Source: Paraspadella gotoi (taxonomy: Eukaryota; Animalia; Chaetognatha). Taken from it: 64,000 bases of DNA. A model generated the notes under the pieces. That model was not told the DNA's origin. It made no database searches and worked only from the letters and a program-made list of their open reading frames with translations. This document shows, in pieces, positions 1-64,000 of the stretch (positions are counted from its first letter, which is position 1; every line of letters starts with the position of its first letter). The position numbers and the translations under genes were made by a program. Location of the stretch: assembly GCA_051294375.1 (NCBI GenBank), contig CM119267.1, positions 15,540,105 to 15,604,104 on the forward strand, in the 5' to 3' direction.

Positions 1-59
1 GGTCAAACGAAAAGGCCAATCCATCTGATATTTTTTATGAATTTTTATTACTGAATTAG

Positions 60-186
60 AAAAATGTAATAGAGAGACATTTTTAAATTTCAACTTGTAT
101 CCTTGAAAATGAAACGTTTTAAACTTTAACCCTGAATTTTTTCTAACTGGAACGCGTTTATCAAAATGTCTCTCTATTACATTTTT
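60..186. repeat. Small foldback/MITE-like element, probably in an AOAH intron
   Basis: Perfect 24-bp inverted repeat AAAAATGTAATAGAGAGACATTTT (60-83) / AAAATGTCTCTCTATTACATTTTT (163-186). Confidence 0.65.
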
Positions 187-699
187 ACAAATGTTTTTAA
201 GATTGCTAATCAAATTTTTAATTCAATATTATTGCAGTCGTTTAGGCTGCAACTCTTCAAATTCAGTGTAGATTCATTGTAGCTCGAATTTCTTTACCAT
301 CTATTTAACTGAAGATTTTGTTCATGACTGGAAAACCAACAGAGTAACGAGATTAATTGTTTAATTCTCCCCTTCTAAACTAACCCATACCGTGTTTTAA
401 CTTCTTACCTAGAATTTTTTAACAAACAGATTGAAAAAAAAATCTTTAAAAAATGTGCTTACCCATTTAACTTAACAATTTCTTATTTACCGATTTCAAA
501 AAAAATATTTAAAACACAATGTTGACATATGAATAAAAACTTTTTTTTGGTGATTACTGGTGATTACGATGTATTTCTCGATGTATTAGCTCTAATACAT
601 CAATGATTACGTATTGTTATGCTGAATGACCTTTCCTCTTAAAGCAATTTTCGTTAATTTTAGTAAAAAATGAACCCTTTGTACGTCAACGTATTCACG

Positions 700-2592
700 G
701 ATCGACGTACCACGACTCTGGCATGTGAAAATGAGCTCCAGCCGAATCTCCCAGCAGCACGATTCCACGCCTTGCCGTACCGGCGCAAAGTTCGTCCTCA
801 TAGGAGGCACCGGTAACGGGATTAGTTCCAAAGATTCCATTACAATTAGAGTCTTTTTCGACATCTCCAGAGGCCGCAATTCTGCCGGGGTAGATAGATG
901 CGTCGTTATCGTCGCAATCCTCTCCTCGCCAAGAAGAACCTTGAAATGTTAATTTTTTTAAAAAATTACTTAAAAGCGTGCTTTTGTCGGTTTATATAAT
1001 TCTTGTCGTAAAAGAACCCGATTCAAAACAATACCTCGTAGAGTTTTTTGAGTAGAAAAAAAATCGCGGTCCGAGTCGCTCACGACGGAGTGATTCGTAA
1101 AAATTTTTATCACTTCTTCGCAAAGTTCACGAACATATGGCAAATCGCAAAAGGACCATTCTGTAAAGGAAAACTTTTAAGCAAGGCGCAGGGAGAGAGA
1201 TGGCGAAGGGGGAGAAGAAGGAATGAGGAGAAAATGAAGGTCGGAAAAATAAAGGATAAAAGCCTTACCAAAATTAGGAGGACTTCCCAATAAACGCAGA
1301 TCGGAGACGAGTCTGTGAAAAACTTGGCGGGTGGAGGTCTTGGACTGTAAAAATGATTGGTAATGTTTTGGTGTTCTCTTTTTTTTCTGGTTAGCGGATT
1401 TTGGGCGATGAAAAAGAAAGCAGTTGGGCTGAGAAGGATCGTCCATTACGCAGATGTTCAACGAGTGACAAATGGCTTCCGGTGAATGTCTGCTCACGAG
1501 AGAACGAACGATTGACTTGCCAAACCAATAGACGACGGTGCGACACAAGTAAACCCACTGCATTAATAAATAAAGATTAAATACATACAGGAATTGCCTA
1601 CCACATATTTATTAGGGAAGAAAATGATACAATCAATTGCAATCAATATATTTCAGCCATGAGCAAGTCGCGGCGAATAAGTATAAGGATGGAACTTTTG
1701 ATGCAACCAAGAATGAGATTGAGTTCATTAATCTCATTTGCATATTGTCGTATTGGAACCCACTTTTAGGTATTTCAATTATAGTTTAAAGCCTCAGGAT
1801 TAACTCTATGCCTTGACTTGGAACAGAGTTGGCTTCCAATATGGCAGTCCCATTCTCTCTTAGTCATAGTCCTTACTTATTGGGCTAGGAATTATGTCAG
1901 ATGTATTATATATATGTTTATTAATAAAGACTCTCTTTCCTCTATAGCTTATCGATGCTTATGACTTTACTCCCCTTAAGCTAGCTATATGTTCAAGAAT
2001 ACGAGCGTTCTACTACAGCAAGTTAGCATCTCTTATTTAACAAGTAAGTTAATTGGCATATTAATTAGGAATACTACTAGAGCTAAGTAAGTATATTGTT
2101 ATTTTAGGACCATTTAGCTCTCTTACATTGATGTATATAGGCCGGTTTTAAAAAGGAAACCCTTTTTAGAAATTTACCCGAGCTTCCTCTTATCTTATAC
2201 TGTTATTTTAGGACCATTTAGCTCTCTTACATAAGCACCTTGCCCGGGATGAGCTTGCAGAAACTGGTGAGTCCTTGCTCGACAGAGGCGTTGTTGTAAA
2301 CGGCCCATCTTTCGACGAGACCCAGGAGGATGACGCAAGTGGCGCATTCGAAGCCACCGTTGGCGCCACGCTTTGTCGCCGACTGTAAACGCGGTGTCTC
2401 ACGGAGAAGTTTTAAGGGGTTCGATGACGAAGGCGACGTTAAACGAAATTCGCCCGCACTTTTGTTAGGAGCGTTGACTAAGCCTCCGCTCGTAGAAATG
2501 TTCTCCGCGGGTGGAGTTTTTGTCGGTGGCAATAAAATCGTCAATAAAACAAAAACGAGAGTGAAAATGAAAAGGCCGCTTTTATTATCCAT
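700..2592 (-). CDS. AOAH: Acyloxyacyl hydrolase (saposin-like + GDSL lipase), 5' exons; gene continues past the window start
   Basis: Signal peptide and saposin-type ECATCVILLGLVE..FCKLIP in exon 1 (2239-2592). Spliced exons read ICHSLNIC, SDSDRDFFSTQKTLRG-SSWRGEDCDD..DSNCNGIFG..GIVLLGDSAGAHFH (catalytic GDS), matching AOAH motifs. Confidence 0.9.
1682..2231. mobile_element. Solo LTR copy 1 (Gypsy-like), with internal deletion and duplicated end
   Basis: Termini TATAAG...CTTACA, flanked by 4-bp TSD TAAG (1678-1681 / 2232-2235). Highly similar to 4000-4607. Lies in AOAH intron 1. Confidence 0.8.
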
Positions 2593-2631
2593 AGTCGCTT
2601 GATAAGGTCCATAAGAGTAATATACTTAAAA

Positions 2632-2811
2632 TCACTCGGGATCAAGATTGTAGAAAAAAGGAGCCAACATTGGATAAAAGAACCAGAGCAGAAAAATCAA
2701 TCCGCATCCGTAAAAAAGAGTATCTCTCAGAGGAGTTTGATTGTTGGATTCATGAGACACTTTTATGGATCCTATTCTGCTTTGATCGACAGGTTCCGTC
2801 GACATCTTCAT
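2632..2811 (-). CDS. Candidate 59-aa single-pass membrane microprotein or uORF
   Basis: MKMSTEPVDQSRIGSIKVSHESNNQTPLRDTLFYGCGLIFLLWFFYPMLAPFFYNLDPE*. The ATG is directly preceded by acceptor-like TTATTTCAAG, and the ORF fills the ESS2-AOAH gap. Confidence 0.45.
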   Translation of the reverse strand: MKMSTEPVDQSRIGSIKVSHESNNQTPLRDTLFYGCGLIFLLWFFYPMLAPFFYNLDPE

Positions 2812-2889
2812 CTTGAAATAACGGCGAGGATTTGATGATTAAAAGAAATAACATAACTTTCTCAAATACGATCAATAAAGAAAAAAAAA

Positions 2890-5800
2890 TCAGAAGTAAT
2901 CCGCGGCCTTCTTCCTTGTAGGAATTTTTAGATCTAGTCCGTCAGTAAGAGATTGTTTTGTCGCTGGAGTGGCAGCGATGGATTGTGATCCTCCACAAGC
3001 CGATGACGGCTTCTGTCTTCTTAAAAGTCCAGAGGCGGCGATCATCCTTTTTTTCGAGGGCGTAGTCGCCGCGGAGGAAGAGGGAGTCAGGGTCGGAGTT
3101 ACAGGAGTTCGGGGAGACCGAGGGACCTGGCCCCCTTTGGATCTCGAGGAGTCAGGGGTTTTGTCGCCGTACCGAGCCGGTGAGGGCGTGTAACTCGCCT
3201 TGGAAAAAATGAAAACGGTTAAAATTATAAGGGTCAATAATGAGAAAAGGCTATAAACAAACTAAAAAAAAGAAAAAAAAAATTACATGCAGGGCTCGGT
3301 CCGACGGTTTACGAATACCAAGACCGGGCTGTTTGTCCACCAAGCGTTGCGCGGCTGGACTCAGGGTCGGCAAACGACCTGAAAAAAAAAAGATTTTTGG
3401 TGTCTATGTATAATAACACAGCTATGAAAATAGCTGGGACTAATACCAGTGAAAGGGGATTGTTGCGAAGGGTGAGACTTGATTTGATTCAAAGCTTTTT
3501 CTTTTCTCGCCCGGTGACTCTTCGAATGCCGCTCGGCCAAGTCGAGCGCTAGTTTGTCTCGACGAGGAACTTCAGGAATCACGAAGGTGGGGCCGGGGGT
3601 GCGAGGGATGGGAGTGTCCGAGGCGTCGAGTCGGAAAGGGGTTCCTTCGATCTCCCCTGAAAAATTTTTATTTTTAGTTGCACCACGAGTACTAGAATAC
3701 TGATAACAAAATAAATGTGGCACATTTTGTATAATATTTATTTTAGTTGACACTCTATAGATAAATGATTATGGTGTATTAAAATCCACCAACCGATCAT
3801 CAGCGGCCATTGGTGCAGGAGGCAAGTCATTCGCCTCCCAACCAAAAGGTCCGGGGTTCTAGCCCGGTGGTCGCCTAGCAGTTAAGAGTGACGGGGCGCT
3901 TAACCCGCCTGTAACACGGTGTTTCAGCCTGATCCGAAGCTCAGGGACTGCTTATATTGAACTGTTCTGTCACTAACTCATAACAATTATTACTGTCTCT
4001 ATAAGGAAGGAACTTTTGATACAACCAAGAATGAGATTGAGTTCATCAATCTCATTTGCATATTGTCGTATTGACATTGACTTGTCATAAATTCTGTTCC
4101 TGTGTCATTTCATGTTCTCATTTCACGAATTCACTTTTGTCATTAGTGTAGCTATTGATGATAATAATTGATTAGAGAGTTTGGGACATTTATTAATAAT
4201 AATTATCAATTAAACTAACTTATAAATATTCTTATTGGAACCCACTCTTAGGTATTTCAATTATAGTTTAAAGCTTCAGGATGAATTCTATGCTTTGACT
4301 TGGAACAGAGTTGGCTTCCAATATGGCAGTCCCATCCTCTCTGGTCTTAGTTCTTACTTATTGGGTTAGGAATTATGTTAGAAGCATTATATATTTGTTT
4401 ATTAATAAAGACTCTTTCTTTCCTCCATAGGGTATCTATGCTTATGACTTTACTTCCCTTAAGCTAGCTATATGCTTCAAGCATGCGAGTATTCTACCAC
4501 TGCAAATTAGCATCTCTTATTCTACAAGGAAGTTAATTGGTATGTTTATTGGAAATACTACTAGAGCTAAGTTTACTGTTATTTTAGGACCAAATAGCTC
4601 GCTTACATCTCTTCATCATAACGTTTATTACACATATATTTCTTGATAATGTAATCATGTTATCACCCAAAAATATACATGACAAGAAATTTACGGCGGC
4701 GCAACACATTTGAATTACCATTCTTGCTTTTTAAATGTCCAATATGTTTTATTCTTAATACAGTTTTTTTATTTTTGGAACCTTTCAACCTACCCCAAGT
4801 CATGAAGGGAGATTCTTCGACGCCGGGCAACGGAGTGGGGGTGGATACGAAGGCGAATCCATTAACGCGCGGGGTCTCCTCGGCGGCCAGTTCGTTTCCC
4901 TCGACGTCGATCTTGCCTGACTTGGATTGGTTGTTGGCGGCGACGGCGTTGGCCAGAGCCATGGCTTGTTTACCCTCGTCGAACGGGTTGGACAGCAAAC
5001 GGGTGTTGTTGTGCACCTCGAGGAAAAAATATACAAATTATACTCTAGCGGAGAACATTGAACACGGAATAAATGCCAGACATAAAAAAGTCAAAATAAT
5101 TAAATAAAAACTCACAATTTCCCTTGGCTTCGAGGGTCTGTCCTCGGAAATGGACCCCTCGCCATCAGGGATGTACATGAGAGCGTTTCTCGCTTTGTAT
5201 CCCGACCAGAGCTCAATCTGGTTAGGGCGGTTGTCGCTGTTGATCAGGTTGCTGCAACCTCCTTCAAGGTTTTTGCGCCACTCGAGCGCGAGGTCAACGG
5301 CGCCGTCTTTGGCCTTCGCCTCAGCCTCGTGAAGCCACCACCTGAAAAATAAATACGTGGTGATCACTTTTTTAACAAGGCTTGGATCCGTTGTTACAAT
5401 ATGACCGTCGTGATTCAATCCTTTACCATTTGATCCTTCTCTTTTCTTCACCCTCTTCGACAAGTTCGTCAAAGGAGGCATTGTCTTCGCTCGTGTGTCT
5501 CAGCATGTAAGCGTCTAGGCCTTTGACGATTTCCTTAGCCGATTCCTCCTTCGGTGGCGGTTCCTTGTTCCTGACAGCTTCGAGGTCACCGAGGTCGACT
5601 TCCGTTCCGGGTCGACGCGTCGGACCTGAATTGATTGATGAAAAAACGTTAATAAGAGACATCATGGAAGGCGATCGCCAAGTGGACGAACCTGTTGTTG
5701 GTCTACGACCTCCATCCTCGGAAGGGGTGTCGAATGAAGCCGGGGTGGAACCAGTAGTGGAACCAAAGACGGGCGTCTTGGAGCCGCCCCTTTTGGCTTT

Positions 5801-6139
5801 CGGGGTATATTTTGCGGCCAATTCTCGTAGTTTTTCGATGTCCTTTCTTTCGAGGGCGTCGAGGTATTCTTTTTGGGCACGGAGTTTTTCCAAGTCTGGG
5901 AAATAGTCTCTGCGAGGATGAATTTTATTAAATCACATAAGTCACGGGTTTAACGGCCCTGCAATAGCGAATATTATATATATATATGATAATTACCTGA
6001 CTATAATCTTTTCGATTTCGTTTAGGTACGTGTCCTCGTCCAAAACTTTTCGCTTTGGAGGTTTAGGTTTTTTGAAGACGTCGTCGTCAACTTTGGCGAC
6101 TGCTTTTGACGTGGAGGCGGGCGTGATTTCCCAAGACAT
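2890..6139 (-). CDS. ESS2: Splicing factor ESS2/DGCR14 (multi-exon)
   Basis: VLDEDTYLNEIEKIIVRDYFPDLEKL, YMLRHTSEDNASF, KARNALMY, ESPFMTWGEIEGTPFRLD and C-terminal RKKAADYF, joined by GT-AG introns. Confidence 0.93.
3803..3999 (+). mobile_element. tRNA-derived SINE (tRNA-Gly(CCC)-like head 3803-3874)
   Basis: Acceptor stem GCGGCCA/TGGTCGC, A-box TGGTGCAGGAGG and B-box GGTTCTAGCCC. The anticodon stem does not pair and a unique body follows, so this is a SINE rather than a tRNA. Confidence 0.7.
4000..4607. mobile_element. Solo LTR copy 2 (Gypsy-like)
   Basis: Termini TATAAG...CTTACA with 4-bp TSD TCTC (3996-3999 / 4608-4611) and an internal AATAAA. Inserted in the SINE tail within the long ESS2 intron. 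Confidence 0.85.
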
Positions 6140-6365
6140 TTTAACAGTTATATTCTCCACTAATGCTTCCAAACTTCCACTTAATTTAAATAGTTGAGCC
6201 AATCATTGCGTCGCTAAAAAACAATAATAAGATAAATTTATTTAATAAGAATCAACGTGACACTTGTTATCAGACATTTGCGGGGAAAAACCCAAAATAC
6301 ATTTGTAAAAGTCACTGAACAAAGTTATATAACGCAATACGACTCACTAGTGACTATATATATAT

Positions 6366-7589
6366 TTAATAGGAATGATCTAACAATATAATCTGACTAG
6401 AATCCTCCGATATGACTGTCATGTTGGATAAGTGCTCCATGGCGACAATCGTTCCCCCCAAATCCGAAGGCCAACGTCCTTGAGCGGCTTGAATTCTGGA
6501 AACGTGGCATCCGGCGTCCCAGTGTTCTTTCAGCAGTGCCTTGCATGCGGCCAGCTCCGCCTTTAAGGTTTCAGTTTCCTTCTGGAGATTTTCGTTGGAG
6601 ACAGTCAGTTCGTGACAATTGGTCTCGAGCTGCGCGATCCAGGCTTTGCGTTTCAAACGACTCCGACTGGCGGCGACGCGGTTTCGCTCCAGGAGTCTTT
6701 GACGCCTGTCGCGGGGATCATCGTCGTCGTCGTCGTCGTTTTCGTCTTCGAAGGCGGAGTTTCCGGATGCCCGTCTCTTGGCCCCATCACTTTTTGTATC
6801 TTCGTTGGTAGTTTTACTGTCGGCGACGCTTGCTTTGGAGGGAAACGAATCAGGCGGCTCTTTCAAAGTATAATTGTTCGTGGAGGTCAGAACGGGAGGA
6901 TTAGGGTCATCGCTCCGTTGGGATACGACAGATTCGGGAGACATTTCTTGGACAACGTTCGGTCCAGGGATCACAAAGGGTACTTTCCCCTTGCCAGGAA
7001 TCTCGAGGAAGACCAAGGTTCGGCTCGTCGCAGGTTGACTTACAATTCTCAGCGGCATTTGGACGACCGAACGTAAATTTTCGAAAGACGGTTGCGTAGC
7101 CTGGAGGGACGGAGAGGGGAAGGGTACGTCGGGGACAGCGATGTTACCGAAAGGATCATTCGACGAGAGCGATGCAGACCGAGAAACCGAATCGGTGGCG
7201 CTAATGGCGTCGTCTTTTCCCGACTGCGTCTCTTTTGAGCTGCTGCTGACGCTGTTACTGTTACTACCGCCGGCGCCGCCTCCGCCGCAACTCCCTGCCA
7301 ATTCCCGTTTGAACTGTTCTTCAAAAGGATTGGGAGATCCGCGAGGAATTTCCTCGAACAAATGACCCTCGTCCAGGCGAAAAAATTTTGTCGGCGTCGG
7401 CGTCTGGTCCGAGGAAGAGGCGAAAAAAACACGGGGACTGCCGGTTGTCTCCGAGGAGGTGACGTCGGGATGCGTACCGAAGTCGAGGCGCAGGCCGTGT
7501 TTGTTGCGGTGGACGACCAAGTGGTCTTCATTGGCGAAGGTCAAGCCACAGCCAGGCCGTGAGCATCGAAAGGGCTTTGCCTCGGTCAT
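6366..7589 (-). CDS. ATF2/ATF7/CREB5-family transcription factor, single exon, 407 aa
   Basis: N-terminal C2H2 finger KPFRCSRPGCGLTFANEDHLVVHRNKH, MAPK site DQTPTPTKF and bZIP RRQRLLERNRVAASRSRLKRKAWI. Confidence 0.92.
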   Translation of the reverse strand: MTEAKPFRCSRPGCGLTFANEDHLVVHRNKHGLRLDFGTHPDVTSSETTGSPRVFFASSSDQTPTPTKFFRLDEGHLFEEIPRGSPNPFEEQFKRELAGSCGGGGAGGSNSNSVSSSSKETQSGKDDAISATDSVSRSASLSSNDPFGNIAVPDVPFPSPSLQATQPSFENLRSVVQMPLRIVSQPATSRTLVFLEIPGKGKVPFVIPGPNVVQEMSPESVVSQRSDDPNPPVLTSTNNYTLKEPPDSFPSKASVADSKTTNEDTKSDGAKRRASGNSAFEDENDDDDDDDPRDRRQRLLERNRVAASRSRLKRKAWIAQLETNCHELTVSNENLQKETETLKAELAACKALLKEHWDAGCHVSRIQAAQGRWPSDLGGTIVAMEHLSNMTVISEDSSQIILLDHSY

Positions 7590-8165
7590 GGCCTTTTATG
7601 TGAAGGTGAAAAAAGTGAAACATTTCATGGTGACAAGGATTTGGGGAACCAGGGATTAGAATTCGAGTGAAGCATTTCTATTGTTTTTTAAAGCAGTGTT
7701 CTGGCTGCGAGAATCGAAGAAAAAATCGTAGAAAATAAAAAAGCCGAGACGTGAATAGAGTAAATAGTAAAACAAACAATTAGCATTCCCAGGATCACAG
7801 ATGAAAAAAATTTCATTAATACATAATACTAGAAATACGTAATCTCTTTTAAATAATACCAATGAAGCTTGATATTCTTATATTCTCAAAACCCTTCATA
7901 TAAGATCAAGCCGATTAATTGTTCGCGAAAGCTGGACGTGCCTGTGCGTCATCGAAGCTATACTGTATATAGTACATGAGAAATGGGGAAGTTAAGTTGT
8001 GTTTTAATGGTAAATGCGTAAAAGGATAAGACGGACTTGAGAATTTAGCAGGTTTATACGGTAACACGCCGTAAATACTGTTATAATGCTGTTTCTGTGA
8101 TAGTAAATGAGATCGCACCCCAGTTTGCAAAAAATAAAAGTTAGTCGCGTTGAAAGACTCAAGAA

Positions 8166-9011
8166 TCAAGATTGTTGATAATTCACGCAGGCGTCTTTTA
8201 ACGTCTTAACGAATCCAGGTACCCCCGTTTTGGCCGCCCAATTGATTAGCCAAGTAGGAATGGTGCCTTAATAAACACTCGGGAATCAATTTGATTTCTG
8301 TTGATAATGAATTAAAAATTTTCAAAAAACCTTTCGGATCGTCGTAATAGTGTATGAAAGCTGTGGTACCGCCTTCCCCGTCGGAGGTTATAGCTAAAAA
8401 CTGGAAGTATTTTTCTACACGAATGACGCCCTTTTTCTCCTTGACGATTTCCACTCCTCCGCCTGCGATGTCATTGACAAAAATATTTTAACAAGAGAAA
8501 TATAACAAATTCATAATTCCTGAAAAACCGATTACCAGGCAACGTTTCTCCGAGTATAACGTAGACACGATTACCATTTCTCTCCAACTCTTTCAGTTTT
8601 CGAATGTAGACGTAATCTCGGTTGGACATGGGAAACGGATAATTCACGTTCCAATACACGGGACGCTCTTCGCTGAAAAACGAAAAACTTAATAATGAGC
8701 CTGACAGTAATCACAATAACGGAAAGCCTCCCTCACCCTCCGTCAACGCTCCCTCCCTCCGTCACGAACAACTCCTTGACGTAAGAATCCCATTTTTTTC
8801 GGTAGTCGAGATCCATGTAAACTTTGGCGCAGACGTCAGCGGGGACTTTTTTCAGGCGCGCGATCGCCTTGTACGAATAAAGTCCGCTCTCCGGAGAATA
8901 GAGGCGGTAGACGGTGACGTCCTCCGTCTCGATCAGCAACTCCCACCCTTCCAGGTGGGGGCTTTCTAGTTCGTCAGCCGCCGCTTCAAACCGCTCATCC
9001 GCGAAACTCAT
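8166..9011 (-). CDS. PCTP: Phosphatidylcholine transfer protein (START domain), 4 exons
   Basis: MDLDYRKKWDSYVKEL, YWNVNYPFPMSNRDYV and YDDPKGTIPTWLINWAAKTGVPGF. Confidence 0.9.
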
Positions 9012-9157
9012 AATGAATACGACTGCAACGAAAGCAACAGATAAACGTATACGAGGGGGACCGAGAGATGGCTAAAAAAGATGCTAAATGAAAATGACAA
9101 TTATGAGAATATTTTTAAAGTTAAAGTAGTGAATATAAGTGATGTTTGTCGTCGGTT

Positions 9158-10222
9158 TCACTCGTCATCTTCATCGTCCAAGTGACTGAGTTTGATTTCC
9201 TTTTCTTTCCGCGGTTTTTTTTCTCCACGATCGACGCCACGTTTCCGACTCTTTTTCGGTTCAGCACCGACGACGTACTCCTTCATCATGCGTTTAGAAC
9301 CGGCGCAGCCGAACCCCTCGCCCAACGGTGATTTTTCATCGGCGAGTTTTTCTTTCGTTTCTGGGCGATCGTCTGCAGCGGCGTCTTCGTCGTCGGCGTC
9401 ATCGGATTTCGAGTCATCGCCGATGCGCCGTCTTTTCGCTTCGGCTCCGCTTCTTTTTTTCGACAAGCCGACGGGCGCCTTGAAAATAATCTTTGTAGGC
9501 TCGTCCTCGCCTGCTCCCTGCGCTTCCCCACCATTGCCCGCCTCTTCCTTTTCCCTTCTTATTCTGAGGTCGTCCAAAAAGGCGAAAGCGGCGGATCTGT
9601 TGGACGAATCTGTCACGTCCTGTACGTCTTCCAGCGAGTAGCGTGTCCATCCGTCTGGATTCTTCATGAAGCCGGGCCGCGCCGGGCGATTGTCTCTTTT
9701 ACGTTTACGTTGAGGGACCGCGCGGGGGACTTTGAAATCGCTCCGGGGCATTGAAGATGTAGACGACGTCGATTCCCCGCCGCCACTGCCGAACACAACG
9801 TCTTTCACGTTGCGATGAATGTCTTCAAAAGCGTCACGCCGCTCGCTGTTCCGCTCTCTTCTCCTCGCTTCGGATAAGAGTCTCGAGTCGAAGCGATCCG
9901 TCTTCGACTCGTCGTCATTCTTGAGACAGGCCTCGGCCTTCTCCCTGAGTCGCTTGTTATTGGAAACGGCCTTGACGAAGGCGTCGTGCTTTTGCTCAAT
10001 CACGCCTAAATTGGAGAAAATATCTTGTGCCTTTCGATCGAAGGCGGAATTGCCGTCCGAGGCGAGGACGAAAGGTTCCGGTTCGGCGGAGGAAGACGTT
10101 GATCTTGAACCGCACGAGGATTGTCCCGAACCGTGAAGGATTGCGAGACCTTCGTCGACCGCGGAAGAGTCGGAAAAGACCGTGGAAGGGAGGGCGGGGG
10201 ATGGAAGGCGCTCGCCCGACAT
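9158..10222 (-). CDS. TSSC4: TSSC4 (U5 snRNP chaperone), single exon
   Basis: NPDGWTRYSLEDV, SNRSAAFAFL, KRMMKEYVVG and C-terminal IKLSHLDDED. The first in-frame ATG is at 10222. Confidence 0.88.
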   Translation of the reverse strand: MSGERLPSPALPSTVFSDSSAVDEGLAILHGSGQSSCGSRSTSSSAEPEPFVLASDGNSAFDRKAQDIFSNLGVIEQKHDAFVKAVSNNKRLREKAEACLKNDDESKTDRFDSRLLSEARRRERNSERRDAFEDIHRNVKDVVFGSGGGESTSSTSSMPRSDFKVPRAVPQRKRKRDNRPARPGFMKNPDGWTRYSLEDVQDVTDSSNRSAAFAFLDDLRIRREKEEAGNGGEAQGAGEDEPTKIIFKAPVGLSKKRSGAEAKRRRIGDDSKSDDADDEDAAADDRPETKEKLADEKSPLGEGFGCAGSKRMMKEYVVGAEPKKSRKRGVDRGEKKPRKEKEIKLSHLDDEDDE

Positions 10223-10519
10223 CTGGCGGATCTTTTGTTTCTGGATGTTCTTAAAACAATGACTCAACGAAACTAGAAACGTTAAATTTAAAACAAAAAG
10301 ATTGAAGCCAGATAAAATCATTAAACTAATACACGAAAATACATATTAAAAAATCGAATTTGATCATCATCAACTTGAAAACTACGGCGTCATCAAATAG
10401 GAATTTTTAGCAGCGAAGCGAAGCATAGTGAAAATTAAAGCTATTAATTATTTGCTATTAAAAATTTTGCTAAGTTTTCGCAATTCGCAACTCTCAAAAA
10501 TGAAAACATTCGAAATTCG

Positions 10520-12305
10520 TTACACGCCAGGACCGCGGCCTGTGATTGGCCAGAGCTCCTCGACTCTGTCGTTTCGAATCCCAACTATCCAATCGTAAAG
10601 ATTCACCGTAGGATCGCAATGGCCCGGAATCAACCAAACGAGATCGCCAACCTTGCAAAAGTCGATCGCAATAATTTGTGGCTAATTTTCATGACTGATT
10701 GAAAGACTACATTTTATGCAGCTTACTAAAATTTATGCAGCTTACTTTAAGGTCCCCACACGGTCTCAATATTCCATGCTCGTCACCACCGCAAATGTAC
10801 TCGACGTTAGGAAGGTTGAAAACCTTTCAATTTTAAGCAAAATCAATTATACCATGAAAACGGATCAAAAAATTAAAAAAATAAAAAATTTTAAATTTTG
10901 GTTCCCATAACCAAAAAGGCAATAACCTGAGGAGGGCCACTGTCCAAAGATACTCCCTTCATGCCGCAGTCGAGGACGGCACGTTTCCCTTTGCTCACGC
11001 TTTGGACCGAAGAGAGAACGAAAAGCGACTGATGATAGACTGACGACAAATATTCCGAAGAAGAGGACATATTCTGTAAATGAGTTGCTGAGGTTTGGAT
11101 ATCAAGTGATGATGTCAAGTTGTGGATTACAGTTTAGCCGTCTACCTTGTTATAATCCACATCCATAAGAGCGTAACTACCGGGTTGAACCTCAGTAAAA
11201 ACTCCACTAGCTGCTTCATAGAGATATGTTCCGGTTCCTCCGCCTTTACAATTAGTAAGCTCATTTTATCAAAGGGGGGGAAAAAAGAAAAGAGTCAAGT
11301 AGCATTACCAGTGACAACTTTGCATTCGACACCGGCATCTTCAAAAGATTTCAGCGTCAATTTTGTCATGTTAATAACTTTTCCGACAGCCTCGCTTCTG
11401 TCCTCGATAGTGCGGACGTGCTGATTCAAACCTTGGTAACACTGAAGGAAACCGCTCGTTTCAGCCCCTTTTAAACTAAGATTGTGACTCAAGAAATCAT
11501 AACTTACTTGAATCCCTAGGAAATTTAGATTCGGATACTTCATGACGCATCGGGCAAGATCGACCGCAGGTTGACCTGGCTCGACTCCGCATCGTTCTTG
11601 ACCAACCTTGAAAAAATTTTCTCCTCAACTTTCTACGCGTTCAATCGAAGGAGAATGTATAGTATACCTATACAAATTCATATTTAAAACAATTACATTA
11701 ACTTCGACGACGATACCGATTTGAATACCATCCCCCTTTTCGGAGACAGCCCTGGAGATATCTTGAACATTTTCTGGATCATCCACGCATAAGGACAGCG
11801 AAATCCCATTAACTTTGGCTGGATTGTGTCAGGAAAAAGTTGACAAAAATCGGAAACTACAATAAAGTAATCGTAAGCACTCGTTGACCTAAGTCGGCGA
11901 GTCTGTCCAACTTTTTACGCCCGATGACCTGATTGGACAAGAAAACATCACGAAGACCCCCTTCGACAAAGGCCTCGGCTTCCGTCAGCGTCTGGGCGCA
12001 AATGCCTCTGCATCCTCCGATCTTCTCCTGGAGGAGGCCTAGATTTGGACACTTGTGCGCTTTGCCGTGAGGACGAATCCTGACGGAGTTGTCAGATGGG
12101 AGAGTTGTCGGCAAGTGGCGCAAGTTTTTCTCTAATTTGTCCATATCAATCAATAGAGCCGGGGTGTCTGAAGTTGAAAAAGGATTGTAACACCGCAGTC
12201 CTTATGTTCATTTAAAGTATCTACTATAAAAATTAACAATTACTAACCGATGTTTTCCAACGAATCGCCGACTTTGCATGGCGGATTAATTTTTGAAGTC
12301 CACAT
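10520..12305 (-). CDS. PLP fold-III D-threonine aldolase / D-serine dehydratase (DSD1) / 3-hydroxy-D-aspartate aldolase-like enzyme, about 8 exons
   Basis: DTPALLID, RPHGKAHK (PLP lysine), EVNVGQERCGV, GGGTGT, EVQPGSY, GDEHG and PGHCDPTVNLYD..GRGPGV*. Confidence 0.9.
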
Positions 12306-12866
12306 GCTGGGGAGCCTTGTTCTTTGCAAAAATTTAAAGAAAACCATTACAAAATATACTATATGAGTCAACAAATTGCAAGAATAAATTGATACACAAG
12401 ATATATGAAGAAAAATCGAAATTTTCGACTTTGGAATTGAAAAAAATATCCTTAAAAATTCATGCTGAGCTGAGCTTGAGATCTTTCTGGAGGTTGAAAA
12501 TGGGAAGCGTTTGACATGCCGGAAAAAGGTGATAATGAAGACAATAGAAAAAAGGTAAATTATAGGCTTTCTTTTGGCAGTCTCGTTGATCAAATACATA
12601 AATGAAAAAACAAAAAAATGAAAGATAAATCATAAGAAAAAATTAAAATTATCGAATAATGGTGATGCCTGTTGATAAATACAAAATGAATCAATTAAAT
12701 AGCCTAGTAATCCAAAACGCTGTAATCTGGGTACCTTGATAAAAAAAATATTGGGGACTGGATATTGAACAGGGTATATAATCAACGATTTGCTAAAAAA
12801 ACAAAAAACGATAATAATTTCAACAAATAACAAAAAGAATTAATTGATTAATGCGGTGAGGAATTA

Positions 12867-15800
12867 TCAATTATTCTTGCCGATTTCGTCTTTCGAAGAG
12901 AAAGCGATGAATTGTTTTCCCAAGATTTCCTGCTCCAAAGCGGCGGCCATGTCTTCGTCGACGGAACCGATCGAGTCTTGATCCTCGTCGTCGTCGTCGT
13001 CATCGGACAATACGTCCTCTTCTCGAAGAAGAACGTCTTGACGAGTCGTCTCCACGCCTTCCAACGTGTCCAGGTCGAGATCTTCTGGATCTGGGTAAAA
13101 ACAGTTTCGAAGACCATACATTGGAAATGATCGTTGAGCGAGGTATAAGGGAGGTGGAGTTGTAAAATCGCCTACCACTGGGATCACGGGGCGAAGATTG
13201 CTGACGTTTGGGAATACCCCAGCCTCGGGGATAATCTCCAGAGAGAGAATCGTCTGAGTCGGATTCACGAGATCCGTGGCCACGGGGAGAGGATCCGCCG
13301 CCGGAACTGCCTCCTGATTCAGCATGAAGAATCGAATGAGGGAATTTTTCAAGCCTTTTTTGGAACAAGTTTTTTGTACCTGGGGAGCCGTGCAAAACGA
13401 GTTGCCTCAATTTCGCGTCTTCCTTCTCGCTGTCATTGTCGCTATCATCTTCGTCGGAACTGACCTTCAGGGCCGATGATACGCATGCATTTTTGTGCCC
13501 ATTACATAAACCCATATCGTTCAAATTACCAAATCGTTGACTTCTTTATCCATATGTTCCAAATCTCCTTTGGAAAATCTCATAAAAGGATTGAGAACGT
13601 CTGCAAAGAGACCCTCTTGCTCGAGATGGATATCCTCTTGATTTTCGTTCTTCGATGACGAATCCGATTCTAACCCAAGTTTGCAACGTTTTTCGGGTCG
13701 TTCACTGACATCACAGACAGTGCCCGAGCTTAACTCGTCTGAAGGAAGAATTTAATTCAAAGCACATTTTGAAACGCTCATAAAACTCCTGGAACCGTGA
13801 TTTAAAAAAAAACAACTACAGATTGCCTCGATTCAGGGCCCACGACTCACAACCTGGACTTATGTCAGAAAACCCAGGGCGGCTTCCCTCCGATTCCTTG
13901 TCTCCATTCACCTTCCGCTTGGCTTTTCGCGATTCCCTACCGGTGCCGGGAGGAAGGACAGTAGGACTGGATCGGCCCGACCGAGATCTTAGGTGAATCG
14001 CAACGTAGGAATAGATATAATATCCGCGAGAAATAGACCACTAGGTTTATTTTACATTTTTAGCGGTTACCTGACGTCGTCCAGATGAATCTCCGTTTGT
14101 TTGGTGAGCTCGAAAACCCTTTCGTCCACGCGTTCCCACCTCTCCGCGCAGCTCCACAACCAATGGGGGGTCACCACATGAACTTGCGGATTGTCCGTCC
14201 TACAATGATAGTTATAAAATATCATCCGCTGTTTTTCAGAAACTAGTATCCCTTAACCTCTTTCGCGAGAGCAAACTAACCTCTGCGCTCGCAAAACTTT
14301 TTCGGTTCCGAGTCGAGCTGCGACGACGTGCGTCGTCCTGTCAGCGCCGGATTCGACAAAGTGACGTTGAACGTTAGCGCCCAACGCCAAGGCCGTCCGA
14401 AAAATCTTGTGGCGCTCGGGAATAACGTTGTATGGGATTACCCCAGAAAATACAAGGTTTACCCCCTAAAAAACAAAATAATTCGCGTCAAGATTGAACA
14501 ATATTATTTAACTTTAGTTAGTATTTACCTTTAGTATTTTCTTTTTCACGTACGGCATAACATGTTTCAGATCGGGAACTTTTCTTTCCTCCGCCTGACC
14601 CTCGTTTTGATCGTAGAGCTCGTAAAAAGCGGCGTGAATTCTCTTTAAAACGTCCTCCAGGTAAATTAGGTAATCGTCGTCCTCTTCAATTCGGATTCCC
14701 TCCGTTTCGCCGTCTTGGTCGTCTCCGTTCGCCTTCTCTTCCGTTTCGCCGACATCCGTCGTCGTTTCCTCCGTCTCTTTGTCTCCGGATTCCGTCCACA
14801 AAGAGTCGCATTCGAGAACGGGGGTTCCCTCATCCGCACCAACCTCGTTTTCCACTTTGGCTTCGCTCAGTTTCCGCTTGGACTCGCCATCGCCATCGGC
14901 GTTTTCGTCACCGGACAAAGTTTCCTGCGTGAAGCGACCAGATTCGTCCTCTTCGTCTGGAAGGGTGTCTTTTTTCTGAGGCGGTCCGAAGTCGACAGAG
15001 GAGGAATTGGCGCTCAATGAAGTGTCGCTAACAGAAGTGTCTGGACTTCTGCCTTCGATATTTTTTACGTTCGCAGGGTCATTTTTTGATGCGACGTCAT
15101 TTTTTTTCAGAGTTTCCTCGTTGGTTTTTGAAACGATTTGCCTCGTAACAGACGCTTCGGTTTGATTGTTCTCGATGTCGACAACTTCTCTGTCTTCGTC
15201 CGAAGTTTTTCCTTCGATAGTTTTAGGTAATTTGCTTCCGCTCTCCGAGAAGTCCTGAGTGGTCCCGGTTTGACCTCGACGTAAATCTCGAGCTCCCGGT
15301 GGCGCGTTAATGTCGCCGGTTCCTGCCGATTAACGTTAATTTTTTAACCAAAATCGTCAGCATTCAAAAGAGTTGCAATGCATTCCACCAGTCACCTTGA
15401 AAAAAGGCGTAAGCTCTAACTGGAATGAGATTGGGAATGCAGTTCCACACGTCCTCGCGATCATCGATTATTGCAACCATGGAATCGCCGCAGGGAAACA
15501 GATCTAAGTTGATGACAAAGAAACCGGTTGAAACTGCTTTAGATATTTAACGTGACATCAGGAAACCTTAATAATCACCCTTGAGATTAGCAGTTTTGGA
15601 AGAAGGATCGAAGCATTCGTCACGCGATAATATTCGGTGCGAGAAGAATTTTCCCTGCAAAGCCAAATTAGTGAAAAATCGATGTATGCCATACTTGTAT
15701 TCATTCACTAATTTTAAATTAGAGACAGTCGAAACGAGAATCAGACCTCGGCGTCGATAAATTTAGCAACGGTGTGAGCGTACATCCGACTCCCGAACGT

Positions 15801-16864
15801 GCTGATCTGGAGTTCGTAAAGACGGTTCATGTTTTCCAAAAACTTTTCTGTGTGAGGCCGTACCCTGGTGTGATACCTATCCAAGTGACGAAGTAATCTT
15901 TAATAGAGGTTCCTCGGAGAAACAGCGTTTTAAAGATTTATTTCACCAGGGTCCGTTGGAGCAAAGCTGAAAGTGATGGATGTCGGTGATTTTGGGGTCC
16001 ACTATCTCGTTCGTCGTGTGGATCAACGTCTGATCCAAATCGACGACGAGAACGAGTTTTCGATCGCGAAGAAGACGCCATTGATCGGCACGGCCGAGAG
16101 TCTCGGCTTCCTCTTTGCTCACGCGCAGTTCCGGAATGGAATGCACCATTGCGACGGAAGCGGTCTTCGAATTCGGAACAGTAGGGGTGAAAGAAGTCTG
16201 GGGGATAAACGATCAGGACAGTTGATAGAATTTAGTCAGAAAACATCGATCATAAAATGTTAAAATAAACCTTTTTGGAGTTTTGAAAGTCCATCTCTAT
16301 TTGAATCTTCTTTAAATCAGCACCGCATTCGGCGCACATGTCTTTCATGATGGTTGGATGTTTGCAACGTTCCACTTTCAGCAAGATTGAACCGACTGAA
16401 AAAGTTCAAAAACTATTTTATCCGTTCAAACTTTAAAATCGACTGGGTTGGCACACTTTTCCTGTATATACCCCAAATAACTCCCAGAAAATTAAATTTT
16501 CCAAAATTTCCAAAAATCTAATTAGTATATTCTAATTACAGTAATTAGCATACACACGTTTCAGTTTTGTAATTTTGAAACCTGTCATCAAAATCATCAA
16601 AATTGAATTTCGTTGTTTCCAATCGCAAATAAAGGGCGTATTACTATTACCTTCCACCAATTCCTTTTCTTTGACTAAAACATCCAAAACAGTTCCGACG
16701 TGGGTTTTGTCCGCTTTGAACTTGAGCGTTTGAGATTTATCGGGAAACTCGTAGAGTCCGAGGAGACATCCTTTGCTTATTTTAGTCCCCGACTTGACCT
16801 TCCATTTAGTTATACGAAACGGGGACTCGACGTCTAAAGAGACATCGATTTCGTCACCCATCAT
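12867..16864 (-). CDS. CTDP1: RNA polymerase II CTD phosphatase FCP1 (multi-exon)
   Basis: CKHPTIMKDMCAECG, LVLVVDLDQTLIHT (DxDxT), LFPCGDSMVAIIDDREDVW, BRCT VVTPHWLWSCAERWERVDE and C-terminal DMAAALEQE. Confidence 0.95.
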
Positions 16865-17319
16865 AGAGACGGGACTGTGAAAATGATCTTGGTAAACAAA
16901 TGAAAAAACGTGACATTCTTCGGTTTTAATCGATATTGTATCGCACTAATACTCAGGTTTTTCCTACAAAATCCTTTGAAAGAGGAAAAAAACAAGCTGT
17001 TTTTTAAGATTCATACAAGTTTTCTCTTACTCATTGTAGATATAGAAAAAAGAATGGAAAAGACGAGTCAAAGCCATTAGAAACGCGTCAGTCAATAACA
17101 ATAATAAATAATTCTATTAAATCTATATAAATCAACAACTTTATGCGATAACGATCACAGTGTCAAAAGCTTGAACAACTAATGTTAGTTAATAAAGCTT
17201 TGCTCCAATAAAAAAATTAACAAAAAAAAACGTATTTAATAACAAGGTAACTTCAATAATAAGAAACTATTTTAATTTTATAACACACTTGAATTTGAAA
17301 TATTCAAATTTCAAAAAGG

Positions 17320-20300
17320 TCATTGCTTCAAGGATTGTTTGTTTTTGTCCTTGTTCTTGTTTATCATTTTCTTTGGCACTTTTTGAGGAACATCAATCAA
17401 CGACTCTGAATCTTCGCTCTTTCTCTTTGCCTCTTGCCTTTTGAAGTGAAAAAGCGTAAAATTATAGTATATACTATATATTCGTCTTTGTATAAGCCAT
17501 AAATGTGACCACTACCTTTTTTCAAAAATTTGGTCCTCTAACATGTAAAGCCTTTGCATAGTTCGATGTTCAGAATCTTGGAGCGCTTTGCAAAACAAAG
17601 ATTGCAAAGGCTTGATGACCAATGAAAAAATGTTATGATCCCTGAAAGAAAAATTGTAATTAGAAGCTTACATATTACAAAAGTTGAAAGTCAATAAGCT
17701 AACCTTAGAAAGCTATAAAAGCCAAAATCGTAAGCGACTCCAACGTTTTTGAGGAGAGTCGTATCGTCCGGGAGCACCGGACACTTTGCAAATCTCCCGG
17801 AAAAGTGGGTTAGGATAACGCATTTTGCATTCATTTTTTTTCCGATCTGTTCAACAACAAAAAAAACTTGAAATATTTAAACCTAGTATATATATATAAC
17901 AATTGGTGGGTGGCGGAATTCACCTCCAACGCCTGCGAAACCGTAGAATGTCGCTTTTTTTCGGCTTCAACCAGCAAGCCGTCGCACATGGTGGCCTCGT
18001 GTATGAGAACATCGGAATCGTGGCCAATGGCGACAAGTTCTTCCGAGGGTTTTGTGTCACCCGAGTATGTCAATTTCCATCCGTCCTGATGGACCATAGA
18101 AATTCCACAAGCCTGATTTTTGTTCAGAAATCGTATAGAAAACAATTATTACTATAAAATAATAATTGGGCAAAAAATACTGAAAAAATTCGGCAACCTG
18201 AGAGCAATGTTGGACGTAACAAGAGGTGATCTCTTTTAATTGCGCGGCGTCCATGAATTCTTTATGAAGTTCATTTGGCTCTTTCCCCACAAAAAGGTCC
18301 TAAAAAGATGTTTGTTGATTATAATTTAATTTCTAAAAAAATACAGTGAATTGCATACCTGACATAGGACCGTTTTTACGACATCAAGGATCGGAGCGAG
18401 ATCGTCGTTAAAGTGTTGAATCAATTTGCTCATCCGAGCTGGAAGCACTACAAAAATCTGCTGATTTTTAGGAGCGTTCGGAGTAGCTCGGTGAGCTCGA
18501 CGACTCGCCTCAATAATGCTGGTCAATCCTGGAACAGATACTTTTCAATATCCGATTCACTTAATTTCCCTCTTTAGCTTTATGAATCTTTTCTAAAGCC
18601 TCTCCTTTCAATATATACAAAACCCAAAATGCAAGTTGTACATATTTCGATTAGAAATACAAACCTAGATGATGATCAGTGTGATTGTGAGAGAGAAAAA
18701 CAAATCTGATAGTCCTAAAGACGTCGTCAGCTTCGTCTCCATATCTTCTCTTGAGCTGCGCCGCTGTTCCTTCGCCCGCGTCAAGAATTCCGCTAATGTC
18801 CGGGCACAAGCGCAATAAAATACCAGAGACGTTGCGTTCAGAGAGAGGCAACGCGGAAGACGTGCCAAGAAAAACGAGCTGAAGCAGCAAAATAAGTTAG
18901 TGACAATAGATAAGTTTCAAGGCTATTTTAGTCTGTTCCCCAGCTTATTCACCGGCAATCATTTAACCAATCAACCATAGTGCTCTCTCATTAACCTGCG
19001 GAAACTGATCCTTCGTCGGATCGATATTCAGCCGGTCAATCTCTGCGTTGCATTTCGCGACGAGAGATTCCAGTTGTGGAGATTCTTTATCAATTTCTTC
19101 CGAAAAAGCTTTCTCGTCGTAGATTCGCTTGAGGTTCCTCGGTTCGCCGGTGAGCACGCCCGCATCCTCGGCCGGCCTGATGGTCATTTGGAATCCTGGT
19201 TGACACAGGATAGACTTTCTGATGGAAAAAGGATTGCGACCGAAAGGACCTGAAGATGGTCGGACCTGATCCGGCAAAAGCGGAAATAGTCGAGCATTGA
19301 CGCGGCTCAGTTTAAATTGGTGGCGATAAGCGGCGACGGACGGGATTCCTCCGGCTTTTGGGGTTACCAAGAAGTGTGCCCCCGCCGTGTCCAGAGAATT
19401 CGACCAGGTCACATAATTTTCGTCGGCAAGAACATCGTCGGGAGAAAGATGCACCAACACCGCAGGGGATTTCAACCGATTCCAGACCGGATGACGCATT
19501 AACGACGGCAGGAGATCAATCCTGGGACAGTCGACCACGGCTAGTGATCCCGTAGGGACGGGGGGAATTGTGACTTCCTCAGGATGCACGATGCGCCCAT
19601 CCTCCAGCGTGACACTCTCCCCGTTGACGAGCTTGCCGAGAAGGGGGCCACGGGGAATTTTCAATTGCATGGCCTTGAACATGTCTAGTCGGGGCTTCGA
19701 CGGGAACGGGTCAAGAACGAAGGAGAAGGCTTCGGCGTCGGGAGTATCCTCTGCCCCTCCATCGCTGACAGTCAACGGGACGTAGCGAACCTGGACCAGG
19801 TCGTCACTCCATTTTTCCATCGATGGATCCGACTGGGCAAAATAAATTTTGTCGGCTGCGAGCGCTTCGCCGTCCATTTCGCAGCTTTTATAGAATGAGA
19901 CGAGTTTCCCGGTCTTGACGGGGCCGTGAAAAGTCAGCCGGTTGCTTTTTTCGGGCAAGCATTCGGGAGCCGAGGTCTGGCGAGACGAAATCTTCTTTCC
20001 CGTGTCACTCTTGTTAATTTTGGCGTCTCTAAGAGTAAGAAACAGGCCGACGCTTCCGCCCACATGATCCCAGGTTTGGCCCGTGAAAAAAATATTTTCG
20101 ATTCGAGCGACGCCACCGGAAAATTCTGTCAGAGACTTTTGGGTACCTTCGCCGCAGTTAAAAAGATAGGTGGATTGATCAGTGCGGACGGCCAGTGACT
20201 AGAAAAACGGATATGTATATAAATTATAATCCAGTAGTGGTTGGACAAAATTAAAGGGAGAGAATAAAAAATTAAAAAAATATTCTGACATCTTCAACCG

Positions 20301-20495
20301 CAAAGTCACCTTTGGGGAACCGCGGTGTCCATTTCCTAAAATAATCAGCTGAACTTGGCTCGGCGATTTTCCGGCCATTTCTTGGAGCCACCTTTTCCGT
20401 TCTTGAGAAAGAAATCGACTAATTTCGGGGACAGAAATCCTGCTGATGATTGTCACCGATAAATATCTATTTTTTAACAAAGAACGCTGGAGCAT
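17320..20495 (-). CDS. ELAC2: Long-form RNase Z (multi-exon)
   Basis: YLFNCGEGTQ, flexible arm IPRGPLLGKLVNGESV, FLGTSSALP, LDAGEGT, SHNHTDHHLG, YSGDTKP, HEAT and LTHFSGR. Confidence 0.93.
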
Positions 20496-21049
20496 ACTTT
20501 CTCTTTACATCTGAAAAAGGAAAGCGAATAAATTATTAACGAAAACGTGGAAAATACCATCTTAAAAACGAATAATTTCCCCAAAACTTTCGTAACTTTT
20601 TTAGCTTTTAACACAAATATCGAATACAAAAATTTACATATTAAAAAAATATGTTATTTTCTGATTCGAATGAGCTCTTTTATTGCGAAATATTATCAAA
20701 AGTATAGGCGTCTACTAGAAAAGAACAAATTCTGCCGAAAAACTCAATTATTCATTATTAAAATTGATTTGCTATAAGCAATATTTCATTCCAAAAAAAA
20801 AAAATCTATAAACAGAGTCAAAAGTTGAGTTAAAGTTTTGGAGACTTTCATTTTCCGAGATGGTAAATGTTAAATAAAGAACTAAATAAATAAATAAATA
20901 AATAATTGATGAACTCCATCTTATTTCCCATTGAATAAAAAAACCCAAAAAAAACCGCAGAAATCCGTCGGTAATAATGAGTTTTAATAGAATTAGTCGT
21001 AATGCTAAAACCACCGATGGCACCCAAAAGTAGGAGAACCTCACTCAGC

Positions 21050-23490
21050 TCAAAAGTCGACAAATCTTACTCTTATGCGTCTACCAAACAAGAATTGATC
21101 GTTCGTACGTGACAGAGCTATAGAAGCCTCCTTAGAACGAGAATATTTCAGGAAAAATTTAGAATCTTCAATCCAGCAATCTTAAAAAAAAAAAAAAAAA
21201 AAAAGTCGGGAGACATTTCAGAAAAAAAAAATAGTAAAAACCTACCTATAACAATACCGAAACGATCGAAATACTGCCACACTTGTCGCAATGTGACTAT
21301 CCGTGATGACCAACCAGTGATGCACAAAATACAAGAATTTCGACTCTAAAATTAAAACAAAGCAGTATGTACGTTTCGTAAATGAAACAACGAATAACCA
21401 ACCGGATTTACCTGACGAGACTCAACGCTATTTTTTGACACGCTGAGATAACCATGACCATGCGAGGAACCTCTAACATATTCCCTTCTAAAAGGGGCAT
21501 CCTTGTCCCCTTTTACATTATTTTTTCTAGAGAAATCTGCTTGCCTGGTCTCATTTTTCTTCTTATAATAATGATCTTCTTTGTGAGAATTTCGTGACCT
21601 ACTTTGTTCTTTATTATAGTTCGTTTCTCTCTTGCCCACGCAATAATTCGGATTCACAGCTGAGAGGAGATTCTCAACAACCAAGGAAGATTTCTCTGTT
21701 GGATTGTCAAAAAGTTCAATGTCTTTTTCTAATTTATGAGATATAAGGTCTACTGTTTCAATTTCAGATTCGGCCACAGGAGAGCTTTCCCTAATTTCAT
21801 TTTTTTCGTTGGAAAAGTTCTCATTATTTTTAACTTGATTTGGAGAAGCAGAAGCGCTCTCTCCTTCAATATTTTTAATTTCTTTCGCATTCAATTTCTC
21901 TTTGGGATTATCTACCCTCATTATTGGCTTTATGTCTTCAGTCACAACCTCAGATTTTTGGGAATTTATGTCATAATTTAACTCGGTAATGTTTTCTTTA
22001 GCAAGTCGGGCTCTGTCCTCTAGGTTTTCAGGGTCTATGTGAATATTGTTCCGTTTTGTTTCTAAAGTCAGATTTTCAGTTTTAATACAGATTGGCATTT
22101 CGACAAATTTTTCAGCAGCAGAATTACATTTTTCCTCTTCTCTGTCAACAGAATGAATTTTTTTCTTATCGACGAATCGATAGCGTAAATCTTTTAAAGG
22201 ACACTCAGTTGATTCTTGTTTTGTATCGATAAAATGGGTTGACCATGATTTCTCCTTAGTTCCACCAGAAGGACCTTTCTCTACCAAATTTTCTTCCAAC
22301 TCTGGTTTTGTGTCGGATAAAGAAATCTTTGACCTCTCGTTCGCAAATTGTTTTTCAAAAGCAGGATCTACTAACAACTGATTTGATCCGACGACAATTC
22401 GCGGAGCCGTTCCAACGACGTCGTTATATTCAGCATTCTCCTCCTCGGTATCCACGCTCTCCTCGACACTTTCCAATTCGTGATCGAAAATGTCTTTTTT
22501 CATAAAAAGTTCTTTACTCAGAGCCGGCAATTTGGACAAGCAAGTCGAGGTTCCACGGGGACGTATAAGCGCGGGCTTTTGACTCCTGGTGAGGATCCGT
22601 CTGGGTGAGGCATCCTCCGTTCTCCTGCGAAGTCTGTAGCGTATCTCCAAGTTTTCCTCTTCGGACAATTCACTGGTAAAGGGTGAAGGGGTTTTTGAAG
22701 TAGATGGTCGAGCAGCTTTAGCTTTCGCGTCGGAGAGAGAGCGATCCGAGTCATCGTCGTCGTCGCTCAAGCGGCAGGGGCGCTTTTTCATGGCGGCATA
22801 TTTTTTATTTACATTGCTCGAATCGACGCGCCTGGATTTAATTCTTTTACGGCTCCTTTTCGTATTCGGCGAGGACCGGAAGCGCGAACATCTTGTCTCC
22901 TTCCTCGTATTTTTTGTTTCCCTTTCGTTTTCGGAAGACGATACGACGATTTGTCCTTGGCCCTCATCCGAACGCACCGACACGGACTTTCGAATCTTCT
23001 TAATCGGCGAGCAGGAAAAAGGAAGACGAAGAACTTGACTGTCGATTCCCTCAAAATCGTTTTGTCGGTCGTTCTCAACGTAAAGCGTCGTTTCCACTTC
23101 CGAATCGGACTTGACCGTTGGGGTGTCGAGCGGAAGACTGAGCGTCGTCTCGCTCTTCGATTCGACGTCGGGAACAGAAAAGCGATTCGCGGAACAATTT
23201 AACTGGGAATTCGCACTAGAGGAAAGAGGCGCCGTGAATGAAGCAGGGGCAAAGGATAAAAGCGACGACAGGCAGCGCGCGTGCTCGGCACGGCCTTTGT
23301 AATAAGAGGAAAGAGACAAGGCTTCAGAGATGCCGAAACTCTTCTGGTACACTTCCTCGATAGCTTTGTCGAAGCAGGAGACGCACATGAGTTCGCGTTT
23401 CTTTTTCACTTTGGTCTCCAACTCTTTTAAATCCTCTGCGATCCCCTCATACATGATGCGAGTTTGATTTAATATATCTTCCCAGGCCAT
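21050..23490 (-). CDS. Orphan protein: N-terminal coiled coil, long disordered region, C-terminal RRM-like domain (3 exons)
   Basis: A long first exon is spliced to two small exons reading SCILCITGWSSRIVTLRQVWQYFDRFGIVI-DCWIEDSKFFLKYSRSKEASIALSRTNDQFLFGRRIRVRFVDF*, which has RRM spacing. Confidence 0.75.
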
Positions 23491-23649
23491 ATTTATATTA
23501 TTAAGAAAGGTTCTGAATAGAAAAAATATAATCCGTCATCATGATAAAGTATAAATTTTGATAACCATCCGAAAGATCACAGATAACAAAATATAATAAA
23601 AAAAGTTTATCTACCATTTTCTTATAGGCAGTAAAATAAATATCAAGAA

Positions 23650-25826
23650 TTACAAATGACTTGTCATTCCACCAGCAGCGACTATCGTCTCTCCAGTGAC
23701 ATACTTTGCATCTTCAGAACACAAAAATGATGCGACTGAAGAAATTTCCTTCGCTTCACCAAACCTTCTCATTGGAATCTGACTCAGGATCATCTTGGAA
23801 ACTTCGTCGTTGTTCCACATTGCTGAACTAAACTTGGTTTTGATGAAGCCAGGAGCGAGGCCATTCACTCGAATGTTATCTTCGGCCACGGCGCTGGCCA
23901 CTACCTTTGTCAACCCCAGAAGGGCTGTTTTGCTGACTGAATACGCACCGAGCATATCCGCAGGAACATAGCCTTACCAACCATCAAACAAAGTTCGATT
24001 AAATATTTAAAAAATCTTAAAGTATAAGGATCGTCGCAATCGCATTAAAAAATTATGGATCCATGACAAACTATCATATTTGATACAGGAAAATTAAGTT
24101 TTATACATAACAAACATGGCTTAATAAATACAAAATAAATAAATAAAAATGAAATGAATGAATAAAACAAAATGAAATGAATAGAATGAAATGAAATAAA
24201 TGTAAATTCATTGAATTTAAATTAATAAAATAATTTGGATAAATAAATTACATTGAGTGAATAAATTTAAAAGTAAGAAAAAAAAGTAAGAACTGAATTA
24301 ATTAATTGAAGAAATTGAATGAATAATTGTGTGAGAGATAATAAAAGGAAAAGATGGTAAAATGATAACATACGCTACTGCGATGCTTAACATCACGAGT
24401 TCGATACTGACATAAAATTAATAAAAAACAGAGAGAGAGAGAGAGAAAGAAATAAAGAAAGTGAGAGAAATAAAGAAAGAGAAAGAGAGTGAGAGAAATA
24501 AAGAAAGAGGGTGAGAGAATGAGATGATTAGAATATATATCTAAATATACAGCTTCATACAAATACAAATAATATTAGAAAACGCGAGCTATAATTTAGA
24601 ACGTCGACGACGACATTTATGGGTACGATCGTCACAAAATCGTCGGAAGCGATTGCGATGATAAAAGGTTTTAAGAAAAAAAAAACAACCTGTGATGGAA
24701 GTAACATAGACGATGCTTCCACCTTTCCGTTTCTTCATGTGTGGAACAACCAGCTGAGTTAACATTAAGGCGGCCTTGACATTAATATCAAAGATTTTGT
24801 CCCATCCTTTTTCGCTGCAATCAATTATTGAACCGATTTCGGGATTAACAGCCGCGTTTGAAACAAGAATATCAACACCTAGCACCAGATTAAAACATCA
24901 ATAACTAATAAAATTCAAAACTCTAAAAAACATACCTCCAAATTTTTTGACAGTGGCATTGATCAAAGCCTCTCGATCTTCTTTCGAGCCAACGTGACAC
25001 TTGACTCCTTCGCACTCAATGCCTCGACCTTTCAATGACTCTATGGCCTTTTCCACATTATCGGCCTTTCTGCTGCTCACCATCACCTATTGTTTATCGA
25101 GCGAATACTATAAGTCTATATATAAAAAAATAATTTACCCCGTGTCCCAACGCGAATGACACAAAGGATATTTATCCTACCTTATAGCATTTCTTATTTA
25201 AATATTTAACTAGTAGACGTTTTTGTTGCATTTCGTTTTTTGTTTCTTTATTACTAAAAATAGATTTTTTCAAAAAATGTTAAAATAAAAAAAGGGGGAA
25301 AAAAAAACAGCGACCAGAAAGAGTAGAATAAAGAGTGTACAATTTAATAAAACGAACATAAAGCCGCCATAAAATAAGGATTCCATTATTGTATGTCGAA
25401 TGGCGATTCATTGAAAGATAAGTAGCTCACATAATGGTCTCATCGATTCTGTAAGAGAATTTTAATAATATGAAAAATACTTTATATTAGTAAATAATGA
25501 GTTATCATTAAATTGTTTTTTAAAAAAGTTTTGAATAAAATAAAAATGTCTTAAAAATTTGTATCTAGATTTCCATCTCATTCGCGATTGAACAAGGGCC
25601 ACAAAAAAGAAGCTTTTACCATTGGTTGGTTGGTTTCTTAACAACCAAGTCTTACTTTGGCTCCATCAAGACCGAGTCGTTCAGCAATGGCCAAACCAAT
25701 TCCATCAGTCGACGCCGTGACGATGGCGATTTTTCCTTTCAACCGATGAGCGGAATGACACATTGACCGAATCAAAGATGATTGCAAACAAAAGTTGCGA
25801 GATACAAATGTTGTAACTTTCAGCAT
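23650..25826 (-). CDS. DHRS4: Dehydrogenase/reductase SDR family member 4, 4 exons
   Basis: [33 protein letters not shown] and C-terminal PTS1-like SHL. Confidence 0.93.
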
Positions 25827-25979
25827 TCTTCTTTATAATAAATCTAATTTTATTATAAATAAAATTGGGAAAAATAAAACCAGTTATTAATTAAATTTTA
25901 CACATAAAAAATGCATATTAATTTATATTAACGAAGTAATACAGGGAAAGTAAGAGCAAAGGACAAAACCGGATAAAAA

Positions 25980-26545
25980 GGGATTGATGACATTAAATAT
26001 GCCATAACGTGTTTGGAATGCTTTGACAGCTTTATTAAACCAAACACCTTAAAGTAGCATTGATCAAAGTCTTTTTCAGAGTCAACATGACACTTTACCC
26101 CTTTGCTGTCAATGCTTTCACCTCACCGCATTAATCACATTTGTACTGCTTATCATCACCTATGGTGTAGCAAAGCAACTTTTGGATCATTTCAAATTAG
26201 ATAGTTCTTTTATCACATTAACATACATAGTAACAGTTTAGATTATTTCGCCAATCTCATGATTGATTTTTTTTTCATCTTCTTTAATTAATCTTTATTT
26301 CTGTTATCTTTTTTGTTTATCTGATGAACGAGTGTTTATGTCCATATCTAGTAAATTATATAAAGGTTCTTTATAATCCTACTTTGGCTCCATAAAGACC
26401 AAGCCTTTCGGAAATAGCTAAACCGATACCATCGGTCGACGCCTTAACAACAGCATCTTTTCCCTTTAAGCCTTGAACGGAATGACCGAGAGACCGGATC
26501 AAAGGCGATAGCAAAGTAAAGTTTTGAGACAACAGATTTATGACG
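25980..26545 (-). pseudogene. Degenerate tandem copy of the DHRS4 5' exons
   Basis: 26380-26545 reads ..[29 protein letters not shown]|GT with no ATG. About 26040-26165 is a decayed exon 2 containing indels. Confidence 0.8.
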
Positions 26546-26903
26546 CTGCGCTGAGATTATTAAAACAAGTCACGAGTAATTAGTTTTTAATTCATTTCAA
26601 TAGATACTGATAAATATCTGCCAAAATTATCGCGATGCATTTATTACAGGAAACAGTACTGCGATCACGAGTACATTATTCATTACTCAGTTGGGCGGAA
26701 ACCAACATTACCGCAATTAGTATTTAACTTTAAATTATCACCCTCAAAAATTTACTGATTCCCATTGTTTGAAGCTCAACGCTTGAAATGGATTGAGATC
26801 GTAAATTTTTTTTGCGGAAGGGTGAAAACTGGGAAATGTAAATTTGCTATATAGTTATTAAGAATTTTATCGATTTCATCAATTTATATTAAGAAACAGC
26901 GTT

Positions 26904-27788
26904 TTAAGAAGGTGTGAGTCTGTATATCGGATTCCAAACAGAAAACATCCCGCAAACTGAAGAAGTCAAAGAGCAGAGAGAAAGAACGCCAATGTTGGCG
27001 TCGGGTAACAATCCCGCGTTTTTCAGGGGAGCAACCAAATCAGAACCGTTCTTGATGGTATCGAGACAAAGTGGAAAGTGATGCCGCCACAAAAAGATCA
27101 AGAATTTTGTCCAGTCCAAATTCTTCAGAGAGGTTGGAGAGAGAGAAGGTCGAAACATATCACGGGATTCGTCGGTTACTGAGAAAAAAATCTCGCCCTT
27201 TTTGGAACTCGTATCGGGGTCATTGTCTGTTGGATCCTCGGCACCACCTCTCTCAACTCGCCGAAGCTTTCTCGACGCCGAACCGACACGAACCCGCTTT
27301 GCCTCACACACGGCGATGGACGAAATTTCGTAAAAATCCCTCAAGAGCGCAAGAGCGCGCGATACGAGCCACAACTTGTCGCGCGTTCTCTCGAGACTCT
27401 TGGCGGCGGTTGCCGAGAGAGGGAGGAAACCCAGACGATGCAGAAAAAGCAAGTTTTCGATGAGAGTCTGGACGGACGCGTTTAATTTCGAAATAGAGAG
27501 AGATAAACGCAGGAAGGTATCGTCGAGAAGCAGAGCCTTCAACGCGCCATCGAGCGAGTTGAGAAAGTTGCCAAATCGCAGTAACTGACGGCAAAGGGAG
27601 AGCGAGGTGGCCAGATGTTGCAAGCGCTGTCGATGATCCGGGTGAAGAGTCGAGTCGCGCGACCATAAAATCAAGTTGGACAGCGATTGGAAGAACTTGA
27701 ATACTTTGTCTCGTCCGGCCAGAGATGAGTTAAATTGAATCACATTTTTTAAAACAGCAGCTTGCTGTTGGGGGAATACTGTTTCCAT
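26904..27788 (-). CDS. PEX11: Peroxisomal membrane protein PEX11 (alpha/beta type), single exon
   Basis: AGRDKVFKFFQ, LSLCRQLLRFGN and PLCLDTIKNGSDLVAPL with a hydrophobic C-terminus. Confidence 0.9.
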   Translation of the reverse strand: METVFPQQQAAVLKNVIQFNSSLAGRDKVFKFFQSLSNLILWSRDSTLHPDHRQRLQHLATSLSLCRQLLRFGNFLNSLDGALKALLLDDTFLRLSLSISKLNASVQTLIENLLFLHRLGFLPLSATAAKSLERTRDKLWLVSRALALLRDFYEISSIAVCEAKRVRVGSASRKLRRVERGGAEDPTDNDPDTSSKKGEIFFSVTDESRDMFRPSLSPTSLKNLDWTKFLIFLWRHHFPLCLDTIKNGSDLVAPLKNAGLLPDANIGVLSLCSLTSSVCGMFSVWNPIYRLTPS

Positions 27789-28379
27789 ATTTATACCTAT
27801 AAAGTGAAGCTTCCGGGTAATTCGAAATATAATTAAAAATACTTTTTTTAAAAAAAATTAAATTGGAATAAAAAAATTGAAACGTTACAAAATAAAATCC
27901 GGCATAAAAAATTTCAAGTTTTAACGGAAGAAAGTGGGTCGCAAAGTTGTGATTGAAATGAGCGCGAATTTACGTTTCAAACTTTTACTATTAGTAGGAC
28001 AAGGTTTCGAGTAAAGCTTGCTAAGTGACTACAACCTTAAGGGTAAATAAAGGAGACTATCACCATTGCAATTGTTCTCATTTTTTACAAACTTTGTAAA
28101 AATCAAAATCCGGCAAAAAGCAGTCGCGACCGATTTTTCTAAATCATAATTTAGTTAATAAATGTAACAAGACAATAGAGAAAATTTTAAATATTACGTT
28201 TCTCGAGAACAAATACATTTCGAATATACCTTAAAAAAAACACTCCTGAACCAAAGAGAGATAATAACTACAATCATTCACACCTGCTTGGCCGGATCCC
28301 CACAGAAATGACTAAATAGCAAATTTCGTAGATTTCGCGCTGCTACGGTGGACTAAAAAAAAATCCTGGTAAACCACTT

Positions 28380-31300
28380 TCATTTGAAGACGGCCAAATC
28401 AGCGAAGGCGTCGTCGGCTTTCTTTTGTAAGGAAATTCGTGAAGCTGTCGTCGGACTCATTGTGGGTGGCGGCATAGGCGAGGACGTAACCAAGCCGGAG
28501 AAGGACTGAGCGACTTGGGACGTCGTTGATTGTTGAATTGGTGAACCACTGAACGTCGGCCGGCTGAGGTGAGCCTGAATTAGAAACGGAGACGTATATA
28601 ATCGAAGTTGATCGACGGACGCCCTTGCTGACTTATGCTTAAATCACCTGTGCAACACTGGCAGTTAACGCGTTCATTTGCATCGTATGTTGCTGTTGTT
28701 GTTGCATTTGCGACAATGTAGGGCCACTTTGACCTCGAGGTTGCAGAGTCGAGTGGGGGGATAGGCTGTCCAGGCTTATATTAACAGATCCTGCATCCAG
28801 ATTAAGCAAAGAAGAATACATTGAAAGCATACCAATAATGAGAGAAACCTAGGCTTTACCCAATTTAGTACTATTCCGATTACCTTTAACGTCTGACCAC
28901 GTAGATCCGGTGGCAGATCCGTTTTGACCATTGACGTTAGGCAGCATTAACTTTGCTCCAGTCATGCTTTCAAATGGCACGGACGGTGGGATAGCCTGGC
29001 ATGGCGCGGAATTGTTGTTCAGCTGCATTGGGGGGACGGTTTGCACCGGCTTCGGCGTTCCCATCGCAATTGGAGACAAATTAGCGACGCCAGATGATCC
29101 GCCCATGAAGGTTGACTGGAAAGGAGGAATTACAGCGGTGGTAGCGGCGGTAGTAAAGGATGTGTTGTCGGCGATCGTAACTGGTTCAGTCAGTAGGTCA
29201 AAATTGGCAGTGAAGGTCGAAGGAGTGGTTGACGACCCAGGAATAACAGGCATCGGTGAAGAATTGACAGCGCTATGAAACAAAATAATAAAAATTAGTA
29301 TTCGTTTAATTTTAATTTTTTTAAATTCTAACCTAGTTGAAGCAAAAGCCGAAGAAAAATCTGCGAAATCGTCATTCGACTGAGAAGTAAGGCTAGTAGG
29401 TTCTAAAAAAAAATTAGTGAAAAGATTAGCAAGGACCAAAACTCAACGAAAGACCAACAACGTAAAATAATGGGTCACCTTCGACGAGAGCGGTGGGCGC
29501 GGCAGTCTGGAAGACGGAGAAATCTCCGAAGTCTCCATTGGCGTTGGTGGTGGGATCGACCGCCGCAGAAGCGGCGGTTTTGGGCTGGAGAGGGTTGTGG
29601 TGAGTCGGTGACGGAAGGGACAAGTCCAAAAGATCCGAACCGGAAGTATTTTTGACCGTTGAGGAAACGGAACTGTCGCCGATTTCTTGGTCCAAAATCG
29701 AGGGGGGCGTAATACCATTCACTCCGCCTGGTGATATAACTTGCCCGTTGCCCGTAAATCCATTTAAAATTAAATGACTAATGGAATTTTTTCACTAGGA
29801 ATTCGAATTAATTCCGCCAATCTTATTTTATTCACAGTCCAAACGACTTCTCTCCCTGTTGTCACAAGCGAGATCAACCACGGGTAATCGCGCCAGTTGA
29901 CAAGAGGAGTCACTGAGAGTCGGAAGTCCCTAACGTAAACAGGTGAAATGCACCACCCAGCTGGGTATTGCAGGAAACTCGGCTGTTGCTATGTATGTTT
30001 ATTTTTCACAGAAAATTCGGCGAGCGAGAACTTACCCTTTCCCAGCGAAGATCGAACAGACGTGTGCTTGATCGTTGTTGTCCTTTTCTCCGTCGTCGTC
30101 GTCGTCTTTTTTTCGATCTGTTGCGTCTCCTCGAAGTCGTCGTGGAAATCGGAGCTAGGCGCCCCAACAGCAGGCGAATCGCGAAACTCGAAGTCATCGT
30201 CGTTGTGGTAACCACCGCCCTTAATGCCCCCGGGCGGTGGATCGTCATCGAAGGACTTGTTACGACTTTCCTTCCACATGGTGCCGATCGTGTCCATCGC
30301 CGAGTGGATCTTATCTCCAATCGTTTCCGGCTTCTTTGGGTCCCATGCATCCAAGGAAGAGATACCACCTTCGGGGCCTCCAATGCCCCCGCGCCCGTAA
30401 GGCGCAACGCACGGAGGGCCGACTGAACCACCTTATTTTGGATGAAAAAGTGCAGACGAGAAGTAAAACAAAAAATGGCAACAATATGATTGAATTGATC
30501 CAAAAACAAAGAGACACAAAATGAAAATTGAGGATACAATACATGACTCCCCGCTACAGAAAGACACGAAATGCAAAATGATCTTGAAATCACTCTGTTC
30601 AGTTCCGAAGCGGAAGGTTATAGGAAAATAAGAGGCATATGGTAATGACGAATCACTATGCATGATGTGTCTAACTGAAATCAATTGATTTGACTAAATA
30701 AATATAAAATACAGTAAGCTTAATCCAATAAGTATTAAATATGAATTAGAATCCAACAAAAACACCCTTCAAGAAAAAAATTCGTTTATAGATATATCTC
30801 CATAAGTCTACTGAAATTACCTGTCCTTCTACCATAGGACATGGACCTCATTTCATGGGCTGATTTAAGAGAAGTTAATGGAATCAAAGCTCAGATTAAA
30901 ATTTACATAATGATCGGGGACCGGACTTGAATAGCGCGATTGTATCTTAAAAAGATAATCTCGTTTTATCAAACTGGTTGTCTCACCTGCTAGTCCTATG
31001 TACTTGTCCTTGTTTTTCCTGGCTTTTCGCCTCTCCTCCCGCAGTCGCTCGTCCTCCTGGATAAGTTCGACAAGTTCCTTGCTCTTCTGCCGGATGTTGA
31101 TACCTTGATCTTTACCGAACTCGTCGATGAAGGTGTAAGTCTCGAGGCCACGAAGGTCGTAAAGATGTTCGCGGGCGGACGTGACGACTCGTTCGCTTCC
31201 GTTCTTGATCAAGTAGGCGAGCAGCAGCAGTCCTTTGTACGTTCTGCGCCAATTTTTTCGTTGCTCTTCGAACATTCTGGGATAAGAGGAGAAGAAAATA

Positions 31301-31722
31301 AATCTCGAGACGCAAGACTCAATGAATTGTATATACTGTATTTGTTTGTACCAATTTCACGACATTTTTTGGTTATTTCTAAGACAAAGAGAAAATATTT
31401 TTTCGCATTTACGAAAAGGAAAATGATAAAAACTTGCTTTTGGCTACTTTTCAACCCAAGTTACCTTTTCCATAGCATTCCCATGACTTCAGGGAAATGT
31501 TCGTATTGGTAGGTGTATTGGGCGACTTCTTGCATGAGGCCTCCATGAGGCCCCCATTCGTCATCGTTCGTGGCTTCACGAACTTTTGACTCTACCTAAT
31601 TCAATCATTTAAAAGGGGTAATCTATCATTGTTATTAAGTTTAAAGCATTTCTTTTAAGTACCTCCGTGTAGTTCATGACCACACTGGTCACTTTCTCTT
31701 GTATTTCTCGTATTTTCCACAT
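28380..31722 (-). CDS. CLINT1: Clathrin interactor 1 / epsinR (ENTH domain, multi-exon)
   Basis: MWKIREIQEKVTSVVMNYTE, KVREATNDDEWGP, KNGSERVVTSAREH, DFADF motifs and C-terminal DAFADLAVFK. Confidence 0.95.
29834..29986 (-). ncRNA. Candidate intronic structured RNA, copy B (unassigned family)
   Basis: GC-rich island in CLINT1 intron 29728-30035. About 70% identical by eye to 55109-55257, with a terminal stem ACAGCC/GGACUGU and conserved internal hairpins. Confidence 0.6.
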
Positions 31723-32040
31723 AGTTTCAATATTCTACTCTTTTTGTATCAAAAAGAAGAATATTTGAAATGTTTCAGTTTGATTACACAATCAAGTCAT
31801 CTCCAAGTTTTTGACTAGAGTATTAATTCTGTTTGGTCTGGATTAAATCATATCATCGAAAAAGAAAAATAGCCTTCTAGGATCTAGGTCGATAACTTTT
31901 CAAGAGAGGCCTGTTAAAAAATGTTACCAAACTTCCTTGAATTTTTTTATTTCGGAGTGAAATAACAGCAAAATATCTTTGGCAACAGTTAAAATGCCCA
32001 AAAAGGCCCAAAAAATATTAAATGCATGAATTAACAAGAT

Positions 32041-32546
32041 TTAAAAATCCATAAATTGGGAGACAGATATGTTTATTACTGTCTGAATGAGTATAAGTCC
32101 AGTGAGAACGTCGTTCCATTTCATGGCCGAATCTTTATCATTATCATCGTCCATATCTTTTTGACCAATAATAAGTAAAATAAAAGCAATGACAATCTAC
32201 AAAAAAACAAAATACCATTTTAAAAAAGATTGAAGAAAATACGAAAATAAATTGAAATTTGGTACAAATTTTGTTTCACCTGCAAGCAGATAGAGAGGAT
32301 TACAGCGGCAACAATACCCTGAAAATATGGGTGCTCCTTTTCGGTTCCTTGGTACTTCAGAAGCTGTTTTAGATTACTTATATTCGACGACAACAAAGCT
32401 ATATCAAGAAGACCCTTTGCCAATGTTTTACGTGAATTGTATTGGTTGTTATTAAATAAAATGACTTTGGGCTTGTCGCTTTGATCGTCAGACTTTTTAT
32501 TATCTTCTTCTTCGGTACCGCGTCTTCGAACAACACCGTCGGCCAT
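32041..32546 (-). CDS. Ninjurin, 2 exons
   Basis: NQYNSRKTLAKGLLDIALLSSNISNLKQLL and two hydrophobic helices (ILSICLQIVIAFILL; GLILIQTVINISVSQF). Confidence 0.88.
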
Positions 32547-32679
32547 TTTTAAATGGCTATTGAATTACTATTTAACCTAAAATGAGTCAATCACGACAAA
32601 TTATAATTCGAATTGAATCAATAAGTATTTTTCCCCGTCCCGAGGATGAATTAACAAAATTAATTGGAATTCAAGCTAA

Positions 32680-39461
<6,782 letters not shown>

Positions 39462-39905
39462 AGTCGGATTATTAGTAAAAAAAGATGCTTTTAAAGTTTA
39501 ATATGACTGCAAAGAGGAATGTTGCGTTTGAGCGCTAAGCTATAAACAATTTTCCTTTAAAGCCAACGCTTTTCAAAAAGGAAAAACATGAAAAGAATAA
39601 CAAAAAGGCTGTGTTGAGTGTTCAATTTGAGAATCATCTTGTGAAACTTAAATTTTGAAGCAATAGAAAGCTATAAATGGTCAAAGCTAAAACTAATACC
39701 AACCTTATACCACCGAAAGTTGTCAGCGAGTTTTATCTCGCTTTCTCGCAAACAAATATTCAATTTGAAAACTAATATAACGACATTTTCATTATCGTTC
39801 ACAATGAATTCACATAATGGCGCAGCTTCCTCGCCTCTGACGTCGAGCACGCGGTTCCGCAATGAACGTCTTTCGCTCTTCTTTTACGTGCTGAGACTCT
39901 TCCCT

Positions 39906-42900
39906 CTAAAGACTCATCGACTCTGCCAAAAACGTCCTTAATTCGTTGTAATGAGCAGCTTTGTTACCTGAAGGATAAATAAAATGTTTTTATGAAATAT
40001 CTTCATGTAATTAGAATTATCAAACTTGTAGAATTCAAATTGAAATCAGAGCTCAAACCCGTAGCCGTAGATGGAGAAACGTTCCTGCCAATGTAAGAGA
40101 TCCGGAACTTGTGCTCCACAGCGGTTTCGAAGCGAGGCTGAACGTATGTCCAGGCGCCCATATTTTTGTGCTCTTCCTGAACCCAAGCCACTTTAGCATT
40201 GGGGTATTTCGCGATTTCTGCAATCACGCCATCGTAAGGAAACGGGCAAATTTGCTCGAGACGCGCGATTGCGATGGAGTCGTTGAGTCCTAACGCGGAC
40301 ATCATACCATCATTAAAATTAAGACTAGTAAATATTAAATCGTAAAAGAAAATAACGAGCACTCACCGCGCGTCTCTCTCTCCTTCACCAAGTCGTAGTA
40401 AACTTTTCCGGAACAAAATAATAGTTTCTCGGCAGATTGAGGTTTTTTAGAGGCAAGACCGCCTTCTGGAATGAAGCGGACAAAGTGCGTCCCTGGAAGC
40501 ATATCGTCAAACGATGAGCGGGCGTCCGGGTGGCGTAGTAGGGATTTGGGAGACATGACCACCAGCTGGGTGTTAGGTATCAATCAACGATTTTAAATAA
40601 ATTCTACTTCAACGCAAAACAAAATCTGTGAAAAACCTCACCGGTTTTCGGAACGGCATAGTGACTTGTCTTCTCAAGGCGTGCATGTAGTTAGCTGGAG
40701 TCGTCGGATTAATCACAGACCAGTTGATTTGATGCAGCTGGTGCAAGGCCGCCGTCTCAGAGTCTTTCTCTTTTATCAAGTCTTTGGGAATTACGGCGGG
40801 ATCGTCAGAGGTCATCTGAAGAAAGCGCTCTAGTCTGGCGGAGGAGTGCTCCGGACCCATCCCTGCAATGGTTTGTAAATTAGTATGTATCGCGTCGGTT
40901 CGATTTTATAAATATTTAAGATTACCCTCGTATCCGTGCGGGAGGAGCAAGACCAATCCCGTCTGACGGAACCATTTGGCCTGGCCGGAAGCGATGAACT
41001 GATCGATGATGCATTGTGCAGTGTTGTGAAAATCGCCGAACTGAGCCTCCCATATGACTAGGGCGCAAGGGCTTGTCATGGAGTAACCTAACTCAAACCC
41101 GAGAACTCCGAACTCAGAGAGGGAGCTGTTGACCACCTGGTATTCGGCTATAAATAGAAAAAAATACGGACTTTTTTCCCCAAAATTCCACGATTCTCTT
41201 TTTCGGTCGCTCTTAATTTTGTTCTTCACCTTGATCTGGACTCAAACCGTTGAGAACATTAAGAATACTTTTGTCCTGATTCTGATCATGCAAAACGTGG
41301 TGTCGATGTGAAAAGGTTCCTCTCTCGACATCCTGTCCCGAGAGACGAACGTGGATGCCTTCCTTGAGCAGAGATCCAAAGCCGACAGCTTCGGCCATGG
41401 CCCAATCGACTTTACGACCAACGGCCATATCACCGCGAGCCTGAAAAAAGGGCACAGGGAAAAACCCAACGTTGGTTTTTGAGACATAACTTTAAACAAC
41501 ATCAAGCTCAAATCGATCCCTTCACTAGTAATGACGCTACTCTGAGATTCTCTCTCCAACACTCCTCCTTTCTTCCATACATCCCCGTTTTCTCACTCGC
41601 AGTATCTTCTTGATGCCTGGATGAGGTTTAAAGTTTTCGTCGGATATTGAGGAAAACTTTGAGAGGATGTCGGCGATGTTTTCCTCGGCTATTCCCGTTG
41701 GTTCGTGTTTCATCCGATCTGCTCCTCCATCGACGAAGAAATCATCCCAAGGAGAGTCGAGCCAGTCGCGGGAGTTCATCTGCTTAATGTCCTTTCCCGT
41801 CTCGTAAGATTGCTCGATAATTTCGTCGTATCGCTTCTTCTCCTCGAGAAATTCTTCCTTGTTCAGAACCTTGTCCGCTATCAATTTGTTACTATATTTT
41901 TCCAACGTCGGGACCTGCGCGACGAAATGTTAAAGTTAACTCGAACTTTGATGGATTGTCGTCACGGCTGTGAATTAACCTGATTCCCGATGCGTTTGTA
42001 CATCAGGGGTTGCGTGAACATAGGTTCGTCGATTTCGTTGTGACCGTTTTTACGATAGCTGACGATGTCGATGACAACGTCGCTTCCAAATGTATGACGG
42101 TATTCGGCGGCCACCTTGGGACAATGCGAGGGCGGGGTGAGATTTGATAAGGAAACATTATGAGATACATAACTAATAGGGTGAAAGTGAAAAAGAAAAG
42201 AAGCATAAAGAAAACAATTCTTTACACCAAACTCGATAACTACCTTAGCAACGTAAACCACGGCCTCGGGATCGTCCCCGTTAACGTGGAAAATGGGGGC
42301 GTTAACGACACGTGCCACGTCTGTATTAAGTGATTTACATTGAAATCTCTAGCAATTATTATAATCAACCAAAACACATGGGTGAGGCAAAAACAAACTT
42401 GCCGGTACAATAAGGAGACGATCGGGAAAAGCGCGGATCGGTGGTGAAGCCAATCTGGTTGTTAACGACGACGTGAACGCATCCGTGGGTCGTGTAGGCG
42501 GGTAAGTCGGAAAGATGGAATGTTTCGTATACTATGCCTTGGCCAGAGAAAGCAGCATCGCCATGAAGGAGTAGGGACATTACCTGGAATTATAAAAGAG
42601 AAAATACAAATTGGACATGCAAGAAAATAAAGAAATAATAATTTGCATTGAGAAAAGTTTTATATACGTACAATAAATATAAATAAATAATACAAGAAAT
42701 AATAATAAAAATTCCTACTTTTTTCCCATCTTTGTCTCCACGGAAGTATTGTTCGGCCCGGGTCTTGCCCTGCACGACAGGATCGACAGCCTCCAAGTGC
42801 GAAGGATTGGCCACCACGGATATTTTAATGTTTCGATTGGTCATTCGGTTGTGACGTTCGACCGAAGTACCAAGGTGGTACTTGACATCGCCACAGCCTA

Positions 42901-44479
42901 GAAAGGGGAAAAAGCATAAGTCAAACTAACGACAAAATCTCTCTGACAAAGTCTCCTTTACTCACAAACCTTCCTCATCCGGTTGTAACTCTGAACGGAA
43001 CTGGCTTAAAAGCTTTTCCAAAGGCATTCGAGCCACATTCGATAATACGTTCAACCTCCCCCGGTGAGGCATGCCGACGACAACACTTTCTATGCCCAAA
43101 ATGGAGGACTTATCAATGATGGCCTTAATAAGAAATGAGGAAAATACCGCTGATCGTATGATATGAATTGAGACCGAGGTGGGTATTCAGATATTTAAAA
43201 TACGAGAAGATGATTATTTTTTTCATCTCGTCACGAACCTTTAAAGCAGGAATCAAGACCTCGCATCCTTCAAGACCGAATCTCTTCTCCGATCGAAACT
43301 TTTTTGCCAAGAAGTTCTCAAACTGCGTGGCTCGAATGAGACGTTCCAAAATTAGTTTTCGCTCTTGGTTCGAGAACGTTTGACAATTGGGAGTCTCAAA
43401 CTTCTTCCGAATCCAGTCCACTTTCGCGTGGTCGTTTATAAAGGCGTATTCGCAGCCAATGTGGCCGCAGTAAACAGAGTCCAATCGGTTAATGATTTCC
43501 TGCAGAGACAACGTCTTTTCATCCCCTCCGATGTACGTAGTAGCCGGAAGTCTTGTTGAACGATGAAAGAAAAAAAAGTCAAAACAGGGGGGGGAAAAAT
43601 TACTTTCAAAGGAGGATAACTACGGTAATTTGTAATACTCAATTTGCAATAATGAGGGGACAGGGCTAACCGAAATTTTCTCTGCAAGTCGCCAACGTTG
43701 AGACCGTAACTCCTATAGCTGAGCTCCTCCAGCGCCTCGTTGTTCAAGTCGGCGCTACTGATGCCGAGCGGGTCGAGGTCGGCCATTTTGTGTCCGCGCA
43801 TTTGGTAGGAGCGGATGATAGCTTGTACGGAAAGATGATCATCCACTTCTCGTTGTGCGACCGGAACTGACGAAGGCAAGGACGGCGCAGTCGTCAAAAT
43901 TGACGTGAGGTTCTCCTCGCCTCGGAAAGGAAAAAAAATGAAGGAGTTTATTAGCGTGAATGGACCAAGTTTTCATTTGTCTTTCCATACCCGAGATCGT
44001 TGGCGGACTAACGTAGGCGGTTCCAGGAGATGCCCCGTTGGCCACCTTTTTAAAGTATACGTCCCAAGATTTGTGTACGCTATTGGGATCTATTCGCCAA
44101 GACTCGTACATCTCTTCGATGTAACTCGTCGAACTCCCGCTGAGAAACGGTTCGGCGGCGACGGCGGCAGCAGCCGCAGCAAAATGTTTTGAGTCGCCTG
44201 AGCCAAAAAGAATAGAGCAAATTATTTTTATATTTCAATCAACTGACGCTAAGGCAGATGCCAACCTGAAATCAGCCTTCTTGAACTGACATCCCTCGGG
44301 GCGCCCTCGTGAATGTCTTTGACTAGAAACGAGCTTATTGTTCGTGTAATAGACGACGATTTAGTCGCACACACTGTTCTCGCAGGACTTAAACACAGCG
44401 CCTCAAAGGAGCGGGGTAAACGCTGGGACAGTGATCGACCCTTACCCCTTCTCACCATACCTCTTGCGAGTCTGTACAT
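39906..44479 (-). CDS. OGDH: 2-oxoglutarate dehydrogenase E1, mitochondrial (multi-exon)
   Basis: [79 protein letters not shown] and [12 protein letters not shown]. Confidence 0.97.
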
Positions 44480-45050
44480 CTTGTAAAATGAGGTTTTTAC
44501 GATTGGGACAAAGGGACATGCGTATACAGATATACACAAAAGCAACAAATTCAGGTCCGATCATACATCTGTACAAAAAAAAACAAAAAACCAGGGAATA
44601 AACACAAAAACAGTAAAAGGCTTTTAAAGTAACAAGGCTAGGTTTTGTCGACATTTAGTTTTTAACACTTTAACACTTAAAATTAAAAAAGAAAATATAA
44701 CCAACAACATATATATATGTATATAAAATAAACGAATTCTAAACTTGCCAGATGAAAATGTACAAAGCGAATAAAAACGGAAAATGTCCCTAACATACAT
44801 GTATGTTTGTATATGATCGCGGTTCCCAAAAGCTTGTATATTCTGGAAATTATCTTGAATAAATTTACTAGATGGCTTTTAAATCTTAGGTTCCCCTTAA
44901 AAAGTTCAACCCGACGCAAATACCGCCAATACAATATGGCGTGAGAAGCGGAAAGGAGGAAATAACTCTAAAGGAGTTGGTCTTTATTTTTGACCACTAA
45001 TCAGTTCTACTTTTTCACTTCACCATACTCAAAAATTTATAGGAAAACAA

Positions 45051-46979
45051 TCACTGCAACCTAGGTGTAGATAATTCGTTGTCCTTCTTAGACTCCGGTG
45101 CGGGCAGACCCCGAGTGGAAGAGGTGACCGAGGGCCAAAGGAAAGGGCTGCATCCCGAGTTTCCGAGAAGGTCATCCAGAGCAATGGGCGTTCTCGGGTC
45201 GGTGGTAATGGGCCCATCAGGCATAAAAAGATTAAGAAGATCGGAGGGATCCATGTTGAGATCCGGTGATTGGGCGACGAGCATGTCCTTGATTGAGTCC
45301 AGTCCGGCGTCGACGTTATCAATCTGTTTGCTGAGAGAGCGTGCCAACCCGCGCGGGGATGGGGATTCCGCGGGACGCTGGTTCTGCTTGGCATCCTCGA
45401 CGTCTTCATCGTCGGCTACGCCGGACAAAAGAACGGCGGCGCCAAGAGGATCAGTTCTGCCAACAATCGAACGCGAATCCAGTTTGTCCGCCTCCTTGCG
45501 CTGGTCCAGCATGACCGGAAATTGTGAGATGAAATCGGTGAGCGTAGGAGTGTCGATGATTTCAGGAGTCTCTCCAGTCTCGGCGGCCTTGGAGACTCCG
45601 ACAGTGTGGGGCTCAGGCATTGACGTCTTCAAGAGCGGGAGATTTTTGGAGGCCGGGTGTCGGCCGGACCCGACGCTCGTCTTGAGGTTTTCGAGTCCCG
45701 GTTTCACCGAGTGATTCGCCGGAGATTTTTGGGATTTGGACGAAGAGGCGGGACTGGGCACAGAATGGATGCTCATTGCCGGCGACGGGGCCGCTCTAGG
45801 CTCGGCAGGGGAATCGGCGGGAGTGATAATCGGCATTGACTCTTCGGGCTTCGATCTTAACCCCGAATTGACGACGTAAGCGACGGCGTTGGGGTTGACC
45901 ATAGGTATCGTCGCGGGCGCGATCGCCACTTGAGGCACAGTTGGCCCTGTAGATACGCCGGCAGTTTGCATTAGAAGCACAGTGGAGCCATCTTCCGCCA
46001 ATGCCGTCGCGAAAGTAGGATGCGCGGATGCATGATGCATAGTGACAGGAGGTGGAACGGTAGGAGCGAGTCCACTGCCGAGCGTGGCTTTGGACGTCGA
46101 CGCGCCAGCTTGACCGTTAGAGGCGACAGAAGCCTCGTAAACCTCTAATGGGATTTCCCGGATTATGGGTCCTGTTTGCACCTCGGGCGAATCAAAAACG
46201 TCCTCAATGACTTCCAACGCCTTGTCGATGCTCGCGCTGGTTGTCGTCCCTTCAGTCGCGGCTCGTTTCGGCGCCTGGTCGATCATCAGAGCAGGCAACT
46301 TTCGTTTGCCGAGAGATATCGAGCCCCTCGGCCGACTAGTCGAACCGGAGACATTCGGCATGACAGAATGAACTATGAACTGAAGCAACTTGTGCGTTAC
46401 TTGTTGTTGCTTCAAGTGCTTTTGTCGCTGAGCCGCGAGTTCTTGCCAAAGAGTTCCGTTTTCTCTCTTTATGTGCAGCAATTGTTCATTGACGACGTCC
46501 TGTGTGGCTTGCAGCATTTTCAAACTCATCTCGAGGTTCTCTACCTTTTCCTCCATGTTGGCGCGCTCAATTAGAGCGTCCTGCTGCATTACGGCTACAG
46601 AGTTGTTAGAGTTGGGCTGAGCTACTTTGCGCTTGATTAGAGGCAGCATCTCGGGATGACCACGGACGAAAAAGTGATGCTGAAACTCCATATCCTCCCG
46701 GTCGACTTTAAGTCCACCCTGTTCGATGTTCAACACCTTGCGAAAGCCGTACATGTTGAGTTGACGGACGAAGGAAGAGAGATTGGAGTGCTTAAAGAAT
46801 AGCGGAAGAATTTCTTTCGCGAAGCGGGCGTGGTCGAAGAGGTGGAAGCTTCGACCGTCCACGCCCCAATTGATCAACTCGTTCGTTGCCTCGTCATCCA
46901 CCAGCGCCCACAACTTGGCGACGAAGGCTGGAACGCTGCCCGAGCCAGAGAAGTTTGGGTCAGGATCTGCCGACGTCAT
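45051..46979 (-). CDS. HSF1: Heat shock transcription factor, single long exon
   Basis: VPAFVAKLW..FKHSNLSSFVRQLNMYGFRK DNA-binding domain, HR-A/B RENGTLWQELAAQRQKH and an HR-C-like segment. Confidence 0.93.
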   Translation of the reverse strand: MTSADPDPNFSGSGSVPAFVAKLWALVDDEATNELINWGVDGRSFHLFDHARFAKEILPLFFKHSNLSSFVRQLNMYGFRKVLNIEQGGLKVDREDMEFQHHFFVRGHPEMLPLIKRKVAQPNSNNSVAVMQQDALIERANMEEKVENLEMSLKMLQATQDVVNEQLLHIKRENGTLWQELAAQRQKHLKQQQVTHKLLQFIVHSVMPNVSGSTSRPRGSISLGKRKLPALMIDQAPKRAATEGTTTSASIDKALEVIEDVFDSPEVQTGPIIREIPLEVYEASVASNGQAGASTSKATLGSGLAPTVPPPVTMHHASAHPTFATALAEDGSTVLLMQTAGVSTGPTVPQVAIAPATIPMVNPNAVAYVVNSGLRSKPEESMPIITPADSPAEPRAAPSPAMSIHSVPSPASSSKSQKSPANHSVKPGLENLKTSVGSGRHPASKNLPLLKTSMPEPHTVGVSKAAETGETPEIIDTPTLTDFISQFPVMLDQRKEADKLDSRSIVGRTDPLGAAVLLSGVADDEDVEDAKQNQRPAESPSPRGLARSLSKQIDNVDAGLDSIKDMLVAQSPDLNMDPSDLLNLFMPDGPITTDPRTPIALDDLLGNSGCSPFLWPSVTSSTRGLPAPESKKDNELSTPRLQ

Positions 46980-47198
46980 CGCTATAAAAAGCGACGCGAT
47001 GCGACGCGACGCGACGCGATCTCTTCACTTGGTTATTTTTTGGGTTGTATTTATTTTTCCAAAAACTGTCGTAATAAATAATAAACAAATCATTAACGAA
47101 CTAAAAAAAATAAATTACTTTAGTCTTATTTTACAAACGAAATGGGCAAAATAATAAAAATCTCTTCGAAACTTATGAGTACGACATAAGGTACAGAT

Positions 47199-49398
47199 TC
47201 ACTCCACGGAAAGATCCTCGAGATATTCGCCGGATTTAATCTTGTTGGGAGACATTTGCGACACGGCGCGCGCGAGATCGTCGTTGGAAATGGGTCGAAG
47301 ACTTTCCGCATTAACGGCTTCGCTGTTATCGGTAATCGAATTCCACCGCCAATCGCCGGCCCCGCCGCTTGAACGAAGAAATTCCCGGACCCGATACACC
47401 GCCGCGTTGCGACAAAGTTCCTGGAAAAGAAACATTTGAAAAAAGTTGAAGGCGAAGCCGAAGGAAACAAAAAAAAATCAATAATAACAAAAGGACGACC
47501 CCTCAAAATCTTCAATTTCGCCATCGAATTCGAAATCTTCAATTTCGCCATTTTAAAATTACCTTGAGGTCGGACCCTGAAAACCGGTCAGTCAACTTTG
47601 CCAGGGATTTGAGATCGACGTTATCATCGACATCTTCGTCTTCCAGAATAATCTTGAGAATGGAGAGACGTTGGTTGGCATTCGGCATTCCAATATAAAA
47701 CTTCAATGGCATGCGACGCATTATAGCCTCATCGAGGTCGGAAGGTCGATTTGTAGCACCTTTGGATAAATATGAAATTAAAAATTAAACGAATACCCAT
47801 GTAAAACGCATAAACTTGAACTGGTAAATTCAAGGTGTAAGTGGAACAGACTGATGGAGAAACAGACAGACCGTTAGACCGAAAAGTGACATATTTATAA
47901 AGTTGATTCGCGAGTACTCGCGGCGCAACTAAAAAGATAAATAAACGTTAATAGTGCCCAAAATAGTCCGTACCCATAATTATTACTCTACAGGAAAAAG
48001 TGTCAGTAGAGAGGCCATCCCAATGACTCATGAACTGCGTCTTCATCATCGCCGTGGCTTCGTGATCGGTAGCGTTTCGTCCTCGAAGTATGGAATCCAT
48101 CTCGTCGATGAAAATTATGGTTGGCTGAATCTATGAATTGAAAAAATCAATAAGTGTCATCAGTAAATTGATTTAGGGCTTAATTTAAATATAAAAACAA
48201 CCTAATGAGAAACAATTCTTAATTATCAAGTCAGAACTGATTACAATAATAAACATCAAACCATACGAAAATTGATGAAGCGAACTGAGAAAAAACAAAT
48301 AAATCGACACACCTTTAATGCTAAGCTAAACAAAGCTTCGACTCGTTTTTGGGATTCCCCGTACCATTTGTCCAACAAGGAAGACAAATTTATATTGAGA
48401 AAACGAGCACCTGAAAAAAAAAATACAAAAACAAAACTGAACTTGCACAAATTTGATGATTGATGAAACTCACCGGCTTCTTTGGCAGTCGCCTTCGCAA
48501 TCATGGTCTTGCCACACCCTGGTGGTCCATAAAGGAGCACCCCTTTTGGAGGCTGATGAGGTAAAATAAGAAAAACCCGCTCATGACATGTAACAAATGT
48601 TTAAAGTTTGTTCAGTGAACAATGTACAATGTACATTGTACATATTAGATATCTGAGTTCGTAGTGTAAACTGATGATAAAGGAGAGAAAATATGAGCGC
48701 TTTACCTGAAGCAACTTTGACTTTTTGAAAAGTCGCTCGTTTTTCAAGGGCAGAATGACGGTTTCTCCCAACTCTTCGATGACTTCGTCGAGGCCACCGA
48801 CGTCTTCGAAGCCAACTCGGATCGAGGATGGGTTGACGAGGTTTGACGCCAGGGCCAATTCCAGCTCGTTTAATTTGACGTCCTGTAACATAGATCGTAA
48901 TGGAATAAACGTTTTATTAAAAAGAAAACAATGAATGAAAGACGATAATTTGATACAGTAGGGACTTACCTTGATACCGATCTGATTCAAGAGTCTATCG
49001 GCCCGGTTCTGAGCCTCTTCTTTTTCTTTAGAGGTAGGATCCATGGCATCGACGGCCCATTGGAGGAGCCGCTTGGCGATCCACATGGTTAAACCCAAGA
49101 AGAGCATGTTGTGAACGAGACGAATCCCAAAATCCTTAAGCAGTTCCTTAGTTTCGGACAAATCCTCTTGTACAGGAACAAGGGCGTTGTTGGCTGTGAC
49201 GGCGTGAAGAGGGGGAGCGGGAAGCGGCGGCAAATCTGGTGGTCGACCGACTGTGATTGTCATATCGGAACCGGAAGGTCGGACGCTCGGATCCACGACA
49301 CCCGCAGCGGTTCCGGCCACAGTCGTGGAACTTCCGCGCAAGAGCCATGAAGCTAAAGCTTTTTTAAAGCCGGAGATAAAGTCTAGAGCGGCTTGCAT
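47199..49398 (-). CDS. ATAD1: AAA ATPase ATAD1/Msp1 (multi-exon)
   Basis: TM segment followed by [61 protein letters not shown] and FSGSDLKELCR. Confidence 0.95.
47800..47934. mobile_element. Helentron/HINE-like terminal fragment in an ATAD1 intron
   Basis: (ACAG)n-like tract, palindrome CGCGAGTACTCGCG and terminal GCAACTAAAA. Same family as 3671-3700. Confidence 0.5.
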
Positions 49399-49536
49399 GG
49401 CTCGTGACGGGGGAGTTTCAAAACGTAAAGCTTAATGCTAATGATAACTTTTATGAAAATAATGCAAACAAATATTTAAAAAAATTGTTACCATGTAAAT
49501 AGCTAGAAAATTACGACAATTGCAAAATCATTCGTC

Positions 49537-51152
49537 TCATAATTTGCGTGGAATAGTGAACGTCTTAAAATCCTCAGCCAATTCGATCTTGAGCAATTTT
49601 TCGTCAACGCACTGTCGAGCATCCAACAATAATCGTTCAACGGTTTCACTTTCGGACACGTCCTTGTCCTGACCGTCAACGTCATTCTCCAGAGGTCGAT
49701 ACCGCTGACTGAAATGGGTTAGAATCAAGAATTTGGTTCTGACGTCGAGAGCGAATTTAGCGGCCATCGCGGGCGTAGAATGACCGTGATCTACGGCTTG
49801 GTCTTGGAGGGCGTTCTCCAAAGTGGCCTCGTGAACCACGACGTCGGCATCGCAGGCAAAAGGCGCTAGAAGGCGATTGTCGCTGGTATCGCCTAGCACG
49901 ACTAACTTCGTGCCTTGAAAGAAATAAAATGTTAAAAAACAAAAAACACAATTCAACACTATCATTATGCATTCCCAATCCTTCCTTTACCTTTCCTTCT
50001 CGGCCCGAGAGCCTCGGCCGGAGTAATCAGCGAGCCGTCGGGACATGCGACAGTTTCTCCAGATTTTAGGAGGCCATAGATGGGTCCCGGATTTAACCCC
50101 CTGGCCTTAAGCAAGTTAGTGTCCAAACGGCCAGGTTGTTCGGCTTCTTGCACCACGAAGCCGAGAGAAAAGATACGGTGGCGAAGAGGAGAAGCTGTGA
50201 CGCGTGGAAATTTTGACCCAGGCGTTAAGAGCACAGAAGTATCAGTCTGGAAGAATTAAAGATTAAAAGAAAGCCGCTGAATAAACAATAATGGGAGCTA
50301 GAAATCACCACCTCGATCTAAAATTAAGAAAAGTTTCAATGTAAACAACTTTTACCGAAAAACTAAAAATCCGACCTCTCTCCTCATTAGGAAGTAGAGG
50401 GATCTCCAATCCGAGAACGGGTTGGACGCATTTCAGGAGGGGATCAATTTCTCTCGTTACGTCGCCCGATGGAAACCCTTCCTCCCCCCGATCGAATGAT
50501 TCGAAGCGCTCTTTACAGTCGTCGAGAATCTCATGAACGACGTACGGGAACATCAACGCCGACCCAGAGATCGCCAAGTTCGTGGCCAAGTAGTTGCGTA
50601 GACCTTTTTAGGATCCGGAAGCGCCGATTATCAACGGATTTCTACGTATTCGCTGATCTGTTAGGGATCTCCTCGTCGACCCACCTCGCCACGTTTGTCT
50701 TTATTTCGGCTATGCCGGATAGATTTCGTGGCAAGAGGGGCGGAAAAGTCAGCATTTCACTTGAAATTAAGGATTTACCCCGAGGACCGAATAGTTCTAA
50801 GGGGGTCCTGGCGCTTCCTTTTTCAACTTCTTCCCGCTTTTGTTGGGAGAGAGTGCAGAGAAACCCAGGAAGACCAAAAAGGTGATCACCGTGAAGATGA
50901 GTGATAAATATTTTGGTCACTCTCGCAGCCTGAAAATGAGATAAATTCATATTTGCTTAATTTTGGATAAATCGTAAAACTATCTCCATCTTACACTACC
51001 TTTAGCGGGCTTTTCATCAGCTGCGTTTGACTCCCCTCTCCGCAGTCAAAAAGCCAAACGTCGCCGGAATCGCGATACCGGACGCCAAGACAAGAGACGC
51101 CGCGAGATGGCGTCGGGTTGCATGACGCAGTCCCAAGGAATATCAACTCCAT
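49537..51152 (-). CDS. ELAC1: Short-form RNase Z (multi-exon)
   Basis: [68 protein letters not shown] and LTHFSQRY. Confidence 0.93.
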
Positions 51153-51342
51153 GAATTTTTTCAAAAAATAGAGGCTCAAGGCATGGATTGTATTAGTTTC
51201 ATGAGCTAAAATAAAACAAAACCGTGAGCGCTTTTCGAATTTTTTCGAATGATCGAGTTATTAGAAAAACAAATCGACAAAAAAGCGCCCGGATGGTAAA
51301 ACAGCAACTTGAAAACGTTTTTATCACAGAAAACATTATCGC

Positions 51343-52692
51343 TCATCGTCTTTGTTTCGAGATCTTCTTCGCTTCCCTTTTTTTCTTGCTCACTTTCTCC
51401 AAGTGACGCCGAATCTCCTGTTCTTCCTCCTTGTCCAATTCTTCTTCCCTGCCACGAGCAGTCGTCTCCAGGGATTCCGTCTCGCTGTTCTTGATGGTTG
51501 CGCGCTGCAGGGCGGCGATCTGTCGCAAGAGGCGCTCGTTACGCTGTCGCACGGATAACTCGGAGGAGGAGTCGACGTCCCCTCCCTCTTCGGCGACGGC
51601 TTCGTTGTCTCGTTCCTGCAACATGACAGAATGACGCTTGGTTTTTCCACGCAGCAGAGCGGCCTTAAAAAGACGGAGGTAGAGGCGGATGGCAGTAACA
51701 GAGTCGTCGTTTCCGGGGATCGGAAATGTAATCTAGAAGAAAAAGGTACAAATCTTACAATATACAAACAATATTTAAGAGGGATACCTCTGGCATACCA
51801 GTCTGGGGTCGGCGTCTGAATCGCAAATACCAACAGAGGGTATGAGCATCTTGGCCGCGTGCTTCACGGCCGTGTGCTCCTCGAACACAGTTGTTTTGGT
51901 CGACAAGAAAATGCACAGATCGGGATGTCGAATCACATCACCAAAAAAACTGGTTGAGTTGGTCAGAGTCCCGATGTACCATTCTACGAGGGAAAAAAAT
52001 AAATGCAAAACGCCGTCAAAACGATGTTAATTCAGTTGTTACGCACCCTTTGTGTGGGCGTACTCCCCACATTCGATAGCGGTCTTCTCCACTAGATGGG
52101 TCGTCTCCCGATGATTAGTGATGAATAAGACTATACCGCCACGAAATGCAATGTGGGCGATAAAATTGAGAGCGTCTCTAAGAAGAACGACTGCAAAAAT
52201 AGTGCAAGAACGTGTTAAATCCGTACTAAGAACGGATTTGGGCTTTAAAAAGGACGTACCGGTGTGGTTCAGGTCAAAAATGCAAGTTTCGAATCTGTGT
52301 CCCAAGAGGTATTCGACCATGGGATCATAACCCATTCCCCGCTTGTGTCCGTAATGCACGCCCGCTTCAAAAAGCTCTTTCAAGTCCACCAATCGATAAA
52401 CGTCGAAATAATCGTCGTCTCGAAGCGAAGCCACCAAAGCTTCTTTCGACGGTTCACGTATCAAAGGTTGAGGTAATGGAGTCGACGCGTTCGACGAAGA
52501 GGTAACTGGTGTCAAAGGCGATAAAGATGAGGAATCGTCTCGTATCTCGACCGCAAACTGACAAGAAGAAGGCGAGAAGAAGCGAGGAACAGCGGAGGTG
52601 GCAATGCGAAGATCCTTCGAAAAAACCTGGGCCTCTCGACACGAGCGAGATAAACAGGCGCCAAGAGTTCGAGAAAATGTTCGTAAAGCCAT
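51343..52692 (-). CDS. MRPS2: Mitochondrial ribosomal protein S2 (multi-exon)
   Basis: Presequence, LFEAGVHYGH, ALNFIAHIAFRGGIVLF, GICDSDADPRL|ITFPIPGNDDS. Confidence 0.92.
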
Positions 52693-52754
52693 AATTTGAG
52701 AACTAAAAAACATTATTGGATTCAATGAGATAGGGATACAGGGAAAACAAAAAA

Positions 52755-55497
52755 CTAAATGAGCCCTTTAGACTCGTTTTTCCCACGCGCATCCTGAAGG
52801 CGAAGAAAAGTTTCCTTATCTAAAGACTTCATTCCCGAAACGATGGCATCGACCTTCGCTTCTGCTTCTTCCTTTAACTGTTCCAAACGGAATAATCCGT
52901 CAACGTGCATGAGCATCCGGTTGAAATCAACGAGCCGCTTTGACGCCATCGCCCACTCCGCCGCTTTTGATTCTTTTTTAGCCTTTCGCCGCAAAAATTC
53001 TGCGGCGTCAAAACCGAGATACTCGACGCAGACGGCGTCGCTGATGCGGACGGCAAAAGTCGAGGCGCCATCGCAGATTTTCACGTCGATGTGAAATCCG
53101 GTGACCGGATCCGAACGAAACTTACCCAAAAAAGTTACTATGAAGCATTTGCACCAAAAAGGGGTAGAGTCTGAAGCACGGGCGCGAAATTCCGCGAGAT
53201 AGCTGAAGGGTCTCGCCCGAGATTCGTCACTGAGGCATTTCGTGATAGGCGACGAAACGTTCAAGTCGTCATTACGAAGATCGAACGCGTTTAAAGATAA
53301 GGGCGTTGTCGTTTCGACCATCGACTTTTCCTCCAACTTCGACCTTTTATACGCTTCAGATTTTCGACAATCTTCCGACTTGCGTTTTTCGGCGACCGAC
53401 GGCGGCCGCCCCGAGACACTGGAAAAAACGATGGCTTCGTCGTCGCCCAAGGAGAGATCGTGTTGAAAAGCGGAGGGAGGGCGATTTGGCGACCAGGGAC
53501 GCGATCTTTCTGACGCAGGATCCACTGGATCCAATTTAATGGCATTTGACGATTCCGCGCTGGGACTTTTTTTTGAAGTTGATGATTTAGCAGCGATGGC
53601 CCCCGCGGCCGCGATCAAGGCACCCCTCGAAGAACCCAACGTCGATAGTTTTACTGGCGAAGTGGAGACTTTAATTTGTCCAGTTCTGCTGATGTCCAAC
53701 TCACCTGAAAAATTATGTAGTCTCATCGAAGTTGAGACAACTTGTTGAGTGTTAGGATGAAAGCTAAGAGTTGTCTCAATACGCGGCAAAGGTTCCTGGT
53801 CGGAAATGTCGACCGCACCGGGATCTTCCTCCTGTTTTTCGATGGCTTCTATTTTCCGGAAAAAATCATCGTCGGGTGGGAGATCGTCGCCAAAGTCGTC
53901 GTCGTTTAAATCGTCTCCTGATGACGCGCTTTGAGACACCCCAAACATTTCATTGAGTACGGCACGGTGTTGCGTGGGAGTCGGGGGAGTTATAGGCATA
54001 CGCCTCGCGGTACGTACGGAAGGGGATTCCACGGCCTCGATTTTCACAGTCGATTCTCTTTTAATGGCTTTTCGATTGGGGATGACTGGAGTATGTCGGG
54101 GTTCATCCCTGCTTTGGCTCGTGGACTGCCTTGGCTCCAAACGTTCGTCTGGAGCGTCTGTACCCACGTTTAAAAAATCTCCTAGAGGCTCCCTTTTCTC
54201 GCGCCGATCTTCAGTCGTCGTTCCCCGAAGATTGGGAAAACGCTTGCGAAGTTCGTCGGGACGCAATTTTATTCTTTTGGCGAGTACATCGATTAAAGTT
54301 TTGTCCTCCGCAGTTGAGTCAAGGTCTCCTCCGAGGACCTGAAGGTTGCTGTCGGTAAGGAAAAGAGTGCCTCCGCGGACAATGGGAACGGGACCGACCA
54401 GATAAAGCTTCGTTCCAGGAGGCATCTAGGAAAACGTTTATATAAACATTTAACTACGACCTACGCGCCTGACGTAAAATGAAAGATTAACCTTATCATG
54501 CAGTTTGCTCAGCGGTTTCCATTCCATGCCAAAAACGGAGTGTACTCCGTCGTGAAGCTCAAACTTCATCATACGTTTCTTTTTCGGCTCCCATGCAGCC
54601 TGGAATCTTTCCGGGAAGGCAGATACTTCGGAGTTTTCATTTTCTGAACCCGATGCCTGCGTTTCCAGTAAAGAAAATTAGAGATCAAGCTACTTTTTTA
54701 ACCGGGTGGCGTTTCGACCTTCAACAACTGTCCGTAGGCAGGCGCAGCTACATCTACAATCCACTCCAGTTGAACCGCGTATTTTCCATCATCCAATTGC
54801 ATTCGCCTCCCAGGATCACGTTCCTAAAAACACATAGGTTAAATGATGTGTTTGCAAATTAAGCCGTCAATCAGCAATACAGTACTTCTTGCAAAGTTAA
54901 AGAAGGTGGTAATGATGAGGCTCCAATCTCTTTCAAGTCAGCATGCAGCCATTGTTGATAAACTTCATCCTTAATCTCTTGAACCTATGATTTCAAACGA
55001 TAACTTTTCATGGGACGAAGGGAAAGGTATAGTCTATACTGTGGCGGTATATTCAGTCCGCCTTACATCCACCATCGTTCAGCCAATCCCAAGTGTTGCA
55101 TTCCATCTACAGTCCTAACGACTTCCCTCTGCGTTGGCAAAGCGAGACCGTCCTAGGGAACAGCGTCAGTGAAAGGAGTTGTCACTGAGGGTCGTAAGCC
55201 CTCAAAGCCAACAATGAGATGCTCCATCCCAATGGGCATCACAGGCGACCCGGCTGTAGCCATAATACTATAGATCTTTTTTTCTCACTTTTTGGTACGG
55301 TAAAGAATCTATCCTCTCTTGCAAGTTCTGTTCTTCAACGACGAATTCCGTGCACGCCAAAACCCAATCGGCTGAAACGAAATAACTTATAACATTTGTT
55401 CGGCAAAAAAACTATAATAAATAAACTTACCGGAAACAAAGATATGTTTTTGACGTAACCAGCTTTCAACGCTATGCCTTAGAGTCTGCATAGTCAT
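52755..55497 (-). CDS. RMI1: RecQ-mediated genome instability protein 1 (multi-exon)
   Basis: VYQQWLHADLKEIG, KRMMKFELHDG..GME, PPGTKLYLVGPV..GTLFL..VLGG and a C-terminal OB fold (PFSYL..DVKICDGAS). Confidence 0.88.
55109..55257 (-). ncRNA. Candidate intronic structured RNA, copy A (unassigned family)
   Basis: GC-rich island in RMI1 intron 54985-55288, homologous to 29834-29986. Hairpins GAGGG/CCCUC, CAGUGA/UCACUG and GCUGUUC/GGACGGU, and stem UGUUGGC/GCCAACG. Confidence 0.6.
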
Positions 55498-56441
55498 AAA
55501 TAATAGTGAAATCCATCAGTGGGCAAATGTGGCCTTTTCTGAACCATTTAGAGGATACAAGGTACAAGGTAAAAATGGAAGACAAAACAAAATCTCAGCT
55601 GGTTCGATCGAAGTCGAAAATACAATATTTTTCTTTTAAAAAAAGTATTAAGGAATATCAGGGCGGATTAAGGAAAGATATTTAGGCATCACTCACGTTC
55701 ACAAACTCGTAACAAATACAGATGGCCCTTAAACGTTACGATTTAGGATTTAAAAAATATCACAACATCCAGAGTTAATATTTTTTAAAAGAGGAGGTTA
55801 TTAAATATTCAAATATTAAAAAATACATTTAGTACCGTAAGCCATACTCTTAAAAATTAAAAAAAAATGTTTATTATGGTTTGCAACCTGCTTTTGTATT
55901 CGTGCGTTAGTTTGAATTTATTAGGTTGTAAAACCTACTTTATACTTATTCTTATAATATATATAACGAAATTTAAGTTGCGCGATGTCAACTTGGCGCA
56001 AATAATACATTGAAAAACATGCATACAACCTAGTCAACGTCAAATGCAATAACGTTAATATTTGGCTTGCAAATTGCAATACACATATTAAGAATAGAAT
56101 TTCTTAAATTGATCAAATGATCATTACAATCATCTGGGATTTTGATTGTCAGTGGCTGTAGGCTTTCGTAATATCCCATTTTTTTTTGTTTCATCATGAG
56201 AAATATTTATGATGCGCTCTCTTTACTTTCGCCCAATTAGTGCTTTAAAATTATTCTCATTAGGATTTTGTATAACTAGAACCTTAGTTTATTTTTTTTT
56301 AAGGGGTAATTTAAATTTCTTTTTAAGTCTTATGGCTCTTGAGTCTTTACTCGTCCGTTTCGTCATCAACGCGAATCATAAATAACAGCGCATACCTGAA
56401 TTGGAAATTTCGCAATTTAACAGCCTACAGCAGACCCAGCG

Positions 56442-57852
56442 TCATATGGACAAGGATCCGACGCTCTCTTCCTCTGCCTCGGAATCACCGACCTTGTCGA
56501 TGACCGAGTTATAGTGCTCTCCGAGTCTGTAAAAATGTCTGTGGTAGGAGAGAATCAGCGGGGATTCGCTGCCAAACTCCTGGCCGCCCACGTTGACGAC
56601 AGGTCCGTCGGCCTGGACGATTTCGATCGGGATCTTGAAAACGTTGGCTAGGGCCCTGATCTCTAGCTGGCCGCCCCAGGCGGTTGTCTTGGCCACCCTG
56701 TCGCAGTAACCGTCGAAGGCCTCCTCGGTCATGGGTTCCCCGGTGTTCGGGTCTGTGAGGAAAGGGAGGAAGTCCTCGCGATGTGTCCGCATGTGAGCCG
56801 CCGCGCGCTCGCGCAGGTCCTCAATCGTCTCTCGCTTCTCTTTGCGTCGGCGGAGCTGGTCGGCCACGGCCGAGTAGAGGCAGTGGCCGTTGGCGGGAAC
56901 TTCGTGCACGGCCTATTTCAATATAGGGAAATAAGAAGAAACAAATTTTACGTCTAAATTTTTTAAAAATTTTAATAATGTAATAAAATTGTGATTGAAA
57001 TCACAATTTTATTACATGCAGCCGTCAACGATCGAAACCTGGTTTTTGATTGCCAATATTCGTCTGAGTTTTTCAGCCTCTATGTGTCTCGCGCCCCTCT
57101 TGTTCGTTTCCTCTTCGTCTAATATTCGCTGCTCCCGTTCTCGCTCCTTTCGCTCTTTCTGTTCGCGTCTTCGTTGCGCTTTGCTTTTTTTGCCTCCTGG
57201 TAGATTGCGAAAAGAGAAAATCAATAGGTAGACTGGTAGAAACTAAGACGAGAAAATAAAAAAAAATTCACAAAAGAAAAACAAGTTCAAATAAATTTAA
57301 AATAAAAACTCATGGCTGACCCCCGGTCTCTGACTCGGTTCCCGGCATCGACGAGGTATCTGCCCCTTCCCCGAAATCCGGCGTCAGAGTGGACATAGAG
57401 GCAGAGGGCGTGGAGAGCGACGGGGCTGTGATTGAGAGCGAAGGGGTGGCTGGGTCGGGGAGTATCAAGTCGCCGGCGGTGCTGTCCAAGGGAAAACCGC
57501 TCAGTTCCGATTCGGAAGCGACGAGGGGACCCCGAGGGACGTCCTCCTCGGCGACCATGGGAGTCTTCCAGCCCTCGGACTCGCTGTCGTCGTCACGTAA
57601 CCCTCCATCCTCGGTCGCCTTCGACAGCTCCACTTTCTCCGCCTCGCCGTTTTCAAAGTCTTGCAATTCCTGCTTGTGTCTTTGAACCAGGGCGGCCTCC
57701 AAGTTTTGAATCTGTTCCTGAACTTCCTTCTTTCGCTTTTTGTCGTTTTTATTTAGGGATTTTTTAAGGGCTTGAATTTGGGACTGGAGGGATTTTTGCT
57801 CGTCTCGGTGGCGCTTCTTTAGCGCTTCTAGGGAAGTCATTTCTTCGCTCAT
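56442..57852 (-). CDS. OTUD6B: Deubiquitinase OTUD6B, 3 exons
   Basis: RHRDEQKSLQSQIQ, SKAQRRR, VPANGHCLYSAVADQL, WGGQLEIRAL and LGEHYNS. Confidence 0.93.
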
Positions 57853-57925
57853 TGTCTTTAAAATCACTTCGTCTGAAAAACAATATCAATAAATAAACTA
57901 CGTATAATAAAATAGAAAAACAAAT

Positions 57926-59168
57926 TCATCGCGCAAGTAAAGATAACGACTCGACGCATTCGCTTCTCCGCGCCAACGAAGCCAAGTCAAGCGGCGTCCG
58001 ACCCTCTGCATCGACGATTAAAATGTCATTTTCGTCAACTTCGATATCTTTCAATCGATCGAGAATTAGGCCGACGATCTCATGATGTCCTTCTAGAGCG
58101 GCATAGTGCAAAGGAGTTCTTGCGCGGTCGCCGTTTGGCCTTAGCAACGCCTCGCGCGCGCTAATAGTTTTAGTCATTTCGCGAAAAACAAAAAGGAAGC
58201 AAGAGACGTCGCCGACAATCGCTGTCAGGTCTATTGGACGCCGACCCAAAGAATCGAAATCGGAATTAGGATCGATATCGCTCCGCCGCTCCGCCAACAA
58301 AAGTTCGGCGATCTCCACGTGACCTCCCTTGAGGGCGTCGGTGAACGGCGTCGCCCCGCAGGCATCGCGACAATCGATCGACTTTCGCCAAACTTGAAGC
58401 AAAACGCGAACGGCGTCGATCTTGCCGTGGAGCGACGCCGTGTGAAGAGGCGTTCGTCGCACGGCGCTTTCTGTTTGCCAGAGATCAGGATTGAGGCGAA
58501 GTAGATACTCTAGTACGGCTCGACTGCCGACACGACATGCCAGATGGAAACAGGTCCAGCCGTCTTTGTTTTTCAGATTGGCGTAGGTTGCGCCTCCTGA
58601 AATATAACGGGGACCGGTTAACATTATTGTTGGCCCAGTTCATTTAACTTGACACCCCTTAAAAAAGCCTTTATTAACGTTTCACCTTCCTCAATCAACA
58701 ATTTAATGACGTTGAGGTCGCCTTTCGTGCAGGCGAGCATCAACGGCGTCCAAGTAGCTCGCTTCAACGCATCCACGTCGACTCCACCCGAAATTAGATA
58801 AGAAACACAATCCGTGTGGCCAAAGTGGGCGGCTTCGTGAATAGGACGTTTGCCGTCAAAGTTGGCTACTTCTAGACTGATAGATCAGTGTTTGGGTCAT
58901 AAAGAGCTTAAGTAACCAAAAGGATCAGTTACCTTGCATCGTATCGATCCCTCAACAGCCTCAAGACAGTAGTTCTACCATGACGAGCTGCCACGGTGAC
59001 GAGATAATCTCCATTTCTTTTTCCGTGAAGCTGCACCAAATCTTTCATCGACGCGACATCTGATTGTTCCTCAATTAAACTATTTAATTCCTCCACGGAC
59101 CCCTTTTGAATCATGCGAAAGAGTTTTTCGAGAGCCGATGATAGTGTGCTGTCACGTCGCTTGCCCAT
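57926..59168 (-). CDS. ANKRD16: Ankyrin repeat protein, ANKRD16-like, 3 exons
   Basis: NFDGKRPIHEAAH, VDALKRATWTPLMLACTK, NKDGWTCFHLACRVG, RRTPLHTASLHG and DACGATPFTDA. Confidence 0.85.
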
Positions 59169-59337
59169 GATAACGAGGAATAAATATTGTTCGCTTGAAA
59201 TAGGGTCGTTTTGATTAGTATAAGCAGAGCAGAATACAAAGCTCACGCCACCCAATATCCGTGCGACATGGTAAATAATTTCCATATTCATAAAAACAGC
59301 ATACAACCGTGGAAAAACGTTAAACCAGTCAAGGGAA

Positions 59338-60325
59338 CTATGTCGCGTTTACGTTTTTCGCTTTATTCATAGTTAATTTCATTTGTTCGACTAAAAGTTT
59401 TCGTTCAGTCGGCGGAGTCAAGAAATACAACTTCTGTTGGTCAGAATATCTCTGCTCAACCGGAATAACGTCTCGGTAAGTACAGTCTCGCCAATTTCCG
59501 TTGAAGCGTTCAAGCACTTCGATTTTCTTAGCGTCCGTTTCGAGCACGTCAAGACTTTCCTTACGCGTTAGATTCGGAAAATGAATCTAAAAATTATTCA
59601 TTAAAAGATCGGAATAAATTTTCTTAAATAATATTACAATACAACAATACCTCAGGAAAAATAAATATTCCACGAATGGCAAACCATCCTCCATATTTAG
59701 GATGAATACAAACGCCGAACATTTTCTGGGTCGGCTGCCAGGATTTGTCCTTGACGTCCGACTGTTGGTAATAATAAGCCGCACCTAAAATTAGGGAACA
59801 ATGGCTTTAAAAAAATTAATCTCTCCTCATATGAAAACTATTTACTATTTACTATTCACCAGCTACGTGAGCCGCAGTTTGAACTAAAATCTTGGGCCTT
59901 CTAGATCCGGGAATCATTTCAAAATCGTGGATAACTTCAACATTTTTAACTTCGTCAAAGGTGTTTTGGACATCGAGAGCCATTTCCTGCAAGTTGAAAA
60001 CAGAAACGCGATGTTAACGAGAAAACGTCTCGCACCGCGAATTGGGTTATACATGTATTACCTGAAACTTAATTTTCATGAAGCTGTCGACTGGATCCCG
60101 ACCTTCTTCTTCGCAGGCCGTCTCCCCGCATAAAAAAGGGACGAAAGAGTTTTCAAACATGCGGGGGACGCTTAGCACGACGAAAGCCAACGTGTCGGAG
60201 TCCAAGCGATCGAAACGAAAAGGCGGACTCACCGTCTCGTTGTACCATCGAAGGAGAAACGGATGTGATTCAAAACCCAACGGCGAAAGTTTCGAATCCA
60301 TGATGGAACAGAGTCTTTCTTCCAT
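59338..60325 (-). CDS. MMACHC: Cobalamin-processing protein CblC, 4 exons
   Basis: GFESHPFLLRWYN, PRMFENSF, RRPKILVQTAAHVAGAAYYYQ, IHPKYGGWFAIRG, NWRDCTYRD and YSDQQKLYF. Confidence 0.93.
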
Positions 60326-60453
60326 GACTCAATCGAGCACCTAATTGAAAATTGTCGTCGAAGACGTCATAAGCGATCGACGGATGAAGGTAGTTAAAAA
60401 AAAAACGTGGCTGTGGGCATTTTGAGAATGCCAAATAAATTTAAAGCTTGTTT

Positions 60454-62483
60454 TTATAAGTCAAACATTTCGCTGATGGGATCTCTCATGCCTTCCTCGG
60501 TTTTGTTTTCGAGAGGTTTGTTTTTCGTCGTGTTGCCGAAGTTCATTATGTAGTCGTTCAAGGCCTCCTTATTCCGAGGATCGGGTCTCTCGTCGGTGGA
60601 AGGGGCGGCGTTATAATGAACCAGAGGTATCGCTCCGGGAACTGGGTACTGAACAATGCTGTCGGTCGGATATACCACCGTTGGGTATTTTATGAGATCT
60701 TTGTCGGGTACCCCTTGTTGAGTATTGTTTGACGCTTTTACTTTGGCTTCCTGAGTGGTGTTAAAGACGGCCCCTGATTTAGATTGGTCAGAGGCCTCCT
60801 TGTCATCGTCTTCGACAAATATGTTTCTTCCTTTGACGGGGATCACTTTTTTCATCTGTTTCGCTTTTGTGACCTTCTTAGACGATTTAGGTTTGGTCCC
60901 ATTTTCCATCCAATCTTTCCACTGATTTAATCTCTTTTGTGTCTCGTTAGCGTCCTGTTTAAATATTGAAAACAACTTTGTAAATATTCAAAAACATATC
61001 TATCGATCGCCCAGTCCTTAGATAACATTTTGAAAAATTGTGATAAAACTTGCCCGAGTTAAATCGTCTAATTTCCGTTGCTTAATGTTGGGAGGATGAA
61101 CTGAATTAAACATTTCTTCTTTGACCGCGGCGATCTGCGGAGTTTGACGACAAAAATAATTTACCACTTAAAAATAAAAAAATGATTATTAGTACCGTAC
61201 ACAACAGAAGATATAACCTGCTTGGAATACTTTTCGAACTTTTCTTCGGTTCTGACCCAAATGTCTTCGATATCCTCCTCGCACAAATCGAGCTGGGCGA
61301 GCTGTTTCTTCGTCAAAGATTGCTCATCCTTAGTCCGGCGCTTTTTCAAATAATTGGTCGTCTTGATCATGAGAAACATCCTTGTTAAGACCCAGGGTTG
61401 GTCTACGTTGTCGTCGTCGACTTGCCTGTCGTCGTCGGGCAGAGATTCCGGTTCAGAATCTTCCGAGTCAATCTCCTCTTCCGGTTCAATTTGGATATCT
61501 TTGTCCCGAGATCGCGGCCCCGGCTTGTCTTCACGAGATCGATCTCGCCACGCGCGGTCGTCCCCAGCGTCGTTACTCCGACCCGAATAATTACGATTTC
61601 CTCTACCCCCTCCCAATCCTCGTCCTCGGTTTCGGCCAGAGCCTCTCTTCCTGCCTGAAAACATCTGCTGCAGTGGCTCGTCAGGCACACCGAAAGGAAA
61701 GGGGTCGAATCTCTCGCCCTCGGAATCGTATCCCGGACGTGATGTTTTGGGCGGCTTTTTAGACTCTTTATTCCCCACACGAACGTCTTCGTCGTCGTCG
61801 TCTTCCTCGGACGAGTAGGACGAGTCAGAAAAGTCCATATTTCTCGTGCTTTGGATAGCGTAGATTTTTTCTTTTTGTCTGACGTAATCCGCCCCATTTG
61901 TATAATCTGGTCTGAGATCTCGTCCCGGTCGTTGATCACCGTCGGAGTAACGTTCCGAACGAATACGAGGATCAGACCGACCCCGATGACACGCGCGCGG
62001 ATATTGACTCGTATGCGGAGGGGCCGAGATAGGAACGACACGGCTTTGGCTCCGTGGAATGTACAAAGACTGGTCTCTAACAGTGTTGTACTCCTTGGAA
62101 GAAGCCAAACGTTTACGGAAATCGGGGTCTCGACCACATCTGTCCCATTGGATTAAATGGTCCGAGTAGTGAGGCTGGGACCCTTGACGGTACGACTGAG
62201 GATCATGCCTGGAGGGTTCTTGGCGGTATGGTGGGGCTTTGGAACGGTGGGTCAGTGAAGACTCTCGACGAAGATGAGAATCTGAACGGTAAGAGCTAGC
62301 CTCTGGACGGTACGCCTGAGGCGAATGGTAGGAACGTGGGTCCGACTGGTAGTTTCTGGGCGAACGCTGTCTGTGTATGGAGGTGCGATCTTCGTAGTGA
62401 CCGCGCTTCGACGAAGCACGATGATCGTACGGCGGAAAACGCATCGGATCTTCCGACCGGGAATCAAAATGAGAACGTTTCAT
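60454..62483 (-). CDS. Orphan low-complexity protein (RS/RD/Y-rich, RGG, acidic, short coiled coil), 3 exons
   Basis: The long first exon is joined by one GT-AG and one GC-AG intron to the 60454-60954 exon in a continuous frame. No family recognised. Confidence 0.7.
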
Positions 62484-62627
62484 TTTTTATGCCAGTCACC
62501 AATATATACTAACAAAATAGAAAAAATTTGGAGAAATATAAAACATTAATCTTTGTATGTATTTAACATTAGTGACTAGATGATCAAAAAAAATAAACGT
62601 TGAAAAACCCGAAAAGCGCTAAGAAAA

Positions 62628-63985
62628 TTAATTCTTCCACTTTATGTTGGGGTTTTTCAGCAGCAGATCTGCATGGATCGCGTTCTCCGGTTTCAGTTTT
62701 CTCGCGTAGTCAATGAGGCCGAGCCTGTCCCGTTCCGTGGCGAAGGCGTCGACGGCGGCTAAATGACACCCGATTTTTATCGCCGTCGCCAATCGATCAC
62801 CAACGTCATTAACTTCTAACAGGTAGGAGGCAACCATTCGTGACTCGGCACCCTTCAAAGAATATTATCTGGGTATTGATTATTTGATTACAAGGTAAAA
62901 ACTAACTTTCTCATTCTAACCTGCTTCGACAAAATGGAGGCAACCGTTTTAAAATCCAAATCGACCTTGCGTTTCTCCTTGCCGAAAAAAGACTTTGTCT
63001 TAAGTAGTTTGTCCACTTCCGTCCAGCGCTTTAGCCGTGCGTGCGCTCGCAGCGCTACCCAAGCGTGTTGTTTCTGAGAGAGGCCGAAAGTCTTCCGCAG
63101 GAACTCAGGGCTGCCGAAGCAGCTGACCGGCTCTCCGTAATGGTAAGTGACGCAGTAGTTGAGTGACGTGAGCAGTGGGAGATCGATGAGGCTTGATGGT
63201 CGGGGAATGCGGGCAAATATTTCCAATTCTGGTGGAAGATTAGGTTCGGGTAAAGGCGGCGAAGATTGTTGCTCAGCCCGGAGTCGCAGCAACGTCTCTT
63301 TGGCCTTGGCGGCGACCTCCGCGTCTGACTGATCGATCGGCTGTTGAACTTCGAGGAGCTGGATTTGTTGCTGAATCAAAGCGGCGTCTTTGGCGAGGAA
63401 GGGGTCGGAAAGATAATGTGCTTGGAGGCAAGACTTTAGAGCACGGACTTTTTGTTGAGGATTCTTCATTTTCGTTGCTTGACCGAACTTTAAGATGGCA
63501 GCTTCCTCGTTGAAGCCGAACATACCGAGGGTCTCGATCAAATCGGATGTTCGAGAAGTTTGCCTCAAGTACTGTCAATAAATAAAAATAAACGTTCTCA
63601 ATTGGGCATTCCCAATAATTTTCTCATTTTCTCTTCGTACCTGCAAATAATGATCTCTCGCCGCGGGACGGGATTGAATCTCGGCCAAAAACAAATTGGT
63701 TTTGACAGTTTTATGAAAGAAAACGACGGCGGCGGTAAGAGCGTCCCCGTCGCCGCAATCGACGGCGGCGTCCAGCAAGGCCAGTTTTTCGTTCAAAGAT
63801 TTGTAGGTCTCAAGGGTATAGACCTGGAATAAGGAATTTGAAAATACGTACTACAGTAAAAAAAAAAAAATCAACAATCTTGCCTGCCCAGTTAACATGC
63901 GCTTGACCGTTTCCTCGACTGGAAGAGACGTCCAACGCGAAGATTCAGCCGCCGCCAATTTGCGTTTGTAAGAATTGAGATCCGA
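62628..63985 (-). CDS. VIPAS39: VPS33B-interacting protein VIPAS39/SPE-39, 3' part
   Basis: PVEETVKRMLTGQ|VYTLETYKSLNEKLALLDAAVDCGDGDALTAAVVF, FGSPEFLRKTFGLSQKQ and C-terminal NIKWKN. Confidence 0.88.
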
Positions 63986-64000
63986 CTTTTAAAAAAAATT

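Follow-up and report, generated by a model that had tools for sequence, protein, structure and literature searches.

Results

The window, by which we mean the whole 64-kb stretch of DNA analysed, carries 25 genes of functionally unrelated, housekeeping type, which are arranged head-to-tail and all lie on the minus strand (25/25; Table 1, in which the gene coordinates depend on ATGs chosen by eye). A Pfam match with E<0.001 was obtained for 21 of these genes (132 minus-strand ORFs were submitted, of 187 ORFs of at least 65 aa), and two are orphans, one of which (gene 2) is covered by RNA. On the plus strand none of 149 ORFs of at least 65 aa reached the Pfam cut-off, three matches falling below it at E 0.002–0.01, and the longest ATG-initiated ORF among the 15 large gaps and introns scanned was 64 aa. 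Of the 44 RNA joints, 25 were listed, 23 of them reading CT..AC on the plus strand, equivalent to GT-AG on the minus strand; the remaining two were a minus-strand GC-AG intron and a repeat artefact, so that no plus-strand intron was found among the 25. The recount returned the same 25 genes as the first-pass annotation, which had placed every recognisable gene on the minus strand and had seen no convincing plus-strand gene, and both statements stand.

Table 1. Genes and other features of the 64-kb window
Feature	Position	Strand	Evidence or remark
Gene 1, Vps16_C protein, presumably VIPAS39-like	62628..64000	-	Atlas: Vps16_C on 36% of cluster members; three spliced joints; starts upstream of window
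Candidate trans-splice acceptor of gene 2	62508..62510	-	Contig begins right after AG, with 5 unaligned letters
Gene 2, Arg/Ser-rich orphan	60454..62483	-	422-aa first exon without Pfam match; RNA contig
Gene 3, MMACHC	59338..60325	-	PF16690; exon model
Gene 4, ankyrin-repeat protein, presumably ANKRD16-like	57926..59168	-	PF12796
Gene 5, OTU deubiquitinase, OTUD6-like (OTUD6B)	56442..57852	-	PF02338; RNA joints
Putative GT-AG intron, 857 nt, OTUD6B-RMI1 gap	55539..56395	-	Predicted retained-path contig 56425..55514 equals that observed at both ends
Gene 6, RMI1	52755..55491	-	PF08585, PF16099
Gene 7, mitochondrial-type ribosomal protein S2	51343..52692	-	PF00318; RNA joints
Gene 8, short RNase Z, ELAC1-like	49537..51202	-	PF00753/PF12706
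Gene 9, AAA ATPase, ATAD1-like	47199..49398	-	PF00004; RNA contig shared with gene 8
HSF acceptor AG	47067-47066	-	Contig begins cleanly right after AG, at 47065
Gene 10, heat shock factor (HSF), intronless	45051..46979	-	PF00447
Gene 11, 2-oxoglutarate dehydrogenase E1 (OGDH)	39906..44479	-	Pfam
Gene 12, protein kinase with C-terminal bromodomain, fusion	32680..39461	-	PF00069, PF00439; open frame across
Gene 13, ninjurin	32041..32546	-	PF04923
Gene 14, ENTH protein, CLINT1/epsinR-like	28380..31722	-	PF01417
Gene 15, PEX11, intronless	26904..27788	-	PF05648
Decayed tandem copy of first DHRS4 exons	26040..26560	-	Repeat, 75% identity; frameshifts, stops
Gene 16, short-chain dehydrogenase, DHRS4-like	23650..25826	-	PF13561/PF00106
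Gene 17, orphan	21045..23490	-	712-aa first exon; no Pfam match of note
Gene 18, long tRNase Z (ELAC2)	17320..20495	-	PF13691
Gene 19, CTD phosphatase FCP1/CTDP1	12867..16864	-	PDB 3ef1, E 2.5e-4; weak NIF and BRCT; RNA contig
Gene 20, PLP-dependent D-serine dehydratase/D-threonine aldolase-like (DSD1)	10520..12305	-	PF01168, PF14031; seven RNA joints
Zero-gap boundary AG	10273..10274	-	Upstream contig ends and downstream contig begins here
Gene 21, TSSC4, intronless	9158..10222	-	PF15264
Gene 22, START protein, PCTP-like	8166..9011	-	PF01852; three RNA joints
Gene 23, C2H2-bZIP factor, ATF2/7-like, intronless	6366..7589	-	PF00170
Gene 24, ESS2/DGCR14	2890..6139	-	PF09751; exon model
Gene 25, acyloxyacyl hydrolase (AOAH)	1..2811	-	PF20825; PDB 5w78, E 4e-28; extends past window

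The 24 stop-to-ATG gaps measure 62–1077 nt (median 222), 13 being no longer than 250 nt and 22 no longer than 600 nt. One of the two longer gaps holds the putative intron discussed below, and the other, between PEX11 and DHRS4 (1077 nt), holds a same-strand pseudogene relic of DHRS4; the latter is the largest gap of all and was missing from the first-pass list of larger gaps. The gaps are T-rich (39% T on the coding strand) and just 7 of the 24 contain AATAAA. The array is open at both ends of the window and shows no strand switch over 64 kb. Gene 12 contains a transposon-filled intron of 2.7 kb with inverted-repeat elements; division of this gene into a separate kinase and bromodomain gene was considered and rejected, as the frame is open between them. 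ARAGORN identified no tRNA in the window, and Rfam returned one sub-threshold Twister match (E 0.32).

The probability of 2^-24 (6e-8) previously assigned to the run is correct under independent orientation, in which case approximately 5e-4 such runs would be expected per genome of 15,000–20,000 genes; with a 70% frequency of strand sharing between neighbours, a genome would be expected to hold about one run of this length. The run therefore points to strong strand coupling, genome-level or regional, and is not by itself evidence of one transcript.

The RNA evidence derives from the contigs of one public run, which are unstranded, and the joints, pieces and loose ends described are among those listed; the RNA nature of this run was established by the splicing of its contigs rather than by its record. 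Single contigs bridge seven of the 15 boundaries examined (of 24 in the array), an eighth is tiled, and at three further boundaries the start of the RNA falls precisely on an acceptor AG. Bridging contigs were obtained for orphan-MMACHC-ANKRD16 (4076 nt), ELAC1-ATAD1 (2101 nt), CTDP1-DSD1 (3670 nt), TSSC4-PCTP-ATF (3362 nt) and ATF-ESS2 (4791 nt). Since 4037 nt of the last contig remain after the first ESS2 exon, compared to 1459 nt for spliced ESS2, it likely extends into AOAH; RNA thus connects the seven genes from CTDP1 to AOAH in a chain, of which the last link is a likely one. Taken by themselves, the exon and gap pieces listed reproduce all 18 of the 18 depth bins checked, which argues that the introns are uncovered and the gaps covered. 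A contig that spans two genes is not proof of one transcript, as overlapping UTRs or low-level read-through would suffice.

Six larger gaps had been proposed as candidate internal promoters, and for three of these the RNA coverage does not support that role: 7590-8165 and 12306-12866 are each bridged by a single contig, while 55498-56441 is RNA-covered and likely contains an intron of 857 nt joining the 3′ UTR of OTUD6B to the 5′ UTR of RMI1. The 56395-55539 joint itself is absent from the listed RNA rows; splicing there would leave 93 nt between the OTUD6B stop codon and the RMI1 ATG. In the HSF-OGDH gap (44480-45050) RNA coverage is interrupted at 44668-44775, next to a masked repeat; this is the sole hole among the four candidate gaps examined and could mark a true unit end.

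At the zero-gap boundary, for which no bridging contig was found, the upstream contig ends with five unaligned letters at a putative poly(A) site, and the downstream contig opens with nine non-genomic letters, the candidate leader end ATTTTATTA+AG, of which the window holds no exact copy. These nine foreign letters likely represent the end of a spliced leader (SL). The candidate leader letters end in AG and the two other AG starts (those of gene 2 and HSF) are consistent with a leader whose last letter is not G; the three sites thus do not point to a single leader. Within the window no SL RNA gene was detected, Rfam giving nothing above gathering score. The candidate leader end together with the term ‘spliced leader’ gave no match in the literature searched; its one match, in the supplements of PMC2566580, is internal to a different leader primer. 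It also does not match the chaetognath leaders of the 2008 table, which end in ..TTAAA as compared to ..TTATTAAG here. A splice-site matrix built from 23 RNA-confirmed introns identified AG candidates in all 24 gaps, yet it was not used as evidence because the RNA-supported AG at 10273 scored below the top three of its gap.

In a protein tree, the window forms a clade of its own (seven rows, SH-aLRT 100) with Logan/JGI proteins, no named chaetognath being among the matches. Nematode and arthropod affinity was ruled out by the tree and an indel in OGDH, and mollusc, annelid and nemertean affinity by the tree and a second indel. The source is a marine invertebrate, likely a chaetognath (arrow worm), with a tunicate, or a member of another phylum lacking named proteins among the matches, as a possible alternative. 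Against metagenome contigs, the HSF alignment gave 0 of 598 stretches, and the OGDH query gave 80 loci with 38–49% identity, none near enough to belong to the same clade.

Discussion

Several known systems share features with this array. Like the window, operons of C. elegans SL2 type and of Oikopleura have a spacing of approximately 100 nt and T-rich gaps; the window is not nematode, as judged by the tree and indel, and its canonical introns and PEX11 gene presumably set it apart from O. dioica. Operons in Ciona intestinalis without intercistronic DNA (PMC1488885) and those of SL1 type in C. elegans have an upstream RNA that ends at the leader-receiving AG, an arrangement seen here once, at 10273/10274, with a presumed poly(A). 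Such operons are mostly dicistronic and reach six to seven genes, and the Ciona leader ends in GAATAAG, unlike the motif found here. Like the window, kinetoplastid directional clusters place unrelated genes by the tens on a single strand, and in Leishmania 98% of gene pairs are co-directional (PMC2871058), whereas the genes here are intron-rich and the likeness is drawn from one window.

Chaetognath operons (PMC2481426, PMC12460157) combine unrelated housekeeping genes on one strand, very short spacing and a poly(A) site by the acceptor, features that the array shares, its poly(A) site being a putative one; SL operons with 3-nt spacing have been described in this phylum (PMC2481426). The longest reported comprises nine genes under a 250-bp rule (PMC12460157), in contrast to the run of 25 genes here. 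On BAC 35A21 of Spadella cephaloptera, all 14 oriented host genes lie on one strand and the four minus rows are all transposon proteins (PMC2481426, Table S5). This BAC hints at a phylum-wide strand bias, for which no analysis was found in the literature searched; in the P. gotoi paper (PMC12460157), ‘orientation’ occurs zero times in the main text and ‘strand’ zero times in three supplementary PDFs, the large gene table aside.

On balance, and by a modest preponderance, we favour an explanation in which the window consists of a few long operons arranged in a chain, with precursor RNAs that SL trans-splicing would cut into single-gene mRNAs. Polymerase II would start at few promoters and read through several genes, the SL would be spliced onto an AG 10–150 nt ahead of each ATG, and upstream 3′ UTRs would, like those in operons of Ciona and Spadella, often reach that acceptor AG. 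With a donor located inside the 3′ UTR, as is likely for OTUD6B, cis-splicing would compete and leave a spliced dicistronic RNA. Promoterless downstream genes could not be inverted, and operons would thereby accrete on one strand. The spliced contigs that cross boundaries and the likely leader on an acceptor AG lend RNA support to the operon-like reading of the first-pass annotation, which had allowed for one very long unit or several operons; at least one unit of seven or more genes (CTDP1 to AOAH) is likely.

That the whole array, of at least 25 genes and at least 64 kb, is transcribed from a single upstream promoter as one polycistronic unit, kinetoplastid-like and SL-resolved, appears unlikely to us. 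It would agree with a window in which there is neither a strand switch nor an unexplained gap above 591 nt and in which RNA covers three of the four gaps examined among those proposed as promoters, as well as with a chaetognath BAC that is strand-coherent over approximately 120 kb and with the few open-chromatin regions of trans-spliced genes in P. gotoi (PMC12460157). Published animal operons, however, have at most seven (Ciona, PMC7986045) and nine genes (P. gotoi), the 44668-44775 hole interrupts the RNA, and regulated factors (HSF, ATF) as well as the transposon-filled intron lie within the array. Monocistronic genes with compact promoters inside the 3′ end of a neighbour are a poorer prospect; here, UTR overlap or read-through would merge the contigs, for which continuous overlap alone suffices, and co-orientation would reflect avoidance of antisense collision in a compact domain. 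Contig depths do differ between genes (92–307), depth being a poor measure, but gaps of 62–146 nt leave little room for promoters, co-directional pairs amount to only about 50% in most eukaryotes (PMC2871058), and both the zero-gap boundary and the non-genomic letters on its acceptor AG would be unexplained.

Mature spliced polycistronic mRNAs might instead persist and be translated by re-initiation or leaky scanning, with trans-splicing at some boundaries, an alternative that we regard as decidedly improbable. Cis-splicing is complete in the bridging contigs, removal of an intron from between two genes is likely, and the depth of the RMI1 contig (152) approximates the sum of the two OTUD6B paths (90 plus a residual 47–68), although such sums are rough. 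Assemblers drop short leader branches, and the missing leader at bridged sites is for that reason uninformative. Furthermore, ordinary SL operons of Ciona also yield spliced, unresolved dicistronic cDNAs (PMC1488885), a feature shared with the array. An artefact, whether misassembly or non-animal DNA, is largely refuted and most improbable, given that 92–99% of sampled words of 40001-49900 occur in eight DNA runs from five samples (three of them possibly the source), that gene adjacency is confirmed by RNA from another study and that the proteins are animal-like.

A broader proposition, doubtful as it stands, is that an intron-rich animal, likely a chaetognath, groups its housekeeping genes, tens at a time, into directional clusters of kinetoplastid type with one or very few promoters; the window would be one such unit, at least 64 kb long and with at least 25 genes, and the Spadella BAC would have the same architecture. 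If true, the unit would be approximately three times as long as the longest animal operon found in print. Operons in animals are generally regarded as short (2–9 genes), and long directional clusters as peculiar to protists; a run of 25 genes with RNA continuity provides a defined place in which to count promoters, and allows one to ask to what extent an animal can dispense with gene-by-gene transcriptional control while cis-splicing is kept. Applied to the stop-to-ATG gaps, the 250-bp rule divides the array into 12 blocks, the largest having five genes; RNA crosses gaps of 561–950 nt that this rule cuts, which limits distance-based operon calling.

Results

All 25 genes located in the window, the whole minus strand of which was inspected, lie on that strand by ORF, Pfam, PDB and Atlas reading, which bears out the first-pass annotation's count of 25 one-strand genes. 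Pfam identified 21 of them at E<0.001 (the search took in 132 of 187 minus-strand ORFs ≥65 aa), while a PDB match added the identity of FCP1/CTDP1, another confirmed AOAH, and Atlas supplied a Vps16_C lead for gene 1; names that go beyond the Pfam or PDB labels are those which we take these genes to bear. For the two orphan genes, whose long first exons are of low complexity, Pfam gave no match of note. The absence of plus-strand genes claimed by the same annotation was likewise upheld, as none of the 149 plus-strand ORFs that measure 65 aa or more, all of which were scanned, reached the curated Pfam cut-off (three gave weak matches), and plus-strand ATG ORFs above 64 aa were absent from the large gaps and introns. 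The large introns contain repeats.

Stops and start ATGs, the latter chosen by eye, were tabulated for all 25 genes. The 24 stop-to-ATG gaps measure 62–1077 nt (median 222), with 13 at or below 250 nt and 22 at or below 600 nt. Their coding strand is T-rich (39% T) and AATAAA was found in only seven of the 24. Within the 1077-nt gap lie the decayed remains of a tandemly duplicated set of DHRS4 5′ exons, in the array's own orientation.

Sequence from the window was present in eight DNA runs and in one run taken as RNA (X9), the latter being a single run from one study whose contigs are unstranded and carry one depth each. The X9 contigs were placed on 44001–64000 and 5900–13100, thereby taking in 15 of the 24 boundaries. 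This RNA is spliced: of the 25 joints listed, 23 have minus-strand GT-AG borders and one GC-AG, the remaining joint being an artefact of a repeat. The listed pieces alone reproduced the observed depth in each of the 18 bins checked, and therefore introns lack contig cover while gaps are covered.

At least seven of the 15 boundaries are each spanned by a single X9 contig among the contigs listed, a contig spanning two genes not being equivalent to a single molecule. The ESS2/AOAH boundary, beyond the stretch covered by X9 placement, is likely crossed by RNA too, because the contig has 4037 nt left and spliced ESS2 takes 1459. Taken with the DSD1/TSSC4 boundary at 10274 described below, where two contigs meet, these contigs place CTDP1, DSD1, TSSC4, PCTP, ATF, ESS2 and likely AOAH in an RNA chain over 17 kb. 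Between OTUD6B and RMI1, modelling of retained and spliced forms of a putative intron, using a 30-nt overlap and a 5-nt suffix common to donor exon and acceptor, predicted both ends of the contig in this gap exactly, and the RMI1 contig start falls on the same node in one of two RMI1 exon models; the model suggests an intron whose joint is absent among the rows listed. At HSF/OGDH the RNA ends at 44776, leaving 44668–44775 without cover, and the adjoining repeat was masked by the tool.

At three boundaries an X9 contig begins at an acceptor AG, the candidate trans-splice site before a gene's ATG, and the three starts are not in agreement as to a terminal G in the putative leader. At 10274 the upstream DSD1 contig stops on the same AG, with five unaligned letters, and no X9 contig crosses this boundary. 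The nine letters plus AG at the TSSC4 start are matched exactly nowhere in the window (four one-mismatch matches against 4.1 by chance). We infer that the nine letters are a leader on TSSC4 and that the DSD1 3′ end lies at that acceptor.

Features of the array, in window coordinates
Feature	Coordinates	Detail
Orphan gene	60454-62483	gene 2
Orphan gene	21045-23490	gene 17
Gene 1 intron	63823-63883	spliced, GC-AG
Orphan/MMACHC		single X9 contig spans boundary
MMACHC/ANKRD16		single X9 contig spans boundary
ELAC1/ATAD1		single X9 contig spans boundary
CTDP1/DSD1		561-nt gap; single X9 contig spans boundary
TSSC4/PCTP		single X9 contig spans boundary
PCTP/ATF		576-nt gap; single X9 contig spans boundary
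ATF/ESS2		single X9 contig spans boundary
OTUD6B/RMI1 X9 contig	55514-56425	
Putative OTUD6B/RMI1 intron	56395-55539	modelled
Acceptor AG, contig start	62508	5 unaligned letters
Acceptor AG, contig start	47065	no unaligned letters
Acceptor AG, contig start	10274	9 unaligned letters
DHRS4 5′ exon duplicate	26040-26560	decayed
Kinase-bromodomain gene	32680-39461	gene 12
Kinase-intron stretch with MITE-like elements	34720-37431	
MITE-like element 1	35082-35254/35607-35779	arms
MITE-like element 2	35790-35970/37249-37431	arms
ELAC1-like	49537-51202	short RNase Z
ELAC2	17320-20495	long RNase Z
Repeat, AOAH intron	1682-2232	
Repeat, ESS2 intron	4000-4608	
RMI1 intron 2 element	54985-55288	core ~55025-55275

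Discussion

On balance, the most likely reading, held with modest confidence, is that the array consists of a few long operons, linked in a chain and resolved by spliced leader (SL). In such operons 3′ UTRs would extend to the next gene's acceptor, cis-splicing would compete where the UTR holds a donor, and, since a gene lacking its own promoter cannot be flipped, the array would be kept on one strand. That the array is instead a single unit with 25 genes or more, which would resemble a kinetoplastid directional cluster, is a good deal less probable. The chance of 2^-24 put forward in the first-pass annotation is correct under independent orientation, and about 50% of gene pairs are co-directional in most eukaryotes (PMC2871058), but at 70% co-direction about one such run per genome would be expected; what the run of 25 therefore proves is that strand choice is strongly coupled, and it does not prove a single transcript.

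That the genes have promoters of their own and RNAs that overlap appears unlikely, and stable polycistronic mRNAs marginally more so. An artefact is very improbable. As to the operon chain that we favour, the array agrees with an SL operon in orientation, spacing and RNA continuity, and would work like one; what would be new is its size.

Approximately half of P. gotoi genes are trans-spliced and 18% lie in operons, the longest of which, as defined by a 250-bp rule, holds nine genes (PMC12460157); the gene spreadsheet in that supplement, which may bear on the array's annotation, lies outside the supplement text searched. Spadella leaders are 36 nt and end in TTAAA, and a Spadella operon has three bases from poly(A) site to acceptor (PMC2481426). 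On Spadella BAC 35A21 all 14 oriented host genes are on the plus strand and the four minus-strand rows each list a transposon protein (Table S5 of PMC2481426, limited to SwissProt-matching predictions); the authors' sole comment in the available text is that genes of this kind could be operon members. Ciona operons have no DNA between their cistrons and give rise to spliced unresolved cDNAs (PMC1488885); they reach seven genes (PMC7986045), and the available portions of PMC11067885, PMC2776167 and PMC2566580 add nothing further on operon size. A term search of the Flaccisagitta genome preprint, in its text without supplements, returned zero occurrences of operon, trans-splicing or strand, and no report of long co-oriented arrays in animals was found in the literature searched, mostly without subscription papers.

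Relatives and other features

The closest relatives of HSF are four proteins (46–62% identity over 44–86% of the query), and the named matches that come next are from molluscs, amphioxus and vertebrates. In a 50-row quick tree, built from a chosen subset of matches with no tunicate, chaetognath or non-bilaterian among them, OGDH groups with six Logan/JGI proteins (SH-aLRT 100; nearest 80% identity), separate from nematodes, arthropods, molluscs, annelid, nemertean, flatworm, echinoderms and mammal. This clade retains a residue missing from the arthropod and nematode rows and lacks an insertion present in the mollusc, annelid and nemertean rows, the indel states of the window's OGDH being read off its own sequence. 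One protein-cluster member comes from 'merc', presumably a marine eukaryote catalogue. A chaetognath is the favoured source of the window, at somewhat better than even odds, and a tunicate or a further phylum absent from the tree is less probable.

Gene 12 encodes a protein kinase fused in frame, via a long acidic linker, to a C-terminal bromodomain, an unusual architecture, and one of its introns holds two MITE-like inverted-repeat elements. Short and long RNase Z genes both occur in the array, 29 kb apart. A repeat of ~550 nt is present in two copies, 85–96% identical in pieces. RMI1 intron 2 carries a GC-richer structured element, without an Rfam match, with a folding energy of −87 kcal/mol on the minus strand (z −2.4, against −0.6 on the plus strand); 17 RNA contigs match it at 55223, with a very high summed depth of ~48,500, and it probably represents either a repeat family with high expression or an uncharacterised small RNA.

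What the first reader, a model, noticed from the sequence alone, without database searches (positions are those of the whole stretch)
20496..62627. Tiny U-rich intercistronic gaps ending in an unpaired 3' splice site: SL trans-splicing signature without AATAAA
Seen stop-to-ATG gaps: RMI1-MRPS2 62 nt, ANKRD16-OTUD6B 73, orphan-MMACHC 128, kinase-ninjurin 133, ELAC1-ATAD1 138, VIPAS39-orphan 144, DHRS4-RRM gene 159 (also TSSC4-PCTP 146). Acceptor-like sites lie just upstream of ATGs: TTTTTCAG 20 nt before OTUD6B, TTTTTTAG 10 nt before MRPS2, TTTTATAG 2 nt before HSF, TTTACAAG abutting the OGDH ATG, TTTATAG 8 nt before PEX11, and TTTTTCAG before ELAC2. The short gaps I read on the sense strand contain no AATAAA. 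Inference: 5' ends are made by spliced-leader trans-splicing, and upstream 3' ends may be generated by that reaction (Ciona-like) rather than by C. elegans-type coupled polyadenylation.
Basis: partly seen in the sequence, partly recalled or inferred. Interest (0 to 1): 0.8.

Follow-up and report, generated by a model that had tools for sequence, protein, structure and literature searches.

The report
Long arrow-worm housekeeping-gene operon array
Twenty-five unrelated genes, mostly housekeeping, lie head to tail on one strand, many under 250 bases apart, in what is likely an arrow-worm genome, and they are likely read as shared transcripts cut apart by spliced-leader trans-splicing, a mechanism already known in arrow worms, though this run may be longer than any reported there.

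Summary
All eight gap lengths are exact, and all 25 genes I located lie on the minus strand. The window's PEX11 groups (SH-aLRT 100, quick tree) with a transcript, L001, whose first 16 bases equal the 3' end of the published chaetognath leader SL2.0. So this is likely an arrow worm, where leader-resolved operons are published. Spliced RNA contigs of one run bridge 4 of the 10 gaps laid. Two contigs start at the first base after a gap AG; one has 5 unaligned letters, as two leader forms would give (letters not shown). No leader was seen on this window's own RNA. Ciona-like 3'-end formation is undecided. What remains of interest is length: a 10-11-gene run, possibly all 25, against nine reported. 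The scan found a nine-gene array on another piece of this genome (e1-10588163).

The parts
45051..64000 (-). Ten-gene core run: VIPAS39 (5' part beyond the window), orphan A, MMACHC, ANKRD16, OTUD6B, RMI1, MRPS2, ELAC1, ATAD1, HSF; every gap under 250 nt once the OTUD6B-RMI1 intron is removed
62484..62627 (-). VIPAS39-orphan A gap, 144 nt; likely trans-splice acceptor AG at 62510-62509
   Evidence: contig of 4076 nt starts at 62508, the first base after the AG, with 5 unaligned letters that are not shown; VIPAS39 contig ends near 62574 by depth-bin arithmetic
60326..60453 (-). orphan A-MMACHC gap, 128 nt, bridged by one fully spliced contig
   Evidence: piece 60061-60953
59169..59337 (-). MMACHC-ANKRD16 gap, 169 nt, bridged by the same contig
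   Evidence: piece 58933-59586
57853..57925 (-).
   Evidence: ANKRD16 contig ends at 57898, the G of the first AG, plus one unaligned letter; 57770-57897 not covered
55539..56395 (-). 857-nt GT-AG cis intron inside the 950-nt OTUD6B-RMI1 gap, leaving 93 nt of exonic gap
   Evidence: joint 56396 to 55538 at depth 47; unspliced form 55514-56425 at depth 89.9; GT and AG shown
52693..52754 (-). RMI1-MRPS2 gap, 62 nt, single AG ending at 52703
   Evidence: RMI1 contig ends at 52723
51153..51342 (-). MRPS2-ELAC1 gap, 190 nt; best AG ends at 51206
49399..49536 (-). ELAC1-ATAD1 gap, 138 nt, bridged by one spliced contig
   Evidence: piece 48969-49912 with joints on both sides
46980..47198 (-). ATAD1-HSF gap, 219 nt; AG at 47067-47066 is the likely acceptor, not the AG 2 nt before the ATG; a possible cis donor at 47118 would make a 53-nt intron
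   Evidence: HSF contig 44776-47065 starts at the first base after this AG; it is the best-scoring AG of the gap
39906..45050 (-). HSF-OGDH gap (571 nt; strongest AG ends at 44569, 207 nt below the HSF contig end) and OGDH (ATG 44479, stop 39908)
18000..39461 (-). Continuation on the same strand: kinase-bromodomain gene, ninjurin (gap 133), CLINT1, PEX11, DHRS4, RRM gene (gap 159; stop 21052), ELAC2 (ATG 20495)
   Evidence: no RNA laid here
26904..27788 (-). Intronless PEX11 (294 aa); its orthologue on L001 begins with 16 nt identical to the 3' end of chaetognath SL2.0
1..18000 (-).
   Evidence: the names CTDP1 and AOAH are recalled, not Pfam-confirmed

Best explanation
Twenty-five genes lie head to tail on one strand and spliced RNA runs through several of the short gaps, so the array is likely one or a few arrow-worm operons whose shared precursor is likely cut into single messages by a leader of about 36 bases spliced onto an AG in each U-rich gap. 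Shown: gene order and gaps; spliced contigs across 4 of 10 gaps laid; a chaetognath leader end on the PEX11 orthologue of a relative. Inferred: that this genome is a chaetognath; that its own genes take the leader (two contig starts fit); that the upstream 3' end is cut and polyadenylated a few to some tens of bases before the acceptor without AATAAA; that the precursor is cis-spliced before it is resolved, including an 857-nt intron inside one gap.
For: L001 bases 1-16 match the last 16 nt of SL2.0 (Table 3 of PMC2481426) 16/16, 0 of 200 shuffles. That motif has no match better than 2 mismatches in the window (1 match, 0.40 expected). L001 encodes P0125, second-best of 1.84 billion representatives for window PEX11 (244 bits; next full-length hit 107). 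Window PEX11 and P0122-P0125 form one side of a branch with SH-aLRT 100 among 52 rows. Chaetognath leader-resolved operons are published. One contig of 4076 nt spans orphan A, MMACHC and ANKRD16 with 7 of 7 introns removed; another crosses ELAC1-ATAD1; OTUD6B-RMI1 is crossed spliced and unspliced. Of 4 contig 5' starts whose place is known, 2 (62508, 47065) are the first base after an AG (AG is 4% of positions in those two gaps). All listed chaetognath leaders end in A, and form 1 shares exactly its last 5 nt with forms 2-4; a k=31 assembly of a gene taking both would start with 5 non-genomic letters, as the orphan A contig does.
Against: No leader sequence was displayed on this window's RNA: the one loose end is exon sequence, 49 loose-end rows were hidden, and the 5 letters are not shown. 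Three gaps are crossed by unbroken contigs with no sign of a leader. RMI1's acceptor is cis-spliced and its contig start (55543) needs no leader. The HSF start fits a cis intron from 47118 as well. The OTUD6B contig starts at 57769, inside the coding sequence. AG strength and AATAAA absence do not beat shuffles. The RNA is one run, contigs only, RNA by guess, with no silent control laid.
Confidence: 0.82

Rival explanations
1. The array is co-transcribed, but many junctions are not resolved by a leader: stable di- or tricistronic mRNAs, with ordinary cis introns in the gaps, make up much of the RNA.
For: Fully spliced contigs cross 3 gaps unbroken; OTUD6B 3' UTR is cis-spliced to RMI1 exon 1, and the two incoming paths (47 + 89.9) roughly equal the RMI1 contig depth (152).
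Against: Assemblers prune short leader branches (established knowledge), the tool warns that a contig across two genes shows no single transcript and that depth is a poor measure; the PEX11 orthologue bears a leader.
Confidence: 0.11
2. A compact genome with separately promoted genes whose UTRs touch or overlap, the AGs being chance products of U-rich UTRs.
For: AG scores and AATAAA counts match shuffles; compact animal genomes exist (PMC7854359, listing only; that it lacks operons is recalled).
Against: 25 of 25 genes share a strand; gaps of 62-78 nt leave little room for 3' UTR, promoter and 5' UTR; two contigs start right after AGs; the clade uses leaders.
Confidence: 0.05
3. Sub-claim of the reader, compatible with the best explanation: the trans-splicing cut itself makes the upstream 3' end, which is polyadenylated at the AG (Ciona-type, no intercistronic DNA).
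For: The ANKRD16 contig ends on the G of an AG (57898) plus one unaligned letter; the VIPAS39 contig ends about 2 nt past an AG; in Spadella only 3 bases separate poly(A) site and acceptor in one operon; 16 of 18 Ciona operons lack AAT(U)AAA; no AATAAA in 11 of 13 short gaps.
Against: 4 of 5 upstream contig ends lie 20, about 65, 134 and 207 nt before the presumed acceptor; with AG at about 4% of positions, one hit in five has about a 20% chance; contigs cannot show ends; AATAAA is not depleted against shuffles.
Confidence: 0.25

Closest known systems
Chaetognath SL-resolved operons: Spadella cephaloptera RP S14-PCNA (PMC2481426, sections 12 and 13 read) and Paraspadella gotoi (PMC12460157, passages read: 10,197 of 21,072 genes trans-spliced, 18% in operons, genes under 250 bp apart, longest nine genes)
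   Same: Same-strand unrelated housekeeping genes, gaps under 250 nt, a leader of the same family on an orthologue, likely the same phylum.
   Different: The run here is 10 genes (11 with OGDH) by the 250-nt rule once one gap intron is removed, inside 25 same-strand genes over at least 61 kb; one gap holds a spliced 857-nt intron. Leader addition was not seen on this genome's RNA. The P. gotoi operon table (xlsx) was too large to read.
Ciona intestinalis operons (PMC1488885, passages read)
   Same: Polycistronic, leader-resolved, upstream genes mostly without AATAAA.
   Different: Ciona operons are mostly dicistronic with poly(A) site abutting the acceptor; here that abutment is suggested at 1 of 5 contig ends only.
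Oikopleura and C. elegans operons (as described in PMC1488885 and PMC7986045, passages read)
   Same: Short intercistronic spacers (23-30 nt and about 100 nt), in the range of most contig-end-to-acceptor distances here.
   Different: C. elegans uses an operon-specific SL2; chaetognaths show no operon-specific leader.
Kinetoplastid directional gene clusters (recalled)
   Same: Long same-strand arrays of unrelated genes resolved by trans-splicing.
   Different: Those genes lack most introns and clusters are far longer; a single unit over all 25 genes here is untested.

Membership tests
Chaetognath SL-resolved operon | Two or more same-strand genes under 250 bp apart | tested here: met
   13 of 24 stop-to-ATG gaps under 250 nt; 25 of 25 genes on one strand
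Chaetognath SL-resolved operon | Genome belongs to Chaetognatha | tested here: inconclusive
   Likely: PEX11 groups at SH-aLRT 100 with a protein whose contig starts with the SL2.0 end; one gene, quick tree, no named chaetognath protein among hits
Chaetognath SL-resolved operon | Leader joined to at least one member gene's mRNA | tested here: inconclusive
   Met for the PEX11 orthologue of a relative; on this genome only contig starts after AGs and 5 undisplayed letters
Chaetognath SL-resolved operon | Transcription across the gene boundary | tested here: inconclusive
   Spliced contigs cross 4 of 10 gaps laid, one through a splice joint; contigs are not single molecules
Chaetognath SL-resolved operon | SL RNA genes in the genome (5S cluster in Spadella) | not testable with these tools
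   No whole genome held; none found in the window
Ciona-type operon without intercistronic DNA | Upstream poly(A) site abuts the acceptor AG | tested here: inconclusive
   1 of 5 contig 3' ends on an AG; contigs cannot map ends
Ciona-type operon without intercistronic DNA | No AAT(U)AAA upstream of the cut | tested here: inconclusive
   Absent in 11 of 13 short gaps, equal to chance; sites of cleavage unknown
C. elegans SL2-type operon | Operon-specific leader and coupled AAUAAA polyadenylation | not testable with these tools
   No leader reads available; published chaetognaths lack an operon-specific leader

The most novel reading that the evidence does not exclude
All 25 genes, over at least 61 kb and running off both ends of the window, form one polycistronic unit: a trypanosome-like directional gene cluster in an animal, with spliced introns inside gene boundaries and 3' ends made without AATAAA at or near the leader acceptor.
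Probability: 0.2. Interest if true: 0.65.

Novelty: new member of a known kind. Interest (0 to 1): 0.32.

Why it matters
The mechanism is published for arrow worms, so the finding is mostly ordinary for the phylum. Two things could still matter. The run appears longer than the nine-gene maximum reported for Paraspadella gotoi. And how upstream messages get their 3' ends in chaetognath operons rests, in the papers I read, on one mapped junction; this array gives about ten exact junctions, with predicted acceptors, for testing whether trans-splicing itself makes the 3' end.

Tried and rejected
No whole genome is held, so no SL RNA gene search. No run on record as RNA was listed; X1 is RNA by guess, though its contigs are spliced. 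X2 and X3 gave only short matches (2 and 4 records). Uncovered stretches (57770-57897; about 62509-62573) prove nothing by themselves. No silent control stretch was laid. Rfam found no family at gathering score; one weak twister-like match, E 0.32. No leader-plus-donor pattern in the window. HSF search gave 4 unnamed close relatives and no named lineage. L002 and L003 are distant PEX11s (28-29% identity) without the leader. A paper search by meiofaunal phyla gave nothing useful (listing only). P. gotoi leader sequences were not in the three readable supplements. My ELAC1 exon model did not close its frame. In some searches the OGDH stop was set at 39946 instead of 39908; this alters one long gap only. 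The splice models mix RNA-supported and sequence-guessed introns (71, 43) and are weak. The careful tree did not finish; 12 of 63 proteins under 210 aa were dropped, and 89 lower hits were not used. Nothing was noted near this place by earlier scans.
Full report
Observation. No plus-strand stop-to-stop frame exceeds 223 aa. The eight gaps are exactly as stated and the six acceptor-like words are present; the ELAC2 word abuts an ATG-TAA and lies 15 nt before the true start. Of 24 gaps, 13 are under 250 nt. Introns are short (median 81 nt among 71 used).

Chance. AATAAA: 0 in the 8 named gaps against 0.75 in shuffles (P 0.44); 2 in 13 short gaps against 1.66; present in 7 of 24 gaps overall. Acceptors: 12 of 13 short gaps have an AG at or above the 10th percentile of real acceptors, against 6 of 13 on the other strand, but shuffles of the same gaps do as well (Fisher p 0.43). 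Donor-like sites: 0 against 2.3 (P 0.10). What is beyond chance is the shared strand, the short gaps and their sense-strand U bias (13 of 13).

RNA. One run, X1, holds 0.79 of the sampled words. It is kept as contigs and is RNA by guess, but all 14 intron-like joints shown (of 34; 19 hidden, 1 spurious) and 10 of 11 are GT-AG, the eleventh being a GC-AG intron. I laid 43501-63400 only, covering 10 gaps. Four are crossed: orphan A-MMACHC and MMACHC-ANKRD16 by one 4076-nt contig with 7 of 7 introns removed, ELAC1-ATAD1 by another, and OTUD6B-RMI1 both unspliced (depth 89.9) and through an 857-nt intron (depth 47) from a donor 46 nt after the OTUD6B stop. I predicted that joint from the contig ends (arithmetic) before one search showed it. 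It cuts that gap to 93 exonic bases and links two five-gene runs into ten. It also means that this AG is paired in cis.

5' starts. Of four known starts, HSF (47065) and orphan A (62508, plus 5 unaligned letters) are the first base after an AG; RMI1 (55543) is explained by the cis joint; OTUD6B (57769) is inside the coding sequence. No leader was displayed: the single loose end belongs to VIPAS39, and 49 rows were hidden.

Lineage and leader. An earlier, unreviewed note on another piece of this genome called it an arrow worm. I tested this. Window PEX11 has four close unnamed relatives. A scan of metagenome contigs returned 3 loci of 102 candidates. L001 encodes one of the four (P0125) and begins with 16 bases identical to the 3' end of chaetognath leader SL2.0 (0 of 200 shuffles). 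P0125 ranks second among 1.84 billion representatives, and the five proteins form one branch at SH-aLRT 100 in a quick tree of 52 rows. So the orthologue of a gene in this array is trans-spliced with a chaetognath leader, and the genome is likely a chaetognath. The published leaders end in A, which fits contigs that start after the G of the AG, and form 1 shares exactly 5 terminal bases with forms 2-4, which fits the 5 letters on orphan A. This last point is inference: the letters were not shown, and a cis intron from 47118 fits HSF as well.

Mechanism. Most likely a polycistronic precursor is cis-spliced and then resolved by leader addition at an AG in each U-rich gap, with upstream 3' ends cut near the acceptor (0.82). 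Unresolved multi-gene mRNAs (0.11) and separate promoters (0.05) are the rivals. On the Ciona-like claim (0.25): contig 3' ends lie at 57898 (on an AG), about 62574, 52723, 47200 and 44776, the last four 65, 20, 134 and 207 nt before the presumed acceptor. Contigs cannot map ends, so this stays open.

Known systems. Leader-resolved operons are published for Spadella cephaloptera (PMC2481426, sections 12 and 13 read; 3 bases between poly(A) site and acceptor) and Paraspadella gotoi (PMC12460157, passages; 18% of genes in operons, longest nine; its xlsx supplement could not be read). SL genes lie in the 5S cluster in Spadella (PMC2566580, passages). Ciona operons lack intercistronic DNA and mostly AAT(U)AAA (PMC1488885, passages). 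PMC7986045 was read in passages. In five paper searches (listings) I saw no chaetognath operon longer than nine genes and no study of their 3'-end formation.

Verdict. A real operon-like array and a new member of a known kind. Interest 0.32; 0.65 if all 25 genes prove to be one unit (probability 0.2).

Noticed in passing
window 55140-55285 (RMI1 intron 2): A stretch matched by 16 contigs with summed depth near 48,500 in X1: a very abundant repeat-derived RNA. No Rfam hit; folding z-score -0.76.
   Followed up: partly
window 32680-39461, minus: Kinase exons, a long low-complexity exon and a bromodomain exon follow one another with no clear gene break, suggesting one kinase-bromodomain gene (Pfam); the join was not checked by RNA.
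   Followed up: no
window 35082-35779: A 700-nt imperfect inverted repeat (70% identity) inside the kinase gene's long intron, with a second repeat pair at 35790-35970 and 37249-37431; likely a MITE-like element. A weak twister-like match lies at 34983-35025 (E 0.32).
   Followed up: no
window 26050-26560, minus: A degenerate partial copy of DHRS4's first exons (75% identical over 153 nt) fills the longest gap, PEX11-DHRS4.
   Followed up: partly
window 60955-61053, minus: An RNA-supported GC-AG intron in orphan A.
   Followed up: yes
window 1682-2128 and 4000-4608: Two copies (86% identical) of a repeat of about 400-600 nt in introns of AOAH and ESS2.
   Followed up: no
window 20495-20512, minus: ELAC2 has an ATG-TAA minimal uORF right after the acceptor-like AG, and two in-frame ATGs, the first opening a basic leader that may target mitochondria (recalled pattern).
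   Followed up: no
window 60454-62483 and 21050-23490, minus: Two long genes without a Pfam family on their main exons; the second ends in an RRM-like domain by eye.
   Followed up: partly

Follow-up and report, generated by a model that had tools for sequence, protein, structure and literature searches.

Two copies of an uncatalogued intronic element, possibly a low-copy mobile repeat, in the CLINT1 and RMI1 genes of Paraspadella gotoi

Two genes of the chaetognath Paraspadella gotoi, CLINT1 and RMI1, each carry in an intron, in sense orientation, one copy (A and B, respectively) of an element with sharp ends and a terminal stem; removal of the CLINT1 intron is seen in one contig, and further copies are present in the species. 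Both lie in a 64,000-nt stretch of contig CM119267.1 (assembly GCA_051294375.1, positions 15,540,105–15,604,104; hereafter the window, whose positions are used throughout; genes, introns and element features are on the minus strand). The data support an uncatalogued, non-coding intronic family with several loci, which could well be a low-copy, MITE-like non-autonomous repeat, with copies that are now drifting and are spliced out with the host intron. An ancestral fold-back unit would have spread to new sites through an enzyme acting in trans, and each insertion would have left behind a target duplication of 3 bp, namely ATA in CLINT1 and ATG in RMI1. We propose that copies in short introns are tolerated for two reasons: splicing removes them together with the intron, and the paired terminal stem would hide the AG and GU at the element ends. 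What folding remains would derive from the ancestor, to which B is near and from which A has decayed. As such a drifting repeat, the element would extend the list of small, lineage-specific mobile elements and be useful mainly in annotating this genome.

Two homologous copies in unrelated host introns

Copy A resides in CLINT1 (clathrin interactor 1, ENTH domain; 28383–31722, the extent of the protein matches) and copy B in RMI1 (52755–55491, with the start codon at 55491 placed by eye). Both host assignments of the original prediction are borne out, CLINT1 by protein matches and RMI1 by Pfam RMI1 domains in four of the five exon pieces scanned. Relatives with ENTH domains 91–93% identical to that of CLINT1 exist, whereas the best named matches of HSF, from amphioxus, molluscs and fish, are 46–54% identical. 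The CLINT1 host intron spans 29728–30035 (308 nt, GT–AG, phase 1), and a contig from a same-species run (X9) that is probably RNA, a status that we guess, joins across it with the joint at 29726–30035. The second intron of RMI1 spans 54985–55288 (304 nt, GT–AG, phase 0), as placed by the reading frame. These sizes agree with those predicted, as do the sense orientation of both copies and the 30–50-nt distance from the donor, the cores starting 49 nt (A) and 31 nt (B) past it. The prediction that such introns greatly exceed the local norm is true relative to six of the eight other introns measured in these genes (46–76 nt), but introns of ~185 and ~555 nt also occur in CLINT1.

The cores at 29834–29986 and 55109–55257, predicted to match end to end at about 70%, do so with 71.9% identity in a 153-column alignment (blastn within the window, E 3e-14), and their local alignment score is 122, compared with 18.7 ± 3.2 for shuffles. 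They differ by 45 substitutions (27 transitions and 18 transversions) and just four single-base gaps; a coding exon is ruled out by these gaps together with stops. The substitutions are spread evenly along the element (runs p 0.39), which counts for a drifting repeat, and the bases conserved between A and B do not cluster. By comparison, the GC content of 52–56% argues against a mobile repeat, as nearby inverted-repeat elements are AT-rich. No third copy was found within the window by nhmmer, nor by a two-copy covariance model with filters off, whose next best match scored 9.2 bits against 196 and 185 for the two copies.

The common sense orientation, the position near the donor and the nearly equal intron lengths likewise argue against a mobile repeat. 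They would fit a possible, though less probable, alternative: a family of small intron-hosted RNAs lacking known boxes, freed from the spliced intron, trimmed to the terminal stem and moving between hosts, in which B-like copies are active and A is a decaying pseudogene. This alternative is modelled on intronic snoRNAs or intron-embedded RNase P RNA, and it draws on the two of two copies in sense, the similar length and position of their introns, both ends being intact, the few gaps and the low copy number. There is also a precedent, as far as PMC4287351 describes it, for RNAs embedded in introns and hopping from one recipient gene to another.

Ends, flanks and copy number

Between 3-bp direct repeats, copy A spans 29832–29989 (158 nt) and copy B, the better-folding copy, spans 55107–55260 (154 nt), slightly exceeding the predicted cores. 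The direct repeats are ATA at 29990–29992 (5′) and 29829–29831 (3′) for A, and ATG at 55261–55263 (5′) and 55104–55106 (3′) for B, and are candidate target-site duplications. They are copy-specific and share one register (p 0.01–0.06 by search width, found post hoc with n = 2), and their post hoc discovery counts against the mobile-repeat reading. The terminal inverted repeat is perfect over 6 bp in B (CTACAG/CTGTAG) and over 4 bp in A, with CC/GG beyond a bulge; a repeat of merely ~6 bp, with the bulge kept in both copies, also argues against a mobile repeat. The original prediction had seen neither target-site duplications nor terminal inverted repeats, a claim that needs slight revision given a short imperfect inverted repeat and 3-bp direct repeats in equal register in A and B.

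The homology breaks off at the terminal stem, and taken over their full length the 3′ flanks are unrelated (p 0.37–0.50), as a mobile repeat would have it, whereas the weak similarity of the 5′ flanks (p 0.005–0.02) and the marginal similarity of the first 30–45 nt of the 3′ flanks (p 0.03–0.12) speak against one. Whole-intron homology up to both splice sites, as in an introner, was not found, only a short 5′ flank being weakly similar, and a whole-intron introner is out because the 3′ flanks are globally unrelated. A Tc1-type TA duplication was rejected, as it fits only B and the paralogs have bases upstream of CAG in common. To our knowledge, the ends and the duplication match no DNA-transposon superfamily (TA, TWA, TTAA or 8-bp), a further point against a mobile repeat. 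The window also holds other inverted-repeat elements at 35082–35779 and 35790–37431, which were counted towards the mobile-repeat reading.

Same-species DNA contigs similar to the element but distinct from A and B number at least four in run X5 and at least three in run X3, among the 26 of 141 pieces listed, and some of these may be alleles; further loose ends similar to the element occur among same-species contigs. Simulated detection puts the copy number at about ten to a few tens, with no sign of the hundreds of close copies by which the original prediction would have recognized a SINE or MITE core. Dispersed multiple copies, as expected of a MITE, are thus seen, in low number. The paralog pieces of 51–82 nt align gap-free, which together with the few gaps between A and B suggests a length constraint and argues against a mobile repeat. 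They extend to 29988–29992, so that the 5′ end of the element may lie beyond the proposed duplication. Run X10, from another organism, has no contig on the element.

No relatives were found outside the source species. Pattern scans returned 0, 3, 3 and 20 loci in viral sequences and 0 and 6 loci in GTDB, none holding up; in metagenomes, the strict pattern returned nothing and the flanking CLINT1 exon was present in 0 of 272 candidates; and phages gave one 25-nt match, by chance. All 32 fetched loci failed, with nothing past the pattern words by nhmmer and blastn and a best covariance-model E of 0.25. Exact patterns miss diverged relatives, and the viral, GTDB, metagenome and phage collections are poor in animals. 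In the literature, with supplements, Repbase and Dfam set aside, six element motifs of 14–16 letters had no match and the listings from topic searches contained no account of the element.

Terminal stem and inner folding

The terminal stem is the sole stem likely in both copies, with pair probabilities of 0.96 and 0.97. In A, its arms are ACAG-CC at 29981–29986, the AG being a possible cryptic acceptor, and GG-A-CUGU at 29834–29840, the last GU being a possible cryptic donor; in B, the predicted arms lie at 55252–55257 and 55109–55115. The exact pairing of AG with GU, the in-frame stops that inclusion would bring in both genes and the common sense orientation would agree with a structure-gated poison exon, in which opening of the terminal stem would lead to inclusion of the AG-to-GU stretch (147 and 143 nt) and thereby to a premature stop. 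We consider this improbable: any inverted repeat beginning ACAG yields such a pattern, the upstream introns would measure 53 and only 35 nt as compared with 46 nt for the shortest measured neighbour, a pyrimidine tract is missing, the X9 contig shows skipping only, for CLINT1, and the hosts have no obvious common pathway.

Within the element, the inner helix best preserved among A, B and the partial paralogs is a small hairpin with a 3-nt loop (29946–29958). The middle strand CGAC-Y-CUC (29915–29922), which most paralog contigs cover, can pair either with 29980–29976 or with 29854–29844; the latter, the 3′ strand GAGR-GAA-GUCG (29844–29854), is the partner in the long-range helix of the original prediction. 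That helix, proposed as compensatory, does contain one U–A/C–G covariation at 29918, but the change fits the rival helix with 29980–29976 equally well. The proposed UGUU/AAC helix retains a 4-bp common core, but no double change, and the hairpins regarded as equivalent in A and B turn out to pair in different registers.

The broader claim that the differences between the copies preserve pairing is not confirmed. The structure conservation index (SCI) of 0.44 is the same as under neutral change: neutral simulations gave 0.46–0.47 and pair-preserving simulations 0.63/0.9 (two sequences, pseudoknot-free). The consensus energy is likewise unexceptional (p 0.47 and 0.31), compensatory pairs have p 0.04–0.21 over the two full sequences, and helix and compensatory counts against a random-column null have p 0.03–0.04, the last of which argues against a mobile repeat. 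No common near-optimal fold of A and B was found, and forcing either shared fold costs 17–23 kcal/mol in A and 8–16 kcal/mol in B. The SCI, the consensus energy and these folding costs count for the mobile-repeat reading. If the element is a drifting repeat, it also serves as a warning that a pair of copies diverged from one fold-back ancestor can seem compensatory to the eye.

Several observations count for the small RNA family, in whose likely fold the terminal stem encloses one long hairpin on the 5′ side and three short ones. Copy B has a more favourable fold than shuffles (z −2.15, with 6 of 200 shuffles equally good) and than its opposite strand (folding energy −56.9 versus −48.2). Furthermore, five of six change events in the hairpin 29958–29946 fall in the loop or keep a pair (scored by hand; chance ~0.14), and the four of 30 visible letters at which a B-like paralog differs from B are all compatible with the B fold (chance ~0.18). 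One decayed copy suffices to flatten a two-sequence test, as far as PMC11234323 describes, so that a flat result would be compatible with this family. It is weakened by the absence of a shared fold and of significant covariation in the only two full copies, by the unclustered conserved bases and by one paralog in which three adjacent changes break the best hairpin.

Of the unassigned intron-borne RNA, ribozyme or switch family originally proposed, the uncatalogued intronic multi-locus family is supported, but the two full copies give no demonstration of a conserved functional RNA structure, a ribozyme or a switch: they have no near-optimal fold in common, their covariation is within neutral expectation and their substitutions are not clustered. 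A transcript of the element itself was not seen among the contigs of run X9, none of which lies inside the CLINT1 intron, and absence cannot be shown by contigs. A new class of box-less intron-hosted animal RNA, ~160 nt long, with a terminal stem and a middle strand switching between 5′ and 3′ partners, and forming a small gene-hopping family of active copies and pseudogenes, is a doubtful, tentative proposal. A working RNA of this kind would be an intron-processed animal class with no known snoRNA, snRNA, Pol III or ribozyme signature.

Comparison with known RNA classes and mobile elements

The Rfam scan suggested by the original prediction gave no matches at gathering thresholds over the window. 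At E ≤ 10, 601-nt scans gave nothing over A or B, and the elements alone gave one chance mir-880 match for A (11.9 bits, the cut-off being 80) and none for B. The predicted lack of shared C/D, H/ACA and tRNA boxes was confirmed and extends to Sm and Pol III boxes, and this absence counts for the mobile-repeat reading. The small RNA family, for its part, is weakened by the absence of a protein-binding box of any known class and of an Rfam match. Specifically, RUGAUGA is missing and CUGA occurs in B only, internally; B has no ANANNA, and no common ACA lies near the 3′ end. The sense strand has no Pol III box A or B, and the opposite strand has one unshared A-like match. An antisense Pol III transcript was rejected, as the T-runs at 30002 and 55277 come without shared boxes. 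ARAGORN found no tRNA genes, Rfam at E ≤ 10 gave no tRNA, 5S or SRP match, and a SINE tail or long target duplication is not shared, the longest shared-register direct repeat being 3 bp. RNase P and MRP RNAs have conserved regions with a P4 pseudoknot in 5′-to-3′ order; the element has one CR-I-like word near its 3′ end with a possible partner upstream, and no Rfam match. Resemblances to tRNA, Alu, the TPP riboswitch, group I introns and RNase P have no Rfam support, and the defining motifs are missing or misordered.

Another reading is that a retroelement left behind in the introns a self-cleaving ribozyme, either HDV-like or belonging to a new class. In its favour, the succession of 5′ strand, UGUU, middle strand, hairpin and AAC is similar to the P1–P2 crossing of HDV-like ribozymes, and, as far as PMC13635239 describes, an intron of CPEB3 contains such a ribozyme. 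We regard this as quite unlikely. A relaxed HDV descriptor found nothing in intron A or on the opposite strands, and in intron B only two near-identical, implausible matches running outside the element; hammerhead and twister core motifs and Rfam ribozyme matches are lacking; and the X9 contig shows normal joining across the CLINT1 intron. Like CPEB3 and other HDV-like ribozymes (PMC13635239), the element is intronic with a possible crossing of two helices, but it differs from them as described there in having no shared P3/L3, no P1.1 context and no catalytic cytosine in the J4/2 linker (C-N-R-A).

In insects and crustaceans, the intron-embedded RNase P RNA described in PMC4287351 is likewise structured, lacks Pol III signals and has several copies in introns of different recipients; by comparison, the element is half as long or less, has no family match and has no shared fold shown. 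Its one GAGRGAAGUC look-alike differs from RNase P RNA in having no partner strand downstream. Intronic C/D and H/ACA snoRNAs and scaRNAs share with the element the sense intronic position, the length of ~150 nt, the terminal stem and paralogs in unrelated hosts, whereas C, D, H, ACA and CAB boxes common to both copies of the element are lacking, as is an Rfam match. By eye, the first 40 nt of the element may resemble a shortened Alu 5′ domain. The 7SL-derived SINE1 heads (Alu monomers and hagfish SINE1-1), as far as PMC7245038 describes them, also measure ~150 nt, but the element differs in its low copy number and in lacking box A/B, an SRP match (Rfam E ≤ 10), a long duplication and a shared A-tail. 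Compared with MITEs and other non-autonomous DNA transposons, its inverted repeat of ~6 bp is bulged and shorter than usual, its copy number is low and its ends match no superfamily signature known to us; like them, it is short, non-coding, dispersed and intronic, with self-complementary ends and a candidate short target duplication.

Two homologous stretches in introns of CLINT1 and RMI1

The minus-strand stretches at 29834–29986 (copy A) and 55109–55257 (copy B) align end to end with 71.9% identity across 153 columns (E = 3e-14 by blastn on the window), and the alignment score of 122 far exceeds that of shuffled sequences (18.7 ± 3.2), confirming the homology that the original prediction had read by eye. 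Extended by six bases per side to 165 columns, the two copies differ by 27 transitions and 18 transversions, and the alignment has four gaps of one base each, which all fall in copy B; the substitutions are unclustered (p = 0.39). The cores of A and B have a GC content of 52% and 56%, by comparison with 27–44% in the remainder of the host introns. Neither nhmmer nor a covariance model found a third copy within the 64-kb window. CpG observed/expected is 0.77 in A and 0.65 in B; the value of 1.29 for the whole window gives no sign of methylation-driven CpG loss there.

The host of copy A is CLINT1: it has an ENTH domain, its named top protein matches are mostly annotated as clathrin interactor 1 or ENTH-domain protein, and two JGI proteins are 91–93% identical to it over this domain. 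In X9, which is probably an RNA run, one contig leaves out exactly 308 nt bounded by GT–AG. The host of copy B is RMI1, identified by its Pfam RMI1 domains; the copy sits in the second intron, for which the reading frame gives an inferred length of 304 nt. The other measured introns of the two genes are 46, 59, 59, 65, 67, 76, ~185 and 555 nt long (three boundaries are off by a few bases), and the host introns are therefore long for the region, yet not unique: the unusual length originally ascribed to them holds against the 46–76-nt neighbours but not against the ~185- and 555-nt introns. The 555-nt CLINT1 intron occupies 30431–30985; an X9 contig (30404–30500) runs into it, representing a retained intron, an alternative acceptor or DNA.

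Several other features lie in this stretch of a gene-dense animal genome. An AT-rich 698-nt fold-back (35082–35779; arms of 173 nt at 81%) adjoins an AT-rich 1.64-kb inverted-repeat element (35790–37431; arms of ~183 nt at 88%), and both look like non-autonomous DNA transposons. An AT-rich direct repeat of ~400–550 nt (1682–2232 and 4000–4608) has blocks 86–96% identical, 2.3–2.5 kb apart. On the minus strand, the first exons of a short-chain dehydrogenase gene, presumably DHRS4-like, are duplicated at 72–75% (25650–25802/26377–26529 and 24952–25030/26053–26123); the upstream copy looks degenerate, which would fit either an incomplete tandem duplication or an alternative start. The heat shock factor gene at 45051–47024 (minus strand) consists of one ORF with no interruption, although the genes around it are rich in introns, possibly through retroposition or intron loss.

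Element ends and further copies

A copy-specific 3-bp direct repeat (ATA for A, ATG for B) stands in the same register just outside the terminal stem; that of B can be lengthened to 4 bp and encloses a perfect 6-bp inverted repeat. The earlier statement that target-site duplications and terminal inverted repeats were not seen is thus not quite accurate, as both copies carry a short, imperfect inverted repeat and this direct repeat, a candidate duplication. Shuffled flanks match the pattern, which was spotted post hoc, in 1–6% of 4000 trials, varying with the distance searched. The 3′ flanks of A and B are unrelated as a whole (p = 0.37–0.50), and a whole-intron element is therefore rejected. 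Because similarity is weak between the 5′ flanks (p = 0.005–0.02) and marginal between the 3′ bases closest to the element (p = 0.03–0.12), the ends are defined only to within several bases. Plus-strand T runs (T5 at 30002–30006, T7 at 55277–55283) lie 15–20 nt past the cores on the opposite strand, and both 3′ flanks contain a GATTGGC-GAA word; these are at chance level when unanchored (p = 0.43).

Copy A was compared with two DNA contig sets of the same species, X3 and X5, at 80% likeness (26 of 141 pieces listed). Among the pieces listed, at least three other contigs cover the element in X3 and at least four in X5, namely the same three (29911–29992, 29911–29989 and 29938–29988, with 14, 15 and 8 differences from A) and one at 29904–29941. 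The three longer pieces are not copy B, since all differ from it at 29952 and the longest exact run between B and A is 9 nt; some paralog contigs may be alleles. Loose ends at 29898 and 29933 carry sequence that is B-like but distinct from B. The summed X5 depth of 136, exceeding the ~78 from listed pieces, implies about two more X5 contigs over the element. Simulated seed-and-extend recovery was 26–75% at 72% identity and 7–30% at 65%, with seed lengths of 15 down to 10 nt assumed; with the contigs found, these rates suggest that the family probably has between ten and a few tens of members rather than hundreds. The family is real and low-copy, and it is uncatalogued in Rfam and the searchable literature.

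The best-supported reading, on which our confidence is evenly poised, is a small, non-autonomous, MITE-like repeat. Beyond the observed homology, ends, multiplicity and splicing across copy A, it would entail a mobile element, likely copied in trans by an enzyme that left the 3-bp duplication. Intronic copies would be tolerated because they are removed with the spliced intron and because their own AG and GU would be masked in the stem; the copies would now drift neutrally, B staying close to a well-folding ancestor and A having decayed. Against this speak an inverted repeat that is both very short and bulged, the small number of gaps, and the agreement of A and B in strand, position and intron size; they keep a family of box-less intron-hosted RNAs as a credible, if less probable, alternative.

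Folding and covariation

The terminal stem ACAG-CC/GG-A-CUGU has a predicted pair probability of 0.96 in A and 0.97 in B and is the only helix predicted to be well populated in both; each of the other common helices is favoured by just one of the copies. In the terminal stem an AG at the 5′ end and a GU at the 3′ end are pairing partners. If they acted as splice sites, these would yield exons of 147 (A) and 143 (B) nt with premature stops; the X9 contig in CLINT1 displays skipping only, with no inclusion seen, and a poison-exon switch seems very improbable.

Folding z-scores are −1.58 (A) and −2.15 (B), and imposing either common fold costs 16.6–23.4 kcal/mol in A and 8.3–15.7 kcal/mol in B. 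The original prediction held that differences between the copies preserve pairing. This is not borne out: the structure conservation index of 0.44 is at the neutral level (0.46–0.47 ± 0.08 in simulations), the hairpins it had equated pair in different registers, and the sole clean compensatory change is ambiguous. That change, U-A to C-G at 29918, fits equally the proposed long-range helix and a mutually exclusive one with 5′ strand 29980–29976. Simulations rejecting 70% of pair-breaking changes gave an index of 0.63, with 2–3% at or below 0.45, and fully constrained ones 0.90–0.93. The consensus energy does not stand out (p = 0.47, 0.31). When the same columns are mutated, the counts of helices and of compensatory changes have p = 0.14 and 0.21; random columns lower these values to 0.03 and 0.04. 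On these data, from pseudoknot-free folds and gap-free simulations, structure conservation does not exceed neutral expectation, although PMC11234323 indicates that one decayed copy of two would yield the same result.

Contrary to the A/B tests, the partial paralogs lean weakly towards kept pairing. Five of six change events in the hairpin at 29958–29946 spare pairs (chance ~0.14), and all four differences over 30 letters between B and the B-like copy fit B's fold (chance ~0.18), as counted by hand with variants assigned to contigs by depth. A working RNA that founds a new box-less, intron-hosted structured class is less likely than not.

Comparison with known families

Rfam gave nothing at gathering level in the window and nothing credible at E ≤ 10 over the elements, and ARAGORN found no tRNA. 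No C/D, H/ACA, CAB, Sm, Pol III, hammerhead or twister motif is common to A and B, in agreement with the original reading on C/D, H/ACA and tRNA boxes. A descriptor search, using HDV features from PMC13635239, found no HDV-type fold common to both; a self-cleaving ribozyme seems very improbable. Pattern scans of viral, prokaryotic and metagenome collections returned chance loci only, no relatives, and six exact element motifs do not occur in the main texts of the searchable literature. The element lacks the 7SL-SINE boxes described in PMC7245038. The nearest precedent for hopping is the intron-embedded RNase P RNA, which PMC4287351 describes as a structured RNA moving among recipient genes, and from which the element differs in length and motifs.
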